In this document: one piece after another, positions 1 through 64,000 of the stretch
How positions within the stretch are numbered: position 1 is the first letter of the stretch
Layout of the letters: each line of letters starts with the position of its first letter
Origin: Tubulanus polymorphus
Taxonomy: Eukaryota; Animalia; Nemertea
Length of the DNA: 64,000 nt
Direction: 5' to 3'
Assembly: GCF_964204645.1 (NCBI RefSeq)
Contig: NC_134036.1
Location: forward strand, 5,052,600 to 5,116,599
Notes under the pieces: generated by a model
What the model saw: only the letters and a program-made list of their open reading frames with translations
What the model was told of the DNA's origin: nothing
Databases searched by the model: none
Made by a program: the position numbers and the translations under genes

Positions 1-651
1 ACAAATCCGAACAAAGAAAAGTTCATCCGCTTAATTTCCAGTACTAGTAGATCATACAATCTTTCCACTTTTCTTAGGAAAGCCTTTCAGATATCCGTCA
101 TCAACTTATGAAGGGGTAATCGAACTATGTACAGTGTGACCACATAGGTATACGTCATTATGTCATAAATATATGCCGAAAAACTTTCAAATACCTTTGG
201 TATATTATGAATTCAATGTATTTATGTACTTGAATTATCTCCATGTATCCGCCTTAAAGTATTATGTAATTGTGTCGTATCATAAAAAATTTTTTTTAAT
301 ATGATAAACTAATTAAGTAATAATAACTAAAAATGAACGGCCAGCGAACATCTTGAGTCGGTAAGTATAATAAAAAGCTTTAAAACAATCAAAAATGCGT
401 CTTAGTTTTTTCTAAAGGAGGAGAATTGCTCCTTGCCGTGTGCGTTATAGAATATCAGCGGTTTCCGCTTCGAAGTTACCGAAACTCCGCGAAAACAAGC
501 GAAAAGCTAACAATTAGAACTCGCTCGCTACAGCCGGGTGTTTCCTTGCAGAGAGTCGCGATATTCGAGCGCGCTAACCTAAAACCACAACTTCTGCGCG
601 AACGAGGCGTCTAGCGTCGTCTATCTCTACTTCTCGAGGTTAAGATGTATA

Positions 652-653
<2 letters not shown>

Positions 654-698
<45 letters not shown>
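654..698. repeat. (TA)n microsatellite
   Basis: Uninterrupted TA run; explains the YIYI tract in ORF 627..875. Confidence 0.95.
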
Positions 699-702
<4 letters not shown>

Positions 703-1151
703 AGCGGAAAAAAAACGGACGGAAACCTTTTATTCGAAACCCGCCTATCCCCCTCTCTCTCTCGTTCGCGATACGCCGCCGCAGTCTCGAGGCGAGATAA
801 ACAATCCTTGACAATCCTTCCGAGAATGGTGTTTAACCGAGATCTGAAAAAAGGTCGTCGTGTCGACGACTTCAAAAATTAGAGCCCGAGTTTATTCGGG
901 GGCGCGAGGCGTACGATACTGGCCCGTAGCCTGTAGAAAAAGATGCCAGATGCTGAAATTCCAATTTTGTGTTTAAAAATATTTTGAAAAAAACTTTTTT
1001 CGATTCTTCGATTTTATATTAAAACGTATTTATTACTTATCGTCGCGTAAAAACCTTACCCCATATCTGTTTGTTAACAAAGAAGGCTAACACATCGATT
1101 ACAGTCGATTCGGGAATATCGATTTAACGCTCGGTAAGGGCGCCAGTCCAT

Positions 1152-1196
1152 TTCGACGTTTCCGCAATATCCTAATGTCGGTCATCTTCGGGAATA
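1152..1196 (-). ncRNA. Degenerate minimal type-I hammerhead ribozyme motif (family B)
   Basis: Minus strand reads TATTC-CCGAAGA-T-GAC..TTAGGATATTGCG-GAAACGTC-GAAA, homologous to the copy at 60076. Core CTGANGA is mutated to CCGAAGA and helix II is disrupted. Confidence 0.6.
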
Positions 1197-1350
1197 CAGA
1201 GGGATACATTATTCCCATAAAAAGACGAATTGATTATGAAAATATGTCGGAATAGATGAAATAGATATAAAGATTAAATCTAATGAATTAGTCGAAACGG
1301 TGAAATCAACCACTAGTTCAAACTCGATATTTACAATGCAATCTTTTTAA

Positions 1351-1574
1351 GATAAAAACCCACTATGTACAATTTTAAAGAATTTTAGAATCGAGAATTT
1401 ATTTTTTTTCTCAAAAAATCTAAAACTTAAAATACACGTCAGGTGACGTCACACCTGACGATGATCCCTAGGGTGAGATCGAAACGTCGTGTATTTTAGA
1501 TTTTAGATTTTTTGAATGAACACAAATTCTCGATTTCATAAGTTCCTTTAATTTGTACATAGTGGGTTAATATC
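1351..1574. mobile_element. Palindromic (head-to-head) Penelope-like pLTR remnant, family A
   Basis: Imperfect inverted arms (AACCCACTATGTACAA...AAAATACACG / CGTGTATTTT...TTGTACATAGTGGGTT) with a hammerhead in the right arm; a homologous copy lies at 22340-22497. Confidence 0.7.
1451..1492 (+). ncRNA. Minimal type-I hammerhead ribozyme (family A)
   Basis: ACAC-CTGACGA-T-GATC(loop)GATC-GAAA-CGTC-GTGT: intact core, helix I ACAC/GTGT, helix II GATC/GATC, loopless helix III. Predicted cleavage after C1488. Confidence 0.85.
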
Positions 1575-3298
1575 CAATTAACCGTTCACCATGTTTGAGA
1601 ATGGTTATAGCACTGCTATCTCTCTTATCAAATAAAAACCACCTAGGACTAATAGATCAGAGATGTATTGTTCGAACGCGTGATTAGGCTACGTAACTAA
1701 TTTACCAGTCGATTACTGGTAAATCGATTACAGCATAAAAATGTTACACATTAATATGTAACAAAGCGTGCAATTTGGCAGGACATAAACAGAGCTATGT
1801 TTGGCTATGTTTACGAACTCAAATAAACAGAACTAGCAATACAACGACGAAGGCATTAATCGTAATATTCGATTTTGGAAATAAACTACTAGCTCAAATG
1901 AACAGTTTTTGCGGGCTGGTCTTTCATTTCGCATCAAAGTATTTTACCGAATTATCGATACTGATTCGGGCGAATTTTGATGCATAGTAGTCGGTGGCGC
2001 AGTAATGAGTTCGAAAGTTAATACGGTTAGTATTAGGAAAAAAGGTAGATTTTGAAAAGATGAAATGATATTCGATGATCTTACGAATAGACCGCGGGGA
2101 AAAAGGCGCGTGGATATATAGATAATATATAGAATGGATATATAGATAAGCAATCACGGCGGATCGGGACGTCTAGGGGCGGCGTGATCACGTCTATCTT
2201 GGAGTAATCATTCGACAAATGATCACTCCAAGCCGCTATATATAACGACATAACTCGAGCGACAATCAGCGAACTGATATCGACGGCGTTGACGTCGCGC
2301 GGGAGGCTCCGGCCGCCTGCGTATCGGTTCGTTTAGAATCAGCCGCGCCGCGGTGACAATTACCCAACGCCGAAGCGTTGATTGAACTTGTCTTGCGTCG
2401 GATGAGCGACGATCCCGCGGGACGCTCCGGTCCGATTAGTTTACAGGGATAGTCGTCGTCGTAAGGCGCGGATGTTTTCGGGAATAAGCGTTGTCAATGA
2501 TGAAGGTTTCTTTTTGATCGTACACACGAACTTCGTGAGTTGTCACTCGTATATAAGTAGGAATTGAACTACTGTATCGAGCCAGAAAGTGACCGTCCAT
2601 AATAATTAGCTAGAGTCCAATACTTAACCCGAGACATTTTTGCTAAAAGATTACAAACACCGAACATTTTATAGACTTTGATCGACGCAATAACATTAAA
2701 AAGATCGCAAATGTTCAATACTCTTCATCTGAGACAATTCTAATTGAAAATGAGCTAAAAACACACTGAACAAGATATTATACATTTTATCAGATTATTT
2801 TCGTGAAATACTGATCTTCTTAGCTCACAGGACTCCGCTTGACGTATTTCTAATTCGAAGTGCTGCAAACGCCAACTACAAACAACAGACGCGCTTCATC
2901 AGTACGATTTCATGAACTGATCTTCACAACACTTCATCACGTACGAGACATACATTTTGAAATGAAAACGAACTAAAAGCATACGACATTAGACATGTTT
3001 TAATCAGCGCGGTCGCCAAAACCGATCTTCTACACACACTTAACATGTGTAAAGCACTATTAACCTTTTCAAAGAATTTTTAATTGAAAATCGACCACGA
3101 ATCTCAGTGAGACGCATTTCATCAGTCTTTCTACTAGTCTTTCTTCGATTTATAACGGTGATGAACACGATCTTAGAAAGAATGATGTTCTGGCTTCAGA
3201 TGCGCGTTTAGATTAGGCAGGTTATAGGATAGAAAATATCTTTTCCCATCGGTGCCCGATTCGACCCGGTCACCGTCAAACGACATTCAAAAGGTTAC

Positions 3299-3590
3299 CC
3301 GCGGTAGAACCGCGGTATACCTCGTTCGCATCACCGCGCGTATCTTCTTTTGATAATAGCGGCGTACGAACCACCGCCGTCGCCGCCGCCGCAAGTGCAA
3401 AGCCGTGTTTAACGACGACATCTGTTTGCCCAGCCGCGCCACTCGACACGAACAGCGATACACGCGCCCGCCGGGATCGACACACCGGCGTGCTTTCAAA
3501 ACAATCATCGCATCCGATCGTCGACGAGCGTCACCGGGAGAAAAAATGAACACGTCGCGAACGTACTGAGACGATTCTGCCCAGTTTATA
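3299..3590 (-). promoter_or_regulatory. Candidate TATA/Inr promoter and first exon
   Basis: Minus-strand TATAAA (3590-3585), TCAGT Inr-like motif (3569-3565), GC-rich leader, donor GG|GTAACC after 3299. TATA-Inr spacing is slightly short. Confidence 0.35.
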
Positions 3591-6434
3591 CCCGGGTGAA
3601 ATTTTTGTCCGCGCCTAATTAGATTTTTCGATGGGTATTAATTAAAAATAGTGCCTAGTTAGATTTAGCGATGGGTTTTAATTGAAAAAGATAGCGTTAA
3701 GTATTTGCATACAGTAATTTGTCCGTGTAAAAATGAATTTCAATAAGTGCAATACCTGGTATGCTGTTTTGGCAATCGAGAATATTCCTTTTCAGGCAAA
3801 CGACGATCCACCCGGTGTCGCTAGTGTGCAGCGAAATAGAACGCCTTATCTTATCTCATTTCATCTTATCTTAGCTTATATTATCTTATATCTAACGTAT
3901 TATTTAGCGATTAGGAATTTCACTCGTGGTGGCAAGTAAAGACCCGCAAGGTACGCTGGTATCCCTTTCTTATTGACAAGCGATGATCCACTAGGTGTCG
4001 CTAGTGGGCAGTAAAGTAGGACGTCACGAACGGAAGCAGTAGTAATACTGTATAGTTACGTAGCTTGTCGTGACAAGTAAGGATCCGCCAGGTGTCGCTA
4101 GTGAGCCATGGAGCATCAGCTATTACAGCTTGTCTAGCGTTGAATGCAGACAATATGAATATATGATACCGTTTCCAAGGACGTATACAAATCGACCCCC
4201 GATACCACGAGTGCATCCGTTCTCAAATTCTTTCTCCGAAAACCTCATGCGTCTACGGACTTAACCACTCTTGTCTCGAAATGCCGTCGAGAAAGACCGA
4301 TCCGTGCGCTGAGGCCCTAAACGCACCCTCGCCCAGGCTTAGTCTCGAATCGCGCTTGGTTTGCGACAACAGACAATAGCCTCTAACGATACCGAAAAAA
4401 TAAAAAATATTCGCCACTGTTTTGAGAAACATCGACGACGAACACTTTGTGTGTGCGCTGATAATGTCTCAGACACGTGTTCCGCCGAACACAAGTGAAG
4501 TGTGAGCGATTGGTTTTTGAAAGTGAGCTGATAAAATGTGTAATATTTGGTGTTTGTAGATTAACAAATTGTAGATTAACAGATTGTAGATTGAAATTTT
4601 CGATTAAAAATGATGGAGTTCTGAACGCATGTGATGTGTGGGGGATCAGTTTTTTGAAAGTTTGCGCTGGTAAAATGGCTGGTGTCTGGCTTTTGTAGTT
4701 CATTTTCAATGAAAAAAAAGTCTCAAGTGGAGTTTTGTACAAATTTTAAGTGTGGATGATCAGCTTATGAAAGTGAGCTGATAAAGTTGTCAATATCTGG
4801 TGTTGTTGATAGTCTAATATCCTGCGTCTTAGACAGTCTATTGTCTGGTGTTTGTTGACAGTGTCTGGTATTTTTGATATCGCCTAATGCCTGGTGTTTG
4901 TGTTTAGAACATTCTCAATAACTTACATCGACGAATCGAACACACCAACATTCTTGCAAAAATGATCCAAGGAATGAACCAGTACTCCATTACGCCGTCG
5001 ATTTATATCTCTATTTTTCCAGCGACACCTGCCGCCGCGTCTCTCCGAACTGAACTAAAAAAAAAACTAAACCGCTTACTCGAAGATGTCAGTAAAAAAC
5101 TAAGACGGCGTGAAACTTGTAATAACATATCCGATCACGACAAAAAAGAACGCGCCAACGGCATTGCAAATTCAAAAGACGGTATCAATAGAGAGGGACA
5201 GCCGAGCTTCTTAATACCCGTCGGTCGTCATGTGTCGTCCGTAGAGAGCTTTAGGAATAAAAGGCCGCTATGTTATACAGACCATGGATTTCTCGTCCTC
5301 AAAGATACTATATCGCTTTAACGGTTGACCTTTATAGGTGTTGCATTCATAAATGAATGGTCGTATTCATTTCCTCGCTACATATCGTGGTCTTGAAGAT
5401 GCTACCGTTATAGATGGAATTGATCAACAATAGATGTTTCGAATGCGCTCATTATTTCCTGGCTATACATATTAGAGGCTGCATTTTTGCTTGTTCATAT
5501 GGTCTAAAAGGCAACGAATCTATATCTACAAGAGATAGGTTAAAAAATCTCAGAATCTCGAAATAGATGTATTCATCTACCAACCCCCCCCCCCCCCCCC
5601 CCTCCGCCCCGTTAACGCGGCTCCTTACACGAATCTCGGCAGTACTAAGTATCATTATGGGTAAGCCGCCTATCGAACGAGCCACGCCACTCGAGCTCGA
5701 CTTTCTTGTATCCACCCGAAACACGCGTCTATTGTTATATAGCTCGCAACGCGAAACTATAATCGCTATTATTATGTTTCGTGCGAAGTACGAGAAAACT
5801 CGGCGTCCGTGCGCGTAAGATCTTCGTCATCGCGCGCGCGAAAATTCTCATTCATTTTCGCTCGATTTCCTCCTTCGTGTTCCTTTCATATCCTTCGATA
5901 TAGCTTTTGTCTCGCGTCGCCTTTTCGCGTCGATCGTTCTAAACCAGCGCGATTATACGAACGAACCGAGAACCTGCGCTTACAATTCGTTTGATGAGAA
6001 CGTCTACCGTCGATTTCTTTCATTTTTGCTTATAGTTTTCGGTTTTTAGGCGGTCGCGTGTTCTACTTCTAAGAAGTGGCGTTACTTCATCCAACTGGAA
6101 AAGTCGTGGCGACGGGCGCGTAGTAAGTTTCGAGAAAAGTCGACAGGCAAACAATAGTGTTGTGTGTATAGCGATTCGTTCGAATCTTATGGGTTGTTGC
6201 TGATGACTCGTTGCGATGACAAGTAGATACGACGTAATCCCTCTGAAGTTGAAGTTCAAATTAAGCCGCGGCGGAGATATGAATCAACGCACGCCGAGCT
6301 CGCGCCTTTCAAAACCCGTCTTCCTCCGCGCTGTCGAGTCAATTAGCCGCATGAATATGCGCGCTCGCCTTTTTTTATGGACAAACGTGGAAACGAAATG
6401 AAAAGGAACCGGTAAAATCCGTAAGCTACTCTTA

Positions 6435-7042
6435 GTGTATACAATGGCGCCAGACTATTGAAGCCTCAACAAAACTAGATGCTTACGGAATTATTAAGCT
6501 GAATTGGGGGCGGGAAATATCTTCACTAGCATTACCATTTGACCTAAGGACAAATTTAATACGGTTCCGTTGTTCTAACCATAACCTACCGATTGAAACG
6601 GGAAGATATGAAAATATTCCCCGGAATGAACGACTTTGTACCAAATATGACCCACGAAAAATCGGCGACGAATACCATTTCATAATGGAGTGTACTTTTT
6701 TTGAAAGTTTAAGAAGTCGCTACATACCGCAACGACTAGTAGATATTCCTAACTTAAGAAAATTTATGGATCTTTTGACATCCCAAGACCCAAACATCTT
6801 GAGGAAGCTAGCAGTACTTATAAAAAAGGCACATAGCCTCATCTAGCCATCGCTGTGCACACACGCTCTAATTTCGTGTATAATGACATGTAGCCTATAG
6901 AAGAAGAAACTGTCACTATATATTATAAATGTAACCGGAGAAACCGTAATTGTATAACTGTTAATTGTTCATTTTATGTATCCTGTGCTCGAAAAAATAG
7001 TATAATTTCTAGAGTAATAAATTAAATCTGAATCTGAATCTG
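6435..7042 (+). mobile_element. 5'-truncated non-LTR retrotransposon (RTEX/CR1-group-like ORF2 C-terminus plus 3' UTR)
   Basis: Open frame 6442-6846: QWRQTIEASTKLDAY...RFRCSNHNLPIETGRYENIPRNERLCTKYDPRKIGDEYHFIMECTFF...LRKLAVLIKK*, the typical post-RT zinc-knuckle region. Ends in AATAAA and a (TCTGAA)n tail. Not in the ORF track because there is no start codon early enough. Confidence 0.88.
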
Positions 7043-7069
7043 TATAGGAATTAATTAACCCGCATAACC

Positions 7070-7790
7070 GAGGAACGGTTTGGAACGAACCCGCGCACTC
7101 GAACCGGGTTGAATGAGTCCGATCGAACTGGTGCAAAGTTGCGGAGATGGTTCGATAGTCGAATCCACGCAACCGTTCAACTGGACCCGGAGGCTCGAAC
7201 CCGCACGGCGGCGAAACGGACAGATTACACTACACTAACCATTCAACACCCGACTACGCACAGCTTTGATATGACCATCATATTATCAAGTGCGTTTCGC
7301 CCTGGAGCCGCTGCGATGATTGAACCCGTACAACAGTGTCAAACCGGATTCACAGTCGAATTAAACCCACACAAGTGCGAAAGTGGATCCGGCATCGAAC
7401 TGAACCCACACACTGTCGAACAAGATGCACAGTGGATTATTATGACGGCAATTCCGTGAACCTGGCAGATCAAACCAACAACCGTGGAATTAGGTCTAAA
7501 TACGAATCAACCTATAGCAGAAGTGTGAAAATGGGTCAAGAGTAGAATTAACCCACACATTTCCCGCGTAGGAAACGAGTGTTGAGAGATATAAAACCCA
7601 CACAACACTGTGGAACTGGATCCATATTCAAACTAAACGCGCGAAACTGTGGAACTCAGTCAATTAAAACTCAGACAACACTGTGGAACTGAGTCCAAGG
7701 TCAAATTAATCACTAACACCGTGGAACACAGTGCGTCTGAGATGAATTTTATCGAATCCCTCGAACCGGATCCCGCGAGTCAAACCCATA
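7070..7790. repeat. Degenerate short-period repeat (AACCCACACA..GTGGAACTGGATCC motifs)
   Basis: Recurring motifs shared with 15060-15720 and with the TIRs of the MITE at 30329. Confidence 0.55.
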
Positions 7791-8679
7791 CGAGCGGCAA
7801 TTATCCGGACAGACCCTCAATACTGTTTAACCAGGCGGCGCATCTATATCCAATCGACCGTCGTTACGACACGATCCGGCGCGCGATATCATCAGCCATG
7901 TCGATGATTATCATCATTTCGCCGAGCGCGATGTTGTTTGCGCTAATTATCAATTAGTTGCCGGCGTGTTTAACACTGTTCGAGAACGCGACGGTGCGCG
8001 GAATCGATACGGCCACGGCGAGAGAGAACAGCAGCAGCGGCGGCGGCGGCGGCCAGTCTCAGCCAGCCAGTCTCAGCCAGCACGCGATGTGAACACACAA
8101 CGTCACCGTCGTCATCGCTGCGGGCTCAGACCGCGAACAACGAATACGCATCAACGGACAGAGAATTCGTTTTAAGACGCGTGTATATCGTCGTGATAAT
8201 ATGATGCATATGGCCTGGATGCATTCATTCCGTTTTCGGTCAAACGAAAGTTCGAAATTCCGCGATATTATCCAGCAAAAGATGCCATGTCCTTCGGTAC
8301 GCCCGATAATGGCTAACAACAGTCTTTTACCGAAACGTCCGAAACGTTGTTCGATATATAACAAACCTTTTTACACGGGAAGTTTACATCTTTAGCTGAT
8401 TAATGTCGGATATCTTTATTATATAAAAATGCTGCATATTATAAGAATCCATACATTGTCACAGTACCCGCATAAAATATATACGCTATTTATTCATTTC
8501 CTAAAATCAGCGATCGGTCCAGCTACCAATAAGCGTTTTTTATTTAGGAGAAAAGTTCGACATTCGATTCTGACCGAAATTCACAAAGAAATTGACACGC
8601 GGAACACCGAGTATACCCAGCTATAGCATACCTGTCGGATCCTCGCGTGCCACGGGTGGAATCCTCGATTGCCACAGTA

Positions 8680-9019
8680 CATCCTCCCCCGGCAGGGATT
8701 CGAACCTGATGGCATCGAGATTGCCACGGCACGAAACCCTGCCATAATCGACCGTGTGCGCAGATACATGCGCAGTTCAGATGATGTGATTTTTAGCCAA
8801 TCAGAAATCCCGTTTTATTTTATCCCGGGTTTTCCCATTTATAGTTCTTCCTTGAAATTTTCCTCAACGATTATACAACGAGCAATCTGATTGGTGCCGC
8901 CAGTTTTCGTTCGGAAAGCTGCGCATGTACCTGCCGCACCCGGTCTACTGATGCAGGGTTTCGTGCCGTGGCTGAGTGTAGCGATGCCATCAGGTTCGAG
9001 TCCCTGCAGAGGGAGGATG
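8680..9019. mobile_element. Mutator/MULE-type MITE with ~100-bp TIRs containing Pol III B-boxes
   Basis: TIRs CATCCTCCC..CAGGGATTCGAACCTGATGGCATCG / CGATGCCATCAGGTTCGAGTCCCTG..GGGAGGATG; perfect 9-bp TSD GCCACAGTA (8671-8679, 9020-9028). Confidence 0.85.
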
Positions 9020-9723
9020 GCCACAGTAGGGTTTTTTTCTAATTACCTCAGCCCACTGAGCGCCGGGCAGGGCATTATAAGCGGGTTCGATGTTTCTTTT
9101 TTCCCGATGGGGGAGAGACCAGAGAAGAACGCGCGACCGAAAAACTATGTCGCAACCACAGGGTTTGAACCCCAAAAAAACCTGGACTGACGAAGCCACA
9201 GTAGCGTTCCAATAACAAAAACAGTCAACAACAACAACTGCAAAACGCGATATCGAAGGCGAGTTTTAGGTGCGCGCCAGTGCGGGGGAGTGTTTCCCCC
9301 TTTATCGCTTTATAAATATACGACATCAATAATTCAGGCCGGTTCGCCGCGGCGACGATCCATCTCGGATTACCCCGGGTTGAGACGAGTGGCCGTGTCA
9401 TTCGTTACCGATATATACTGCCGTATTCCGCTCATGTACCAGTCATCGCCGGTGCGGACTTGTATTTCGAGATTGAAAGTGACGGATCGCCGTCCGCGCT
9501 CGTCGTGACGTCGATTGAGTGTTTCGACGATCTCTTCGGTCTCTCCTCGCCCGGTACAGAGAGCACGCGACGAGAACGACAAGCATCCCCGGTTATAGCG
9601 GGATCGATTACCGAGCGCCGCGGCGTTCTTCTTATTTCTCTGGATTCGTTATTCGATCTAGTTCGATATTGATTAGTACCTAACGTAAGTGAAGAGGGTT
9701 CATCGGGATCGAAGAACTTTATT

Positions 9724-10489
9724 GTGTCTGTTCTGAATGGCCGCTCTCCCGCTTCAGCTGTGAGGAGAGGCGGTTCACCGAGAACCTATTGCGTCCGTTC
9801 TACTCGCTGCTCTCCCGCTACAGCTGTGAGGAGAGGGGGCTCACCGAGAACCTATTGTGTCCGTTCTACCCGCTGCTCTCCCGCTACAGCTGTGAGGAGA
9901 GGGGGTTCACCGAGAACCTATTGCGTCCGTTCTACTCGCTGCTCTCCCGCTACAGCTGTGAGGAGAGAGGGTTCACCGAGAACCTATTGCGTCCGTTCTA
10001 CTCGCTGCTCTCCCGCTACAGCTGTGAGGACAGGGGGTTCACCGAGAACCTATTGCGTCTGTTCTACTCGCTGCTCTCCCGCTACAGCTGTGAGGAGAGG
10101 GGGTTCACCGAGAACCTATTGCGTCTGTTCTACTCGCTGCTCTCCCGCTACAGCTGTGAGGAGAGGGCGTTCACCGAGAACCTATTGCGTCCGTTCTACT
10201 CGCTGCTCTCCCGCTACAGCTGTGAGGAGAGAGGGTTCACCGAGAACCTATTGCGTCCGTTCTACTCGCTGCTCTCCCGCTACAGCTGTGAGGAGAGGGA
10301 GTTCACCGAGAACCTATTGCGTCTGTTCTACTCGCTGCTCTCCCGCTACAGCTGTGAGGAGAGGGAGTTCACCGAGAACCTATTGCGTCTGTTCTACTCG
10401 CTGCTCTCCCGCTACAGCTGTGAGGAGAGGGGGTTCACCGAGAACCTATTACGTCTGCTCTACTCGCTGCTCTCTCGCTACATCTGCGA
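9724..10489 (+). repeat. 66-bp minisatellite array (~11.5 units)
   Basis: Unit GTTCTACTCGCTGCTCTCCCGCTACAGCTGTGAGGAGAGGGGGTTCACCGAGAACCTATTGCGTCT; 22-aa periodicity in the ORF track. Confidence 0.97.
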
Positions 10490-10957
10490 GAAGAGCTCGC
10501 ACCCTTGGCCTAGATCTCCGTCGTCGCATCCCGATACCTGTGACATCAGTCAACACGTGCACGCATACCGACAGCTCGTATCCGGGATTCGACTAATTGC
10601 TATAGTCTTCGATGATAAGTTTTGACGGCGACGCCTCTTACGTTTAATTACGGCGTATCGGATTGCTAATGAAACGGGAGCGTCTTATCTTCCTGCATAT
10701 CAAACGGCGAAACGTTGCGTCAGTTTCTTCCCCGCCAACGTCAACCAACGCCGCTTCAAGAGACGTTAGCTTTACGTTGCCACTGGCGTCATTTTTGTTT
10801 AATATTACCGTGTTACAGGGTTTTTCAAAGCGCGTTTTGATATAGAGCTTTCGATATAATATGCTAAAAGAATTCGGATTCGTGTACTTATTTCGGAATG
10901 AAAAGTATATCGGAAATGATTCGCCCTATTGGCTGAGTCCGGTGTCATCGCGTCACT

Positions 10958-11413
10958 GGTAAAATTCAACCTCGAGTTGTTGTCAAATGTACTGAGTAAC
11001 AGTTTGTGAAATAAGACCTATAGTCTCTTACTGCGGTTATGTTAGGATTGGTAAAATTCTACCCCGAGTTGGAGTCGAATACTAAGTAAGAGTTTGTTGA
11101 ATACAGTATAGACTTTGTCTCCTAGCGGTAAAGTAATTAGTAAAATATAACCCCGAATTGGTGTCAAATACTGTGTAAAAGTTAGGGAAACAGCAGTCTC
11201 TAACCAAATACTGAGTAAGGGTATGTTAAGTACAGTAGACTCCTGTCTCTTACTGCGGTAAAGTTGAGACTGGCAAAAATTCTACCCCGAGTTGGTGTCG
11301 AATACTGAGTAAGAGTTTGTGAAATACAGTAAACTCTGTCCCTTACTGCGGTTAAGTTGAGACAGGAAAAAGTCTACCCTGGTGTCAAATACTGAGTAGG
11401 GTTTGTGAAATAC
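10958..11413 (+). repeat. ~92-bp minisatellite array (~5 diverged units)
   Basis: Unit GGTAAAATTCTACCCCGAGTTGGTGTCAAATACTGAGTAAGAGTTTGTGAAATACAGTAGACTCTGTCTCTTACTGCGGTAAAGTTGAGACT. Confidence 0.9.
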
Positions 11414-12020
11414 AATAATCACTGAAACCCATCACAACAAAGAGAAACCAACCGCGTTTGCAACGAGAATACTAAGAAAAAGAGATTCGTCGAAACGTCT
11501 GACGCAAATATCACCGACAACAAAATGTTTCAAGGCCGACACGACCGGATTCGCCTGCGTCTCTATCACGATCTACTGACTTACATCATCCTGGCGCAGA
11601 GGCGAACGAAATGATATATCAGAGCAAAAATTATATTTTTCTCGCCGTCGACGCAGGTGGCAGCCGACAACGAGATGTTCTGTATCGCGGCACCCCGGGA
11701 CACCGGATAAAAGCCCATTAGACGCGCGCGCAGTGGGATAAAGACGGGCGCGCGTCTGTCTGTCTTCGACCCACGAATGCTTCACGGCTGCGCGTCGCGA
11801 TGCTGGGATGTATACGGATCGGGACGGTAACGAAACGACGAACGAAGCATATCTTGTTTAGCGTGGATAATGTTTGCTTAGACGGGAATGCGCTGTTTAT
11901 CCGTAACATCTTGTAAAATGATGTCTCTAACTTGTCTGAGTATTGATTTCGATAGGTCGATTCATTTAGAGTTTACGTTTCAAAATAATAAGTATAAGAC
12001 AGATGAGCATTAGTCTGACT

Positions 12021-12463
12021 TCTCTCCCGCTACAGCTTTGAGGAGAGGGGTTCATCGAGAACCTATTGCGTCTGTTCTACTCGCCGCTCTCCCGCTACAG
12101 CTGTGAGGAGAGGGGGTTCACCGAGAACCTATCGCGTCTGTTCTACTCGCTGCTCTTCCGCTACAGCTGTGAGGAGAGGGGGTTCACCGAGAACTTATCG
12201 CGTCTGTTCTACTCGCTGCTCTTCCGCTACAGCTGTGAGGAGAGAGGGTTCACCGAGAACCTATTGCGTCTGCTCTACTCGTCGCTCTCCTGCTACAGCT
12301 GTGAGGAGAGAGGGATCACCGAGAACCTATTGCGTCTGTTCTACTCGCTGCTCTCCCGCTACAGCTGTGAGGAGAGAGGGTTCACCGAGAACCTATTGCG
12401 TCTGCTCTACTCGTCGCTCTCCTGCTACAGCTGTGAGGAGAGGGGGTTCACCGAGAACCTATT
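12021..12463 (+). repeat. 66-bp minisatellite array (~6.5 units)
   Basis: Same unit as 9724-10489. Confidence 0.96.
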
Positions 12464-13404
12464 ACACATCATATCCGTCGTGACATTAGACTATATTCAA
12501 CGCGATGAGAAACGATCACCTGAATCTTACATTACCTAAAAATACGCGTCACCTCTTAGTCTCGGTAACGGGGCCCTCCTAAACGAAACCATTGCATACC
12601 GCGTCGCGTCGCTCGTATATCGAGGAGTGCCGCACGTACTCGGATTACAGTCTCCGGCGAGCATCCTCTCGGCACCGCCCGTAACCCGGTTATTTACACC
12701 TCGCCATTGGACCGAGAACCTCTGAAATCATATTCCGATCATGTATTTACGCGCTAACGGACACCTTATAACCCGCCGTGTCGAATCGTGCGTTTTTTTT
12801 AAATATATAACTCCTAATGTGAGCAGTTTTACCTATGTCGACTGTAGGAAGCGATAATGTTTCAAACTTCAAAATCTCCCGGGTGACTTTACGAATAGAA
12901 AATGTAGCGCCGATATACTCGCGGGTGACTGGCTCAGTTCTAGCATACTAAGCATAAATGTAATAGATTTATTAGAATAATTTCTGTTGTTAAAGTTTTT
13001 TTATTGTCTACATGTAATCGTATATTTAGTTTTTTTGTTTTTATTGATTCTTTATTTACGAATAAATTACATTAGAAAATAACAGATATATTATGGTAAT
13101 GTAGTAAAAGTCGATGTATACCGGGAGAATTTGAGTCTGTTTGTATCTTTGTAAGTAAACTTAGTTATGAATGAAAATACTAATATGAAAAAAGTACTGT
13201 ATTAGATATATTACAATGGAAATATCTATTCGAAAATAGATTTTTGAAATGCTCGTTAAAGAAACAAACCAAACGCAGAAAAAATCTGCATTTCGGCTGG
13301 GAGTCTACGACTGTTTGATCGGTTTTTCTGTTTTCTTTTTGCCAGAGAGCGAGAAGCACTGGGGCTAATCACAGGCTGGGCTCCACACCGTATAAGAGAG
13401 TCGC

Positions 13405-13630
13405 GCGAAGCGATCAGATCAAATTGGAATCCCTGCCGAGGGATGAACGTAACATAGTATAGTCCCACGATATCAACAGGTCGAAATGCCTGCGGGAGGT
13501 ATGTGGCAGTCTCACAACGCCATCGAGAGTGTAAATCCTTGTCGAGGGAGGCACATAGTTTCACGATGCCATCGGGTTCGAAACCCTACGAGGGAGGCAC
13601 GTGGCCGCATGACATCAGGCTCGAGTCATT
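13405..13630 (+). repeat. Degenerate tandem array of MULE-TIR-derived ~51-bp units
   Basis: Repeated ..GATGCCATCGGGTTCGAAACCCT..GAGGGAGG..GTGGC motifs matching 25143-25480. Confidence 0.65.
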
Positions 13631-14247
13631 GCCTGGCAATGCTCGGGGTAAACGACAAAAAGACCCGTTTACGACGTTACATCGTGCGCCATTCTCCAAT
13701 ATAGAAAAACACAAAGAAAATGCGGCCGGAACTCGGCGAATAAACAACACCGTCCAGTTATAAATAATTCAGCGGCGAACTACACCCGGGAGGGCGCCTT
13801 ATTACGAAACCGTGCACTGCGCCGCTTCTGGAAGAAAAAAAAACACACAGACACGGTCCGGAAATTGCGTACAAGACCCGCAGGTTGCGGCGGCGCGCGC
13901 CGACGGTGGCCGAAAAAAATAAACACGTACGCGCGTAGAAAATAACATCCGAACCCCGCGGTATGACTGCAATTAGAAGCGGCGCAGAAGGCAACGACAC
14001 AAATTGCTGCCTTTTTATCGTATATTCGCTTTGATGTGTCGCATTTATATCTACGTAATATATAAGAAAAGCTTTTTACTATCGACGGTATGACCGCTCG
14101 ATAACGGGTTTTTGCTATTGTTTGCAACGACGTCAATATGATATACTTGAAAAAAGGTTGTGAATTTTCTGCAAACGGGATGATTCCTTCATTTTGATAT
14201 AATCCTTTGGATACTTTCCTCGTGGTTACTGTGTGTGATCCGAAAAT

Positions 14248-14599
14248 GTTCTACTCGTCGCTTCCCGCTACAGCTGTGAGTAGAGGGGGTTAAAAGAGAA
14301 CCTATTGTGTCTGTTCTACTCGTTGCTCTCCCGCTACAGCTATGGGGAGAGTGGGTTCACCGAGAACCTATTGTATTAGTTTTACTGCTCTCCCACTACA
14401 GCTGTGAGGTAAGCGGGTTCACTGAGAACCTATTACGTCTGTTCTACTCGCTGCTCTCCCGCTACAGCTGTGAGGAGAGCGGGTTCACCGAGAACCTATT
14501 ACGTCTGTTCTACTCGCTGCTCTCCCGCAACAGTTGTGAGGAGAGAGGGTTCACCGAGAACCTATTACGTCTGTTCTACTCGCTGCTCTCCCGCAACAG
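14248..14599 (+). repeat. 66-bp minisatellite array (~5 units)
   Basis: Same unit as 9724-10489, more diverged. Confidence 0.95.
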
Positions 14600-15206
14600 G
14601 TGCCAGGAACTTAAAAAGCTTTGTATCGATTTCTAGAAGCAGCGCGATTTTCGTGTCGCATCCGGCGTGAATATCGCGTTGCGCAAACAGCTCGTCGGAA
14701 GTGAAAACTCTTCTGTTTCGGTCGGCGTTACTTTTTACCGTCGAACGCGGCGTGAGAGACCTCGGCGACGAGCGCGCGCGCGCGAGCGTCCGTAATGGAT
14801 CACCGTGTTCCGTCCTGCTGCGTTTCCGACCGGAAAGTCTCGACGTCGATGTCGTTGTTTTTGCGCAGTGACACGCTGATGCTTAAACGTGTGTGTGTGT
14901 TTGTCGTTTCGAAAAGAAAATTCCGTTACTTTTGTCTAACGCGGCGCTTCTGTATAGATAAACGGGAATTCCGATAGCGATCGAACGTAGAAAATCAAGA
15001 TGAAAGAAAATGAAAAAATAAAAAAAAATTTCCAATCCTGCTGTATTAAAGAGTTTACAGAAAGCCGCCGGGATTAGGTCCTATCGAAATAAACAACCGT
15101 TGGTCCATTGTGGAATTAACATCAACACCGTCCACTACCCCAAGTCAAAATGCAACCCACGCGACACTGCGGGTACACGGGGATATGAAACCCAAACCTG
15201 GGTGTC

Positions 15207-15213
15207 TATAATG

Positions 15214-15251
<38 letters not shown>

Positions 15252-15315
15252 AAAAGTAATAATAATAATAAAAATAGTGATAATAATACTAATTATAATA
15301 ATAATAATAATAATG

Positions 15316-15374
<59 letters not shown>

Positions 15375-15375
15375 T
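15207..15375. repeat. (TAA)n microsatellite
   Basis: Imperfect TAA run; source of the poly-Ile ORFs. Confidence 0.95.
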
Positions 15376-16090
15376 CTAATAGTCTTTAGTGGATCAAGAC
15401 CCACATTTTCCACTGGTCCATCAAAATTAAACACATATACGACGCCGTCGATCCATAGGGTGGTATAAAACCCACACGAGTGTGGAAATAGGTCCACAGT
15501 GGAATTAGACCCGCAATGTCCAGTGTGGATGAAATTGGTCTCGAGTCAAAATTTAAACCCACACAGCACTGCGGTTCCAGAGTGGAATGTAACCCACACG
15601 AAAGTGGAACTGCGCGCCATAGAGCCGACTGTGAACCACTCAACGAGAGAGAAACTGGATCCGTTGCGAACCTAGTGAAAATGAATCCGCGCACATATAC
15701 TGCCGAACGGGTTCAGGTTTAAATCGACGACTAAAATCTAGCGATGAATTCTATACAAATATTTCATGATGAAGATGAACAGTCATCGCGACGGCACTAT
15801 CCCTTAGCCGTAAATGGTGACGAGAGTGTGATGGGCGTCGTATTTCATTCGAAGCAATCATCGCCGAAGTGAGTGCTGCTAATTTCGATATATGTATATG
15901 CAATTATCGGGTAGGCGACAGGTAATTAGGACGGTTTCACGTTTCTGACGGTTGAAAACAATTGGAACAATTTCGATTAAGCGGCTCGACGACTTCGTAA
16001 CTAAGACCCGTCAGATAACATTATGATATATGAGATATTTTACTAATTTTTCATTTCTAATAGGTTCCCAGCGATATTTAGATGCTACTT

Positions 16091-16320
16091 CACCCGACCG
16101 AATCGAGGATTCCTCCGGGGAAAAATCTTGACCGGCCTGAATTGAGGGTTGCTCCGGGGAAAATCTTCAACCGGCCGAATTGAAGATACCTCCGGGGAAG
16201 ATCTTACCCGATCCCCGAATATTGAGGATTATGGGGAAGATCTGCACGTGAGCGAGTGGGATTTTCCTCACCCCACTGAATTGAGAATTCCCGTCGGGGA
16301 AGATCATTACCCGACCGAAT
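16091..16320 (+). repeat. ~38-bp degenerate tandem repeat
   Basis: About 5 copies of CCGACCGAATTGAGGATTCCTCCGGGGAAGATCTT-like units. Confidence 0.7.
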
Positions 16321-17344
16321 GCCGAGCTTTATAAGAAAAAGGATTTGTCGGTTTTAATATCGATCTTGTAACACGGGATTTTTCTTATAACAATCGTTTG
16401 ATCAATTTCGATTCGATTTGAACGTTATGGTGTCCGATAACGAACCCGACGCACCTGCCGGGAACGAAACGGCGGGTCAGCGGGTTCGTTCGCCGAGACG
16501 AGGCGCGCTCGCGCGTTCAGACGGGTATAACGAGGCCGGTGAACGCGTAAGTGTCTCCGAAAGGCTATAATTCCTTTGAAGCGAAGATGACAAGACGACG
16601 GTTATTAAAGCAAACACTCCATTTAATTTCGACGATGAAATTTTGTTCGCCGCGAGTAGCGGATCGATAACGCGAATGAAAGAAGTTGTGGAGAGAGGGA
16701 GAGGGGAATGGAGAGATGAGTGATGAGAAGAGAGGGGGAAGAATGATGGAAATTAGGGGGGGGGGGTCAAAAGGTGAAGGAAACTTGCAGAGGGCAAAAA
16801 CAACCGCAAACTACCAAGAATCTCGACATAAATAATCGGCGACTAACATATCAAGGACGCTTTCCCGGTAAAAACAAAAATGTAATCACTTATCAAAATA
16901 GCCGCCAGGCAGCTGTCGGAAACTAGTCCTTTTACTTAACGGGGAATAAGCGATTGTTTTTCGTCATTAGCGATGACCCCGGAACGGAAATCGCCACGGG
17001 ATTATGCACGGTCATCGTTCGGTTGTAAAGATGGCCGCCAGGCAGTTCGTTCACAATCGAGTTCGTTATTTCGGAACGTTTATAGACAGGATACCTCGGA
17101 AGGTCATCACCTCACGCCGCGGACAATACACGGAAATAGAACCTATCGACGATCGGAGGTATGATCGATGATGTTTGCCGAGTAAGTAAAGATGGCCGCG
17201 AGGTGGGTCGTGCACGCTCACATCTCGGTTAAGCTCGTTAAAAATGGATGATGGACATTCTTAGAAAAACGATGTAGGTAATATACGCGATAAGGAGAGA
17301 GGGAGAAAAAGGGCATCGGATGTGGATTCGATGGAGTAACCAAC

Positions 17345-17472
17345 CATCCTCCGGTGCAGGGATTCGAACCTGATGGTATCGAGATTGCCAGTGGTCTAGT
17401 GCGGCAGGGATTTGTGCCGTGGCTGTGTGAAGCGATGCCATCGGACGCTCGAATCCCTACCGAGGGAAGATG
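17345..17472. mobile_element. Internally deleted copy of the MULE-type MITE
   Basis: Both TIR ends present; 9-bp GGAGTAACC on both flanks, slightly offset from the termini. Confidence 0.75.
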
Positions 17473-17570
17473 AGGAGTAACCGCTACATTGCTGGGTAGT
17501 TTCTCCGAGTCGGGATTTCCATCGGAATGGCTCTTCAGATACCCAGTAGATGCCGCTAGTAGGTTTTCGG

Positions 17571-17709
17571 AGGGGAAATGGAATTGGAGAGGGAGAGGGA
17601 CAGGGACAGGGAAATGGAGTTGGAGAGGGAGAGGGAGAGGGACAGGGAAATGGAGTTGGAGAGGGACATGGAGGGGGACAGGGAAATGGAGTTGGAGAGG
17701 GAGAGGGAG

Positions 17710-17740
<31 letters not shown>

Positions 17741-17860
17741 GGAGAGGGACAGGGACAGGGACAGAAACAGGGGACAGGGACAGGGACACGGACAGGGACA
17801 GGGACAGGGACAGAGCAAGAGGGAAACGGATACAGAGGCGAAGGTGGACAGGGAGACGGA
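17571..17860 (+). repeat. Polypurine (GGGACA/GGGAGA)n tract
   Basis: Runs of GGG separated by 3 nt; source of the GQ/RD/GT-repeat ORFs. Confidence 0.9.
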
Positions 17861-18375
17861 ACGGTTAGTGCACGTGAGGCCGCGTGGGGCGCTGTTCAAC
17901 CACCGCGACTATACACCGAGACAACAGCGCCCGATGATGGATTACGCGCCGGCGGCGATATATCAGATACCGCTGATGAGTCGTCACTGGGCGGCAGAGA
18001 TCTATGACAAACACAACCGGTGTAGCGGCGATTATCCGCCACTTACACTAATCAGATTAATGAATCCATCTGATCGTGCGAGTACATAGTAATGTCGTAT
18101 TAGCTAGTTTTACAAGAGTGTACATACGCAACATAGATTTCGGTACGGCGCGCGTAGTTAATAGGTATACGTGATAAACATTTATGATCGACGCTGTCCG
18201 AAACCGTGACCGATTACACCGCCGAACAGTATTTGTTGCCATAAAATAAGAATTCGAACACATCCGTATGAGCAAAGTGGTTTATTCTTAACTTTTGGTA
18301 TAGAACATACACTACGGGTTCTTGCAAGCGCGTTGGAAGCAATTTTTGATTGCCGCGACCAATTTCCCCTGCCCT

Positions 18376-18545
18376 TACAGCTGTAGCGGGAGAGCGGCGC
18401 ATATAGAATATATAAAATATGTTTTCGGTGAACCCGCTCTTCTCACAGCTGTAGCGGGAGAGCGGCGAGTTGAACAGACGCAATAGATTCTCAGTGAATC
18501 CCTCTCCTCCCAGCTGTAGCGAGAGAGCAGCGAGTAAAACAGACC
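18376..18545 (-). repeat. 66-bp minisatellite, inverted copy (~2.5 units)
   Basis: Reverse complement of the 66-bp unit (ACAGCTGTAGCGGGAGAGC..). Confidence 0.88.
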
Positions 18546-19880
18546 GCAGCTCCCCAGCCGCGCAAACAATATTCGGAGAAAATTCCAAATTTCGAAAATA
18601 TCGCTTCTCCCCCGGCGCTTGAATATCGTATACCGCGCGAGCGTCGAAATGAAAATCGGGGTGTTTGATGCGTAACCCAGTTTAGTTTATTAGAAGAAAA
18701 TGGCAGCCGTTTCTTTTTTTCAATAATGTGCACGATACCGAGATCGAGACAGGATTCGGGCGAATCTTCGACATCGCGCAGGTGGTGTGGCTCGAGGTGG
18801 TAGATATTTCTGAAGATTCAGAAGAAGGGGGTGAGGGGCAGAGGCGGCGGTCGGATGGGGTTAATAAGACGAGTAAGATGTTGATTAAACGAGGTGAATG
18901 AGGGGAATGAAGGCGAAATTTGCTGATAAGTTGTGCAATGTATAGACAAATGGAGCGAGAAATACGAGGAATGAAGCCGGTAGGGATGAGGAATGAAGCC
19001 GGTGTGTAATATGAGGAATTAACGACGAGTGATTAGGAACGAACAGCAAGAAAAGGATGACGAACGAATAAGTTCGGATCGATGAGGAATGAAGCTCCGA
19101 GGGATGGGGAATTAACGAGGATAGATAAGGAACGAGGGACGAGAGTAATACGAGAGGGAGATGATGAATGAAGGAGAGGGTTTGGGATCGGATGAAAATG
19201 AAATAAGGGCGTCGGTTATAGGAAAAGACGGACGGAGGGAGTGCAGCTTTAAATTTATTTGAATTCTAAACAGCCGCAAATGAAATAAGGCGGAGTGTTG
19301 ACACGAGCGAAAAAACGCAATCAGAGATGCCTATAATCCTGCGCCGCTGCAAACACGAATTAGAACCGATTCCTTCGTCATCGTCGCCATCGACACCGAC
19401 TGAATTATTTGATCGGCGCGTTTGGCGGTGATCGCGTTGACGAGCCCGATCGCAATTATAACGGGCTAGAGTTAGCGGCTTGAAGAACGCCGAATCGAAT
19501 CTTCAAATCGAGCGCCGCCGCGACGCGACGAGATATCTCGACGAACGAAAGTGAAAAAAATGAAACAAAAAAAGATGAAATTCGTTTCTCGTTCGCGACC
19601 GCGAGAGAGGCAGCGAGAAAAGTCGAGAGTCGCCCGGTTGAATTAGATCTGAATGAATGCGGTTCGAGAGGCGAAGCGAACGAAATCCACTTCGAAAAAC
19701 TGAAAGCGTGATTAAATCACGGCGATTTTAATGAACTGAATCTAACGAGCGTTCGCGCTCGATGTTCGCATTATATTACGAGTTATCGAGATCAGGTCGG
19801 TGCAATGATCGGCGCCGATTTCGATTCAGCCGTTTTGAATGTTCGTTATATTTCGAAGATCTCTTGAAAAGTGAAAATAT

Positions 19881-20470
19881 ACCTCCGTCTCTGTCTCTAT
19901 CCCCGTCTCCTCCTCCCCCTCGCTATCCCTCTCCCTCTCCCTCTCACTATCCCTCTCCCTCTCCCCTCCCTCTATATCACCGTCTCTCCCTCCCTCTCTG
20001 TCTCCCTCTCCCTCTACGCCTTCCATCCTTCTCCCTCTATACCTTTCCCTCCCTCTCCATCACCCTCTCTATCTCCGTCACCCTCTCCCTATCCATCTAC
20101 CTATCCGTCTCCTTCTCCCTATCCCTCTCCCTCTCTCCCTCTCTCCTCTCCCCTCCCTCTATATCACCGTCTCTCCCCCCTCTCTGCCCCCTCTCCTTCT
20201 CCCCTATCCCTCTACGCCTTCCCTCCTTCTCCCTCTATACCTTCCCCTCTCTCTCTTTCTCCCCTCCCTCTCCGTCGGCCTACTTATCTCCATTACCCTC
20301 TCTCTCTCCGTCACCCTCTCCCTATCCAACTCCCTATCCGTCTCCTTCTCCCTATCCCTCTCCCTCTCTGTCGCCGTCTCCCTGTACGTTTCCGTCTCCC
20401 TCTGTCTATGCCTCTCCCTCCTCTCTATTTCTCTTTAATCTACTCCCATTTCACCTCTATCTACCTCTTG
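19881..20470 (+). repeat. Polypyrimidine (CCCTCT)n low-complexity tract
   Basis: CT-rich, with an internal duplication; source of the SP/LP-rich ORFs. Confidence 0.9.
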
Positions 20471-20974
20471 CTCTAATGGGCACGATACCCTTCTACCCCC
20501 TGAGGACACTCTACCCGCCGTTAACCGATCGTACCGCTACAACCGCTGAACGATCATACAGCGCGCCTGCTGATCGGTATACGTATGGGAACGTGCCACG
20601 TGCGACGACCAGTTAATCGTCTCTAAATTAGAGAATTCCATTTAACCCGAGTCGGTGGGGCTCGTCTTCCATATCCGCGCCCGCCGCAACTCCCGTGTAC
20701 AAACAACACGCGCCGTTTACCAGCGCGCGGCTATTAAAACCTCGTCTCCCGTGTATAGCGGAAATTCGCCGCGTTTAATTCTCGTAACGTTCGCTTTCGT
20801 TGTTGTATAGAGTAAAATAATATCGACGGCGCATAAAACATGCCCGGCGATGTAATTAACCGTTTAATCCGGTATAGTTCATAAATCTTCGTATAATACG
20901 CCGAGCGCGCGCCAGCGGAACAAACGTATTCACGATCAACGACGCCGTAAAAAGTGTCTAATGGCAATGAATAG

Positions 20975-21340
20975 TGGCGACCTTCTCATTCTCGATAGCT
21001 TTCGAACTTGTCATTCGTGATAACTTAACTTGACAACGATTCAGTAAAATTATGATTAGTTACTAATGACGACTTTCTCATTTTCCATAACTTCAACGAT
21101 TCAGCAAAATTATGATTAGTTACTAAATGTCGACTTTCTCATTTTCCATAACTTCAACGATTCAATAAAATTATGATTAGTTACTAAATGTCAACTTTCT
21201 CATTCTCGATAACTTCAATGATTCAGTAAAATATGACAAGTTACTATTTAATGACGACCTTTTTATTCTCAAAAACTTGAACGATTCAGTGAAATTATGA
21301 TTAGTCGCTAATGACGACCTTCTCATACTCAAAACTTCAA
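20975..21340 (+). repeat. ~60-bp tandem repeat (~6 units)
   Basis: Unit ATGACGACTTTCTCATTTTCCATAACTTCAACGATTCAGTAAAATTATGATTAGTTTACTA. Confidence 0.9.
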
Positions 21341-22372
21341 ATAGAATATTACTTAAATCACACCATAATCATTATGGTTCCTTTCACTTAAAAAAGTATG
21401 AAATTAATTCGATTATTCTAGTCCGTTCTTTCCTTGGCATATTTCATCGAATTTACGACATTCAACACAGCCGCTTTTAAATCATCATCTCCGCTATTCC
21501 CCTCACCCGACTGTGCGTGCGGACAATTCTATTAAATCAGTCATATTTTTCAATCACTGTTGAACTTACGTTATGAGATTTTTATCGGTAATAGGGCGGG
21601 TGGGAGTGCTTTTTCGGAGCGAAAACGACGCCCGTAGCGGGCTCGGCCGCATAATGTAACTACAACGGCATATTTGAAGGTAATTAATGAAGTTATCATC
21701 AAACTCGCGGTATATATCGAGCTAAGAGGATGGTATATACACATTTTAAATAATAATTAATTACACAGCCATGTGATTTACGCGTAATATGACACCGTTT
21801 TAATGGGCTCTACCCGCCCGAGCCTGTATATCGCCAACTATCAGCGGTGATGGTTGATATTGAAATTAATACGCTTCAACGCAACGGTCGTTCGGGAAAT
21901 GGCGATAAACCACGTCACCGAGAGGATGTAGCGAGCTTCCTGTTGCGACTATCGTATAGATGAGCCGCGTATCTAACTAACCCAGTGCCGTTCACCTGAC
22001 GAAAGTGAATACTAGTTAGTAGTACGTATGTTAATTCGGGCCCAGCTCGCTTCGAATTCGACGATGAAAACTAGTTTTCAAAATATACAATGCTATATAT
22101 GACTAGATAACACCGGCCACCAGACGGCGGATTCAATCGGATATTAGACCGCCGATTGCAAATACATGTTTTTATCTAAATCGCGCAATTCCCTATAGAC
22201 AATATTAAAAGATGACATTTTCTACGCTGAGCGTTTGGTAAAGCCTTGCTTGCACGGATCGATCTACTTTAGAAATAAAAATTCGTCTGGCTTCAATTGA
22301 AATTTACAAGAACAAAACAATAGAACAAAGTGAGTGATTATAAGATAAAAAAAGAGGTGTGACCTGAACAGT

Positions 22373-22414
22373 ACACCTGACGATGATATCTAGTGTGAGA
22401 TCGAAACGTCGTGT
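22373..22414 (+). ncRNA. Minimal type-I hammerhead ribozyme (family A, second copy)
   Basis: ACAC-CTGACGA-T-GATATC(loop)GAGATC-GAAA-CGTC-GTGT; downstream ~85 bp is homologous to 1489-1574. Confidence 0.82.
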
Positions 22415-22576
22415 TCTTATATTTTAGATTATTTCAATTAATAAATTCTCGATTTTAGATTTCTTTTAATTTTTAAAATAGTGGGCTTTTATCTTATCAT
22501 CTGTTCACCACGTTTGAGTGCGGTTATCGTACCGAAGTGAGTGATTAAAAAGTTGATCGCTTCCATTATCTTTTAA

Positions 22577-22862
22577 CCCTTTCAGTGCGTCTACACCACA
22601 GTGCGGTGTATAAATCAGTGACAGATTTTGCAAGTACACCGCAATGCTGTGTATTGATGTAATTACTAATTGGTAATCATCTCTCTTGAAAAATGGCAGC
22701 ACCAGTCAAACATAGAAATACTAGTAACTTACGATACACCGCGCCGTGGTGTAACCGCACTATAGTGGTATTCCCGTTATTCAACACACTAGGGTGGAAT
22801 TTCTAAAAATTTTCAAATTATCTCCAGCACTATAGGGTATTAATTACTCAGCACTGAAAGGG
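22577..22862. mobile_element. piggyBac-type MITE (286 bp)
   Basis: TIRs CCCTTTCAGTGC / GCACTGAAAGGG with TTAA TSD on both sides. Confidence 0.88.
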
Positions 22863-22976
22863 TTAATCATTATCATCTACTAATCTATTCCCCCTTTCAA
22901 CTTTTTTGTCACTATCTTTTTTCTATTGTTTTGTTCTTGTATACATTGCTTGTGTCATTCTCATGTCCCCAGCACT

Positions 22977-23018
22977 GAGCCTGATGATGGCTGATAGTCT
23001 TTAGCCGAAACGTTCCGC
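22977..23018 (+). ncRNA. Minimal hammerhead ribozyme motif (family C)
   Basis: CTGATGA-T-GGCTGA-tagtct-TTAGCC-GAAA-CGTT: core and 6-bp helix II intact; helix I poorly paired. Confidence 0.7.
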
Positions 23019-23469
23019 GAATATTATGTACTCTTCTATTCAAGTTTCTCGTGGCTATATTTATCGTGGGATTTCTCTCGTTAACTCTACCTCAAAGAAA
23101 TGTTCTAATTCAATCTATTAAAGTGTGTAAATTGACAGTCAGACTATGGGCGTTAGTTGAGATGCGTAAGGTCTATATTTTGTTACTGATTGAAAGCAAT
23201 TGAAGTTCCCCAGCACGGTGCTACGATTGAGAGAAGCGACGGTGAAATGATACGCTGGCATTCAAGGGGTTCGAACCCGGGACTCGTGCGTGGGAAGCAA
23301 GCCCGCTTTATAAACAGTTTACGAATAGAACTAATCCTAGTGGTTATGCATTTTGTAGCGTGTGCGTAAAATTTCCTCAATAGTCAATGCTTTAAAAGGG
23401 GTAATAATACCATAAATGTAAAACACTCTGAGCAGCCTGGCTGGATTTAGCGCTATATAAGACACATAT

Positions 23470-24292
23470 TGTTATTATTATGATAATAATTATTATTATT
23501 GTTATTATTTTTATGATTATTATTTTTATTATAATTATTATTATTATTGTTATTATTATTATTATCATTATCATTATCACTATCACTATCACTATCACTA
23601 TCACTATCACTATCACTATCACTATCACTATCACTATCACTATCACTATCACTATCACTATCACTATCACTATCACTACCACTACCACTACCACTACCAC
23701 TACCACTACCACTACCACTACCACTACCACTACCACTACCACTACCACTACCACTACCACTACCACTACCACTACCACTACCACTACCACTACCACTACC
23801 ACTACCACTACCACTACCACTACCACTACCACTACCACTACCACTACCACTACCACTACCACTACCACTACCACTACCACTACCACTACCACTACCACTA
23901 CCACTACCACTACCACTACCACTACCACTACCACTACCACTACCACTACCACTACCACTACCACTACCACTACCACTACCACTACCACTACCACTACCAC
24001 TACCACTACCACTACCACTACCACTACCACTACCACTACCACTACCACTACCACTACCACTACCACTACCACTACCACTACCACTACCACTACCACTACC
24101 ACTACCACTACCACTACCACTACCACTACCACTACCACTACCACTACCACTACCACTACCACTACCACTACCACTACCACTACCACTACCACTACCACTA
24201 CCACTACCACTACCACTACCACTACCACTACCACTACCACTACCACTACCACTACCACTACCACTATCACTATCACTATCACTATCATTATC

Positions 24293-24343
<51 letters not shown>

Positions 24344-24370
24344 GTTATTATTATTATTATCATTATTATA
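23470..24370. repeat. Compound microsatellite (ATT)-(ACTATC)-(ACTACC)n-(ACTATC)-(ATT)
   Basis: Directly visible; source of the poly-V/T, GS and LP ORFs. Confidence 0.97.
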
Positions 24371-25142
24371 AGACAATCTAGCGAACTACGGACAACCCAC
24401 CCATCTCAACAGACCTTCGCGCAAATTCTTAGAATTAATGCTATCTCAATCGAATATATCAAAGCAATCGCCGAAGGAACGTAATCTCATCGTCTTCGGC
24501 ACAAAAAAAGCGAATTCATATTTGAAAAAAAGAAAAAACAAGAAAAACGACGAGTCGCAGGAAATCTCGTTCTAAACTGGGAATAACGCCGGAATAACGC
24601 CGACTCGACGATGACGTATCTTCCAATATCGCTGATTAAATCGCGAAATGGCCCGGAAGACCGAACGAACTAGAAAAAAAACGAGTTGCAGCGCTCGCGA
24701 TAATAGAAAATAAAAACGATGATAATAATAGACATAGACGAATGAAGAATGACTGTTGGGATTTCGACGACGCAATCCGGCTGATTGCCCGCGCCGGTTT
24801 TAGCTCGCGTAGGAAGAGATGGCGCGTTGTTCCGTTTTTTTTTTTTTTTAAATTGAACCGTAACCGACTTTGTTGTGACAGCGAAGCAAATCGGCTTCCC
24901 CGCTGTGTACAATAGGCAATCGGTTTCCGATAGCGTTTTGCCTCTCTGGGGAATAATTTGATTCGAATACGAATCGTATTTTTAATTGCTAAGGGCTGAG
25001 GTTGCCTTGTCGGTTGCCTTGAGGTTGCCTTTTTTTTGTTGTTGTATATTTCATTTTGCTTTTGATATTTCAACTCCAGATTAAAGTTGGTTGTTTTTTT
25101 TTAACTGGAAGTCAAACAGCTACTGGAGCACCTGGCGGATCG

Positions 25143-25480
25143 CCACGTTGCTATCAGATTCGAATCATCGTAATGAAGGAACATGCCAGAGACTCACGAT
25201 GCCGTCAGGTTCGAATCTCTGCGCTGGAGGAACGTGGCAGAGTCTCGCGATGCCACCCCTCGCGATGCCACCAGGTTCGAATCTCTGCGAGGAAGGAACG
25301 TGCAGGGTCTCGTGATGCCATCAGGTTCGAATCCCTGCGAGAGAGGACCGTGGCAGAGTCTCGTGAAGCAATCAGATTCGATTCCCTGCGAGGGAGGACC
25401 GTGGCAGAGTTTCGCGATGCAATCAGGTTCGAATCCCTGCCCGGGGAGGAACGTGGCAGAGTCTCGCGATGCCATCAGGT
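25143..25480 (+). repeat. ~51-bp tandem array derived from the MULE-MITE TIR (B-box in each unit)
   Basis: Unit GTGGCAGAGTCTCGCGATGCCATCAGGTTCGAATCCCTGCGAGGGAGGACC, about 6 copies. Confidence 0.85.
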
Positions 25481-25981
25481 TTAAATCGAACAAAGGGAGG
25501 GAGGCAACATAGCGTAGAATTCCTTTCGCAGAAAAAAATACTCGGCATTTAAAATCTGCGACGACGGCGCGCGCATCAGAGAATATGTACATTACGACCA
25601 CGCGACGCTGGAGCCGTGAAAATCAACCTAACTCAATTTTCTCGATTCGGCTTTTCGAGACGTTTTCTTTTTTCACAGCAAATCTCACCCGGTCGAGTTG
25701 GAACCCGATGAGACGGGCTGTCGAAAAATATAATCATCCGGCGTGCTGGCGCGCGCGACAGACATTACCACCGCGGCTCATAGACCGCATTAGACAAACA
25801 TCACCGGCACCACCAGCAGCCACAGCAGCAGCAGCAGCAGCAGCTTTCTGCACGTAAATCCAGAAACTCGATGCTTATAATCGAATAAGTGGACGGCGTT
25901 GAAGTAGGTTTTCGCCTCAAAAAGCGGCGACGACCGCTTCTGAAGTGACGACAATTGCATCTTAAGGTTGACTTATTTCCA

Positions 25982-26220
<239 letters not shown>

Positions 26221-26771
26221 TAATATAGCAATAATACAAGTATGTGGCCACTTCGTTTTCCCGCAATGCTCGAATTAATATCGGGCATTTTTTCGCTCGC
26301 GCGGTTGCCATCATTCCTCGTAACCGGGGGAGATGGGGTAACAGCACCGTCGACTATCCCACCAGAAGGCGTTACGAGATCTCGGCTTTGCGTCGAATAA
26401 CAGTCGACTGAATTTTTAGGCAACCGAATGCATACGTTATTTACAGGACCCACTGAAACTATCTGCTGGAAATAGTAATAAGTTAATACGCATTATGTAT
26501 AACGTATTGTAATTGATATTGTAATAGTGGTAAGTTCGGCCAATATCCTGTATAATCCTTATTAAGCGAACAACCTGTACCGCTGTTCACGTTCGATTGT
26601 TCAATTTATTCCGAAATGTCAAAAAATGAAGTCTAAACTACGTTAATTCACTATGAGAAATAAGCCTCGTCGTTAGTGCCGTCTGAGAGATGTCGTCTCT
26701 AAGTTTTGATCGAACCTGGTATCTCCGAATAGTACATTGAGTTTATTCTCTAAGTATTCAAGTACTGGGTA

Positions 26772-26958
26772 CATCCTCCCTTGACAGGGATTCGAACCAG
26801 AGGGCATCGAGATTGCCACTTTCGGAACCCTGCCGCACTAGACCGACATCATCTAAGCTGCGCATGTACCTGCGCACCCGGTCCGGTGTGGCAGGGGTTC
26901 TTGTCATGGCTGAGTGTAACTATGCCATCAGGATCGAATTCCTGCCGTGGGAAGATAT
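26772..26958. mobile_element. Diverged copy of the MULE-type MITE
   Basis: Both TIRs and the internal AGCTGCGCATGTACCTGCGCACCCGGTC segment match 8680-9019. Confidence 0.75.
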
Positions 26959-27486
26959 GATTGGTTTAATATTCACAATGATGTGTCTATGTAAGGGAAA
27001 AGACAATTCCATTAAGGGCGTAGTAGAAATTGGACGCGGAAGATTGATCAACTAGTAGCCACGTCTGGTGGATTCTAGCTACGTTCGATTTAGATTTAGA
27101 TTTTATTTTTTCCATCTTTACAGACTAATAGAATAGCGGGTACACACAGTCTGGAGTTTCAACATTAAAAACTAGACTTCGATCGCTCCGACTCAATCGC
27201 TGCCCCGATACAGAACGATCATTTTCGTTCGTTCGTTCGCCGACTAAAGAGGGGAAAACAGCGATAAACATCGCTTGATGTCGAAAACACGGCGCTGATG
27301 GGATTGATAGGATCGTTAGTATCGAGTGACTGAATTTAGAATCGCGAGTAGGCGATTACACATTCGACAATCGACATGCGGTGTCAATATCCAACGTTAT
27401 CCGAAGAACCAACGGCAACATCGTCCGTAAAAATATTTATAGGGATTGTTTATACAAATCGCTCCGGAACAATCGACGGTTTTCGA

Positions 27487-27972
27487 ATATACCGCGCGGT
27501 ACAGAGGTCAACTACTGAAAGGTTGTTTAATGTAAACCAGTGTTTGAATACCGCGGTACAGGGGTCAGTTACAGAAAGGTTGTTTAATCTAAACCAGTGT
27601 TTAAATACCGCGGTACAGGGGTCAGTTACTGAAAGGTTGTTTAATGTAAACCAGTGTTTGAATACCGCGGTACAGGGGTCAGTTACAGAAAGGTTGTTTA
27701 ATGTAAACCAGTGTTTAAATACCGCGGTACAGGGGTCAGTTACAGAAAGGTTGTTTAATGTAAACCAGTGTTTAAATACCGCGGTACAGGGGTCAGTTAC
27801 TGAAAGGTTGTTTTATGTAAACCAGTGTTTGAATACCGCGGCGCAGGGGTCAGTTACTGAAAGGTTGTTTAATGTAAACCAGTGTTTAAATACCGCGGTA
27901 CAGGGGTCAGTTACTGAAAGGTTGTTTAAATTACAAACCAGTGTTTGAATACCAAAGTACTGGGGTCATTTA
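27487..27972 (+). repeat. 57-bp minisatellite (~8.5 units)
   Basis: Unit AATACCGCGGTACAGGGGTCAGTTACTGAAAGGTTGTTTAATGTAAACCAGTGTTT(A/G); 19-aa periodicity in ORF 27376..27948. Confidence 0.96.
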
Positions 27973-30328
27973 CCGAAATGCCATCGTACACGCCGGTTTA
28001 GGTAATTTTTCAAGGTTGTCATACGCAAAAAAAAAACAATATTTGGATACCGCGGTACAAGCCGTCTCATCGCTACTTCAAGGTGGTAAACAACATCCTT
28101 TAAAAAAGCGAAAAAACTTTCAAAAAACCTATTTGCGCGTTCATTCCACATCGAGCCGTGTCTATATCGAAATTACACGCTGGCAGCGATCGCGATAGCT
28201 GCGCGCTTTTATTATGTTTACCGACTGCGCAAACGAAAACGAATCGGCCGCTTGAAAAAATACGAAACCAGACAGTCGTTCAAACAATTGAGAAAACAGA
28301 GGCGTGTTTGTTCGCGCGCGCGTGTCGAAAGAGCCGAACGGGAGTCTTAAGAAAATTATCAGGTGTGTTTTACCGCGTCGTTCGTGCACTCGGGATAAGT
28401 CGCGGCGCCAATATTTGAGTTTCACCGACGAGCGTTTTAAAAAGTGGAGAACAGTATTCGCAGTGCGCATCCGAAAAGAGTTCGACTAGGGCATTTTAAC
28501 TTATTGAAACGAAACTTTGAACCACGCGGTCGTGTCTTCAAAAATATATACTTAGTCTCGGACTAATCTTGAAACCTAACTTTTGACTGCCTCAAAATGG
28601 TTGCAAGGCCCTGCGGCACTTAGTGACTCCACTCCAAAAGTGGTCTCAAATCTTAACACGTTTGTTACAAGCCGTTATATCGGCTATAGAATTAATACGG
28701 TCTTGGATAGATCTTCGATCGAAGCCTTGATTGCCTAAAAAAGGTCGGAAGGCCTGTTACACGGTCGCGACTCGACTCCAAAAGTGGTCGCAAAACTTAA
28801 GACTGTCCTTAAGCTGATAGATCGGCTATAGAATTAAGACGGTCTTTGATAGGTCTTCGATCTGAGCCTTGATTGCGTACGAATCAAGTCTTTGTAATAA
28901 TGGTATGTTGTTTAAACACATCGCATTTCTGACAAAGTAACAATAACCTTCGTTTTACGCAAAATCGCATCGTAAAAATTGAACGATGTAGGAAAATAGG
29001 ATATAGATTTGCCGGATCAAATTAAAGTATAAACTGAATATAGCCGCAAAGCAGCAGCGATAACGGGTTTTCTGCCGAGCAGGCGTCCTGCGCGTTTGGA
29101 CTGAATGGAATTTGAGAAACTGGTAGATTGCTTATTTTCTTAAAAAGCATGAACGGGTAAAAACCAAACTAACGGGAATTACATGAATCGACAGATGAAC
29201 GAGTGGAACTTCCAGTTTAGTTCTTTAAGAACGACTCGCTCGACTTAACTGAGACTAATCAAGTTGAATTCATTTTCATTTTTCATTTTTAATGTTCCAC
29301 AAAAACATGTTTTGCACAGAACATTCATACATTTCATTTTAACAGTAGATGGCATTGTACAGCGAAGCGAATCGTTGACAAGTTAACGTAAAGAGACACA
29401 TATACATGTTCGCTTGGCAAATATTACGGGACCTCGTTTACGCACCCCCGACTAATTTACAAAAGTTACTTAGTTGGAACGATAGTCATATTGAAAAAAA
29501 ACGCCGAAACAGGCACGATGATTAATCGGCGCACTTAATATTAAAGCGATCTAATTCGTTAATATCGCTAATTGCATCCGTGGAAAAAGAAACCCGTCGA
29601 CTCGAGTTTGCATAAAAGAAAACCGTGGTTATTTTTGCGCGTTAACGCAAAACGTAACCTTTCGACGAACTGCGCGCGGCTTCGGATTCGGTTCTTTTGA
29701 GCTGCTCGCCCGACGCTCGAGACGAAGATATCCCGCTCTTCCCGGGGGTCGCTGTCGGTTATCGGTTTTCGTTTCTCAATCGCTTCAGACGTATTCGTGA
29801 GTGGGATGGAAGCGTCGGGGGAAAAAGGGGAGAACGAGGTCTTCGTCGAAATTGAAGGCCCGATACTCTGCGTAATGAAATCGCGGTGAACGTATCGACA
29901 ATTGCTATTGTATTCGTTCCGTCGTTTTGGGGAAAGCGAGCTGACTACCGCGGTGTGTTGAGACCGGTAACGTATTTCGGGGTCGAATACGAATAGGATA
30001 TCATTTCGAGAAATATTAGACAATATTCGTCGCTTGCCTCGTTACTCGGGATTGGTGTAATACTACCCGGAGATCGAGGACAAAAAGACCGAGGATGATA
30101 TAGCGAAAATAGAGTAGACTTATAGTCGCATACGCCGTAATGACTAGAGCCTTCGGGTAAACGTTTGTGTCAAATACCGGGTAAATAAGTTTGCGAAGTA
30201 CAATAGGCGACGCTGACTCTTACCGCGGTAAATTTGAGACTGGCAAAATTCAACCGCCAGTTCGGTCTTTGTAAAGGTTTTAAACCGCGTAACGCGCAGT
30301 TTGCGGAAAGTCGACGTCGTATCCTTCC

Positions 30329-30438
30329 GGATCCAGTTCCACAGTCATGAGTTAGAGTTAAATCAGAGTTGAAATTAGTTCATTTTCGACGAGTTGAATC
30401 GGAGTCAAATCTTAACTCACAACTGTGGAACTGGGTCC
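30329..30438. mobile_element. ~110-bp MITE with ~26-bp TIRs
   Basis: GGATCCAGTTCCACAGT..GAGTTA / TAACTCACAACTGTGGAACTGGGTCC; related copies near 38520-38610 and 53906-53995. Confidence 0.75.
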
Positions 30439-31130
30439 CGAAGTCTAAAGGAGCAATCCGCGAAAATGTGCTCCCGCCAAAATCAATTTTGCGAAATGTT
30501 GGTTCTCGTCGGCGGCGCGGTGTTGTTTGCGCGGCGATGATCGCAGTTGACGCCGCGCAGAACGAAATCGAATTTTCGTCGCCACACGAGTCTCATAAAG
30601 ATCAGGAAACCTCGAATTGTTTCGCGTTTATGATTTTATCTCGTCGGCACGCGGGGTAACGCGAGAAGGGTGGCAATTTATAACCGTTCGGGGCGAATTG
30701 CTACCTATTTTCTTTTGTCGTCGGTCGTCGTTTTGCTTTGTTTTGTCGGTTCAGGTTACGGCTCGGCGGCGTCGTCGTTAAAGCTCGCCTTTCCGAACCG
30801 AGCGAAACAGCTTCGTAACAACGACAACAACGCAGAGGCCGCGCGTGCAAAGCGTCTCCGATTTTCGGAACAGTCTTTCCTCTCGAGGGACAATGGTTTC
30901 GCGAGTGCGCGTAGGCTAACCTGCCCTTGTCGACAAAAGGGTGTACAAATTCGAAATAACTATTTATCCGAGATGAAAATCTTTTTTCCGCCCCGAAAAT
31001 ACCGGTAGACGCAAGCGTGGGCTTAATATCCGTTGAAGGCAATTTCGTATTCGTAAAAACAAATTTATTTTTGATTTCTATTTTTTCAACGAAAAGTTGA
31101 ATCAGTGAACTTACAGCCAATGGTATATAT

Positions 31131-31246
31131 GTTCTACTCGCCGCTCTCCCGCTACAGCTGTGAGGAAAGAGGGTTCATCGAGAACCTATTGCATCTGTTC
31201 CACTCGCTGCTCTCCCGCTACAGCTGTGAGGAAAGAGGGGTCACCG
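31131..31246 (+). repeat. 66-bp minisatellite (~2 units)
   Basis: Same unit as 9724-10489. Confidence 0.9.
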
Positions 31247-31754
31247 ATTACCCACCGGGTCTCTCCTAAACCCGTTGACAAAATTTGAAAATATCCCATT
31301 TTCGTCAGTGTGTTGTTCGACCTCAGATTTTGCGGCGACCAAAAAAAATCCCGACGAGCCGAAATTCAAACGATAAGAGTTTTCGAGGAATTTAGAACAA
31401 AAAAAAGGTAGGGAATAGAACTAAGGTCACGTTAGCGTGTCTTGTGACGAGGGTCGTCATTCGTATTTCGGAACTCGACACTATACGACATTTCCTTGGA
31501 TTTGAAACGACGCTCTTGACATTTTGAAATACAGGATGAGAGGTGGTATCAACAACACGACTAAAGAGATGCAGTTTCCCTTCGACAATTCACAAACCGA
31601 TGGTGTTTTTTTCGACATCGGAGCGCGCGTTCGACATTAACGAAAACTTTGCCAAGGACAATCCTACGACTGCATTTCTATTCATCTCCAAGCCAAGCTA
31701 CACGGCATCGAGTGCTATAATTCATCGAGAACCACTGCTGCTAGAACTTGGGCA

Positions 31755-32135
31755 GAGTGGGGGTTCGCCGAGAACCTATATTGCGTCTGGTCTACTCGCT
31801 GCTCTTCCGCTACAGCTGCGAGGAGAGGGGTTTCACCGAGAACCCATCGTATCTGTTCAACTCGCTGCTCTTCCGCTACAGCTGTGAGGAGAGCTGGTTC
31901 ACTGAGAACCTATTGCGTCTGTTCAACTCGCTGCTCTTCCGCTACAGCTGTGAGTAGAGGGGTTCACCGAGAACCTATTACGTCTGTTCTACTTACTGCT
32001 CTCTCGCTACAGCTGTGAGGAGAGGGGGTTTACCGGGAACCTATTGCGTCTGTTCTACTCGCTGCTTTCCCGCTACAGCTGAGAGGAGAGGGGGGTTCAC
32101 CGAGAACACATTGCGCCTGTTCTACTCGCTGCTCT
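31755..32135 (+). repeat. 66-bp minisatellite array (~5.5 units)
   Basis: Same unit as 9724-10489. Confidence 0.94.
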
Positions 32136-32524
32136 TACTCTACTTCTTGAGAATATAAGTATCCACTATTGCGAAAGCAATGAAAATGTAAGGTGGGTTT
32201 TAGTAGGACAACAGATTGCAAGGGCGAAGCACAATATATTGATCGATACGAATTAACGGTGTCTGAACCATCTCGCCGTAAACGCCAGACAACAGGGTCG
32301 AGCATCGTGAGAAAAAGCCATCACGAATTCAGCTTATTGCGTAACGCAATATAGTGTACAAATTAAGCTTGTTTTGACGGCGCCGATTATTTATTGTGTG
32401 TATGGACTAAACCGCAGCCGACACTGCTGCGGCTGATCGAAGCCGACCGTGCCGGTCACGACCCCCTAACCGAAGATACGGCGGCGGATTCACAAGTGGT
32501 TTAAGATGGCACATTTCTTCGCAA

Positions 32525-32836
32525 ACACTTACTCTGTATTTGACACCAACTCGGAGTAGAATTTTACCAGTCCCAACTTTACCGCGGTGAGAGACAGAGT
32601 CTACTGTATTTCACAAACTCTGACTCAATATTTGACACCAACTCGGGGTAGAATTTTACCAGTCCCAAGAGACACAGTCTACTGTATTTCACAAACTCTT
32701 ACTCAGTATTTGACACCAACTCGGGAAAGAATTAACCGGTCTCAACTTTGCAGCAGTAAGAGACGGAGTCTACTATATTTCACAATCTTTTGCTCAGCAT
32801 TTGACACCAACTTGGGGTAGAATTTCACCAGTCTCA
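32525..32836 (-). repeat. ~92-bp minisatellite, inverted array
   Basis: Reverse complement of the 10958-11413 unit; single units also at ~30160-30262 and 37516-37619. Confidence 0.88.
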
Positions 32837-33454
32837 CATAACGGTAGTAACTAAAGGAGTTGGACCACAACAATGGATGCTAAAAGTCGAAACCAACGAG
32901 GTGTATGAGCAACATGCATGCGGTCTCTAACAGAGATATACTAAATCGGGCGCTGCGGTATTTTACAGGCCACAGCGCGTAAATTACAATATCTTGGTCC
33001 ATTGGGGAATTCAGCCGTCAACCCTTAACCCTCAAATCAACTCGATTTTTTCTAATTCCGTTTCCCGAGATTCCATATTTCGGCCATACAACGAGAGTTC
33101 GAACTAGGGTACTGTTACGAAACGCGCGTTTCCGTAAATTCTCGGTATTCTGTATTCATCGATACCGATCGAATAAGTCATATTTCAGTCTTCGGCATCG
33201 GGGTATTTCTGATCATAACGCACGAACGCGCGTAATTAGCGCTATTTTGCATTTGAAACGAGCGATTCTATTCCCATACGAGCGGTGTCTTAAATACGTC
33301 GAACGTTTTTTGAAAGCGACTCAATTTTCGATTCGAATCGTCGTCCGTGCCTCGCGTGTATATTGCCGAGCGTTCTTATTCAAAACGTCTTTTCGAGCGT
33401 TTTCATTTAATAAAAACCGAGTAAGATTCATTAACGTCGACAATTATTGCGGGT

Positions 33455-34005
33455 GATAAGAGAGGATAGCGATAGAGAGGGGTTGCGAGGGAGAGGTACT
33501 CGTGGGGAGGGATAGGGAATCATGTAGGGAGAGGGTATAAGGAACGCGTAGAAAGGATGAGAGATCGGGAGTGAGGGAGATCTACTCAGGGGGAGGTAGA
33601 GGAACGGGGACTGGGATAGTAGAACACGGTGAGGGGCTCTATGAGCGCTCATAGGTATAGAGGGAGAGAGACTCGTGGGGGGGGGGGGGGTGAGTGGGAG
33701 CTGGGGACTCAGGAAAGGGAACGGACGTGGGGAGGGAGGGGAAATCGTGGAGAGGGGGTGGAACTCAATGAGACGGAGAGAGACCCGAGGAGATAGGCCC
33801 GGGGAGAGGGAAAGGGAGCGGGACTCGGGGAGGCTAGTGAGAGGGAGCGGGAGCTGGGGACTCAGTAAAGGAAGTGGGAGAGGGGAGGGAGGGGAACTCA
33901 ATGCGAGGTTGAGAGACTCGGGGAGATGGACTCGGGGAGAGGGAAAGGGAGGGGACTCCAGGGCGGAAAGGTGGAGTTAATGTGGATAGAGAGAGGGGGA
34001 GGTGA
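33455..34005 (+). repeat. G/A-rich low-complexity tract
   Basis: Purine-rich with a poly-G run and a duplicated GGGAGCTGGGGACTCAG. Confidence 0.8.
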
Positions 34006-35229
34006 TGATTTTAACCTATACGTTCTCACGTTCGACTCCCTCCCTCCGAGCATCGGAAATCCGACGACAACCGGATAGTAATTAAGACTAATGAGACGAG
34101 CGCTAATTGAACGAGTTCATATTCTCTGAATGAACCGAGGTAAGCCGATAAGGGCTCCGCCGCGCGCCGCCTAATCCTTAGAAATGAAATAAAAAGTCTT
34201 TTCATCTCAGAAAGTTAGAATTACGTAATCGAACACGGCGGGATTTAGTGGGGTTTTTTTTCTGTAATTCCCTATAGAGAACGGATACTCGATACCGCTT
34301 TAGTCGCAATTAATTAAAGGTTTAAAATTCGCCACGGGGCCGTTTGAATAAACGTCGAAAGGCAGCGCATTTTTATTTCAAATGCAAATCTGACGGCGCT
34401 GCGATACGGTATCGCAGTCATTTTTATTATACGCTCCTGCCGACGTGTACCGGGACGCGTTAATCACACACCAAGGCTTTGCTTGGCCCACACTGAAAGC
34501 TACTGTTCTCTCTCTCTCTTTTTTTTATAATTGTGCTTTTAATTAGAAAAAATTGTAAATTTTATTGTTTCTTTTCTCTCGACCTGTGTACATAGCCTGT
34601 CATGCTTTCTGTGAAATAAATTTGAACTTGAACTTGAACACACTGTTTCTGTAGCTGTACTCCGATTTCCGTTCTCAAAATCGAACCACTTGTTTCGCCC
34701 CCGGCAGCTGGTGCGGTGGGTTTATAAGGGTCACTCAATCAAAAAAAAATCGAATGGAATTTACCGACTAAATCGATGACAGGGTCAATCCCTATTTTAA
34801 GATCAGAAGAAAGAAAAAAAATTAAATCACACACTATTTTTTGGACTAGTGAAACCACGATTTATTCATCACGTGTTTTAAATAATATTGTACGTACGTC
34901 CCCGTACTAAGCATATCGAAATAGTCCGAAATGCGTATACATAAATATTGAATCGACGTTTCGACTATATCCTAAACGTTATCGACAACGTTACGAGTTA
35001 GCCGAGAGAGAATATAGATCGATCAAGCAATCAGATGTCCTATATACAAACTACGTGAGTACGTTCAACGTTAGAACAATTAAAAACCACCCTCCCTCGG
35101 CAGGGATTCGAACCCAATGGCGTCCGGGGTGAAAACTTAAATTTGCAAATACGTCCGTTGACATTCATGCTTCAAAAGGATGATGAGTGCAAGTGCAGCG
35201 AATTGAGTAGATAGTTGTAACAATAGTAA

Positions 35230-35305
35230 TAGTGATAATAATAAAAACAATGATGATAATGATAATAATAATAATAATTATAATAATAATAACAATAATG
35301 ATAAA

Positions 35306-35368
<63 letters not shown>

Positions 35369-35380
35369 AATGAATAATAG
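35230..35380. repeat. (AAT)n microsatellite
   Basis: Imperfect AAT run. Confidence 0.95.
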
Positions 35381-35472
35381 GATGAATCGTGGTTTCGTGC
35401 GTGGTCGTCCGTCGACGTCTTACAGACTAAAGAGATACCCGCGACATTTACAGCTACAAATACCCAGTGGAT

Positions 35473-35571
35473 GGTTTTACAGACTGGTGTTACCTTTAAC
35501 CCGAGGGCTAACTTAATACATTTTCAATTGAATTAGCCCACGGGTAAAAGGTAATACCGGTCTATAAAACC
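35473..35571. mobile_element. Short foldback/MITE hairpin
   Basis: ~39-bp imperfect inverted arms GGTTTTACAGACTGGTGTTACCTTTAACCCG / CGGGTAAAAGGTAATACCGGTCTATAAAACC. Confidence 0.7.
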
Positions 35572-38500
35572 GGGCTCAGTATTTTACTGCTACCATGTCG
35601 ACATTGCGGTTACGCGTACTATTATATTATGTGGGCCCAGTAAACGTACCACGATCTAGATATTCGGTAAACTTTAAATTTAAAACTGTAAAACTTTATT
35701 AATTGCTATCTCTCTATTACTGAATTAAAGATTCGTTTGGTAATTGAGAACGCGCAATGTCAGCTATCCCACCAGATGGCGTGACGAGCAGTAGGTCGTC
35801 CGTCGTCATAATTAGTTCATTTGCAATGAACTTTTTACTGAACTTTTAGACACCCGAATCCATATATTATCTCAGCACCTATCATTATTCTTCTCGGATA
35901 TCGGTATGATTTTCACAAATGATTGATTCATTTAATAGAAAAGTTAGATTTAATTAAAATGCAAAAGAAATCGAACCAACTGTCTACTAGCGAACCTAAC
36001 GGATCCAGATACTGCCTGCCGTTACGCGGAATCCTCGCTTGCCGCAGAGCGTTGCGGTTACACCCGAATATACGGAATTCGCAATCGAATTCCTCGAATT
36101 CATTGAAATTCTAATCAGTCGGAATTATTCAAATTATAATCTATGCAAAACGATAACTCGGCAAAATACGGGTCGAATCATTAATATTCATTCACGATCG
36201 CGTCGACGATGAGGCGCGCGCGCTCGCTCGCGCCGCTCGAGGAAAGGCTTTAATCTCGAAACAACCATACGAGACGAGAACGACAGAAAATACATATTCA
36301 TAGCGTTTGGGGAAAAAACCGAGCGTTCGTTCCCGGCGAACACTCGTCGTCGTTGGATCGTCGCAGGTGTTTACTCGAACGTGGGTTTACGGCCGTTCCG
36401 GGGATATCAGCCGACTCCTCGAAAAAGATTGTTTAAATTATTTTTTTAATGCTCCAAATTTTACATAATTATTCGAGTGCCGAAAATGAAAGTCAAAACG
36501 TGGAAAAATAAAGTTAACATACTCACAGTATCTTAACATGAACTGCGAGTTTTCTCAACACATTTTTATCATTCGAATCGAAATAATCTACTAAATCGGA
36601 TAGTGTTGACTGTGAAAAATTGAAGTAAATCAAATCAGCCCATAGGCGCTGCTATGCTAAGACTTGTGTGTTTTGTGCAGCGCCCCCACCGTTGGTGATA
36701 GACAGCAGATTTTCGGGAATATTTTCGATGATCTGCGCGAGCGCTGAGCGTAGCGTTTTTCAAGATTGTTGGTGACGTTTTAAGATTTCTAAAGAACATC
36801 TATTGTTTATTTTGCCACCGGTGAGGGCGCTGAAGGAAAAACAAGATTACCTTATCAGTGCCTAGCGGATTTTTTAGGTTTGGAGTGGAGAGACGAGGGA
36901 AGAAGAAAGAGAGAGGGAAAGAAGAGGCCGGCGGGAAGAGCTGATAAAAGAGATCAAAATGAACAGAAATAAACTCCGACAAAATTCCGATTTGAAAACT
37001 GGCTTTGTTTCCTTTTGTTTTCGTTGTCTAAGTAAGAGAATCGGTCGAGCGCGCACGAAATTTCTGCGGAGAAATATCGTTTCGCGAACGTTTCATCTTT
37101 TTCTAAAACTTTCATTTTTAACGTTTGAAATTGTCTTCAAAAGAAAAATGTTCGTATTCGTACGGAACGTCTTTTGGCGATATTCGCGAGATTTCACAAG
37201 TATACTCCGGTTCTTTTCGAGGGAAGGAGACAAAAGCGAAAGGGTTCTCGTCGCGATACGAAAAGAAATATCTAAGAAAAGACGTCACGTCCGCCGCCGC
37301 CCGCTCTAAAACGAGCGCTGCCACCGCGCGCACCTGTCGAGTTTCCCACGAGCTGACGGAGCGCGCTCGTGACGGTTTCACTTCCGCCGAAATTAAGCCG
37401 ATTTAGCGCCTCTAATTCTAGTACGCGGCGGAATCGCGAATGGAATCGGCGTCGAATACCTAATGCAGCGACGATTGTACCGGATGATAGGCTTTTATTA
37501 GATAATATACCCTGACTGGTGAAATTCTATCCCCAGTTGGTGTCAAATACTGAGTAAGATTTTATGAAATACAGTAGACTCTGTCTCTTACCGCGGTAAA
37601 GTCGAGACTGGTAAAATTCGGAAAGTTTTTGGATTAATCTAAATCTTGTTCCCAGAGACACAATAATCAATATGCTAAAACCATATGGTAAACTGCGCCT
37701 TTTAGTATGGCGAAAGTTAAAATGCGTAAAGTTAGAATCGTGTAAAGTCAAAAACAATCGATACATTTACAAATCGAACCATTCGTCGAGAGAATTGTGT
37801 TTATGAATTATTTTTTTCCGAACGGCATTTCACGCTACGGGAAATTCGTGAAAAACAAAACCGATATAAAACATGTCGAATTAATTTCGCGTCGTACAAC
37901 GTCTACTACTCACAGCGACTCTCGTCGATTGAGTTGAACGGTGGCACGCGAGCTTGAGAGAAACAGAGACGGTGCATATACACTGTTTAATACGGGAGGT
38001 GCGGATGAATTATGAATCCGTCTTGGCGGCAATGAAAATAAATGAGCCGACAGAAAATTCGAACGAAACGAACGTCGTTTCGTCGTTACCGTAAGGGACG
38101 CGCGAACAGCCGCGGCCGAGAATGAGAGAAGAGAGAGAGAGAGTCGGAGAGAGAGAGAGAAAGGAAATCGTTCTAATGACGCCCCGAGGACGTGACGTGA
38201 ACGACAAAAAAAAGAACGAATCGGTAAGACGACTAGGACGACGACTGCGCACGCATACACACACTCACATACGGAGCGAACCGCAGCAAAAAAAACGACA
38301 GCTCTAGTGCGGAATATACGACGCTGTTTAACAGATGAACGAACAGAGACCATTGATCGTCCCGAAAACGCGAACAACGCAACCGTATAGGAACTAATGA
38401 GGCTAAATATACGTAGGAATTAGCGTTTTTTTTTTCTAGCGTGGTGGTTTTTTTCCGTTGTTCCCCAAATGCGGTGTCGTCATCGCCGTGCTTATATCGG

Positions 38501-41470
38501 CTATGCCGGCCGCTATCCAGGACCCGGTTTCGCGAGTCCGAGTTGAGATTTGACTCGGAGTTCACTCGTTGAAAATGAACTGACTTTAACTCAGAGTTAA
38601 CACAACTCGTCAGTAGTAGGACGAAGGGGCGAATGGGGAAATAGCACATTTGGGTTTTTGCATGTCTGAATTCTTCTTTGAATTCAGACCGCTAAAATGA
38701 AGTAAATATGTATGCTATTTATTCTTATTTGGTACCATTTATTAAATCTTGATAATTTCTATCAACATGACAAATATTTCTTATTTTGGACAAGAATACA
38801 TGTTACTGTGGAACCGGATTTAGATGGTTATATAAAATAACTATTTTTTTCCGACTTAAACAAGATCCTATTTATAACGTATTGCTAATAATCTACTTTT
38901 AGCAAACCTTTTACATCTAATGTATTATTTTCTTATCTAATGATAAAGGCACAATTGTATTTAGAAGAAAAACAATTTAGTTGCTTTCGGAAAAGCCTTC
39001 ATCCATATTTTCATGGAAATAATTTATCTTTCATTTACATTTTTCATAATCAGGAATGAGGCGCTACGCCTTTTCCTTATGCGTGATTTTAATCACCATA
39101 TTCGTACAGAATCCGAGAATTGTGGATTGAATTTTATTGAATCTTAGAAGAAATCTCCGACTACGTCATACCCGAATGCGCACGGTAGCGAACCTGGTGG
39201 ATCCTCGCTTGCCACAAGCGGAATCCTGGATTGCCGCAGTCGACGATCAGAGTACTCGGTATAATGACCCTCTAATCGGCTGGTCTTCGAGGCGTCTTCT
39301 CAAAGGACTTTAAGTTCTTTGACACCCGAAAATTTTCAGGGTTTGTCTTTCTCGAAATAATCAATGTTAAATATCATATATCGAGTGCCCTGAACGAAAC
39401 CCTGCCCACATCGGTTACGAGCCTAGAGCGACTTGAAAACGGATATCGTTTATGTACCGAATATTCGTTATAAATCGAGGCGCGTAATTGGATAAGCGAT
39501 ACGAATAATGCTAAACACCGGTTTCGGGGAATTGTTCAAATTGACAGGCAATATGGCGGCGTAAACAATCATGAAAGTCACGAGCAACCCGACTATATAT
39601 ACACGCAGCGTTCAAAAGGCCACCAATGCTTGTGTGAAATGCGTTTTAAAGCTGAATATGAAAATCAGCCATTCGTTGGCGTCCGTAGAGCGAGTAAGAC
39701 AAAAGCCGCACGATTATAGTATCACGAAATGAAATGACGGTTTCATTACCTTCAACGCCGCTACCGGATAAGGCGGTTTTTTTTCTTGAAATCACTCGGA
39801 TAATTTTGCAAAATTCGTCATATTAAGTAAAATATTTTCGGAAAGTAAGATTTTTTCTTTTCACCTATCTTTTGAATACTAAGAGTTCGTAACAATTTTC
39901 GCCCATTTTCATTTTTTCTTCGGCAGCCGTTCCGCAGTTTCATGCGGAAAATCCTCAAAATATTCAAAACAATTCGATTTTACTTTTTCCAGCTCCCTTC
40001 CGTTGTAAAACGCCTATCATATACGAAGAAATAATGTTTTCATTTTAATATTTCCCTTCACCGTCCCACTTTTTCCTGAAAAAATCCGTGCATCGAGTAA
40101 TTAAAAAAAAGGCCTAACATCGGAGTGAATTCGCCTGATGAGTGGTTCCATTATCGCCGCTCGGCGCCGTATCGTTAAATGGATTCTTCGAAAATGTCCG
40201 ATATCTAAAACAGCGTTTCATCGTGCGCTCTCCTCGTCGTCACCAATCAATTAAAATCTCATGTTTAATTGAGAAAAAAAAAACGCCGGTTGAAATCGAG
40301 AATTCAGAAAATTTACCGCACCCGGTTCACTATAGCGGTTAAAACATAAGCCGTTAAATTCACTAAGAATGAACTGATTTTTTAAAAATCATTTTTATAA
40401 GATTCGAACTTTTCCAAGGACTATTACGAATCTGCGTTCGATATACATAACATTGCGCTGAATGAATCGTAAATATCATAGGTTTTCGATATTCTCCGAA
40501 AGGTGTTTCCTAAAACTTTCGACTTCAGCATCGCTAAATATTATTTCAACGGATTATCAATAGTTACGCCATCCGAACAGATTTCTAAATATGCGCGCTA
40601 CGTATTGTTTTCAAACGTCATTACGGTACTCTTATTTCACGCCAAATAATGTTTGTTCATCTCGAAATAAAGAAAGATTTCCACGAAGGAATTACCGGTA
40701 TATCGATAATGACAAGTGCGCGAGTATTAATATCTGTATATCATTGCGTTTTCATCGAATATCGTAAAAAAAAAACTTTTTCTAAAAGTCCCCCAAAAAA
40801 CTGAAAAAACGGAAATACAATCGCATGAATGTACGAATAAAATGCCTCGGTAGGAGAATCGAATTCGACGGATATACCGCTCGAGCGACGAGTTTTGTTC
40901 GAGGTCTTCGAAATAACGGAGTTCCCGGGAATCAAAAAGTTACGCCATTTTTACGCAGGATGATTTCATGATGGTCGAAACGCAAAAAAAAAACGGTTCG
41001 GAAACACGATTCAAACTTAACAATGATTTGCGTATTAGTTCATTACCAGCGATCCCGTAAAAAGTTACGTAAGATTGTTCCGAGAGTGACGAATCAAAGA
41101 AGGGCTGTTACGTCGTGTATCGGTTATGCCTACGTGTTCTTACAAGTTACGAAACCCAAAAAGGTTTAGAGTTACATATACAATGATACAATGAATATAT
41201 ATATCGAGATGACTGACGATTTAATTACCTCGGAAATGTTACGAGAATTACTCTTGCCAGAGCTGTACGCACAAAAGTTTCATGCGAAATCATTTCACAA
41301 GTAACGAAATAAATACGGTTTAAGTAAATCGGTTTCGAACCCCGAAAAAAAAGTTACACGTGAAATCATCGCAATCATCTCATACAAGTAACAATTACGA
41401 AAACGATTTTTGGATTGATTATAGATTATAAAGGATTATAAAGAAATTTAAGAAGACTGTTCAAACTTAC

Positions 41471-41510
41471 CCGCCGCTAAAAGTATGAAGATCTTCACGA
41501 ATTGGTTCAT
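41471..41510 (-). CDS. Candidate first coding exon (signal-peptide start MNQFVKIFILLAA) of a large minus-strand gene
   Basis: ATG at 41510, hydrophobic N-terminus, consensus donor G|GTAAGT (phase 1), CpG-rich leader to ~41830. Downstream exons not identified in the window. Confidence 0.55.
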
Positions 41511-44500
41511 ATTTCTGTCGCGTCGATTTATCGTGTCGAATGCCTTGACAAAAACCTGTTCGGGCCGGGAACGAAACTTCTCGGTGTGGCTCTGATTTAG
41601 TTTATAGTGGATACGATCTTGATTCTTTGCGTATTCCTGTTCGTTAGTTTTGTGCGATTCGTCGGGCGTCGAGTTCGGCGCGAAGTTTCGACGACGGTCT
41701 GATGGCGGTGCTAGCGAGCGATCGAGTGCGATGGATGATACTGCTGCCTTCGGAGACTTTTACCGATTACAGGTGTGCGACGCGAGCGCGCGCTGTAAAC
41801 CGTAAGAGCGCGTAGCGCGACGCTCGCGCTTGCCGAGATACTGGACGATCGTAATCGGCCGTCATCTGATTTTTCCGTGCACGCGATCCGCGCCTATCTC
41901 TGGACTATCCGTGATCGAAGGTTGCGTTAAGAACGGTAGCAACTTGAACAGCCAAACAAAATATCGCGTAATAAACGCCAATATCGTAATCGGCGATGCG
42001 TTGCATTTTGATGAGCCGTGCCGAGCTTTTTTGAGAGGCAGTTTATTTTCAAAAAAGGCATGAAAAGGGGCAAGTTCCTATTGAAAAAGAACAGACCTTG
42101 AATATGAAGTGCCCGGGTACCTGGTTAAATCGGTTGAAAATTAGATTGCTTTTCATTTTCCAGACATGAAAATTGTATTCAACTTTCTACAATTCTCGAC
42201 CAAAATTTTTTACGCTGACTTTTCGAAGGGCGTTTCGAAATTCGCTGGAAATTCTAGGGGTATCGTTCGCTACCCCGAACCCCCTCGGCACGGGTCTGCG
42301 ATATTTTCAAGTTGAAATGCGGTCGGCTATTTCGAGTTGAAACGTCCCTAATGAGCCCGGTTCAAAAAAGCGATGATTCATAATCATTTGCTATTCGCTG
42401 AATAAACTTCAATCATGAACGAATCTTCTTAATTCGAACTCAAAAAGAAACCTCGAATATTAGTAACACTATTTCGTGTGATTATTCAGTTGAATATCGC
42501 AATTAGCTCATAGTTCGGCCTAAAATCTTAGTTTTACCATGAGCGTGGCCAATATTATGGTTATACAAAATTTGTTAATGATAAAGATAATAATCATAGT
42601 ATATAGTAATATAGTGATAATTCCATTTGTATATAGCGCAGATATTCTAAACAGTGTATATTTCAAACGCGCCCCAAATCGGTATTTCTACCCCTATCTA
42701 GCCTATAACTCCGAGCAACTACTGGGCGCTGGGTATCAGCTGCGTGGCATTGAACCAAAGCTGAGCATAAAATTTTTGATTTTCAGGAGATTTACTGCAA
42801 AAAAGGAACGGACCCGAGTAAACTATATGTATACCTATATACCCTGTCGAAGAATTGAATAGATCACAACTCGAAATGGGGCAATGCGGGTAGTATTCGG
42901 TCAAAATCGGGTCGGATTAAAGCCAGCATGACCCGAACTGCTCGGAAACATTTCAATTTCGATATGATTTCCTCGATACTACGAATATGAAACGGGGATT
43001 TCGATCAATTCAGCTCAATTTTTACCTCTTTGATTTTCCGAATCATTTCGCGTTAATCCATGTTAACCCATCCTGCAACACTGCACGTCCGAGCTGGGCG
43101 TCGTGTTTCACATTATGTACTGCCATAGAGTCCATGGTCTAACTTATCGCGCAGCTTCGACCGCGGCTTTTGAATTGTGCCTTACGAGATTCCTTCGCAA
43201 AATCCGACCTACAAAAATAAATCCGCGTACATTGAATAAACTTCGATATACGTATTGAAGTTAAACTATTCGGGCGACGGTGCGCATTCTGCGCGCGCCC
43301 GCGGTTTCTATATTACGAATTTTGAGCGCGACCACAATAGAGGAACTGACCCCGACGCGACGATGAAAAGGTGTTTACTACGGCGCATCTGAGGCTATAC
43401 CGTCTTGGAAAGCAAAATGTTATTAAGCCACTCGATATCGGTGCGCAAGGTGTCGGACGGACTGGCACGTGCACAGTTGTTCCGAGTTTTAAAAATTGGA
43501 AAATATCAAACATTACGAAGACCTAAAAATTGTTTCGGTTTTTGAATAAGTCTTAATTAGCCTTGTCTGATTTTGGCAAGGCGTATCGAGTTCGAGGATT
43601 GGAGTTAAACTGTTCTATGCCACAAGCAGGCATTTGGCATCACAAGACACACATGTAAGACATCTTCTTTTTTTTCTAAATTTCTTATCTTCGTGATTCC
43701 GGTGGTACCGGTTAAGACTTCGTTCGAAAGTGGTCCCAAAAATCTTAGGACTGGTCTTGAGTTGTTAGATTAGATTTAAAGAAGAGCAAAATTGAATCAG
43801 TCTCAAACATGTGAGCCCTATTGGACCCTGAACGGGTATGTAGACCCGTGGTAAATTTAGATTTTTTCAGTAGGGGTGGAGAGGGGTCGAAATATTAGGC
43901 CCATTCAGAGACTCGTATGAAATAACAAGCTAGAACCACTTAGCTTCACTATTGGCCCGCCTTTGAGTGGGTGTCTAAACCTGTAGAAAATTTGGAGTCT
44001 AAACCCGTAGAAAATTTGGATTTTTTTTTCTACCAAGGGTGTGAAGGCCGAGGGTGTATTAGGCCATTCATATACACATATATTTGGGTAGGCCTATATT
44101 ATGCTAGAATACATTCGCCCACTTATTGCTAAGTGATCTCAAGTATTAAATAACCCTGAAAATCATCGTTTGTGACACTTATTAGGTTGTGAAAATTTTA
44201 AGGTCAACCCCTCATCGATGAGGATTGGTCCTGAATCGAGTGACCCCCTTCTGGAAGCCCCTTCGCTGCCGACCCTATAGATAGGCTATAGGCAACGTTG
44301 TTTTCTGTCAGAAAATATCAGGGGTCAAGGCACACCCTCCTCGATGAACCTTTACTCAGCGATAAGACCCGAAAAGCCCTAGAACGGTACCCTAGTATAT
44401 ACGTACATACGCCCTTACGCTTAACGTATATACAGCTTCTCAAATAGTCATTACCCTAGTTTGTGCCCTAAAATTCTTCGTCGGGTTGTGATCGGGTACC

Positions 44501-44887
44501 CTCTAAACCCATATCATCTAAACCAATACCTCCCCTAGGGATAGTAGTAAGCGACCCCATACCCTAAAAGTAATCCCCCCTATATGAAATGGACCCTATT
44601 CCCTTTGTTTGCTGTAAAGAGATATGCATTAAAGCTTATATGTAAGGCACATTTTTGTATGTAAAACAATATAATACCTACTCGAATTAGCCTACGTCGA
44701 TGCGTACATCCTCCAATCGCCGAGTGTAGAAAATGTTTTTATTTCCATCCACAGCCCGCTGTACCGTCGTGTCATCGGAGGAATGATATTATTAGAAACG
44801 ACCGTGATATGACGATGACGCCTCGATGTCTCTGAGGTATGCGACCTTCGGTGTCTCGCAAGATCGATCGATCGATATTTCATACGC

Positions 44888-45142
44888 ATCGCGTTGACAC
44901 AGATCAGCAGCACGTGTAGTGTGTATTGACCTCCTCGATCTCGTACTCGTTTCGGATATAGCGCTAGGCCCACGTCTCGTCGGGGTTGCACCTTGTCAGT
45001 GATAAAGGCAAGTATTTCCGCGTTCTTCTACATCGCGTTGACACAGATCAGCTGCACGTGTAGTACATCAACCCTCTCGATCTCTTACCCGGACATAGCT
45101 AGACCCACGTCTCTCGTATGGGTTTAGGCCTTGTCAGTGATT
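44888..45142 (+). repeat. ~143-bp tandem duplication
   Basis: CATCGCGTTGACACAGATCAG..CACGTGTAGT..CCTTGTCAGTGAT occurs twice. Confidence 0.8.
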
Positions 45143-47236
45143 AAGACCACTATTTTTGCGCGCTACGGACGAGGATTTATATACTCAATTAAGGATGTGC
45201 GGCCGTCAAGCTTTTTAAGGATTTATGGATTACAGAAGCAAAGTAATCGTTTTCACAACGCTCTCAATTTCGAGGTAAGTTTGAGAAAACAAATCGTGTA
45301 GACTTTTTCCAGCCGGGTTTTCTCGGTCTAAGCGGTGAACTTATACTCTAGAAACATCCAGTTTATAATTAAGAATTTAGCGATAGTTTGTTTAACGCCG
45401 AAGGCGAGATGCGATTTCCGCTCCCATCTATCTGAGTCACTCTGGCCTGGGGTTGGGTAATCTTGGGTGATAATTGTATATACTTCTGAAGTATATACAG
45501 TCTGTGGTAGTACTCTAGGTCGCAAAATGGGGCTTGTCATTTTAGCTAGTTCTTGGACCATACCCGCCAGAGTTATATGTCCAAAAGCTTAGATAGAATG
45601 GATGAAAATATCAGGCGTATTTGTATATCCAATTACGGATATTTCATTTCAATAATTAGGCTTTAGTTTTACCCTTTAGTCTAGAGGGTGATGTGAGTTA
45701 AGAGTTGATATCAATTACGTTTATAAATGTATAGGTGAATAACTAATTCATGATTTATTTTTCAAGTCATCGGTGTCTATATTTATGAATGTGTTAGGAA
45801 ATTGTTTTGTTCAACTATCCGCGCTCGCTATAAATCGTAATCCACACGGCAGAAATTATGAATAGAAAATAGTGAGACTTTTAACCGACTGGACCAGCTT
45901 TCTACTAATCGTTTAATATTCACGTTTATTTGGAAATTGATGAATGCGTTTGAGCGGATTATTTAGTTGAATTGAAAAAAAACGGGAATCGAACCCGCTA
46001 CGACTCGACAATCTCGCGACAGCGTGTGACAGCACAAGGTTCGAGTCCCACGATTTGCAGACTTTTTTATTTTCATTTCTATATCAAATTTATCACTCCA
46101 TCTGTCACTCTTTTAGGTACTGAAAAACAAAATAGTCCTGTGAAAAGAAAAATTGATCTGGATATGGGGTTGATAAAAATTTTTTGTTGCAATTAACCGG
46201 TTTCGAACCGACATCTTGGCCTCAATAAGGTCGAGTCCCGCATTTCCTAGGCATTTTTGGAATTCGCGAATATCATTAACTAGTGAATTCTAGGAGCTGA
46301 TAAGGGAAGATGTCAACAAAATGTTGATGCGCTTAAGATTTTCACGGGTAAAATTTTCATCTTGCGTTTATAGGAATTACGGGAATCGAACCTACTGAGA
46401 CGACGCGTCAGTCTTGTAGTTTAGCTTAAACCGGGCAGGGTTCGAATCCCGCAAAAGTAACCTCGATTGTACCGAGAAGCAATTATATTCCACATCATGA
46501 GTTTAAACCATTATCAAACTCACGGAACACGTTAACTATTTTTCTATTAAAACGATCTCGTCCTTCGAAGCGATTTGTAAATAAATCAAGTATCAATCAA
46601 TTAATCTTAGTACCGGAGCTTATTGACCCGACTGTGCATGAACGGCTAAAACTTGGCACCAATCGTTTTTAGAATGAAGTTTCAGAAATACGAAGTTGCC
46701 ATTTCTATGGTTACCTACTAATTCATAGCCCTTCGCTTGTACGGTTTCCAAAATGTATAATATTGCGAATGCCGCTCTGCTCTGGAAAAGATGCTTTCAG
46801 TCCGTTGTTTGCACGCGATCAGTTACGGAGTAAAACTTTGCAATGGGTCGCGACAAAATAGCAAAAGTAAATTCCACAATCGAGCTTTTCGGTTTGTGAT
46901 TGCGGGATTTACATTATTACTCGACTCGTATTTTCGTGCTGATTTTAATAATCAAGGTTAAAAAAACTCCAGCCAGTAACATTTACCCTTTATATTTTTA
47001 GATTCATCCCGATAAAAGGCCATATTTTGCCACTTCTTATCATGTCCCAACGTCTTTCCATATATCTAATACTTTTTTTTGGAAAAGTTATCGAATTTTG
47101 TATAGGCCTATACCATATTTGTATATGCTTCTCCGTGTTCGGTGCAGTTTTCGTATCTGAAATCGAATGCGTGAACAGTTCCGTGTTCGGTGCAGTTTTC
47201 CTATCTGATATCGATGCGTGAACAGTTTTCGGAGCC

Positions 47237-47397
47237 ATATAAATAATAAAGCAGCGAAGAGAACTATTCAGGACGCAGTTAGTTATTGTGCGTGTGTATA
47301 TTTTTAGCACTGGTCGCCACCGGACAATTCGACAGACCACCGCGAGTTCGTTTTCAAAACACCCGGAACAAACTGATGGAGTCGACGTTGAAAGGGG
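47237..47397 (+). promoter_or_regulatory. Candidate plus-strand TATA promoter and short first exon (MESTLKG)
   Basis: TATAAAT near 47237, ATG GAG TCG ACG TTG AAA GGG G|GTAAGT consensus donor. Confidence 0.35.
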
Positions 47398-48053
47398 GTA
47401 AGTGAAAATAGTTTATATTATCTAAAAAGAATTTTCGGTATTTTTTTTCCGGTAAGGCGCGCGGCAGGTTGAGATTATTGCATGTAGGTTTGCGTTAATC
47501 AGCTCAAACGTACATGTGTAGCTGCAGTGATCAGCTCATTTTCTGTGATGTGGATGTTTGTCCTAGTTAAAATGCAAAGCTTACAAATTTGTCCTAGTCG
47601 CTCTTTTCGCGTCCTATAATTTCAAGTTCCGCCACCCAGCCATGTATCCGTATGAAAAAAAATGTTTTACAAATCGACAGTGCTTTTATAACGTTGAATC
47701 GTGAAAAGTAAGACTGATCTTTAATGCTGTGAAATGAAAAAAATATAATAGTCGATATTGAAATGGGGTTTTCTGGTAAATGTCAGAAAACATTTAACCT
47801 GATAATCAATAGAAATAGACGTCACAATCAAGTCAAATATTATCAAAGAATTATAGTTTAGCGCTTTAAATTTTGGTTTTCCACAATTTTTTCGTTTTAT
47901 TTGTTGTCAGCCACTCCGACCGAATTTTGAAGTTTGAGATCTAATACATCTTCACCCGTCAAGGGATTCGAACCCTCTACGCTAAAGCTGTTCCCCGAAC
48001 CCCTTGACCTCACGAGTCGTTGGAGTCGTTACTAGCCGACCAGAATCCGGTCG

Positions 48054-48180
48054 TACCAATCACAGCGCTTGTAACAAACCGACAGTAGACTTCTGTTGGT
48101 TTTCCCGTTAAATGGACCAATCAGCGAACGTTTTACCGAACAAGGAAGTATTTCGCAAATCGATATATGACGTCATGCGC
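48054..48180. promoter_or_regulatory. Housekeeping-type promoter motif cluster
   Basis: Two CCAAT boxes (ACCAATCA), an ETS-like AGGAAGT and a perfect CRE TGACGTCA within ~130 bp. Confidence 0.55.
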
Positions 48181-49552
48181 GACAGCGCCAGTAATGAAAT
48201 CACGCTTCGTTAGGCCAGGGGGCTGGTGGAAGCGAGTTCGGGAGTGATACCGGAGCCCTGGCAAGCGAGGATGGATCTAATATTACTTCACATCACAAAA
48301 TGATCTTCTCCGTGCGAAGATAAATTCGAGGTGTATGTGTGTAAACATTAAATGGGCCCATGCGCCCTTGATATTTCTCTATTATAAATCAATTCCGTTT
48401 TTATCGTAATTTTTTAATCATTTCTGTTAATACATACTATCACCAATTTGCCCCACACGAGATATTGCCGTTGATCAGCCAATTTAAAACCATTACCGGC
48501 ATTTGTAAATGTAAAAAACATATTCATATATGATAAGGGTAGGTTAGAATTTAGGGCACCGCAGCTGAAGAGAAAAATTGGAATTGTTTGGAAGTATATG
48601 AAATAAAACCATTTTCAACGAAAACCATGCAATTAATTAAGGTACCGATACTACAATTCCAAAGGTTGTCACTTTGTAAATGTAAATGGTTAAGTTTGTC
48701 AGTTATATTAGTTTGATGATGATTCTAGTGGATTTACGAATGCATACATGTTTAAATTTTAATGATGTTTTATCGATGATGTGATTTAGTCAATCGGGAA
48801 GCAGTCATTGTAGCTATCCTGCGGCATTGATCTTAAACTTTTTTTAGTTTGTCAGACAGCCAGACATCTATCATGTAAATGCAATACGAGTAATTTATCT
48901 ATGTCACAAGGAAATAGTAAGAGGCATTGATTGTTGGAAATGGTAAATTGATGATGTTTTCCAATCGCACCAGTACGTTTTAGAATGACTTTTTCAGTAC
49001 TTTTTCCTATCCTGATATCAACGCAGAGATCTTATACTATTTGATCGAACATTTGCACCATTCCTAGCTCACGTCTGACCAGGTGCGCGCGTTAATACTC
49101 TCACCACAGTTTGATAAGTTCTCATAACGATCGGGATAAATATCGATTAATACTAATGTTATTACTATACGTTTAATGACAAATCACTAGCAAGCATTAC
49201 CACATTTTGTAGTAAGAGTTTAGAAAAAGACTTGCGGGGTCGTGGAGTGCGTTCGTTAACTAGTGTTAGGGTAAAAACGGATTCGTAATGTTGGTCACTT
49301 TTTTTATCACAATCTACACGTGCCAGCTGGAGACCTATGTACGTAGGCTTAATCAACCGTGACGTTTATCCAAAACGTAGGGATTAATCCAGTTATCGAA
49401 AGTGATAGAAATTAGATAGTACAAATGGGAGCGGCTCAATACTAATTTCAATTAGGATAACCTGATATAATACGTGTAATCGAATACATTTGCTATAAAA
49501 TAGTGTGATGAAAGCATAGATTAAAGTGGGAAATTGAGCCTAATCGATCTAA

Positions 49553-49910
49553 AGCCTAGCGCACATCGACACTGCGATTGGAGACAACTAGTTGCAAGGC
49601 AGTTTTCGGCGCATGAGAGGAACTGGCTGGATACGATCAGTTGCTTGAATGTGTCGATGTGAGCGAGCTTACGATTGGTAAGCGTCCATCTATCTCCAGT
49701 TCCAGCCAGTTGCCCATGTTCTACTTTTGAGCAACTGGTTGTACTCAATCGCAGTCATATCCGTCGATGTGCGCGCTCTGGATTTCGACGATCAACACGC
49801 GCCATGCAGTTGCTGCAACTGACCGGTTGTAACTAGATTTCGATGTGCGCGGGGTAATCGTTCGGTAGCAACTAGTTGTCTCCAATCGCAGTGTCGATGT
49901 GCGCTAGGCT
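49553..49910. mobile_element. PIF/Harbinger-type MITE (358 bp)
   Basis: Perfect ~43-bp TIRs AGCCTAGCGCACATCGACACTGCGATTGGAGACAACTAGTTGC; TAA TSD both sides; an internal fragment recurs inverted at 56861-56955. Confidence 0.92.
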
Positions 49911-50680
49911 TAAGGGGTTTACAATAATATATACAAGTCGAATGAGTACAAAACAAGTGACATTTTTTACGCGCAATCCTATTAGGTCTACAATATACAC
50001 TTATTATTGTGCTCATTCAAATCAGTTCACTGTTTCTATTGTGAATTTATTTCTTCCTCCCACCGTCATGAGTTTTCAGCTGCAAATGAATAATAAATCC
50101 CTTTGAAAGGTATTTACTCCATTGTTTTGCCACAACGTGATTGCCATTATGTCGCTGGTTTTGCCTATTTAAACGCCATTTATTCGATTATGCTTCAAAC
50201 GAATGCACAGCATGGACCAATCTTTGATAGCTGTATGTTTGTCGATGGCAGTTTTCGTTGTGGGTTCGGGTAAGTTATTCATTCTGCATATATATTGCTA
50301 GGACGCATTTTCTTTCGTGATTCCCTTCCATGTAGTCGGTAATGACGTTTTTGAAAGTTTTGATGTTGTATTTTTTTTTTGTATTTCGTGGTGACCGATA
50401 GAGGGTGCAGAGGTAGCGATAAGCAGACCTGATTATGAAAGTTTGGTGAACATGGTAAATATTTAGCAAAATATTACGTCGTTTGCTAGTCTGATATGGC
50501 TGGTTGCTGATCTGATCATCACAGTAGTATTTATAGTGTTTTTTTTTCAATGATGCATCAATTAGCTTTCAACTTAGCATTCGTGTCAATCTTGAATCTA
50601 AGGTAGTAATCTTAATAGTTATTACCGTTTTATTTTCATTTTGTCCTTGCTGGATGCGAGTCTGATCATTATTATTACAG

Positions 50681-50747
50681 ACATACGCACTTCCCCATAA
50701 TACTTGGCCCGGTGGAAATATACGATACGCTTTTGACAGTTCCTACA
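50681..50747 (+). CDS. Isolated astacin-like metalloprotease exon (possibly pseudogenic)
   Basis: TTACAG| acceptor, |GTAAGT donor; encodes TYALPHNTWPGGNIRYAFDSSY, resembling the WP-xx-IPY-x-FD N-terminus of astacin domains. Confidence 0.45.
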
Positions 50748-50909
50748 GTAAGTTATTTAAAATAAGAGAACGAAACTGAAGGAAAAATCTCAAAGCAATT
50801 ACAGGCTGCAGGTCTTTTACTGAAACATCGTTTTTCATAATTTATAAGAATAGATTGCATTGCCCAGTACTGTAATTGAAATGGTTTGGATAAACTGCGA
50901 CGAAAGAAA

Positions 50910-50970
50910 CGAATGAATGAATGAATGAATGAATGAATGAATGAATGAATGAATGAATGAATGCTTTATT
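50910..50970 (-). repeat. (TTCA)n tail after AATAAA, retroposon 3' end
   Basis: Minus strand AATAAAGCATTCATTCATTC..; the same tail is on the plus strand at 63731-63762. Confidence 0.7.
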
Positions 50971-51155
50971 CTGTCTAATAACAAATAATTGAAATACACA
51001 TACAGTCAGCCCCCGATATACCGCCCACAAAAGCGTAACTTCAAGAGCCAATTCGACTCAATGAAAATAATTTTCATCCTATATTATTCATTTATTTCGT
51101 GATAATCTGTTGCAATCACTTCAAAAACACAGTACACCGCATTAACATATCGAAT

Positions 51156-51467
51156 CTAATCAATTTCTAATTTCTTATCTGTATCACCATTGGGCCATTC
51201 AACGATCAAACCGATGAAGGCACTCTCGTAGCCGTTGTCTGCGTTGCAAATGTACCGTTGTACAGATTCGCGTTTCGCTGGTTTCAGACCATCGATTGTC
51301 AGCCTAGCTTTCGTCAGATTTCCGTCGTAAGTCGTCGCGATATGGGTGTTACCCGTCTCGGTCAATACGGTGCCTCCATACTCCGGCTGCCAGTTCGATG
51401 ATGTCGTCGTTTGGTAAAATGTGATCACGGCCCTCGGTTCCGAAGTGACTTCGCATTCGAACGCGAT
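51156..51467 (-). CDS. Terminal exon of an Ig-domain protein
   Basis: TTTTGTAG| acceptor; IAFECEVTSEPRAVITFYQ...ARLTIDGL...RYICNADNGY...LIV* contains B- and F-strand cysteines; joins upstream exon in phase 0. Confidence 0.8.
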   Translation of the reverse strand: MAFECEVTSEPRAVITFYQTTTSSNWQPEYGGTVLTETGNTHIATTYDGNLTKARLTIDGLKPAKRESVQRYICNADNGYESAFIGLIVEWPNGDTDKKLEID

Positions 51468-53227
51468 CTACAAAACAGCACAAAAAAATAACATAATTCA
51501 GTTAGCGGGGCCAGAGCTAATGCTAGTAGGTCGAATGAAGTATTAATTTAAAAGCTGAAAATGATGAAAATCCTACAAGGAAAAAAGTTCATAAATGGGT
51601 AAGTTAACAATGCCATACTGAACCAAAATGAGTTTAGACTGGTCTTATGGTTAGATTAGCTTTAGTTCCAAACTGTGCTACGACTGATCTTAAGTCGTCA
51701 GATTGGCCATAGTACCAGAATAAAATTGTTGACGTATATACAGCGAAATGCGCTTTCTGAGAGGATCCTAGTTAAGGTCCCAGACACTCAATCAAAAAAT
51801 TTCAAACGAAATTTACCAACGAAATAAATAATAGGGTCAATCCCTATTTTAAGATTAACGAAAAAACTCCGGAATCCAATTTGCAAAATATCGGTTCTCT
51901 TCATCGGCGACAATGAAAGACTCCACGTGAGTTACGTAATTGTAATTGAAAGTTAAGATCACGGGCGGTTATTGAGCTCCATGGCCCACGCATAACTTCA
52001 AAAAGTTAATTCGCAAATTAAGTCTTTTGTGGTATAGATGACATCGTTGTATGAATTTAAGCCATAGATAAATCATTTTTTTAGGACTTAAGGACCACAA
52101 ATTTATACTATTTTTGATACAAACTGCGAATGTGCCAAAATATTTTTGAGTGTGTTTTTGATGAGTTTGTTTTGAAATTACAAAGAACATGTGAGTGGAT
52201 GATCAGTCGGGAAGTAGATCAGGAATCTAGATGTGACAGAGAGAAAATCATTTAATTGTTAATTATTTAATTAATCTCCCCGGCCAGTTGGTCCTGAAAT
52301 CTCAGTTGTGGATTGGGAGTAACTACGAAATATTATCGACCGACGATCAGAAAGATCCCACTCTGTGACATCTAAAAAATATCATCTAAAATGTGAGAGA
52401 ATATGTAAAATATAGAAAATATGAGAGCAGATAAGGGAATGGAGAAAATGAAAATGACCGTATGGGATTGATGATTTTTGTTCTCAAATTATAATCAGAA
52501 CGTTCGAGTGGACGATGGGTTTGAATTATGACAATAAGATCTCGTTCGGGTTGATGAGTTGTTTTTTTTTTTCATTATAAAATGGAGCATGAAAGTGCAT
52601 GCTGAGTTCCAAGAATCTAGTCTTCTATTCTCGTTCGCCAGGGTCTGTTGCGAGAGAATAGCTAGAGGTTTTCGTAGGATTTGGTGTTTCGACTGATTGC
52701 AAGGGCGTATATTTGTGTAGCCTTTTCGTAGCTTTGTAAATATTTTGAGCGTGTTAGTGGACAGCAGTCGGTGATTCCTTTGAGGGCGTAGGTGTATGTT
52801 TGTTCATTTTGGCCTTGTCCCTCCTCATTTGCCATACGAACACTCTAGCAAGACTGCTTCGTTTCCATCGTTGGATTTCTGTAACATTTCACCCTCATTG
52901 TGTTCAATCGGCGTAACCGTATATATGCGGAAAAAAATTAGATCTGACCAGTAAAATATGTCGGCAATTCTAAATCGTCGGAATTGCCGACTAGAAAAAC
53001 TGGTTGGTTATCTCGCTCGTTGATTTTCCCCGCTCGCAGAAGAATACTCGCTATGTACTAAGCCTGCAGGGATCTAATTTTACCTGTTCTGGAGTGGAGC
53101 CATGTTCTGTTGAACAAAAAATGCCGCAGGGCCGAAACGTCGTGTAACGAATTGCATTTTAAGGACCTTAAGGACACTGCGTCTTTTCCCAACGCAAATA
53201 CTAAGTTCACCGAAAATATCCACTCAC

Positions 53228-53808
53228 CTGATTCGTTGCGTTTCTATCGGCCAACAATATTTCCTTATCTTGCTTGCCACCGGTGAACTCGATCGGCGTG
53301 TAAACCCTCGTTTCAAACGACTTTCTCGCGAACGGCGCCTTGTATCCAGCTTCGACGGTGAACGAGTTATTCGCGTCATCGTCGGACCAGAAACAGACCC
53401 TGGCCGTCGTCAAATCGTACCCGCAGTAGGCGTCGCTCGTCAATTTCTCGGCGACGCCACGCTCGTCGGTTTTAAGCACTCGCACGTGCGGACGGGGCCA
53501 TCCGTCGACCATCGCGTAGATCATATCGCCCGTTCGCGAGACCGGCACGTTGCCGTAGTACTCCAACGTGTCGGTGCCCGGCGAGTTTCTGATAATCCGC
53601 GGTATCGTTTTCGAGCTGTACACTTTCACGTTATTGACTTTACCCCAAGTTCCCGACCCGACCAAGTGATTGACAACGCAATGCGCGAAAATAAAATTGA
53701 ACCCGAAAACAAAACAGTACATGCCTTCGTCGCTAGGTGTCGCCTCGCTGACTACCATTTCGGGTCGTACTACGCGCACCTTTCTCGAGCTCAACCAATT
53801 GAAACTCA
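53228..53808 (-). CDS. Internal exon of the same Ig-domain protein
   Basis: TTTATTTTCAG| acceptor (phase 1), CAG|GTGAGT donor (phase 0), 581 nt open; Ig-like motifs ATPSDEGMYC and VDGWPRPHVRV. Confidence 0.78.
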
Positions 53809-54085
53809 CTGAAAATAAAAATCGCAACTAGACTCATTATACTGCCCGTTTTTAAAAACGATCAAAATCCGAAGTAAACGATATATTTTCACGATCTGAA
53901 TTTTCGGGATCCAGTACACCGCAGTTGTGAGTTACAGTCAACCTTAGTCGGGCTGTGATCAGGTAGTTTTCTAACTCACAACTCGGGAATGGAACATGAT
54001 CGAAAATTGCTGTCGTCGTTATAAATATGAATGACACTGTGATTCGTGTACGAATCTGCGAAACAATCTTTTTGCCAGACGAGTC

Positions 54086-54115
54086 TTCCTGACGATGACT
54101 AGCCGAAACGTCGAA
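54086..54115 (+). ncRNA. Minimal hammerhead motif with collapsed helix II
   Basis: TTC-CTGACGA-T-GACTAGCC-GAAA-CGTC-GAA; core and helix I intact. Confidence 0.6.
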
Positions 54116-54130
54116 AATGAATCATATTAA

Positions 54131-55719
54131 AGGGTAACTGACACTCTTTTTAAATTTTGAAATTTAATGTATTCTATTGATCTATAGATTTTCAACCGTT
54201 CCGTTCAAAAATGTTTTAGTTTACGCGCAATTTGTGATTCTGTAACATGATTTTTGACCTCATTTCGTTGTTTACATCGCTTACAGCAGGTGCGCGCTGC
54301 AACGTCATTAAAGGGACATCTGAGAAATAGCGTCCATAGAAATGCGTTGAATTTTGGGGAAACTGCGTGTATTTTCTGTTATATCTCAATGCTAGTTTGT
54401 TTTACAGCTTTGAAACTGGCCAGGGAGGTAAAATGATCTATTGTCTACCGCATAAACCTATGAGCAATGAGTAATTTGAATGAGTAATTTGAATAGGCTA
54501 TATCGATCAAAATGAAGATGCAGATTTCAATCCGCTGCTATGAAGCTATTAAAGTATACTATGCTAAGCTCTCAGCACTGTTACTGCTGCTCCATAGTTC
54601 ACCTATAGTTCAGCATCACAAGCATGCTATACAACAGTGTCTTATAAGCACTCACAGATGTCCATCTCAATAAAGAATAAATAAATTCATATCCATTTAC
54701 TATTTTTCATAGTCATTTAAGACTGATTGCATTTTGTGTGTTAAGGGTTGACTGTGAGCATATTATTTTCTTTATTGCATTTCTCTTTTTTTTCTTTTCT
54801 CTTTTGAGGGACCTGTTTTATACAAACTATTCCTTAGTTTCTACAGGCCCCTCCAGGTCTAATTTACTGTATTTTGTATTATGCTTTGTACACTATGCTG
54901 TAAATTATATTTGAAAAATAAAGTGTTCAAATCAAATCAAATCAAGACTAAGTAGGTAGTTTGAAAACTGACACTTCAAAACTCAACAAAAACTTTCAAT
55001 AAATTTCTACAGCCTTTAAAACAAATATTCAAAGAGATAATGTTTTTCGATTCAAGTTTCACGCTGCGGAAGAGTTTTGATAGATTACATCACAAATCGT
55101 TCACAAACATTATTTGTAAGTTTTTAGATAGGATCGATGAGGAAATAATTTCGTGACCAAAGCCGCTACCAATTATACGAGGTGTATTTCAAGCGAAGAA
55201 TTGAAATTATTCCTGCGGCTAATTTTGTCTAAAATTCATCAGTTCATTAGTCAAAATATCCTTGGTATTAGATCTAACCATGATCTTCAAACACGAAATG
55301 ATTTATACATCCGTGTTCCTTGCTGTCTACTAGAAAATACCATGGATTGCTATTCAAATCCTATTTCTTGCGCTTACTTAGTTTGAACGGATGTGGTCCG
55401 TCCAAATTTCTTTTAATTTTTAATGTCAAGTAGGTATAGAAATTATGTTGAATTGCTCGTGTGGCTTATTCCCTATTCATCTCTATAGACAACATTTCCG
55501 AGCCAGCCATCTCTTTAGTGACATAGTTCTACTAATAGACACTGTACCACTCGTTCGGCAGAAGCAATGTATACACTGAACAGGTGCGCGAACATCAAAA
55601 TCATCAATTCTGACTAGTTTGAATAGATTTTTCCCTATTTTGAAATCACCAAGCCTTATTGTACGCTGTTATTTAGTGTAAAAAGTAGAAAATCTCTAAA
55701 AAAAAGTGTCAGTTACCCT
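54131..55719. mobile_element. Kolobok-type non-autonomous DNA element (~1.59 kb)
   Basis: TIRs AGGGTAACTGACACT / AGTGTCAGTTACCCT, TTAA TSD on both sides, purine-purine 5' terminus; contains nested retroposon tails. Confidence 0.8.
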
Positions 55720-56349
55720 TTAACTCAGGGAGACATTCTGTACTATTTATTCTTAGAGCATCAATTCAGCTTCATCCCAAGCGGTCGCTGATACCGACCA
55801 ATATTTTTCACGAAGTTTCCACGTCCACCGCGCCTGAAACCGCGTTTCGACCATAGTCCGTGCCAGCTCGAATGGTCGATTTTCTCGTTCCATTTTATCG
55901 ACATTTCGGTGACGAGCGAATATGCCGAACTCCGTTGCATGTTCTGCAATTAACACGATGCATGCCGTATTGTTCGTAACAATGCTGCGTCTTCGCCATT
56001 CGTTGTGCTAATGATAAATCGTTGGGAAGAATGATTTTACTGAAATTTGCATATAGATATTTTCCATGGCGAGTGCTTTTTCTGCGAAGAAAATAAATGC
56101 TCGTCGATAATCGACATGAATTGGTCGCACGGTTCATCGGCGCCGTCTCCGATGAATAATAATGGTGCAACCTGAGCGAGCCTTAGTCGCATTTGTATAA
56201 GTCGTCAACATTTTAATGAAGCTTTTTTCTCTTATTTTCTTCCGTTTTATATTTTTGATCACTGAAGTCGCCACCATTTGTATTTTTAGTTCCATTTACT
56301 AAGTATAAGTTATCATTTGCTCAAGTCGTGATTTGAACCTTCTACGAAC

Positions 56350-56415
56350 CTTCTTGGCTTCACCGATGTGAACTAAAACGATCGATACGATAAGTAACTT
56401 GTAGTAGATCATCAT
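56350..56415 (-). CDS. Candidate signal-peptide exon of the Ig-domain gene
   Basis: Acceptor CTTATTTCAG| at 56428, then MMIYYKLLIVSIVLVHIGEA-KK; donor position uncertain (AAG|GTTCGT or phase-1 G|GTGAAG). Confidence 0.5.
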
Positions 56416-56640
56416 TGTTGGTAAAACCTGAAATAAGATAGAGCCAATTTATCAAACATAAACCATTCAAAGAGCATATATTTTGGCGAATCTGTCCAAA
56501 AAGGTATGTTCGGGAATACTGATATCGTCCGCGTTATAATCATTGACGAAACACTCCGTGTCCGGGTTGTAAAAACAATATAAAATCTACGGACACCAAG
56601 AATAAAAAGAGTGGACTGTTTCCTTGAGCTAGCGTTGTTT

Positions 56641-56682
56641 ATTCAACGTTTCGACAATATCCTAATAGGTATCCTCAGGAAT
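56641..56682 (-). ncRNA. Minimal hammerhead motif (family B) in a ~160-bp tandem unit
   Basis: Minus strand ATTC-CTGAGGA-T-ACCTAT-TAGGAT-ATTGTC-GAAA-CGTT-GAAT; core and helix I intact, helix II mismatched. Confidence 0.68.
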
Positions 56683-59080
56683 GTTGTCCTCATTATAACC
56701 ATCGATGAAACACTCCGAGTCCGTGTTGTAAAGACAAAATAAAATCTATGCACACTGACAATAGAACGTTTTGTGAAATGTTTTTGTGAGCTAGAAGTTG
56801 ATATCAACGTTGGGACTATATTTTGACTATTCGACAATTCCCAGTGTATGGGCGACAAAAGTAGAACATGGGCAACGGGCTGGAACTGGAGATAGATTGA
56901 CGCTAAGCTAGCTCAAATCTACACGTTCGAGCAACTGATTGTATCCAGCCAGTTATTAACCTCGAAAGGAATTACCAGCGAAAAGTTTCAGTTTCAGTTT
57001 CAAAGTTTTTTCGCGGATCTTTGAGAAAATAAGCTTAGAAAAAAAGAATAACTTTTAATATCAGGACAGTATTGAATCCTAAATTACATGTCAGCACATG
57101 TGGTGACATGTATAATTTGTAACACGTTTAATCGCAATTGATACGTTTAGATACATTGATCCAGACTGCCCAGCGAGGCGGGACTTGTTCCTTTTCCCAA
57201 ACTGGAACTTCCGATTATCTCGACAGTCCATGGACCTCGTGTCTTTTAAACTTGCTTTCATGATGCGAACATCTACGTAAGTTATTTTGATTCCCGCGGC
57301 CCCGATACATAATCGAAGACACAAATGTCCGAGAAGGTGCGAAAGTGCAATAACACTCACCCTGATTAACAATTAGGGATTGCGATTGAGCATTCTCAAG
57401 AAGTTTGCATGTCGCGATTTTATTTCCCACAAAGGATTTGCGCACGCGCAGCAATGAATGATATAGCAATGAGAACAACCGCAATTATACTATATCCACA
57501 CAGTGTCGCCCCTTGTGTCGTTTAGCCGACATTACATAATTTGACGTTACACTTAGACATTTTGACGGTGAACTTTTGCAGATTTTTAAGGTAATTTTCG
57601 CCGATACCAGTGCTATATCTCTCTTGCGCTGTGTTATCGCAATGGGTCGAAAAAATATAAAAGCATTATTCTTTATGTAATTGTTCATAATGAACGTAAA
57701 TGCACGCGTGTCTGGCTGGTTGGCAAATTATTCATGCCAATTTCCGTTGTAAATTGCGTAATTATTGCCCGATGTTATCAGAAATTGGTTGACGTGCAAT
57801 GATCGACACGAAAACAAGCCCCCAATTCAACCCAATTGCGCATGGTTCGGAAAATAGCGTTTCATTTTTGATATTGCAAATAACAATGGTGCTGGTTGGA
57901 ACAATGAAGTTTGCACAATCGGTAATAATAATAATAGTTTACTTGTGCAATTAATGATAACGTATAGTGGCTGTGGGCGTGTATATCGGAAAAAACTGAT
58001 TTTATCCAGATCGTTCATTCATTAGATTAAGTTTATCGCATACGTCATGTATTTGATATCAGTTGTTGAAATTATATTGATCCGCAGCTAAATTCTATTC
58101 TCAAAAAGATGAAACGATCTAATACGTATATGCAGTTGTCTCGGTACGTTTTGGTAAATACATCGTTTTTGTTGTGTATCGTAAACAACTGCCCGCCTTA
58201 ATGGTTGTTCGTCTCGAACGTTTATCTATACTTGTATCAGGCGAGGTGTCTAAATTTTTGACGGCAATTACGGTGCTACGTGTAGTTATGAGAGGAATTC
58301 GCAACTGGTAATGAGACATTATAAAATAAACCTATGAAACACGCCGACCCTTAATCTACCAATAAATCGATCATTAAGAGTAATTCGTATTATTGTATTT
58401 ACCAGAAGTGGACGTTTTTGTGTGTTTCAATTTACATATGTACTTATTATGGAAAAATAACGTAAGCGAGAAAGATGATATTTCGGCTAATATCATCTAT
58501 TACTGTTTAGACAAAATTGAATATTGCTCGTTATGGGAATTGTGGTTATTGTATAAGTTTTAAAATGAACGAATTTGAGGGTTGGAATAGCAACAAATTC
58601 GAGGGTTGGAATGGCAGTATGTAATTGTATCGGTGCGGTTGAGAGGCCACAGGCACTTAGATATGGTCTTTGTGACCGTGTTAGTAAGTAAAAATTGGGG
58701 GTTTGATGCCAGAAGGATGAAGTTTGAGGCTAGGTAGGTTTTTGGGTAATATACTAGAAAATCTTTTTCTATATAAATGGGGGTTTCATACGAGAAGTAT
58801 GAAATATGAGACTAGTTTGGTTTTTGGGCAAAAATGTTGGGTATTTTTTTTCTATATTAATGATGAATGATAATACACTTGAAAATCGTGATAGATTCTG
58901 CCATTTTCTCCGAATTTCTTAAAACTTCGATTTGAAATTTGCAATTCCACATAAGTTTATGCCAAAAATTCAACATTTTTTCGCAGGCGTCAAATGATTT
59001 ATTACAATTAATTTTCTTGTTATACTAAGGAAAGAGATAAAAATATTAAGTGTAAACAATGTACAGATGAAATATTTGAT

Positions 59081-59305
59081 ATGAAAAGATGTATAGGTTG
59101 TGGTGAATTAACAAAATATTCGAAATTTCATAAAAGAAAAGGGTCGTTTAAGGATGGTTTAGTTTATAAATGTAAAAGATGTGTTCGTGAATTGCAAAAA
59201 GATTGTAGAGAAAGGGTAAAAGAATATAAAGAATATCTTAAGTGTTTAGATGAGGAAAAAATGATTATGAATATTGTGATCAATGTAAGCAGTCATCACC
59301 TTTAG
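59081..59305 (+). CDS. Small CxxC-CxxC zinc-finger ORF of viral/phage type
   Basis: KRCIGCGELTKYSKFHKRKGSFKDGLVYKCKRC resembles the zinc finger seen N-terminal to endonuclease VII/HNH proteins and in large DNA virus ORFs (recognised from memory, not searched). Confidence 0.55.
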   Translation: MKRCIGCGELTKYSKFHKRKGSFKDGLVYKCKRCVRELQKDCRERVKEYKEYLKCLDEEKMIMNIVINVSSHHL

Positions 59306-59485
59306 TTTGTTTTAAAATTCAATATAAAATATCAAGAATTTGTGAATGTTGTATTGAATTTAATAAATCTAATTCGATTTAAAGAATATTTAGGTAGACA
59401 TGCATGAGGTTAGGTAGGTAAAATATATCAAGTAGAAATGAGGTTGGGTAGGTCAAAAAACCTTTGGTAAATTCCTTTTATATAA

Positions 59486-59830
59486 ATGCAGAGAAATCAA
59501 ACCAATGGAAATAGCAATGAAATATCCTCAATGAAATTGAATGAATTAAATGCAAGATTCGCGCCCAAAAAAATAAGAATTTAAATTTGAAAAATTAAAT
59601 GAATTATCAGTAGATGATGAATATCATATTGATAAACAAGAAAAAATTGATACTACATACATCATGAAGGATTAAATAGCAAGCATAAATGTAGAACTAT
59701 ATTAGCTGAAAGATAGATGCAATTAACAGATGAAGAATTAGTTGAGTTAAGTAATAATAATGTTTATTCGAAATATAATGGAAAAGATGAAGATGGTTGC
59801 CATTTAATAGAATTTATTGAACCTGAATGA
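59486..59830 (+). pseudogene. Disrupted small ORF of the AT-rich segment
   Basis: MQRNQ..KLNELNARF..*FEKLNELSVDDEYHIDKQEKIDTTY..MQLTDEELVELSNNNVYSKYNGKDEDGCHLIEF* with stops and a frameshift. Confidence 0.45.
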
Positions 59831-60075
59831 TAACATGTAACCGAAATAGATTAGATATCAAGTAACCGAAATGAATTAAATATAAAAGTAGTGAGATATT
59901 GATTTAAAATTAATTTTGTAAATATTGTTTTCGAGTTTAGCTCTTTTTGATGAAGAAGTGAAGTATCATTCAGATTTAATTGTAAAAAATCTTTAAAATA
60001 AATGCAAGATAAATTAAAAGTATATAGAATATATGTTGATTCTAGAAAACTTACAAATTGTTGTTGTATCTCCTG

Positions 60076-60119
60076 TATTCCTGAAGATGACTGTTAGGAT
60101 ATAGTCGAAACGTTGAATA
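60076..60119 (+). ncRNA. Minimal type-I hammerhead ribozyme (family B, best-preserved copy)
   Basis: TATTC-CTGAAGA-T-GACTGT-TAGGAT-ATAGTC-GAAA-CGTT-GAATA: 5-bp helix I, 6-bp helix II, intact core. Confidence 0.87.
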
Positions 60120-61930
60120 AACTACTACCTCAAAGTAACATTTTCGGGTTCTCTCTACATCGCGTCGACACGGATATAGTGTCTCTTTAGTTTTAGACAA
60201 CTCCGATGGTACACTAAACGCGGCGCCACTAGTGCTTGTAACTCATTCATTCATCCGAGCAATACAAAATTTCCCACGCCCCAGCCCACGAAAATGAGGG
60301 CATTAATCAAAGATCCGCCACCATAGCTCTCTGCTCGCCCACCCATTGATTATTCATGAGAAATTTCAGTATTCAACTCGCAGCAGTTATCGCGGAGATG
60401 TTCAAGAGGTTACTCTCACGTTCTGAGTCATTTTGATAAGTCTAAGCTATGCTATCCGGGAAGTGTAAAATATTTCTAAGTAAAAATCTTACATATAATG
60501 AATTAAATTATTTGAAATCAGGTGATGTTATAAAAACCTTCAAACTTCATGAAGTCGCAAGAATAGCAAGGATTAATGATGCTTTATCTGAAACAATAAT
60601 TAATGGTTCTTCAAAATTGTGCAACCATTTTTTACCAATAAACGAAGAAAATAAATTAAATGATGAATTAAAAAATTATTATTTCGTTATAAACGAATTA
60701 AATAATTGGGTTGGCTATTCATCATTTAAATTAGGAGGTTTTATGTTACTTTTTTCAACGGGCATAATTACATTTTCGAATAAAAAAAACTAACAAAGTA
60801 GTAGTGATGAAACAAAGGGAATTTCTCAACAAATAAGTGGAGAATGAGAAAAGTGTTAGCCTAGCTCCTGGTGAAAAAAAACAAGATCTAATAAACAACT
60901 TACTTGGGCTAAAGAAATAGGAAGAAGATCTACTGAATTTTAAAAGAAATTAAAAAGAAAAAATTAAATGAACGTGCCAATGATATCAATGTTAATAGAA
61001 ATTTTAATGAATACTTTTATCTAACAACTGTTATATTAATATTTGGGTGTTTTTCTTGTTATTGCGTCGGTATTCCAACACGCTTCACGGGCTATCGGTT
61101 TTCGCGCCTTTTTAGTGGGCGTTTACTGTACGTTTTGGACTTGCGTGTTTACATTCTTGGTCATGGCACACACGCACGCTGTAAGCAATACATGCCGATT
61201 TTGTATACATAGTGTAAATAAAGTTCCGTTAATCAAACACCAGCCATTCGTCTATATTTCAGGAGAAGTAAATGGTATCTCGAAAAATGTCATCTTCAGA
61301 AGAGAAACTCCAGTTTGAAGGGAAACAGAACGGGAATCAGACGACCAGTAACAAGGTATGTCAACGAACTCGATCGTTTAGTGCCTGCCCATTCCGATGA
61401 TACCAGTTTGCTGGAGGAGATTACATCGAAATTAGAATCGAAATTCCATGCCTTATCGTGTAACCAACAAAAAGAGTTTGTCGGTGTTATTATTTTTTTG
61501 AGCCTTTCTATCATAATCATATATTTCAATGTTTAAATTGTATATTTTTCGTAGATATTGATTGAAATTGATGATTTGGGGAAAAATGCTGGATTCGGGC
61601 ATCAATGGCGGCCATCTTGGATTTATGCAAATTAGGGTCAAAAGACAGGTGCACCTGTGTGTGTCGACATCTTAAATGAATTATGTGGATGTTATCTATT
61701 TGTGTGCAAAAAGGGGACATTTGTACTCCATTTTGCAGCTTCAGGTCATTTTTTAGACTTAGCAAGCCCACTATATAGACCCCAGCGAGTTAGAACCGTG
61801 CAGGGCGGATCATGAAACCTACGAAAAATCCGCAGATGAAGCGTTGTGGAGAGCACGGGCGCTAATACGCGAAATAAAACAGGGAAATATACCCTACCGT
61901 TGCGTCCCAACTAGTAGTTTCAGTTCGACG

Positions 61931-62850
61931 GTAAAGTTGCCGAAACTTACGTAACCGAAATTCAATGGCGATCCGTTACAATGGAGGAATTTCTGGGATT
62001 CGTTTGATGTCAGTTGTTAATAAATTCGCGTATTTGAAATCGTGTTTATCGTAAACGTGTTGCCGTGTATTTCTGGGTTGTCCGCATGCATCAGGAGATA
62101 GTTACAACCACGCCGTAGAGTCGTTCGATTTGGAAATCCGCAAAAGCTCGTAAAAATTCATACGAAAGCGCTCCTTAACATTAGGAACCGGTTATCATCT
62201 GTATCGGAATTACGTTCATTTTACGACAATATCAACATCAACGTTCGTTCGCTCGAAAGCCTATTTGAGTGTAAGGAAGCGTATTAAGCCGTCTAGAAGT
62301 ATGAGAACCCAATATTTTTTTGAAAAAGTTTTTTTTCGAAATTAATTTCGCAAAATCTGAGGGCTTGAAATTTATTAAAGTCGCATGGAAAGAGTAAAGG
62401 AAACAACCAGATTCGTACGTTGATTTGTTAGTGCCGATTCTCCTCGAAAAGTTGCCGTTATCTACCGTCCAAAATATATCGCGTGTTCGACAATGCGTCG
62501 ATTGGACATTGGTTGATCTTCTAGCATGTCTAAAAAATGAAATTGATGCCTTAGAATTATGTAGCTGAGATTATTTCATTTTAGGAGCGAAACAAAGTTC
62601 TTTTGTAGCTACTGGCACAATTACTGGTAAATCTAGGCATTATTCATTTTCCAATAGGAAATGTGTTTACTGCACAGGTCACTCTTCAAACAATTGTATG
62701 AAATATAGTTCAATTCTGGCTAGAAAACGTATGATCAAAGATCAAGGATTGTGTTTTAATTGTTTGCGAAATGATCACGATATCAAAAATTGCATATCTG
62801 ATTCCGGGTGCAAAAAGCGTGACTAACACCACACTAGTAATATGTGAAGG
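61931..62850 (+). mobile_element. Decayed BEL/Pao LTR retrotransposon gag
   Basis: VKLPKLT*PKFNGDPLQWRNFWDSF, NKFAYLKSCL, LRSFYDNININVRSLESL, LLVPILLEKLP and zinc knuckles CVYC..H..C and CFNCL..H....C; stops, frameshifts and a ~135-bp insertion near 62263-62398. Confidence 0.9.
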
Positions 62851-63344
62851 GTTTGAAGTAAAAAGATCGGGTCTTGTAAATTGGCCAGATTCAGGTTTAT
62901 ATCACTTCATTCCAGAATTCTGACGATAGCTCAGTCTTATTGATCGAACGCGAACACGACACAAATAAAGTTAAGCGAACTGATTCAAAAAACATTTCTA
63001 GAAGTGTAGTCAACACACAGTTAATGCTTCAATTCGATTCTATCAAAGACCGCATTTCGGGTTGTATTTACTCGCATGATTCCGGAGTTCTTTTTGAGAC
63101 GACGGTTCACAGCGTAGACTATCTTTAAAGCAAATAATTTCTTGCTCGGATGCCACGCACCTGGCGCAACACTGCCGGCTGTCTTCGTACGTCGTCCAGC
63201 ATCAAATCTCGTATCTATTCAAGAAACAAACCTTGGATAACTATATATTAACTATATAGAGAAACTTCGTTAGAAATAACAGCAATTCATTATTACAACT
63301 TTATTATCACTTCATTATTATAGTATTCATTATTATACAATAGT

Positions 63345-63353
63345 ACAATTATA

Positions 63354-63405
<52 letters not shown>

Positions 63406-63420
63406 TTATTATTATTATTG
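63345..63420. repeat. (ATT)n microsatellite
   Basis: Directly visible. Confidence 0.92.
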
Positions 63421-64000
63421 TTAGCATTATTACTATTAATAGCATTATTTACATAAGTATCACTGCACATTCCCCTTCACTCTGCACAAGGTTCCAGCGC
63501 CTTAATTTTAAGTACAGCCTGTTGGCTGGCACTGGATACCTCGTAACCGTACTATGTTATTTGTTAAAAGTATTAACTGTTCTTGCGATTATATGTATCA
63601 TGGTTTACGAAAATAAATTATCATTATTATAGTTACAGGGCATCTCCCCTTATGGTAGAACCCCCGCTCGGAGATGTCCGTTTCTCGAATTGTATTTATG
63701 TGTGTACATAGATTATCTATAATTAGAGAGAATAAAGCATTCATTCATTCATTCATTCATTCAAAAAAGAAGTTGAAAATATATAAAAATGATCGAATAC
63801 TGAATTATGAGATTATTGTGTCTGTACGATTGCTCCCGGCTGATGTAGACCTTAATTACGCGAAGCGATGCTTAGTAAATTGTTGCAAATTTTTGTAAAA
63901 ATTACAAGTAATCAACATAGAATTAGTAATCGACAGTTGTATATAAAGTGAATACAGTGTGCTGTTTGAGGCAGTGAGTACAGTATTTCACACAACAGCG

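Follow-up and report, generated by a model that had tools for sequence, protein, structure and literature searches.

Penelope-type hammerhead motifs in a 64-kb stretch of the Tubulanus polymorphus genome and their relation to Penelope-like elements

The hammerhead motifs found in a 64,000-nucleotide stretch of the nemertean Tubulanus polymorphus (contig NC_134036.1, positions 5,052,600 to 5,116,599, called the window throughout) are, as judged by sequence, minimal type-I hammerhead ribozymes of the Penelope type. With a probability that we place at about 0.9, they belong to the pLTRs of Penelope-like elements (PLEs), and the window copies represent truncated PLE 3′ ends together with one piece of an ORF-less tandem family. 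The original prediction, made from the letters of the window, had recognized minimal type-I Penelope hammerheads of about three families; the architecture agrees, and three families, A, B, and C, were found. Its further proposal of several non-autonomous ribozyme-bearing families is only partly right because families B and C correspond to 3′ ends of autonomous PLEs: most window copies are PLE tails, while the tandem fragment at 56495-56794(-) fits the proposal.

Counts of the motif were compared with shuffled and reversed controls. The strict box pattern (CTGANGAT, 10-26 nt, and CGAAACGTY, with the extra T) has five matches in the window, at 1455-1488(+), 22377-22410(+), 22981-23014(+), 56645-56678(-), and 60081-60114(+), against 0.00 expected from shuffles. 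Genome-wide it matches 3,618 times and its reversed control once, and the excess over shuffled sequence anticipated in the original prediction is borne out. The loose pattern CTGANGA-N6-34-GAAAC occurs nine times in the window (1.04 expected; nine or more in none of 100 shuffles), and two of these matches, 17499-17538(-) and 51272-51317(-), show none of the family features and are in keeping with the chance rate of about one per window. A covariance model trained on 43 copies, 5 from the window and 38 from other genomic loci, returned seven window sites at E<0.001, namely 54081-54120(+), 34955-34984(-), and the five strict sites, which match by construction as they sat in the training alignment. 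The Rfam hammerhead models gave no window match at the gathering score, nor at E<=10. This silence is expected because the motifs lack a helix III hairpin, and it marks a limit of the Rfam models and not absence of the motif.

One might hold that a short degenerate consensus is matched by accident in AT-rich repetitive DNA and that the motifs have no ribozyme meaning. The lack of an Rfam match and the loose pattern, which is expected about once per window and looks accidental at 17499(-) and 51272(-), lend themselves to this reading. It is opposed by the strict-pattern counts in the window and genome-wide, by the compensatory changes in both helices, by the better conservation of the ribozyme than of its flanks, and by its fixed placement relative to RT/GIY-YIG ORFs (see below). 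Shuffles, the reversed-pattern control, and helix covariation together rule out a chance origin, and the likelihood left to it is negligible.

The motif comprises an unpaired U after A9, a G10.1-C11.1 pair, a helix II of 6-7 bp, a helix I of 4-5 bp, and a palindromic ACGU that replaces helix III. Across the 43 copies, the columns of the core boxes CUGANGA and GAAA and of the cleavable UH (GUC or GUU) are invariant, as is T16 (the extra U); columns 17:34 are G-C in 38 of the copies, and the palindromic ACGU (15.1-16.1/15.2-16.2) is invariant or at least 90% conserved. Paired cells amount to 85.8%, compared with 24-47% after sliding of the 3′ partners. Covariation scores 0.534, and <=0.145 in slid controls; the signal comes from about four to five subfamilies and, hence, from few independent compensatory events. 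Helix II is 96% paired with both-sided changes in five of six pairs, and helix I is 73.5% paired with such changes in four of five. Covariation of both helices, which had been named beforehand as a check, is seen between families. In family A, helix II with loop 2 is 97.6% identical between random copies, while the adjacent tail is 81.9% identical. For four window copies, the predicted hammerhead fold lies within 1-2.5 kcal/mol of the MFE, which is no evidence of catalysis.

All eight sites on the original list are real and lie at or within a few bases of the positions given there, and one copy was overlooked: a degenerate family-B relic at 8294..8345(+), with CCGATAA as its first box (BLAST 80% over 45 nt to the family-B reference; covariance model 10 bits). 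The site listed at 1152(-), here 1147..1199(-), is a degenerate relic of family C (BLAST 80% over 45 nt to the family-C unit; covariance model 11.3 bits, E=0.47) with GCG before the GAAA box and CCGAAGA for CUGAAGA, and had rightly been called core-mutated. A family-A head-to-head pair follows. Its inverted arm, 1348..1440(-), recognized by an opposite-strand self-match and alignments, is tail sequence only, with the short-form 3′ end outermost at 1348 and homology ending at about the ribozyme cleavage site. The other arm, 1451..1612(+), runs from the helix I 5′ strand ACAC through the hammerhead 1455-1488 and a tail to the long-form 3′ end. This hammerhead scores 69.6 bits and has an intact core, 4 bp in helix I, five of six pairs in helix II, and a predicted cut after C1488.

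A complete family-A insertion was identified at 22340..22534(+) from alignment, flanks, and a score of 65.6 bits at its hammerhead, 22377-22410. An inverted stub of 12 nt and a filler of 21 nt precede ACAC, the hammerhead, and a long-form tail, in this order, and the insertion is bounded by a perfect 12-bp target-site duplication (22328-22339 and 22535-22546). The fragment 22305..22346(-) shows homology to family-B sequence from upstream of the ribozyme (BLAST 88% over 43 nt), with no hammerhead within it. A 5′-truncated family-B tail occupies 22881..23101(+) (BLAST 81.5% over 211 nt to the family-B unit), and its hammerhead, 22981-23014 (51.5 bits), has the core and a 6-bp helix II intact and a C-C at 2.1:1.1 that weakens helix I. 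An 8-bp candidate target duplication of this copy was dismissed, as the word belongs to the element's own sequence.

The half copy predicted near 34953(-) is a family-C copy cut off inside the ribozyme (34953..34984(-); 20 bits, model positions 13-42), which retains only loop 2, the helix II 3′ strand, and the GAAACGTC box. At 54081..54120(+), the listed motif (54086) is hammerhead-like and does have both boxes, but helix II and loop 2 are deleted (28.4 bits, 10 model positions missing), and with 24 nt in place of the normal 34 the relic cannot fold. The repeat beside it, which starts 12-15 nt downstream (~54124), is a different element. A 5′-truncated family-C tail at 60056..60189(+) (BLAST 90% over 92 nt to family C) carries an intact hammerhead, 60081-60114 (61.6 bits), with helix I of 5 bp, helix II of 6 bp, and a predicted cut after U60114; its tail has a 21-nt internal deletion and extends to the long-form stem-loop. 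The cuts that had been expected after 1488 and 60114 correspond, by position in the predicted structure, to the correct H17. Apart from one decayed tandem fragment, the window copies are 5′-truncated 3′ ends; an inverted stub is attached to two of them, and one has its perfect target duplication of 12 bp.

The parents of these tails were sought in the rest of the genome. Families B and C have intact ORFs of 817 and 833 aa in many copies elsewhere in the genome. [quoted passage not shown] Within the window, tblastn with three PLE ORFs of the genome revealed no PLE ORF remnant at E<=0.01, consistent with the earlier remark that no Penelope RT/GIY-YIG ORF is visible there. As for the suggested search for linked ORFs, 13 of 20 GIY-YIG loci are followed on their own strand by a hammerhead a few hundred bp further downstream. 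The B/C unit of 2.86 kb comprises an ORF of ~820 aa, then ~325 nt of 3′ UTR, the hammerhead, and a tail of about 105-110 nt from hammerhead to long 3′ end. This long 3′ end falls immediately short of the ATG, with the ribozyme ~105-110 nt upstream of it. In full tandems with intact ORFs the hammerheads are 2,856-2,857 bp apart, and head-to-head tandems were found too. In the case of family A, only one long copy was examined, in which the hammerhead lies ~85 nt past the end of an insertion-interrupted PLE ORF; the pieces of this parental ORF share 54-56% amino-acid identity with B and C, and the tail, ~118 nt to the long 3′ end, is longer than that of B/C. At least three related lineages of PLEs, A, B, and C, are present in the genome.

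Canonical PLE traits are present in the genome, including partial tandems/pLTRs, adjacent inverted 5′-truncated copies, and an optional tail of 35-38 nt. Short and long 3′ ends differ by this ~35-38 nt and include a stem-loop. The inverted pairs combine one long and one short end and have target duplications of 9-14 bp, and in the head-to-head pairs of families A, B, and C the ribozymes are mostly 5-80 nt apart. Family A was also considered as a 265-bp palindromic MITE-like element or as having a long helix I; these structures were dismissed, since the arms are oppositely oriented PLE tails whose junctions differ from copy to copy. PLEs are reported to undergo 5′ truncation, to occur as adjacent inverted copies, and to carry a 30-40 bp tail at one end (PMC8557442), and two reverse-transcription starts, cutting of both strands, and protein-assisted cleavage were described for a Poseidon PLE (PMC11167929).

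From the anatomy of the copies and the published in vitro work on a Poseidon PLE, we infer the following origin. The element protein would cut both target strands, and reverse transcription would start at either of two internal sites ~35-38 nt apart, giving the optional tail extension. It would often halt early and leave short 3′-end copies, often as head-to-head inverted pairs, and the resulting copies would carry the 9-14 bp target duplications. The window would then hold dead-on-arrival fragments and a decayed piece of the 167-bp ORF-less tandem derivative. The ribozyme of the source element presumably cuts tandem transcripts after GUC or GUU, with two ribozyme copies pairing via the palindromic ACGU that replaces helix III and the element protein possibly assisting. 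Cleavage by single genomic relics like those of the window is unlikely, and several of them are visibly broken. Published PLE hammerheads cleaved poorly in vitro even as dimers (PMC4209133).

The tandem fragment deserves separate treatment. An internal direct repeat at 56495..56794(-), with a local period of ~162, revealed about 1.9 head-to-tail units of a tandem hammerhead family that has a 167-bp unit, lacks an ORF, and is related to family C. The hammerhead listed at 56641(-) is indeed a strict match (56645-56678), but only three of its six helix II pairs are left; a second ribozyme, at about 56495-56530, has degenerated. On other contigs, the family is seen as arrays of 167-bp period in which the two hammerhead boxes recur at 167-bp spacing. 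An anchored pattern for intact ribozymes of this family gave only two matches in the search, as the anchor probably differs from the genomic units. Family-C hammerheads at 69-bp spacing are also present in the genome. With this repeat structure, the 56495-56794(-) family may be retrozyme-like.

These arrays bear on another reading, in which the window copies are non-autonomous ribozyme retroposons (retrozymes or SINE-like) that spread from their own short RNA and are not truncated PLEs. The membership of 56495-56794(-) in an ORF-less tandem family with arrays elsewhere, the 69-bp spacing in family C, and a 2026 preprint that derives animal retrozymes from PLE pLTRs (10.64898/2026.07.22.740005) are in its favor. 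So is the 5′ edge of family A: of 20 copies sampled at random, 17 begin 0-8 nt before the CUGA box, a regularity that random truncation would not produce. However, ORF-bearing PLEs of the same genome have 3′ ends homologous to these tails, the window copies of B and C start ~100 and ~25 nt upstream of the ribozyme, and the window has no tandem of the same family save the decayed fragment at 56.6 kb. Moreover, the inverted pairs with variable junctions indicate independent insertions by PLE machinery. Taken together, we regard spread from an own short RNA as rather improbable, and truncated PLE 3′ ends as the better description of most window copies.

Within the PLE origin, the sharp family-A edge could reflect a discrete short template RNA. 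The short PLE copies would then be copies of an RNA of ~150-160 nt, reaching from a few nucleotides upstream of the hammerhead to the internal RT starts, and not random truncations. We put this forward only tentatively, on the evidence of the clustered 5′ edges and of head-to-head pairs that are mostly 5-80 nt apart. It would place a pLTR transcription start or processing site exactly at the helix I 5′ strand, and priming at the 5′-proximal start-site copy of the pLTR transcript would yield ribozyme-plus-tail mini-elements en masse. If this is true, the mini-elements could seed the 167-bp and 69-bp arrays (retrozymes).

Amniotes have conserved intronic hammerheads, and the motifs could accordingly be host-recruited ribozymes that process the host transcripts around them. 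Core and helices are intact in several copies, and nothing specific speaks for such recruitment beyond this. On the contrary, target duplications bound the copies, and their families run from hundreds to thousands of members. Half of those in the window have decayed, and the window copies match their family references at 81-90% identity, as neutral relics would. The longest ORFs of the window gave no meaningful Pfam domain and no recognizable host gene. Host recruitment is, thus, very improbable.

The elements belong to a known kind, PLE-derived hammerheads, and the main families trace to PLE parents. As in the PLE pLTR hammerheads described by Cervera and de la Pena in 2014 (PMC4209133), the ribozymes are type I without a helix III hairpin, the palindromic ACGU permits dimers, an unpaired nucleotide at A9/10.1 accompanies the G10.1-C11.1 pair, helix II is long (6-7 bp) and helix I short (4-5 bp), and most are lone truncated copies, with some opposite-strand pairs and few in full PLEs. 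Minimal hammerheads in metazoan PLE pLTRs are also the subject of Lunse et al. 2017, as relayed in PMC6765202. Compared with known PLE hammerheads, the host genome is new and has its own families, and loop 2 begins with U-A-G throughout families A, B, and C. The head-to-head pairs are very tight here, with mostly 5-80 nt between ribozymes, whereas 100-700 bp was reported in Schistosoma. In the Poseidon PLE of Anolis carolinensis (Frangieh et al. 2024, PMC11167929), two cDNA starts ~30-40 nt apart at a stem-loop would explain the optional tail, both-strand cleavage and extension fit the inverted pairs, and tandems with pLTRs are common to both systems. The Anolis starts, however, are located 111-118 nt into the ORF, and ribozyme and start codon overlap there, whereas here the long 3′ end precedes the ATG.

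Metazoan non-LTR retrozymes (Cervera and de la Pena 2020, PMC7229834; preprint by Li et al. 2026) are ORF-less head-to-tail repeats of roughly 170-400 bp with a type-I hammerhead in every unit, expressed as small circular RNAs. The 167-bp family resembles them in its ORF-less units, which run head to tail, show homology to a PLE pLTR, and, to judge from the box spacing, would each carry such a hammerhead. Unlike retrozymes, the window has only ~1.9 decayed units, and its other copies are non-tandem. The schistosome Sm-alpha/Sj-alpha elements are likewise short, dispersed, high-copy, and hammerhead-bearing, but they are headed by a tRNA-like Pol III region and their hammerhead has a canonical helix III, whereas family A starts with the ribozyme and has a PLE-shared tail.

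The window itself holds relics only and is otherwise ordinary. The case adds a well-resolved example in which each main family is traceable to a PLE parent, those of B and C with many intact ORFs. Standard Rfam annotation overlooks all of the at least 3,600 near-intact minimal hammerheads in this genome. The alternative 3′ ends, the long and short ends in inverted pairs, and the clean duplications provide in-genome support for the in vitro model of PLE integration. As autonomous PLEs coexist with truncated tails and with ORF-less arrays of homologous sequence at 167-bp and 69-bp spacing, the genome suits tests of the proposed PLE origin of animal retrozymes.

All hammerhead sites listed in the original prediction are present in the sequence, and their number exceeds that in shuffled sequence. 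A loose two-box pattern (CTGANGA-N6-34-GAAAC) has nine matches in the window where dinucleotide-preserving shuffles predict 1.04, and a strict pattern, which additionally requires a T behind the first box and CGAAACGTY, occurs five times against 0.00 in the shuffles. Genome-wide (268 Mb), the strict pattern was found 3,618 times compared to once for the reversed pattern. This corresponds arithmetically to a mean of ~0.86 per 64 kb, so the window is several-fold richer than the genome average, as expected of a repeat-rich stretch. Exact helix patterns specific to the three families, A, B, and C, gave 607, 559, and 1,691 genomic matches, respectively, and their reversed controls gave zero. No hammerhead match was returned by Rfam in the window, neither at the gathering score nor at E ≤ 10. 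A covariance model was built from 43 distinct copies, five of the window and 38 of other genomic loci, each aligned together with its 8-nt flanks. It detected seven window sites at E < 0.001, five of which are in the training alignment and match by construction, and also the weak relics 1147-1199 (minus strand) and 8295-8356 (plus strand).

The 43 copies share without exception the CUGANGA box, the U right behind it, GAAA, C15.2, and U16.1; at least 90% keep G16.2, and the core-adjacent pair is G-C in 38. Helix II is 96% paired and shows both-sided changes between families in five of six pairs. Family A, for example, has GAUCUC/GAGAUC, family B has GGCUAA/UUAGCC and GGCUGUU/AACAGCC, and family C has GACUAU/AUAGUC. 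Pairing in helix I amounts to 73.5%, with the variants ACAC/GUGU, CCAC/GUGG, and UAUUC/GAAUA. Overall pairing was 85.8% and the covariation score 0.534; when the 3′ partners were shifted by 1-3 columns, these values fell to 24-47% and to at most 0.145. The changes stem from just four or five independent subfamilies and thus represent few independent compensatory events. Helix III is shrunk to the self-complementary ACGU, the feature on which Cervera and de la Peña based their proposal of dimeric action (PMC4209133). All four features listed there for minimal hammerheads of Penelope-like elements (PLEs) were found in the present motifs. Loop 2 has a conserved U-A-G start and usually a U end in the three families (columns 23-28 of the 43-copy alignment). 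Its start is conserved although the helix II stems beneath covary, and the loop may serve in tertiary contacts or in protein binding.

The linked Penelope ORFs lie in other parts of the genome. Searching the genome with a GIY-YIG profile returned at least 150 matches, many in open frames of 817-841 aa, and 13 of 20 fetched loci have a same-strand hammerhead a few hundred bases farther downstream. Longer stretches revealed classic PLE organisation, with tandem units of 2,856-2,857 bp and head-to-head tandem pairs. Each unit carries one stop-to-stop frame, of 817 aa in family B and 833 aa in family C. A fourth lineage (C4:49000-58999) has an 820-aa ORF, a unit of ~5.5 kb, and a shorter hammerhead (29 nt), whose helix II has 3 bp and whose first box is followed by A instead of U. 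Pfam places RVT_1 followed by a C-terminal GIY-YIG domain in all three ORFs. In full units, the hammerhead lies ~325 nt past the stop codon and the element ends 104-110 nt beyond the cleavage site; in tandems the ATG of the next ORF follows directly. Family A is tied to a homologous but interrupted ORF (54-56% aa identity to B and C), with its hammerhead ~85 nt beyond the ORF end. The position of the motif within RT/GIY-YIG elements is fixed. The original prediction correctly identified the motifs as minimal hammerheads of the Penelope type, and the hammerheads here belong to an already known type of PLE ribozyme.

The original prediction saw no such ORF in the window itself; tblastn of the window with the PLE ORFs gave no match, and only fragments are therefore present. 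Family A is represented by a head-to-head pair (1348-1612, ribozyme 1455-1488) and a complete insertion with a perfect 12-bp target duplication (22340-22534). Family B has left a tail of ~220 bp (22881-23101, 81.5% identity to the reference) and a degenerate relic overlooked in the original prediction (8294-8345). Family C is seen as an intact ribozyme with tail (60056-60189, 90% identity), a core-mutated relic (1147-1199, minus strand), and a copy cut off within the ribozyme (34953-34984, minus strand). The motif at 54.1 kb has lost helix II and was matched to no family. In four window copies the hammerhead secondary structure lies within 1-2.5 kcal/mol of the minimum free energy; in the copy at 56645 it does not. 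Between the arms of the family-A pair, the filler at 1438-1450 includes a palindrome, GTGACGTCAC, which resembles a cAMP-response element; it probably served to fill the junction or arose through microhomology. At 21988-22012 (15.6 bits, E = 0.02), the family-A helix I 5′ strand and CTGACGA run straight into the helix I 3′ strand, perhaps as a relic of a deletion or by chance.

The insertion anatomy was read directly from the copies. Two alternative 3′ ends exist in family A and likewise in family C; they differ by 35-38 nt and include a small stem-loop. Among 20 family-A copies picked by the ribozyme pattern alone, 12 are head-to-head pairs and five are solo copies; pairs whose outer ends were read carry the long end on one arm and the short end on the other. 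Target duplications, where readable by eye, are 9-14 bp. The published hallmarks of PLE insertion, namely strong 5′ truncation, an adjacent inverted 5′-truncated copy, and a tail of 30-40 bp on one end only (PMC8557442), are the signatures of these copies. They also fit in vitro findings with a Poseidon PLE, whose protein cleaves and extends both strands of the DNA and begins reverse transcription at two adjacent internal sites, delimiting the tail (PMC11167929). In 17 of the 20 family-A copies, homology to the ORF-linked copy ends 0-8 nt upstream of the CUGA box, and this edge coincides with the helix I 5′ strand (20 loci; 1451 and 22373 in the window). In all three families, most head-to-head pairs are spaced by 5-80 nt. 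Such an edge and spacing would not follow from random truncation of a 2.9-kb template; the sharp edge of family A points to a discrete template RNA or to a strong reverse transcriptase stop. A possible short template would be a transcript starting in the PLE terminal repeat (pLTR) at the ribozyme 5′ edge and primed at the 5′-proximal start site. In Drosophila virilis Penelope, transcription starts inside the pLTR (PMC2377424).

The minus-strand site at 56.6 kb is more than a simple tail: it contains two direct repeats, 56794-56660 and 56632-56495, which lie ~162 nt apart, and the second ribozyme is degenerate. A genome search placed this sequence in arrays whose period is strictly 167 bp. The majority of them lie on a single contig, such as the run of ten consecutive units near C8:372,231-373,914. 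Pairs of GAAACGTY and CUGANGAT boxes at 167-bp spacing number 138 against 11 in the control, most within those arrays. The unit leaves no room for any ORF, and its tail shares homology with the family-C tail. In structure the unit resembles the animal non-LTR retrozymes, which a recent preprint derives from PLE pLTRs (10.64898/2026.07.22.740005). Family-C ribozymes at 69-bp spacing are also present in the genome. The proposal of separate non-autonomous families is only partly right: this ORF-less tandem fits it, and most window copies are 5′-truncated tails of PLEs.

Other repeats were noted in the window. A very abundant repeat of ~170 bp (22700-22870; 2,976 first-look genomic candidates, scored copies 88-95% identical) may be SINE-like and is separate from the hammerhead elements. 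Two more dispersed families, 60174-60400 and 54124-54230, directly adjoin hammerhead relics; their copies are 85-91% identical and the latter has a sharp 5′ start. Long near-perfect hairpins at 30323-30444 and 35473-35571, with weak Rfam scores to unrelated miRNA models, may be MITE-like palindromes. Long (AT)n microsatellite tracts occupy 25974-26220. Within 16001-24000, GC skew changes strongly, from +0.17 (16-20 kb) to −0.29 (20-24 kb), and the overlapping long ORFs of both strands at 17.4-18.1 kb and 23.4-24.5 kb point to repeats of low complexity or with strand bias.

Two ribozymes of a tandem transcript would pair via ACGU and cleave it behind GUC or GUU, probably aided by the protein of the element, by analogy with Anolis; the isolated relics would not be expected to cleave. 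Between random family-A copies, helix II and loop 2, both left free by the search pattern, are 97.6% identical compared to 81.9% in the adjacent tail. As judged from this sequence comparison, the excess indicates that the ribozyme is under selection in the source elements.
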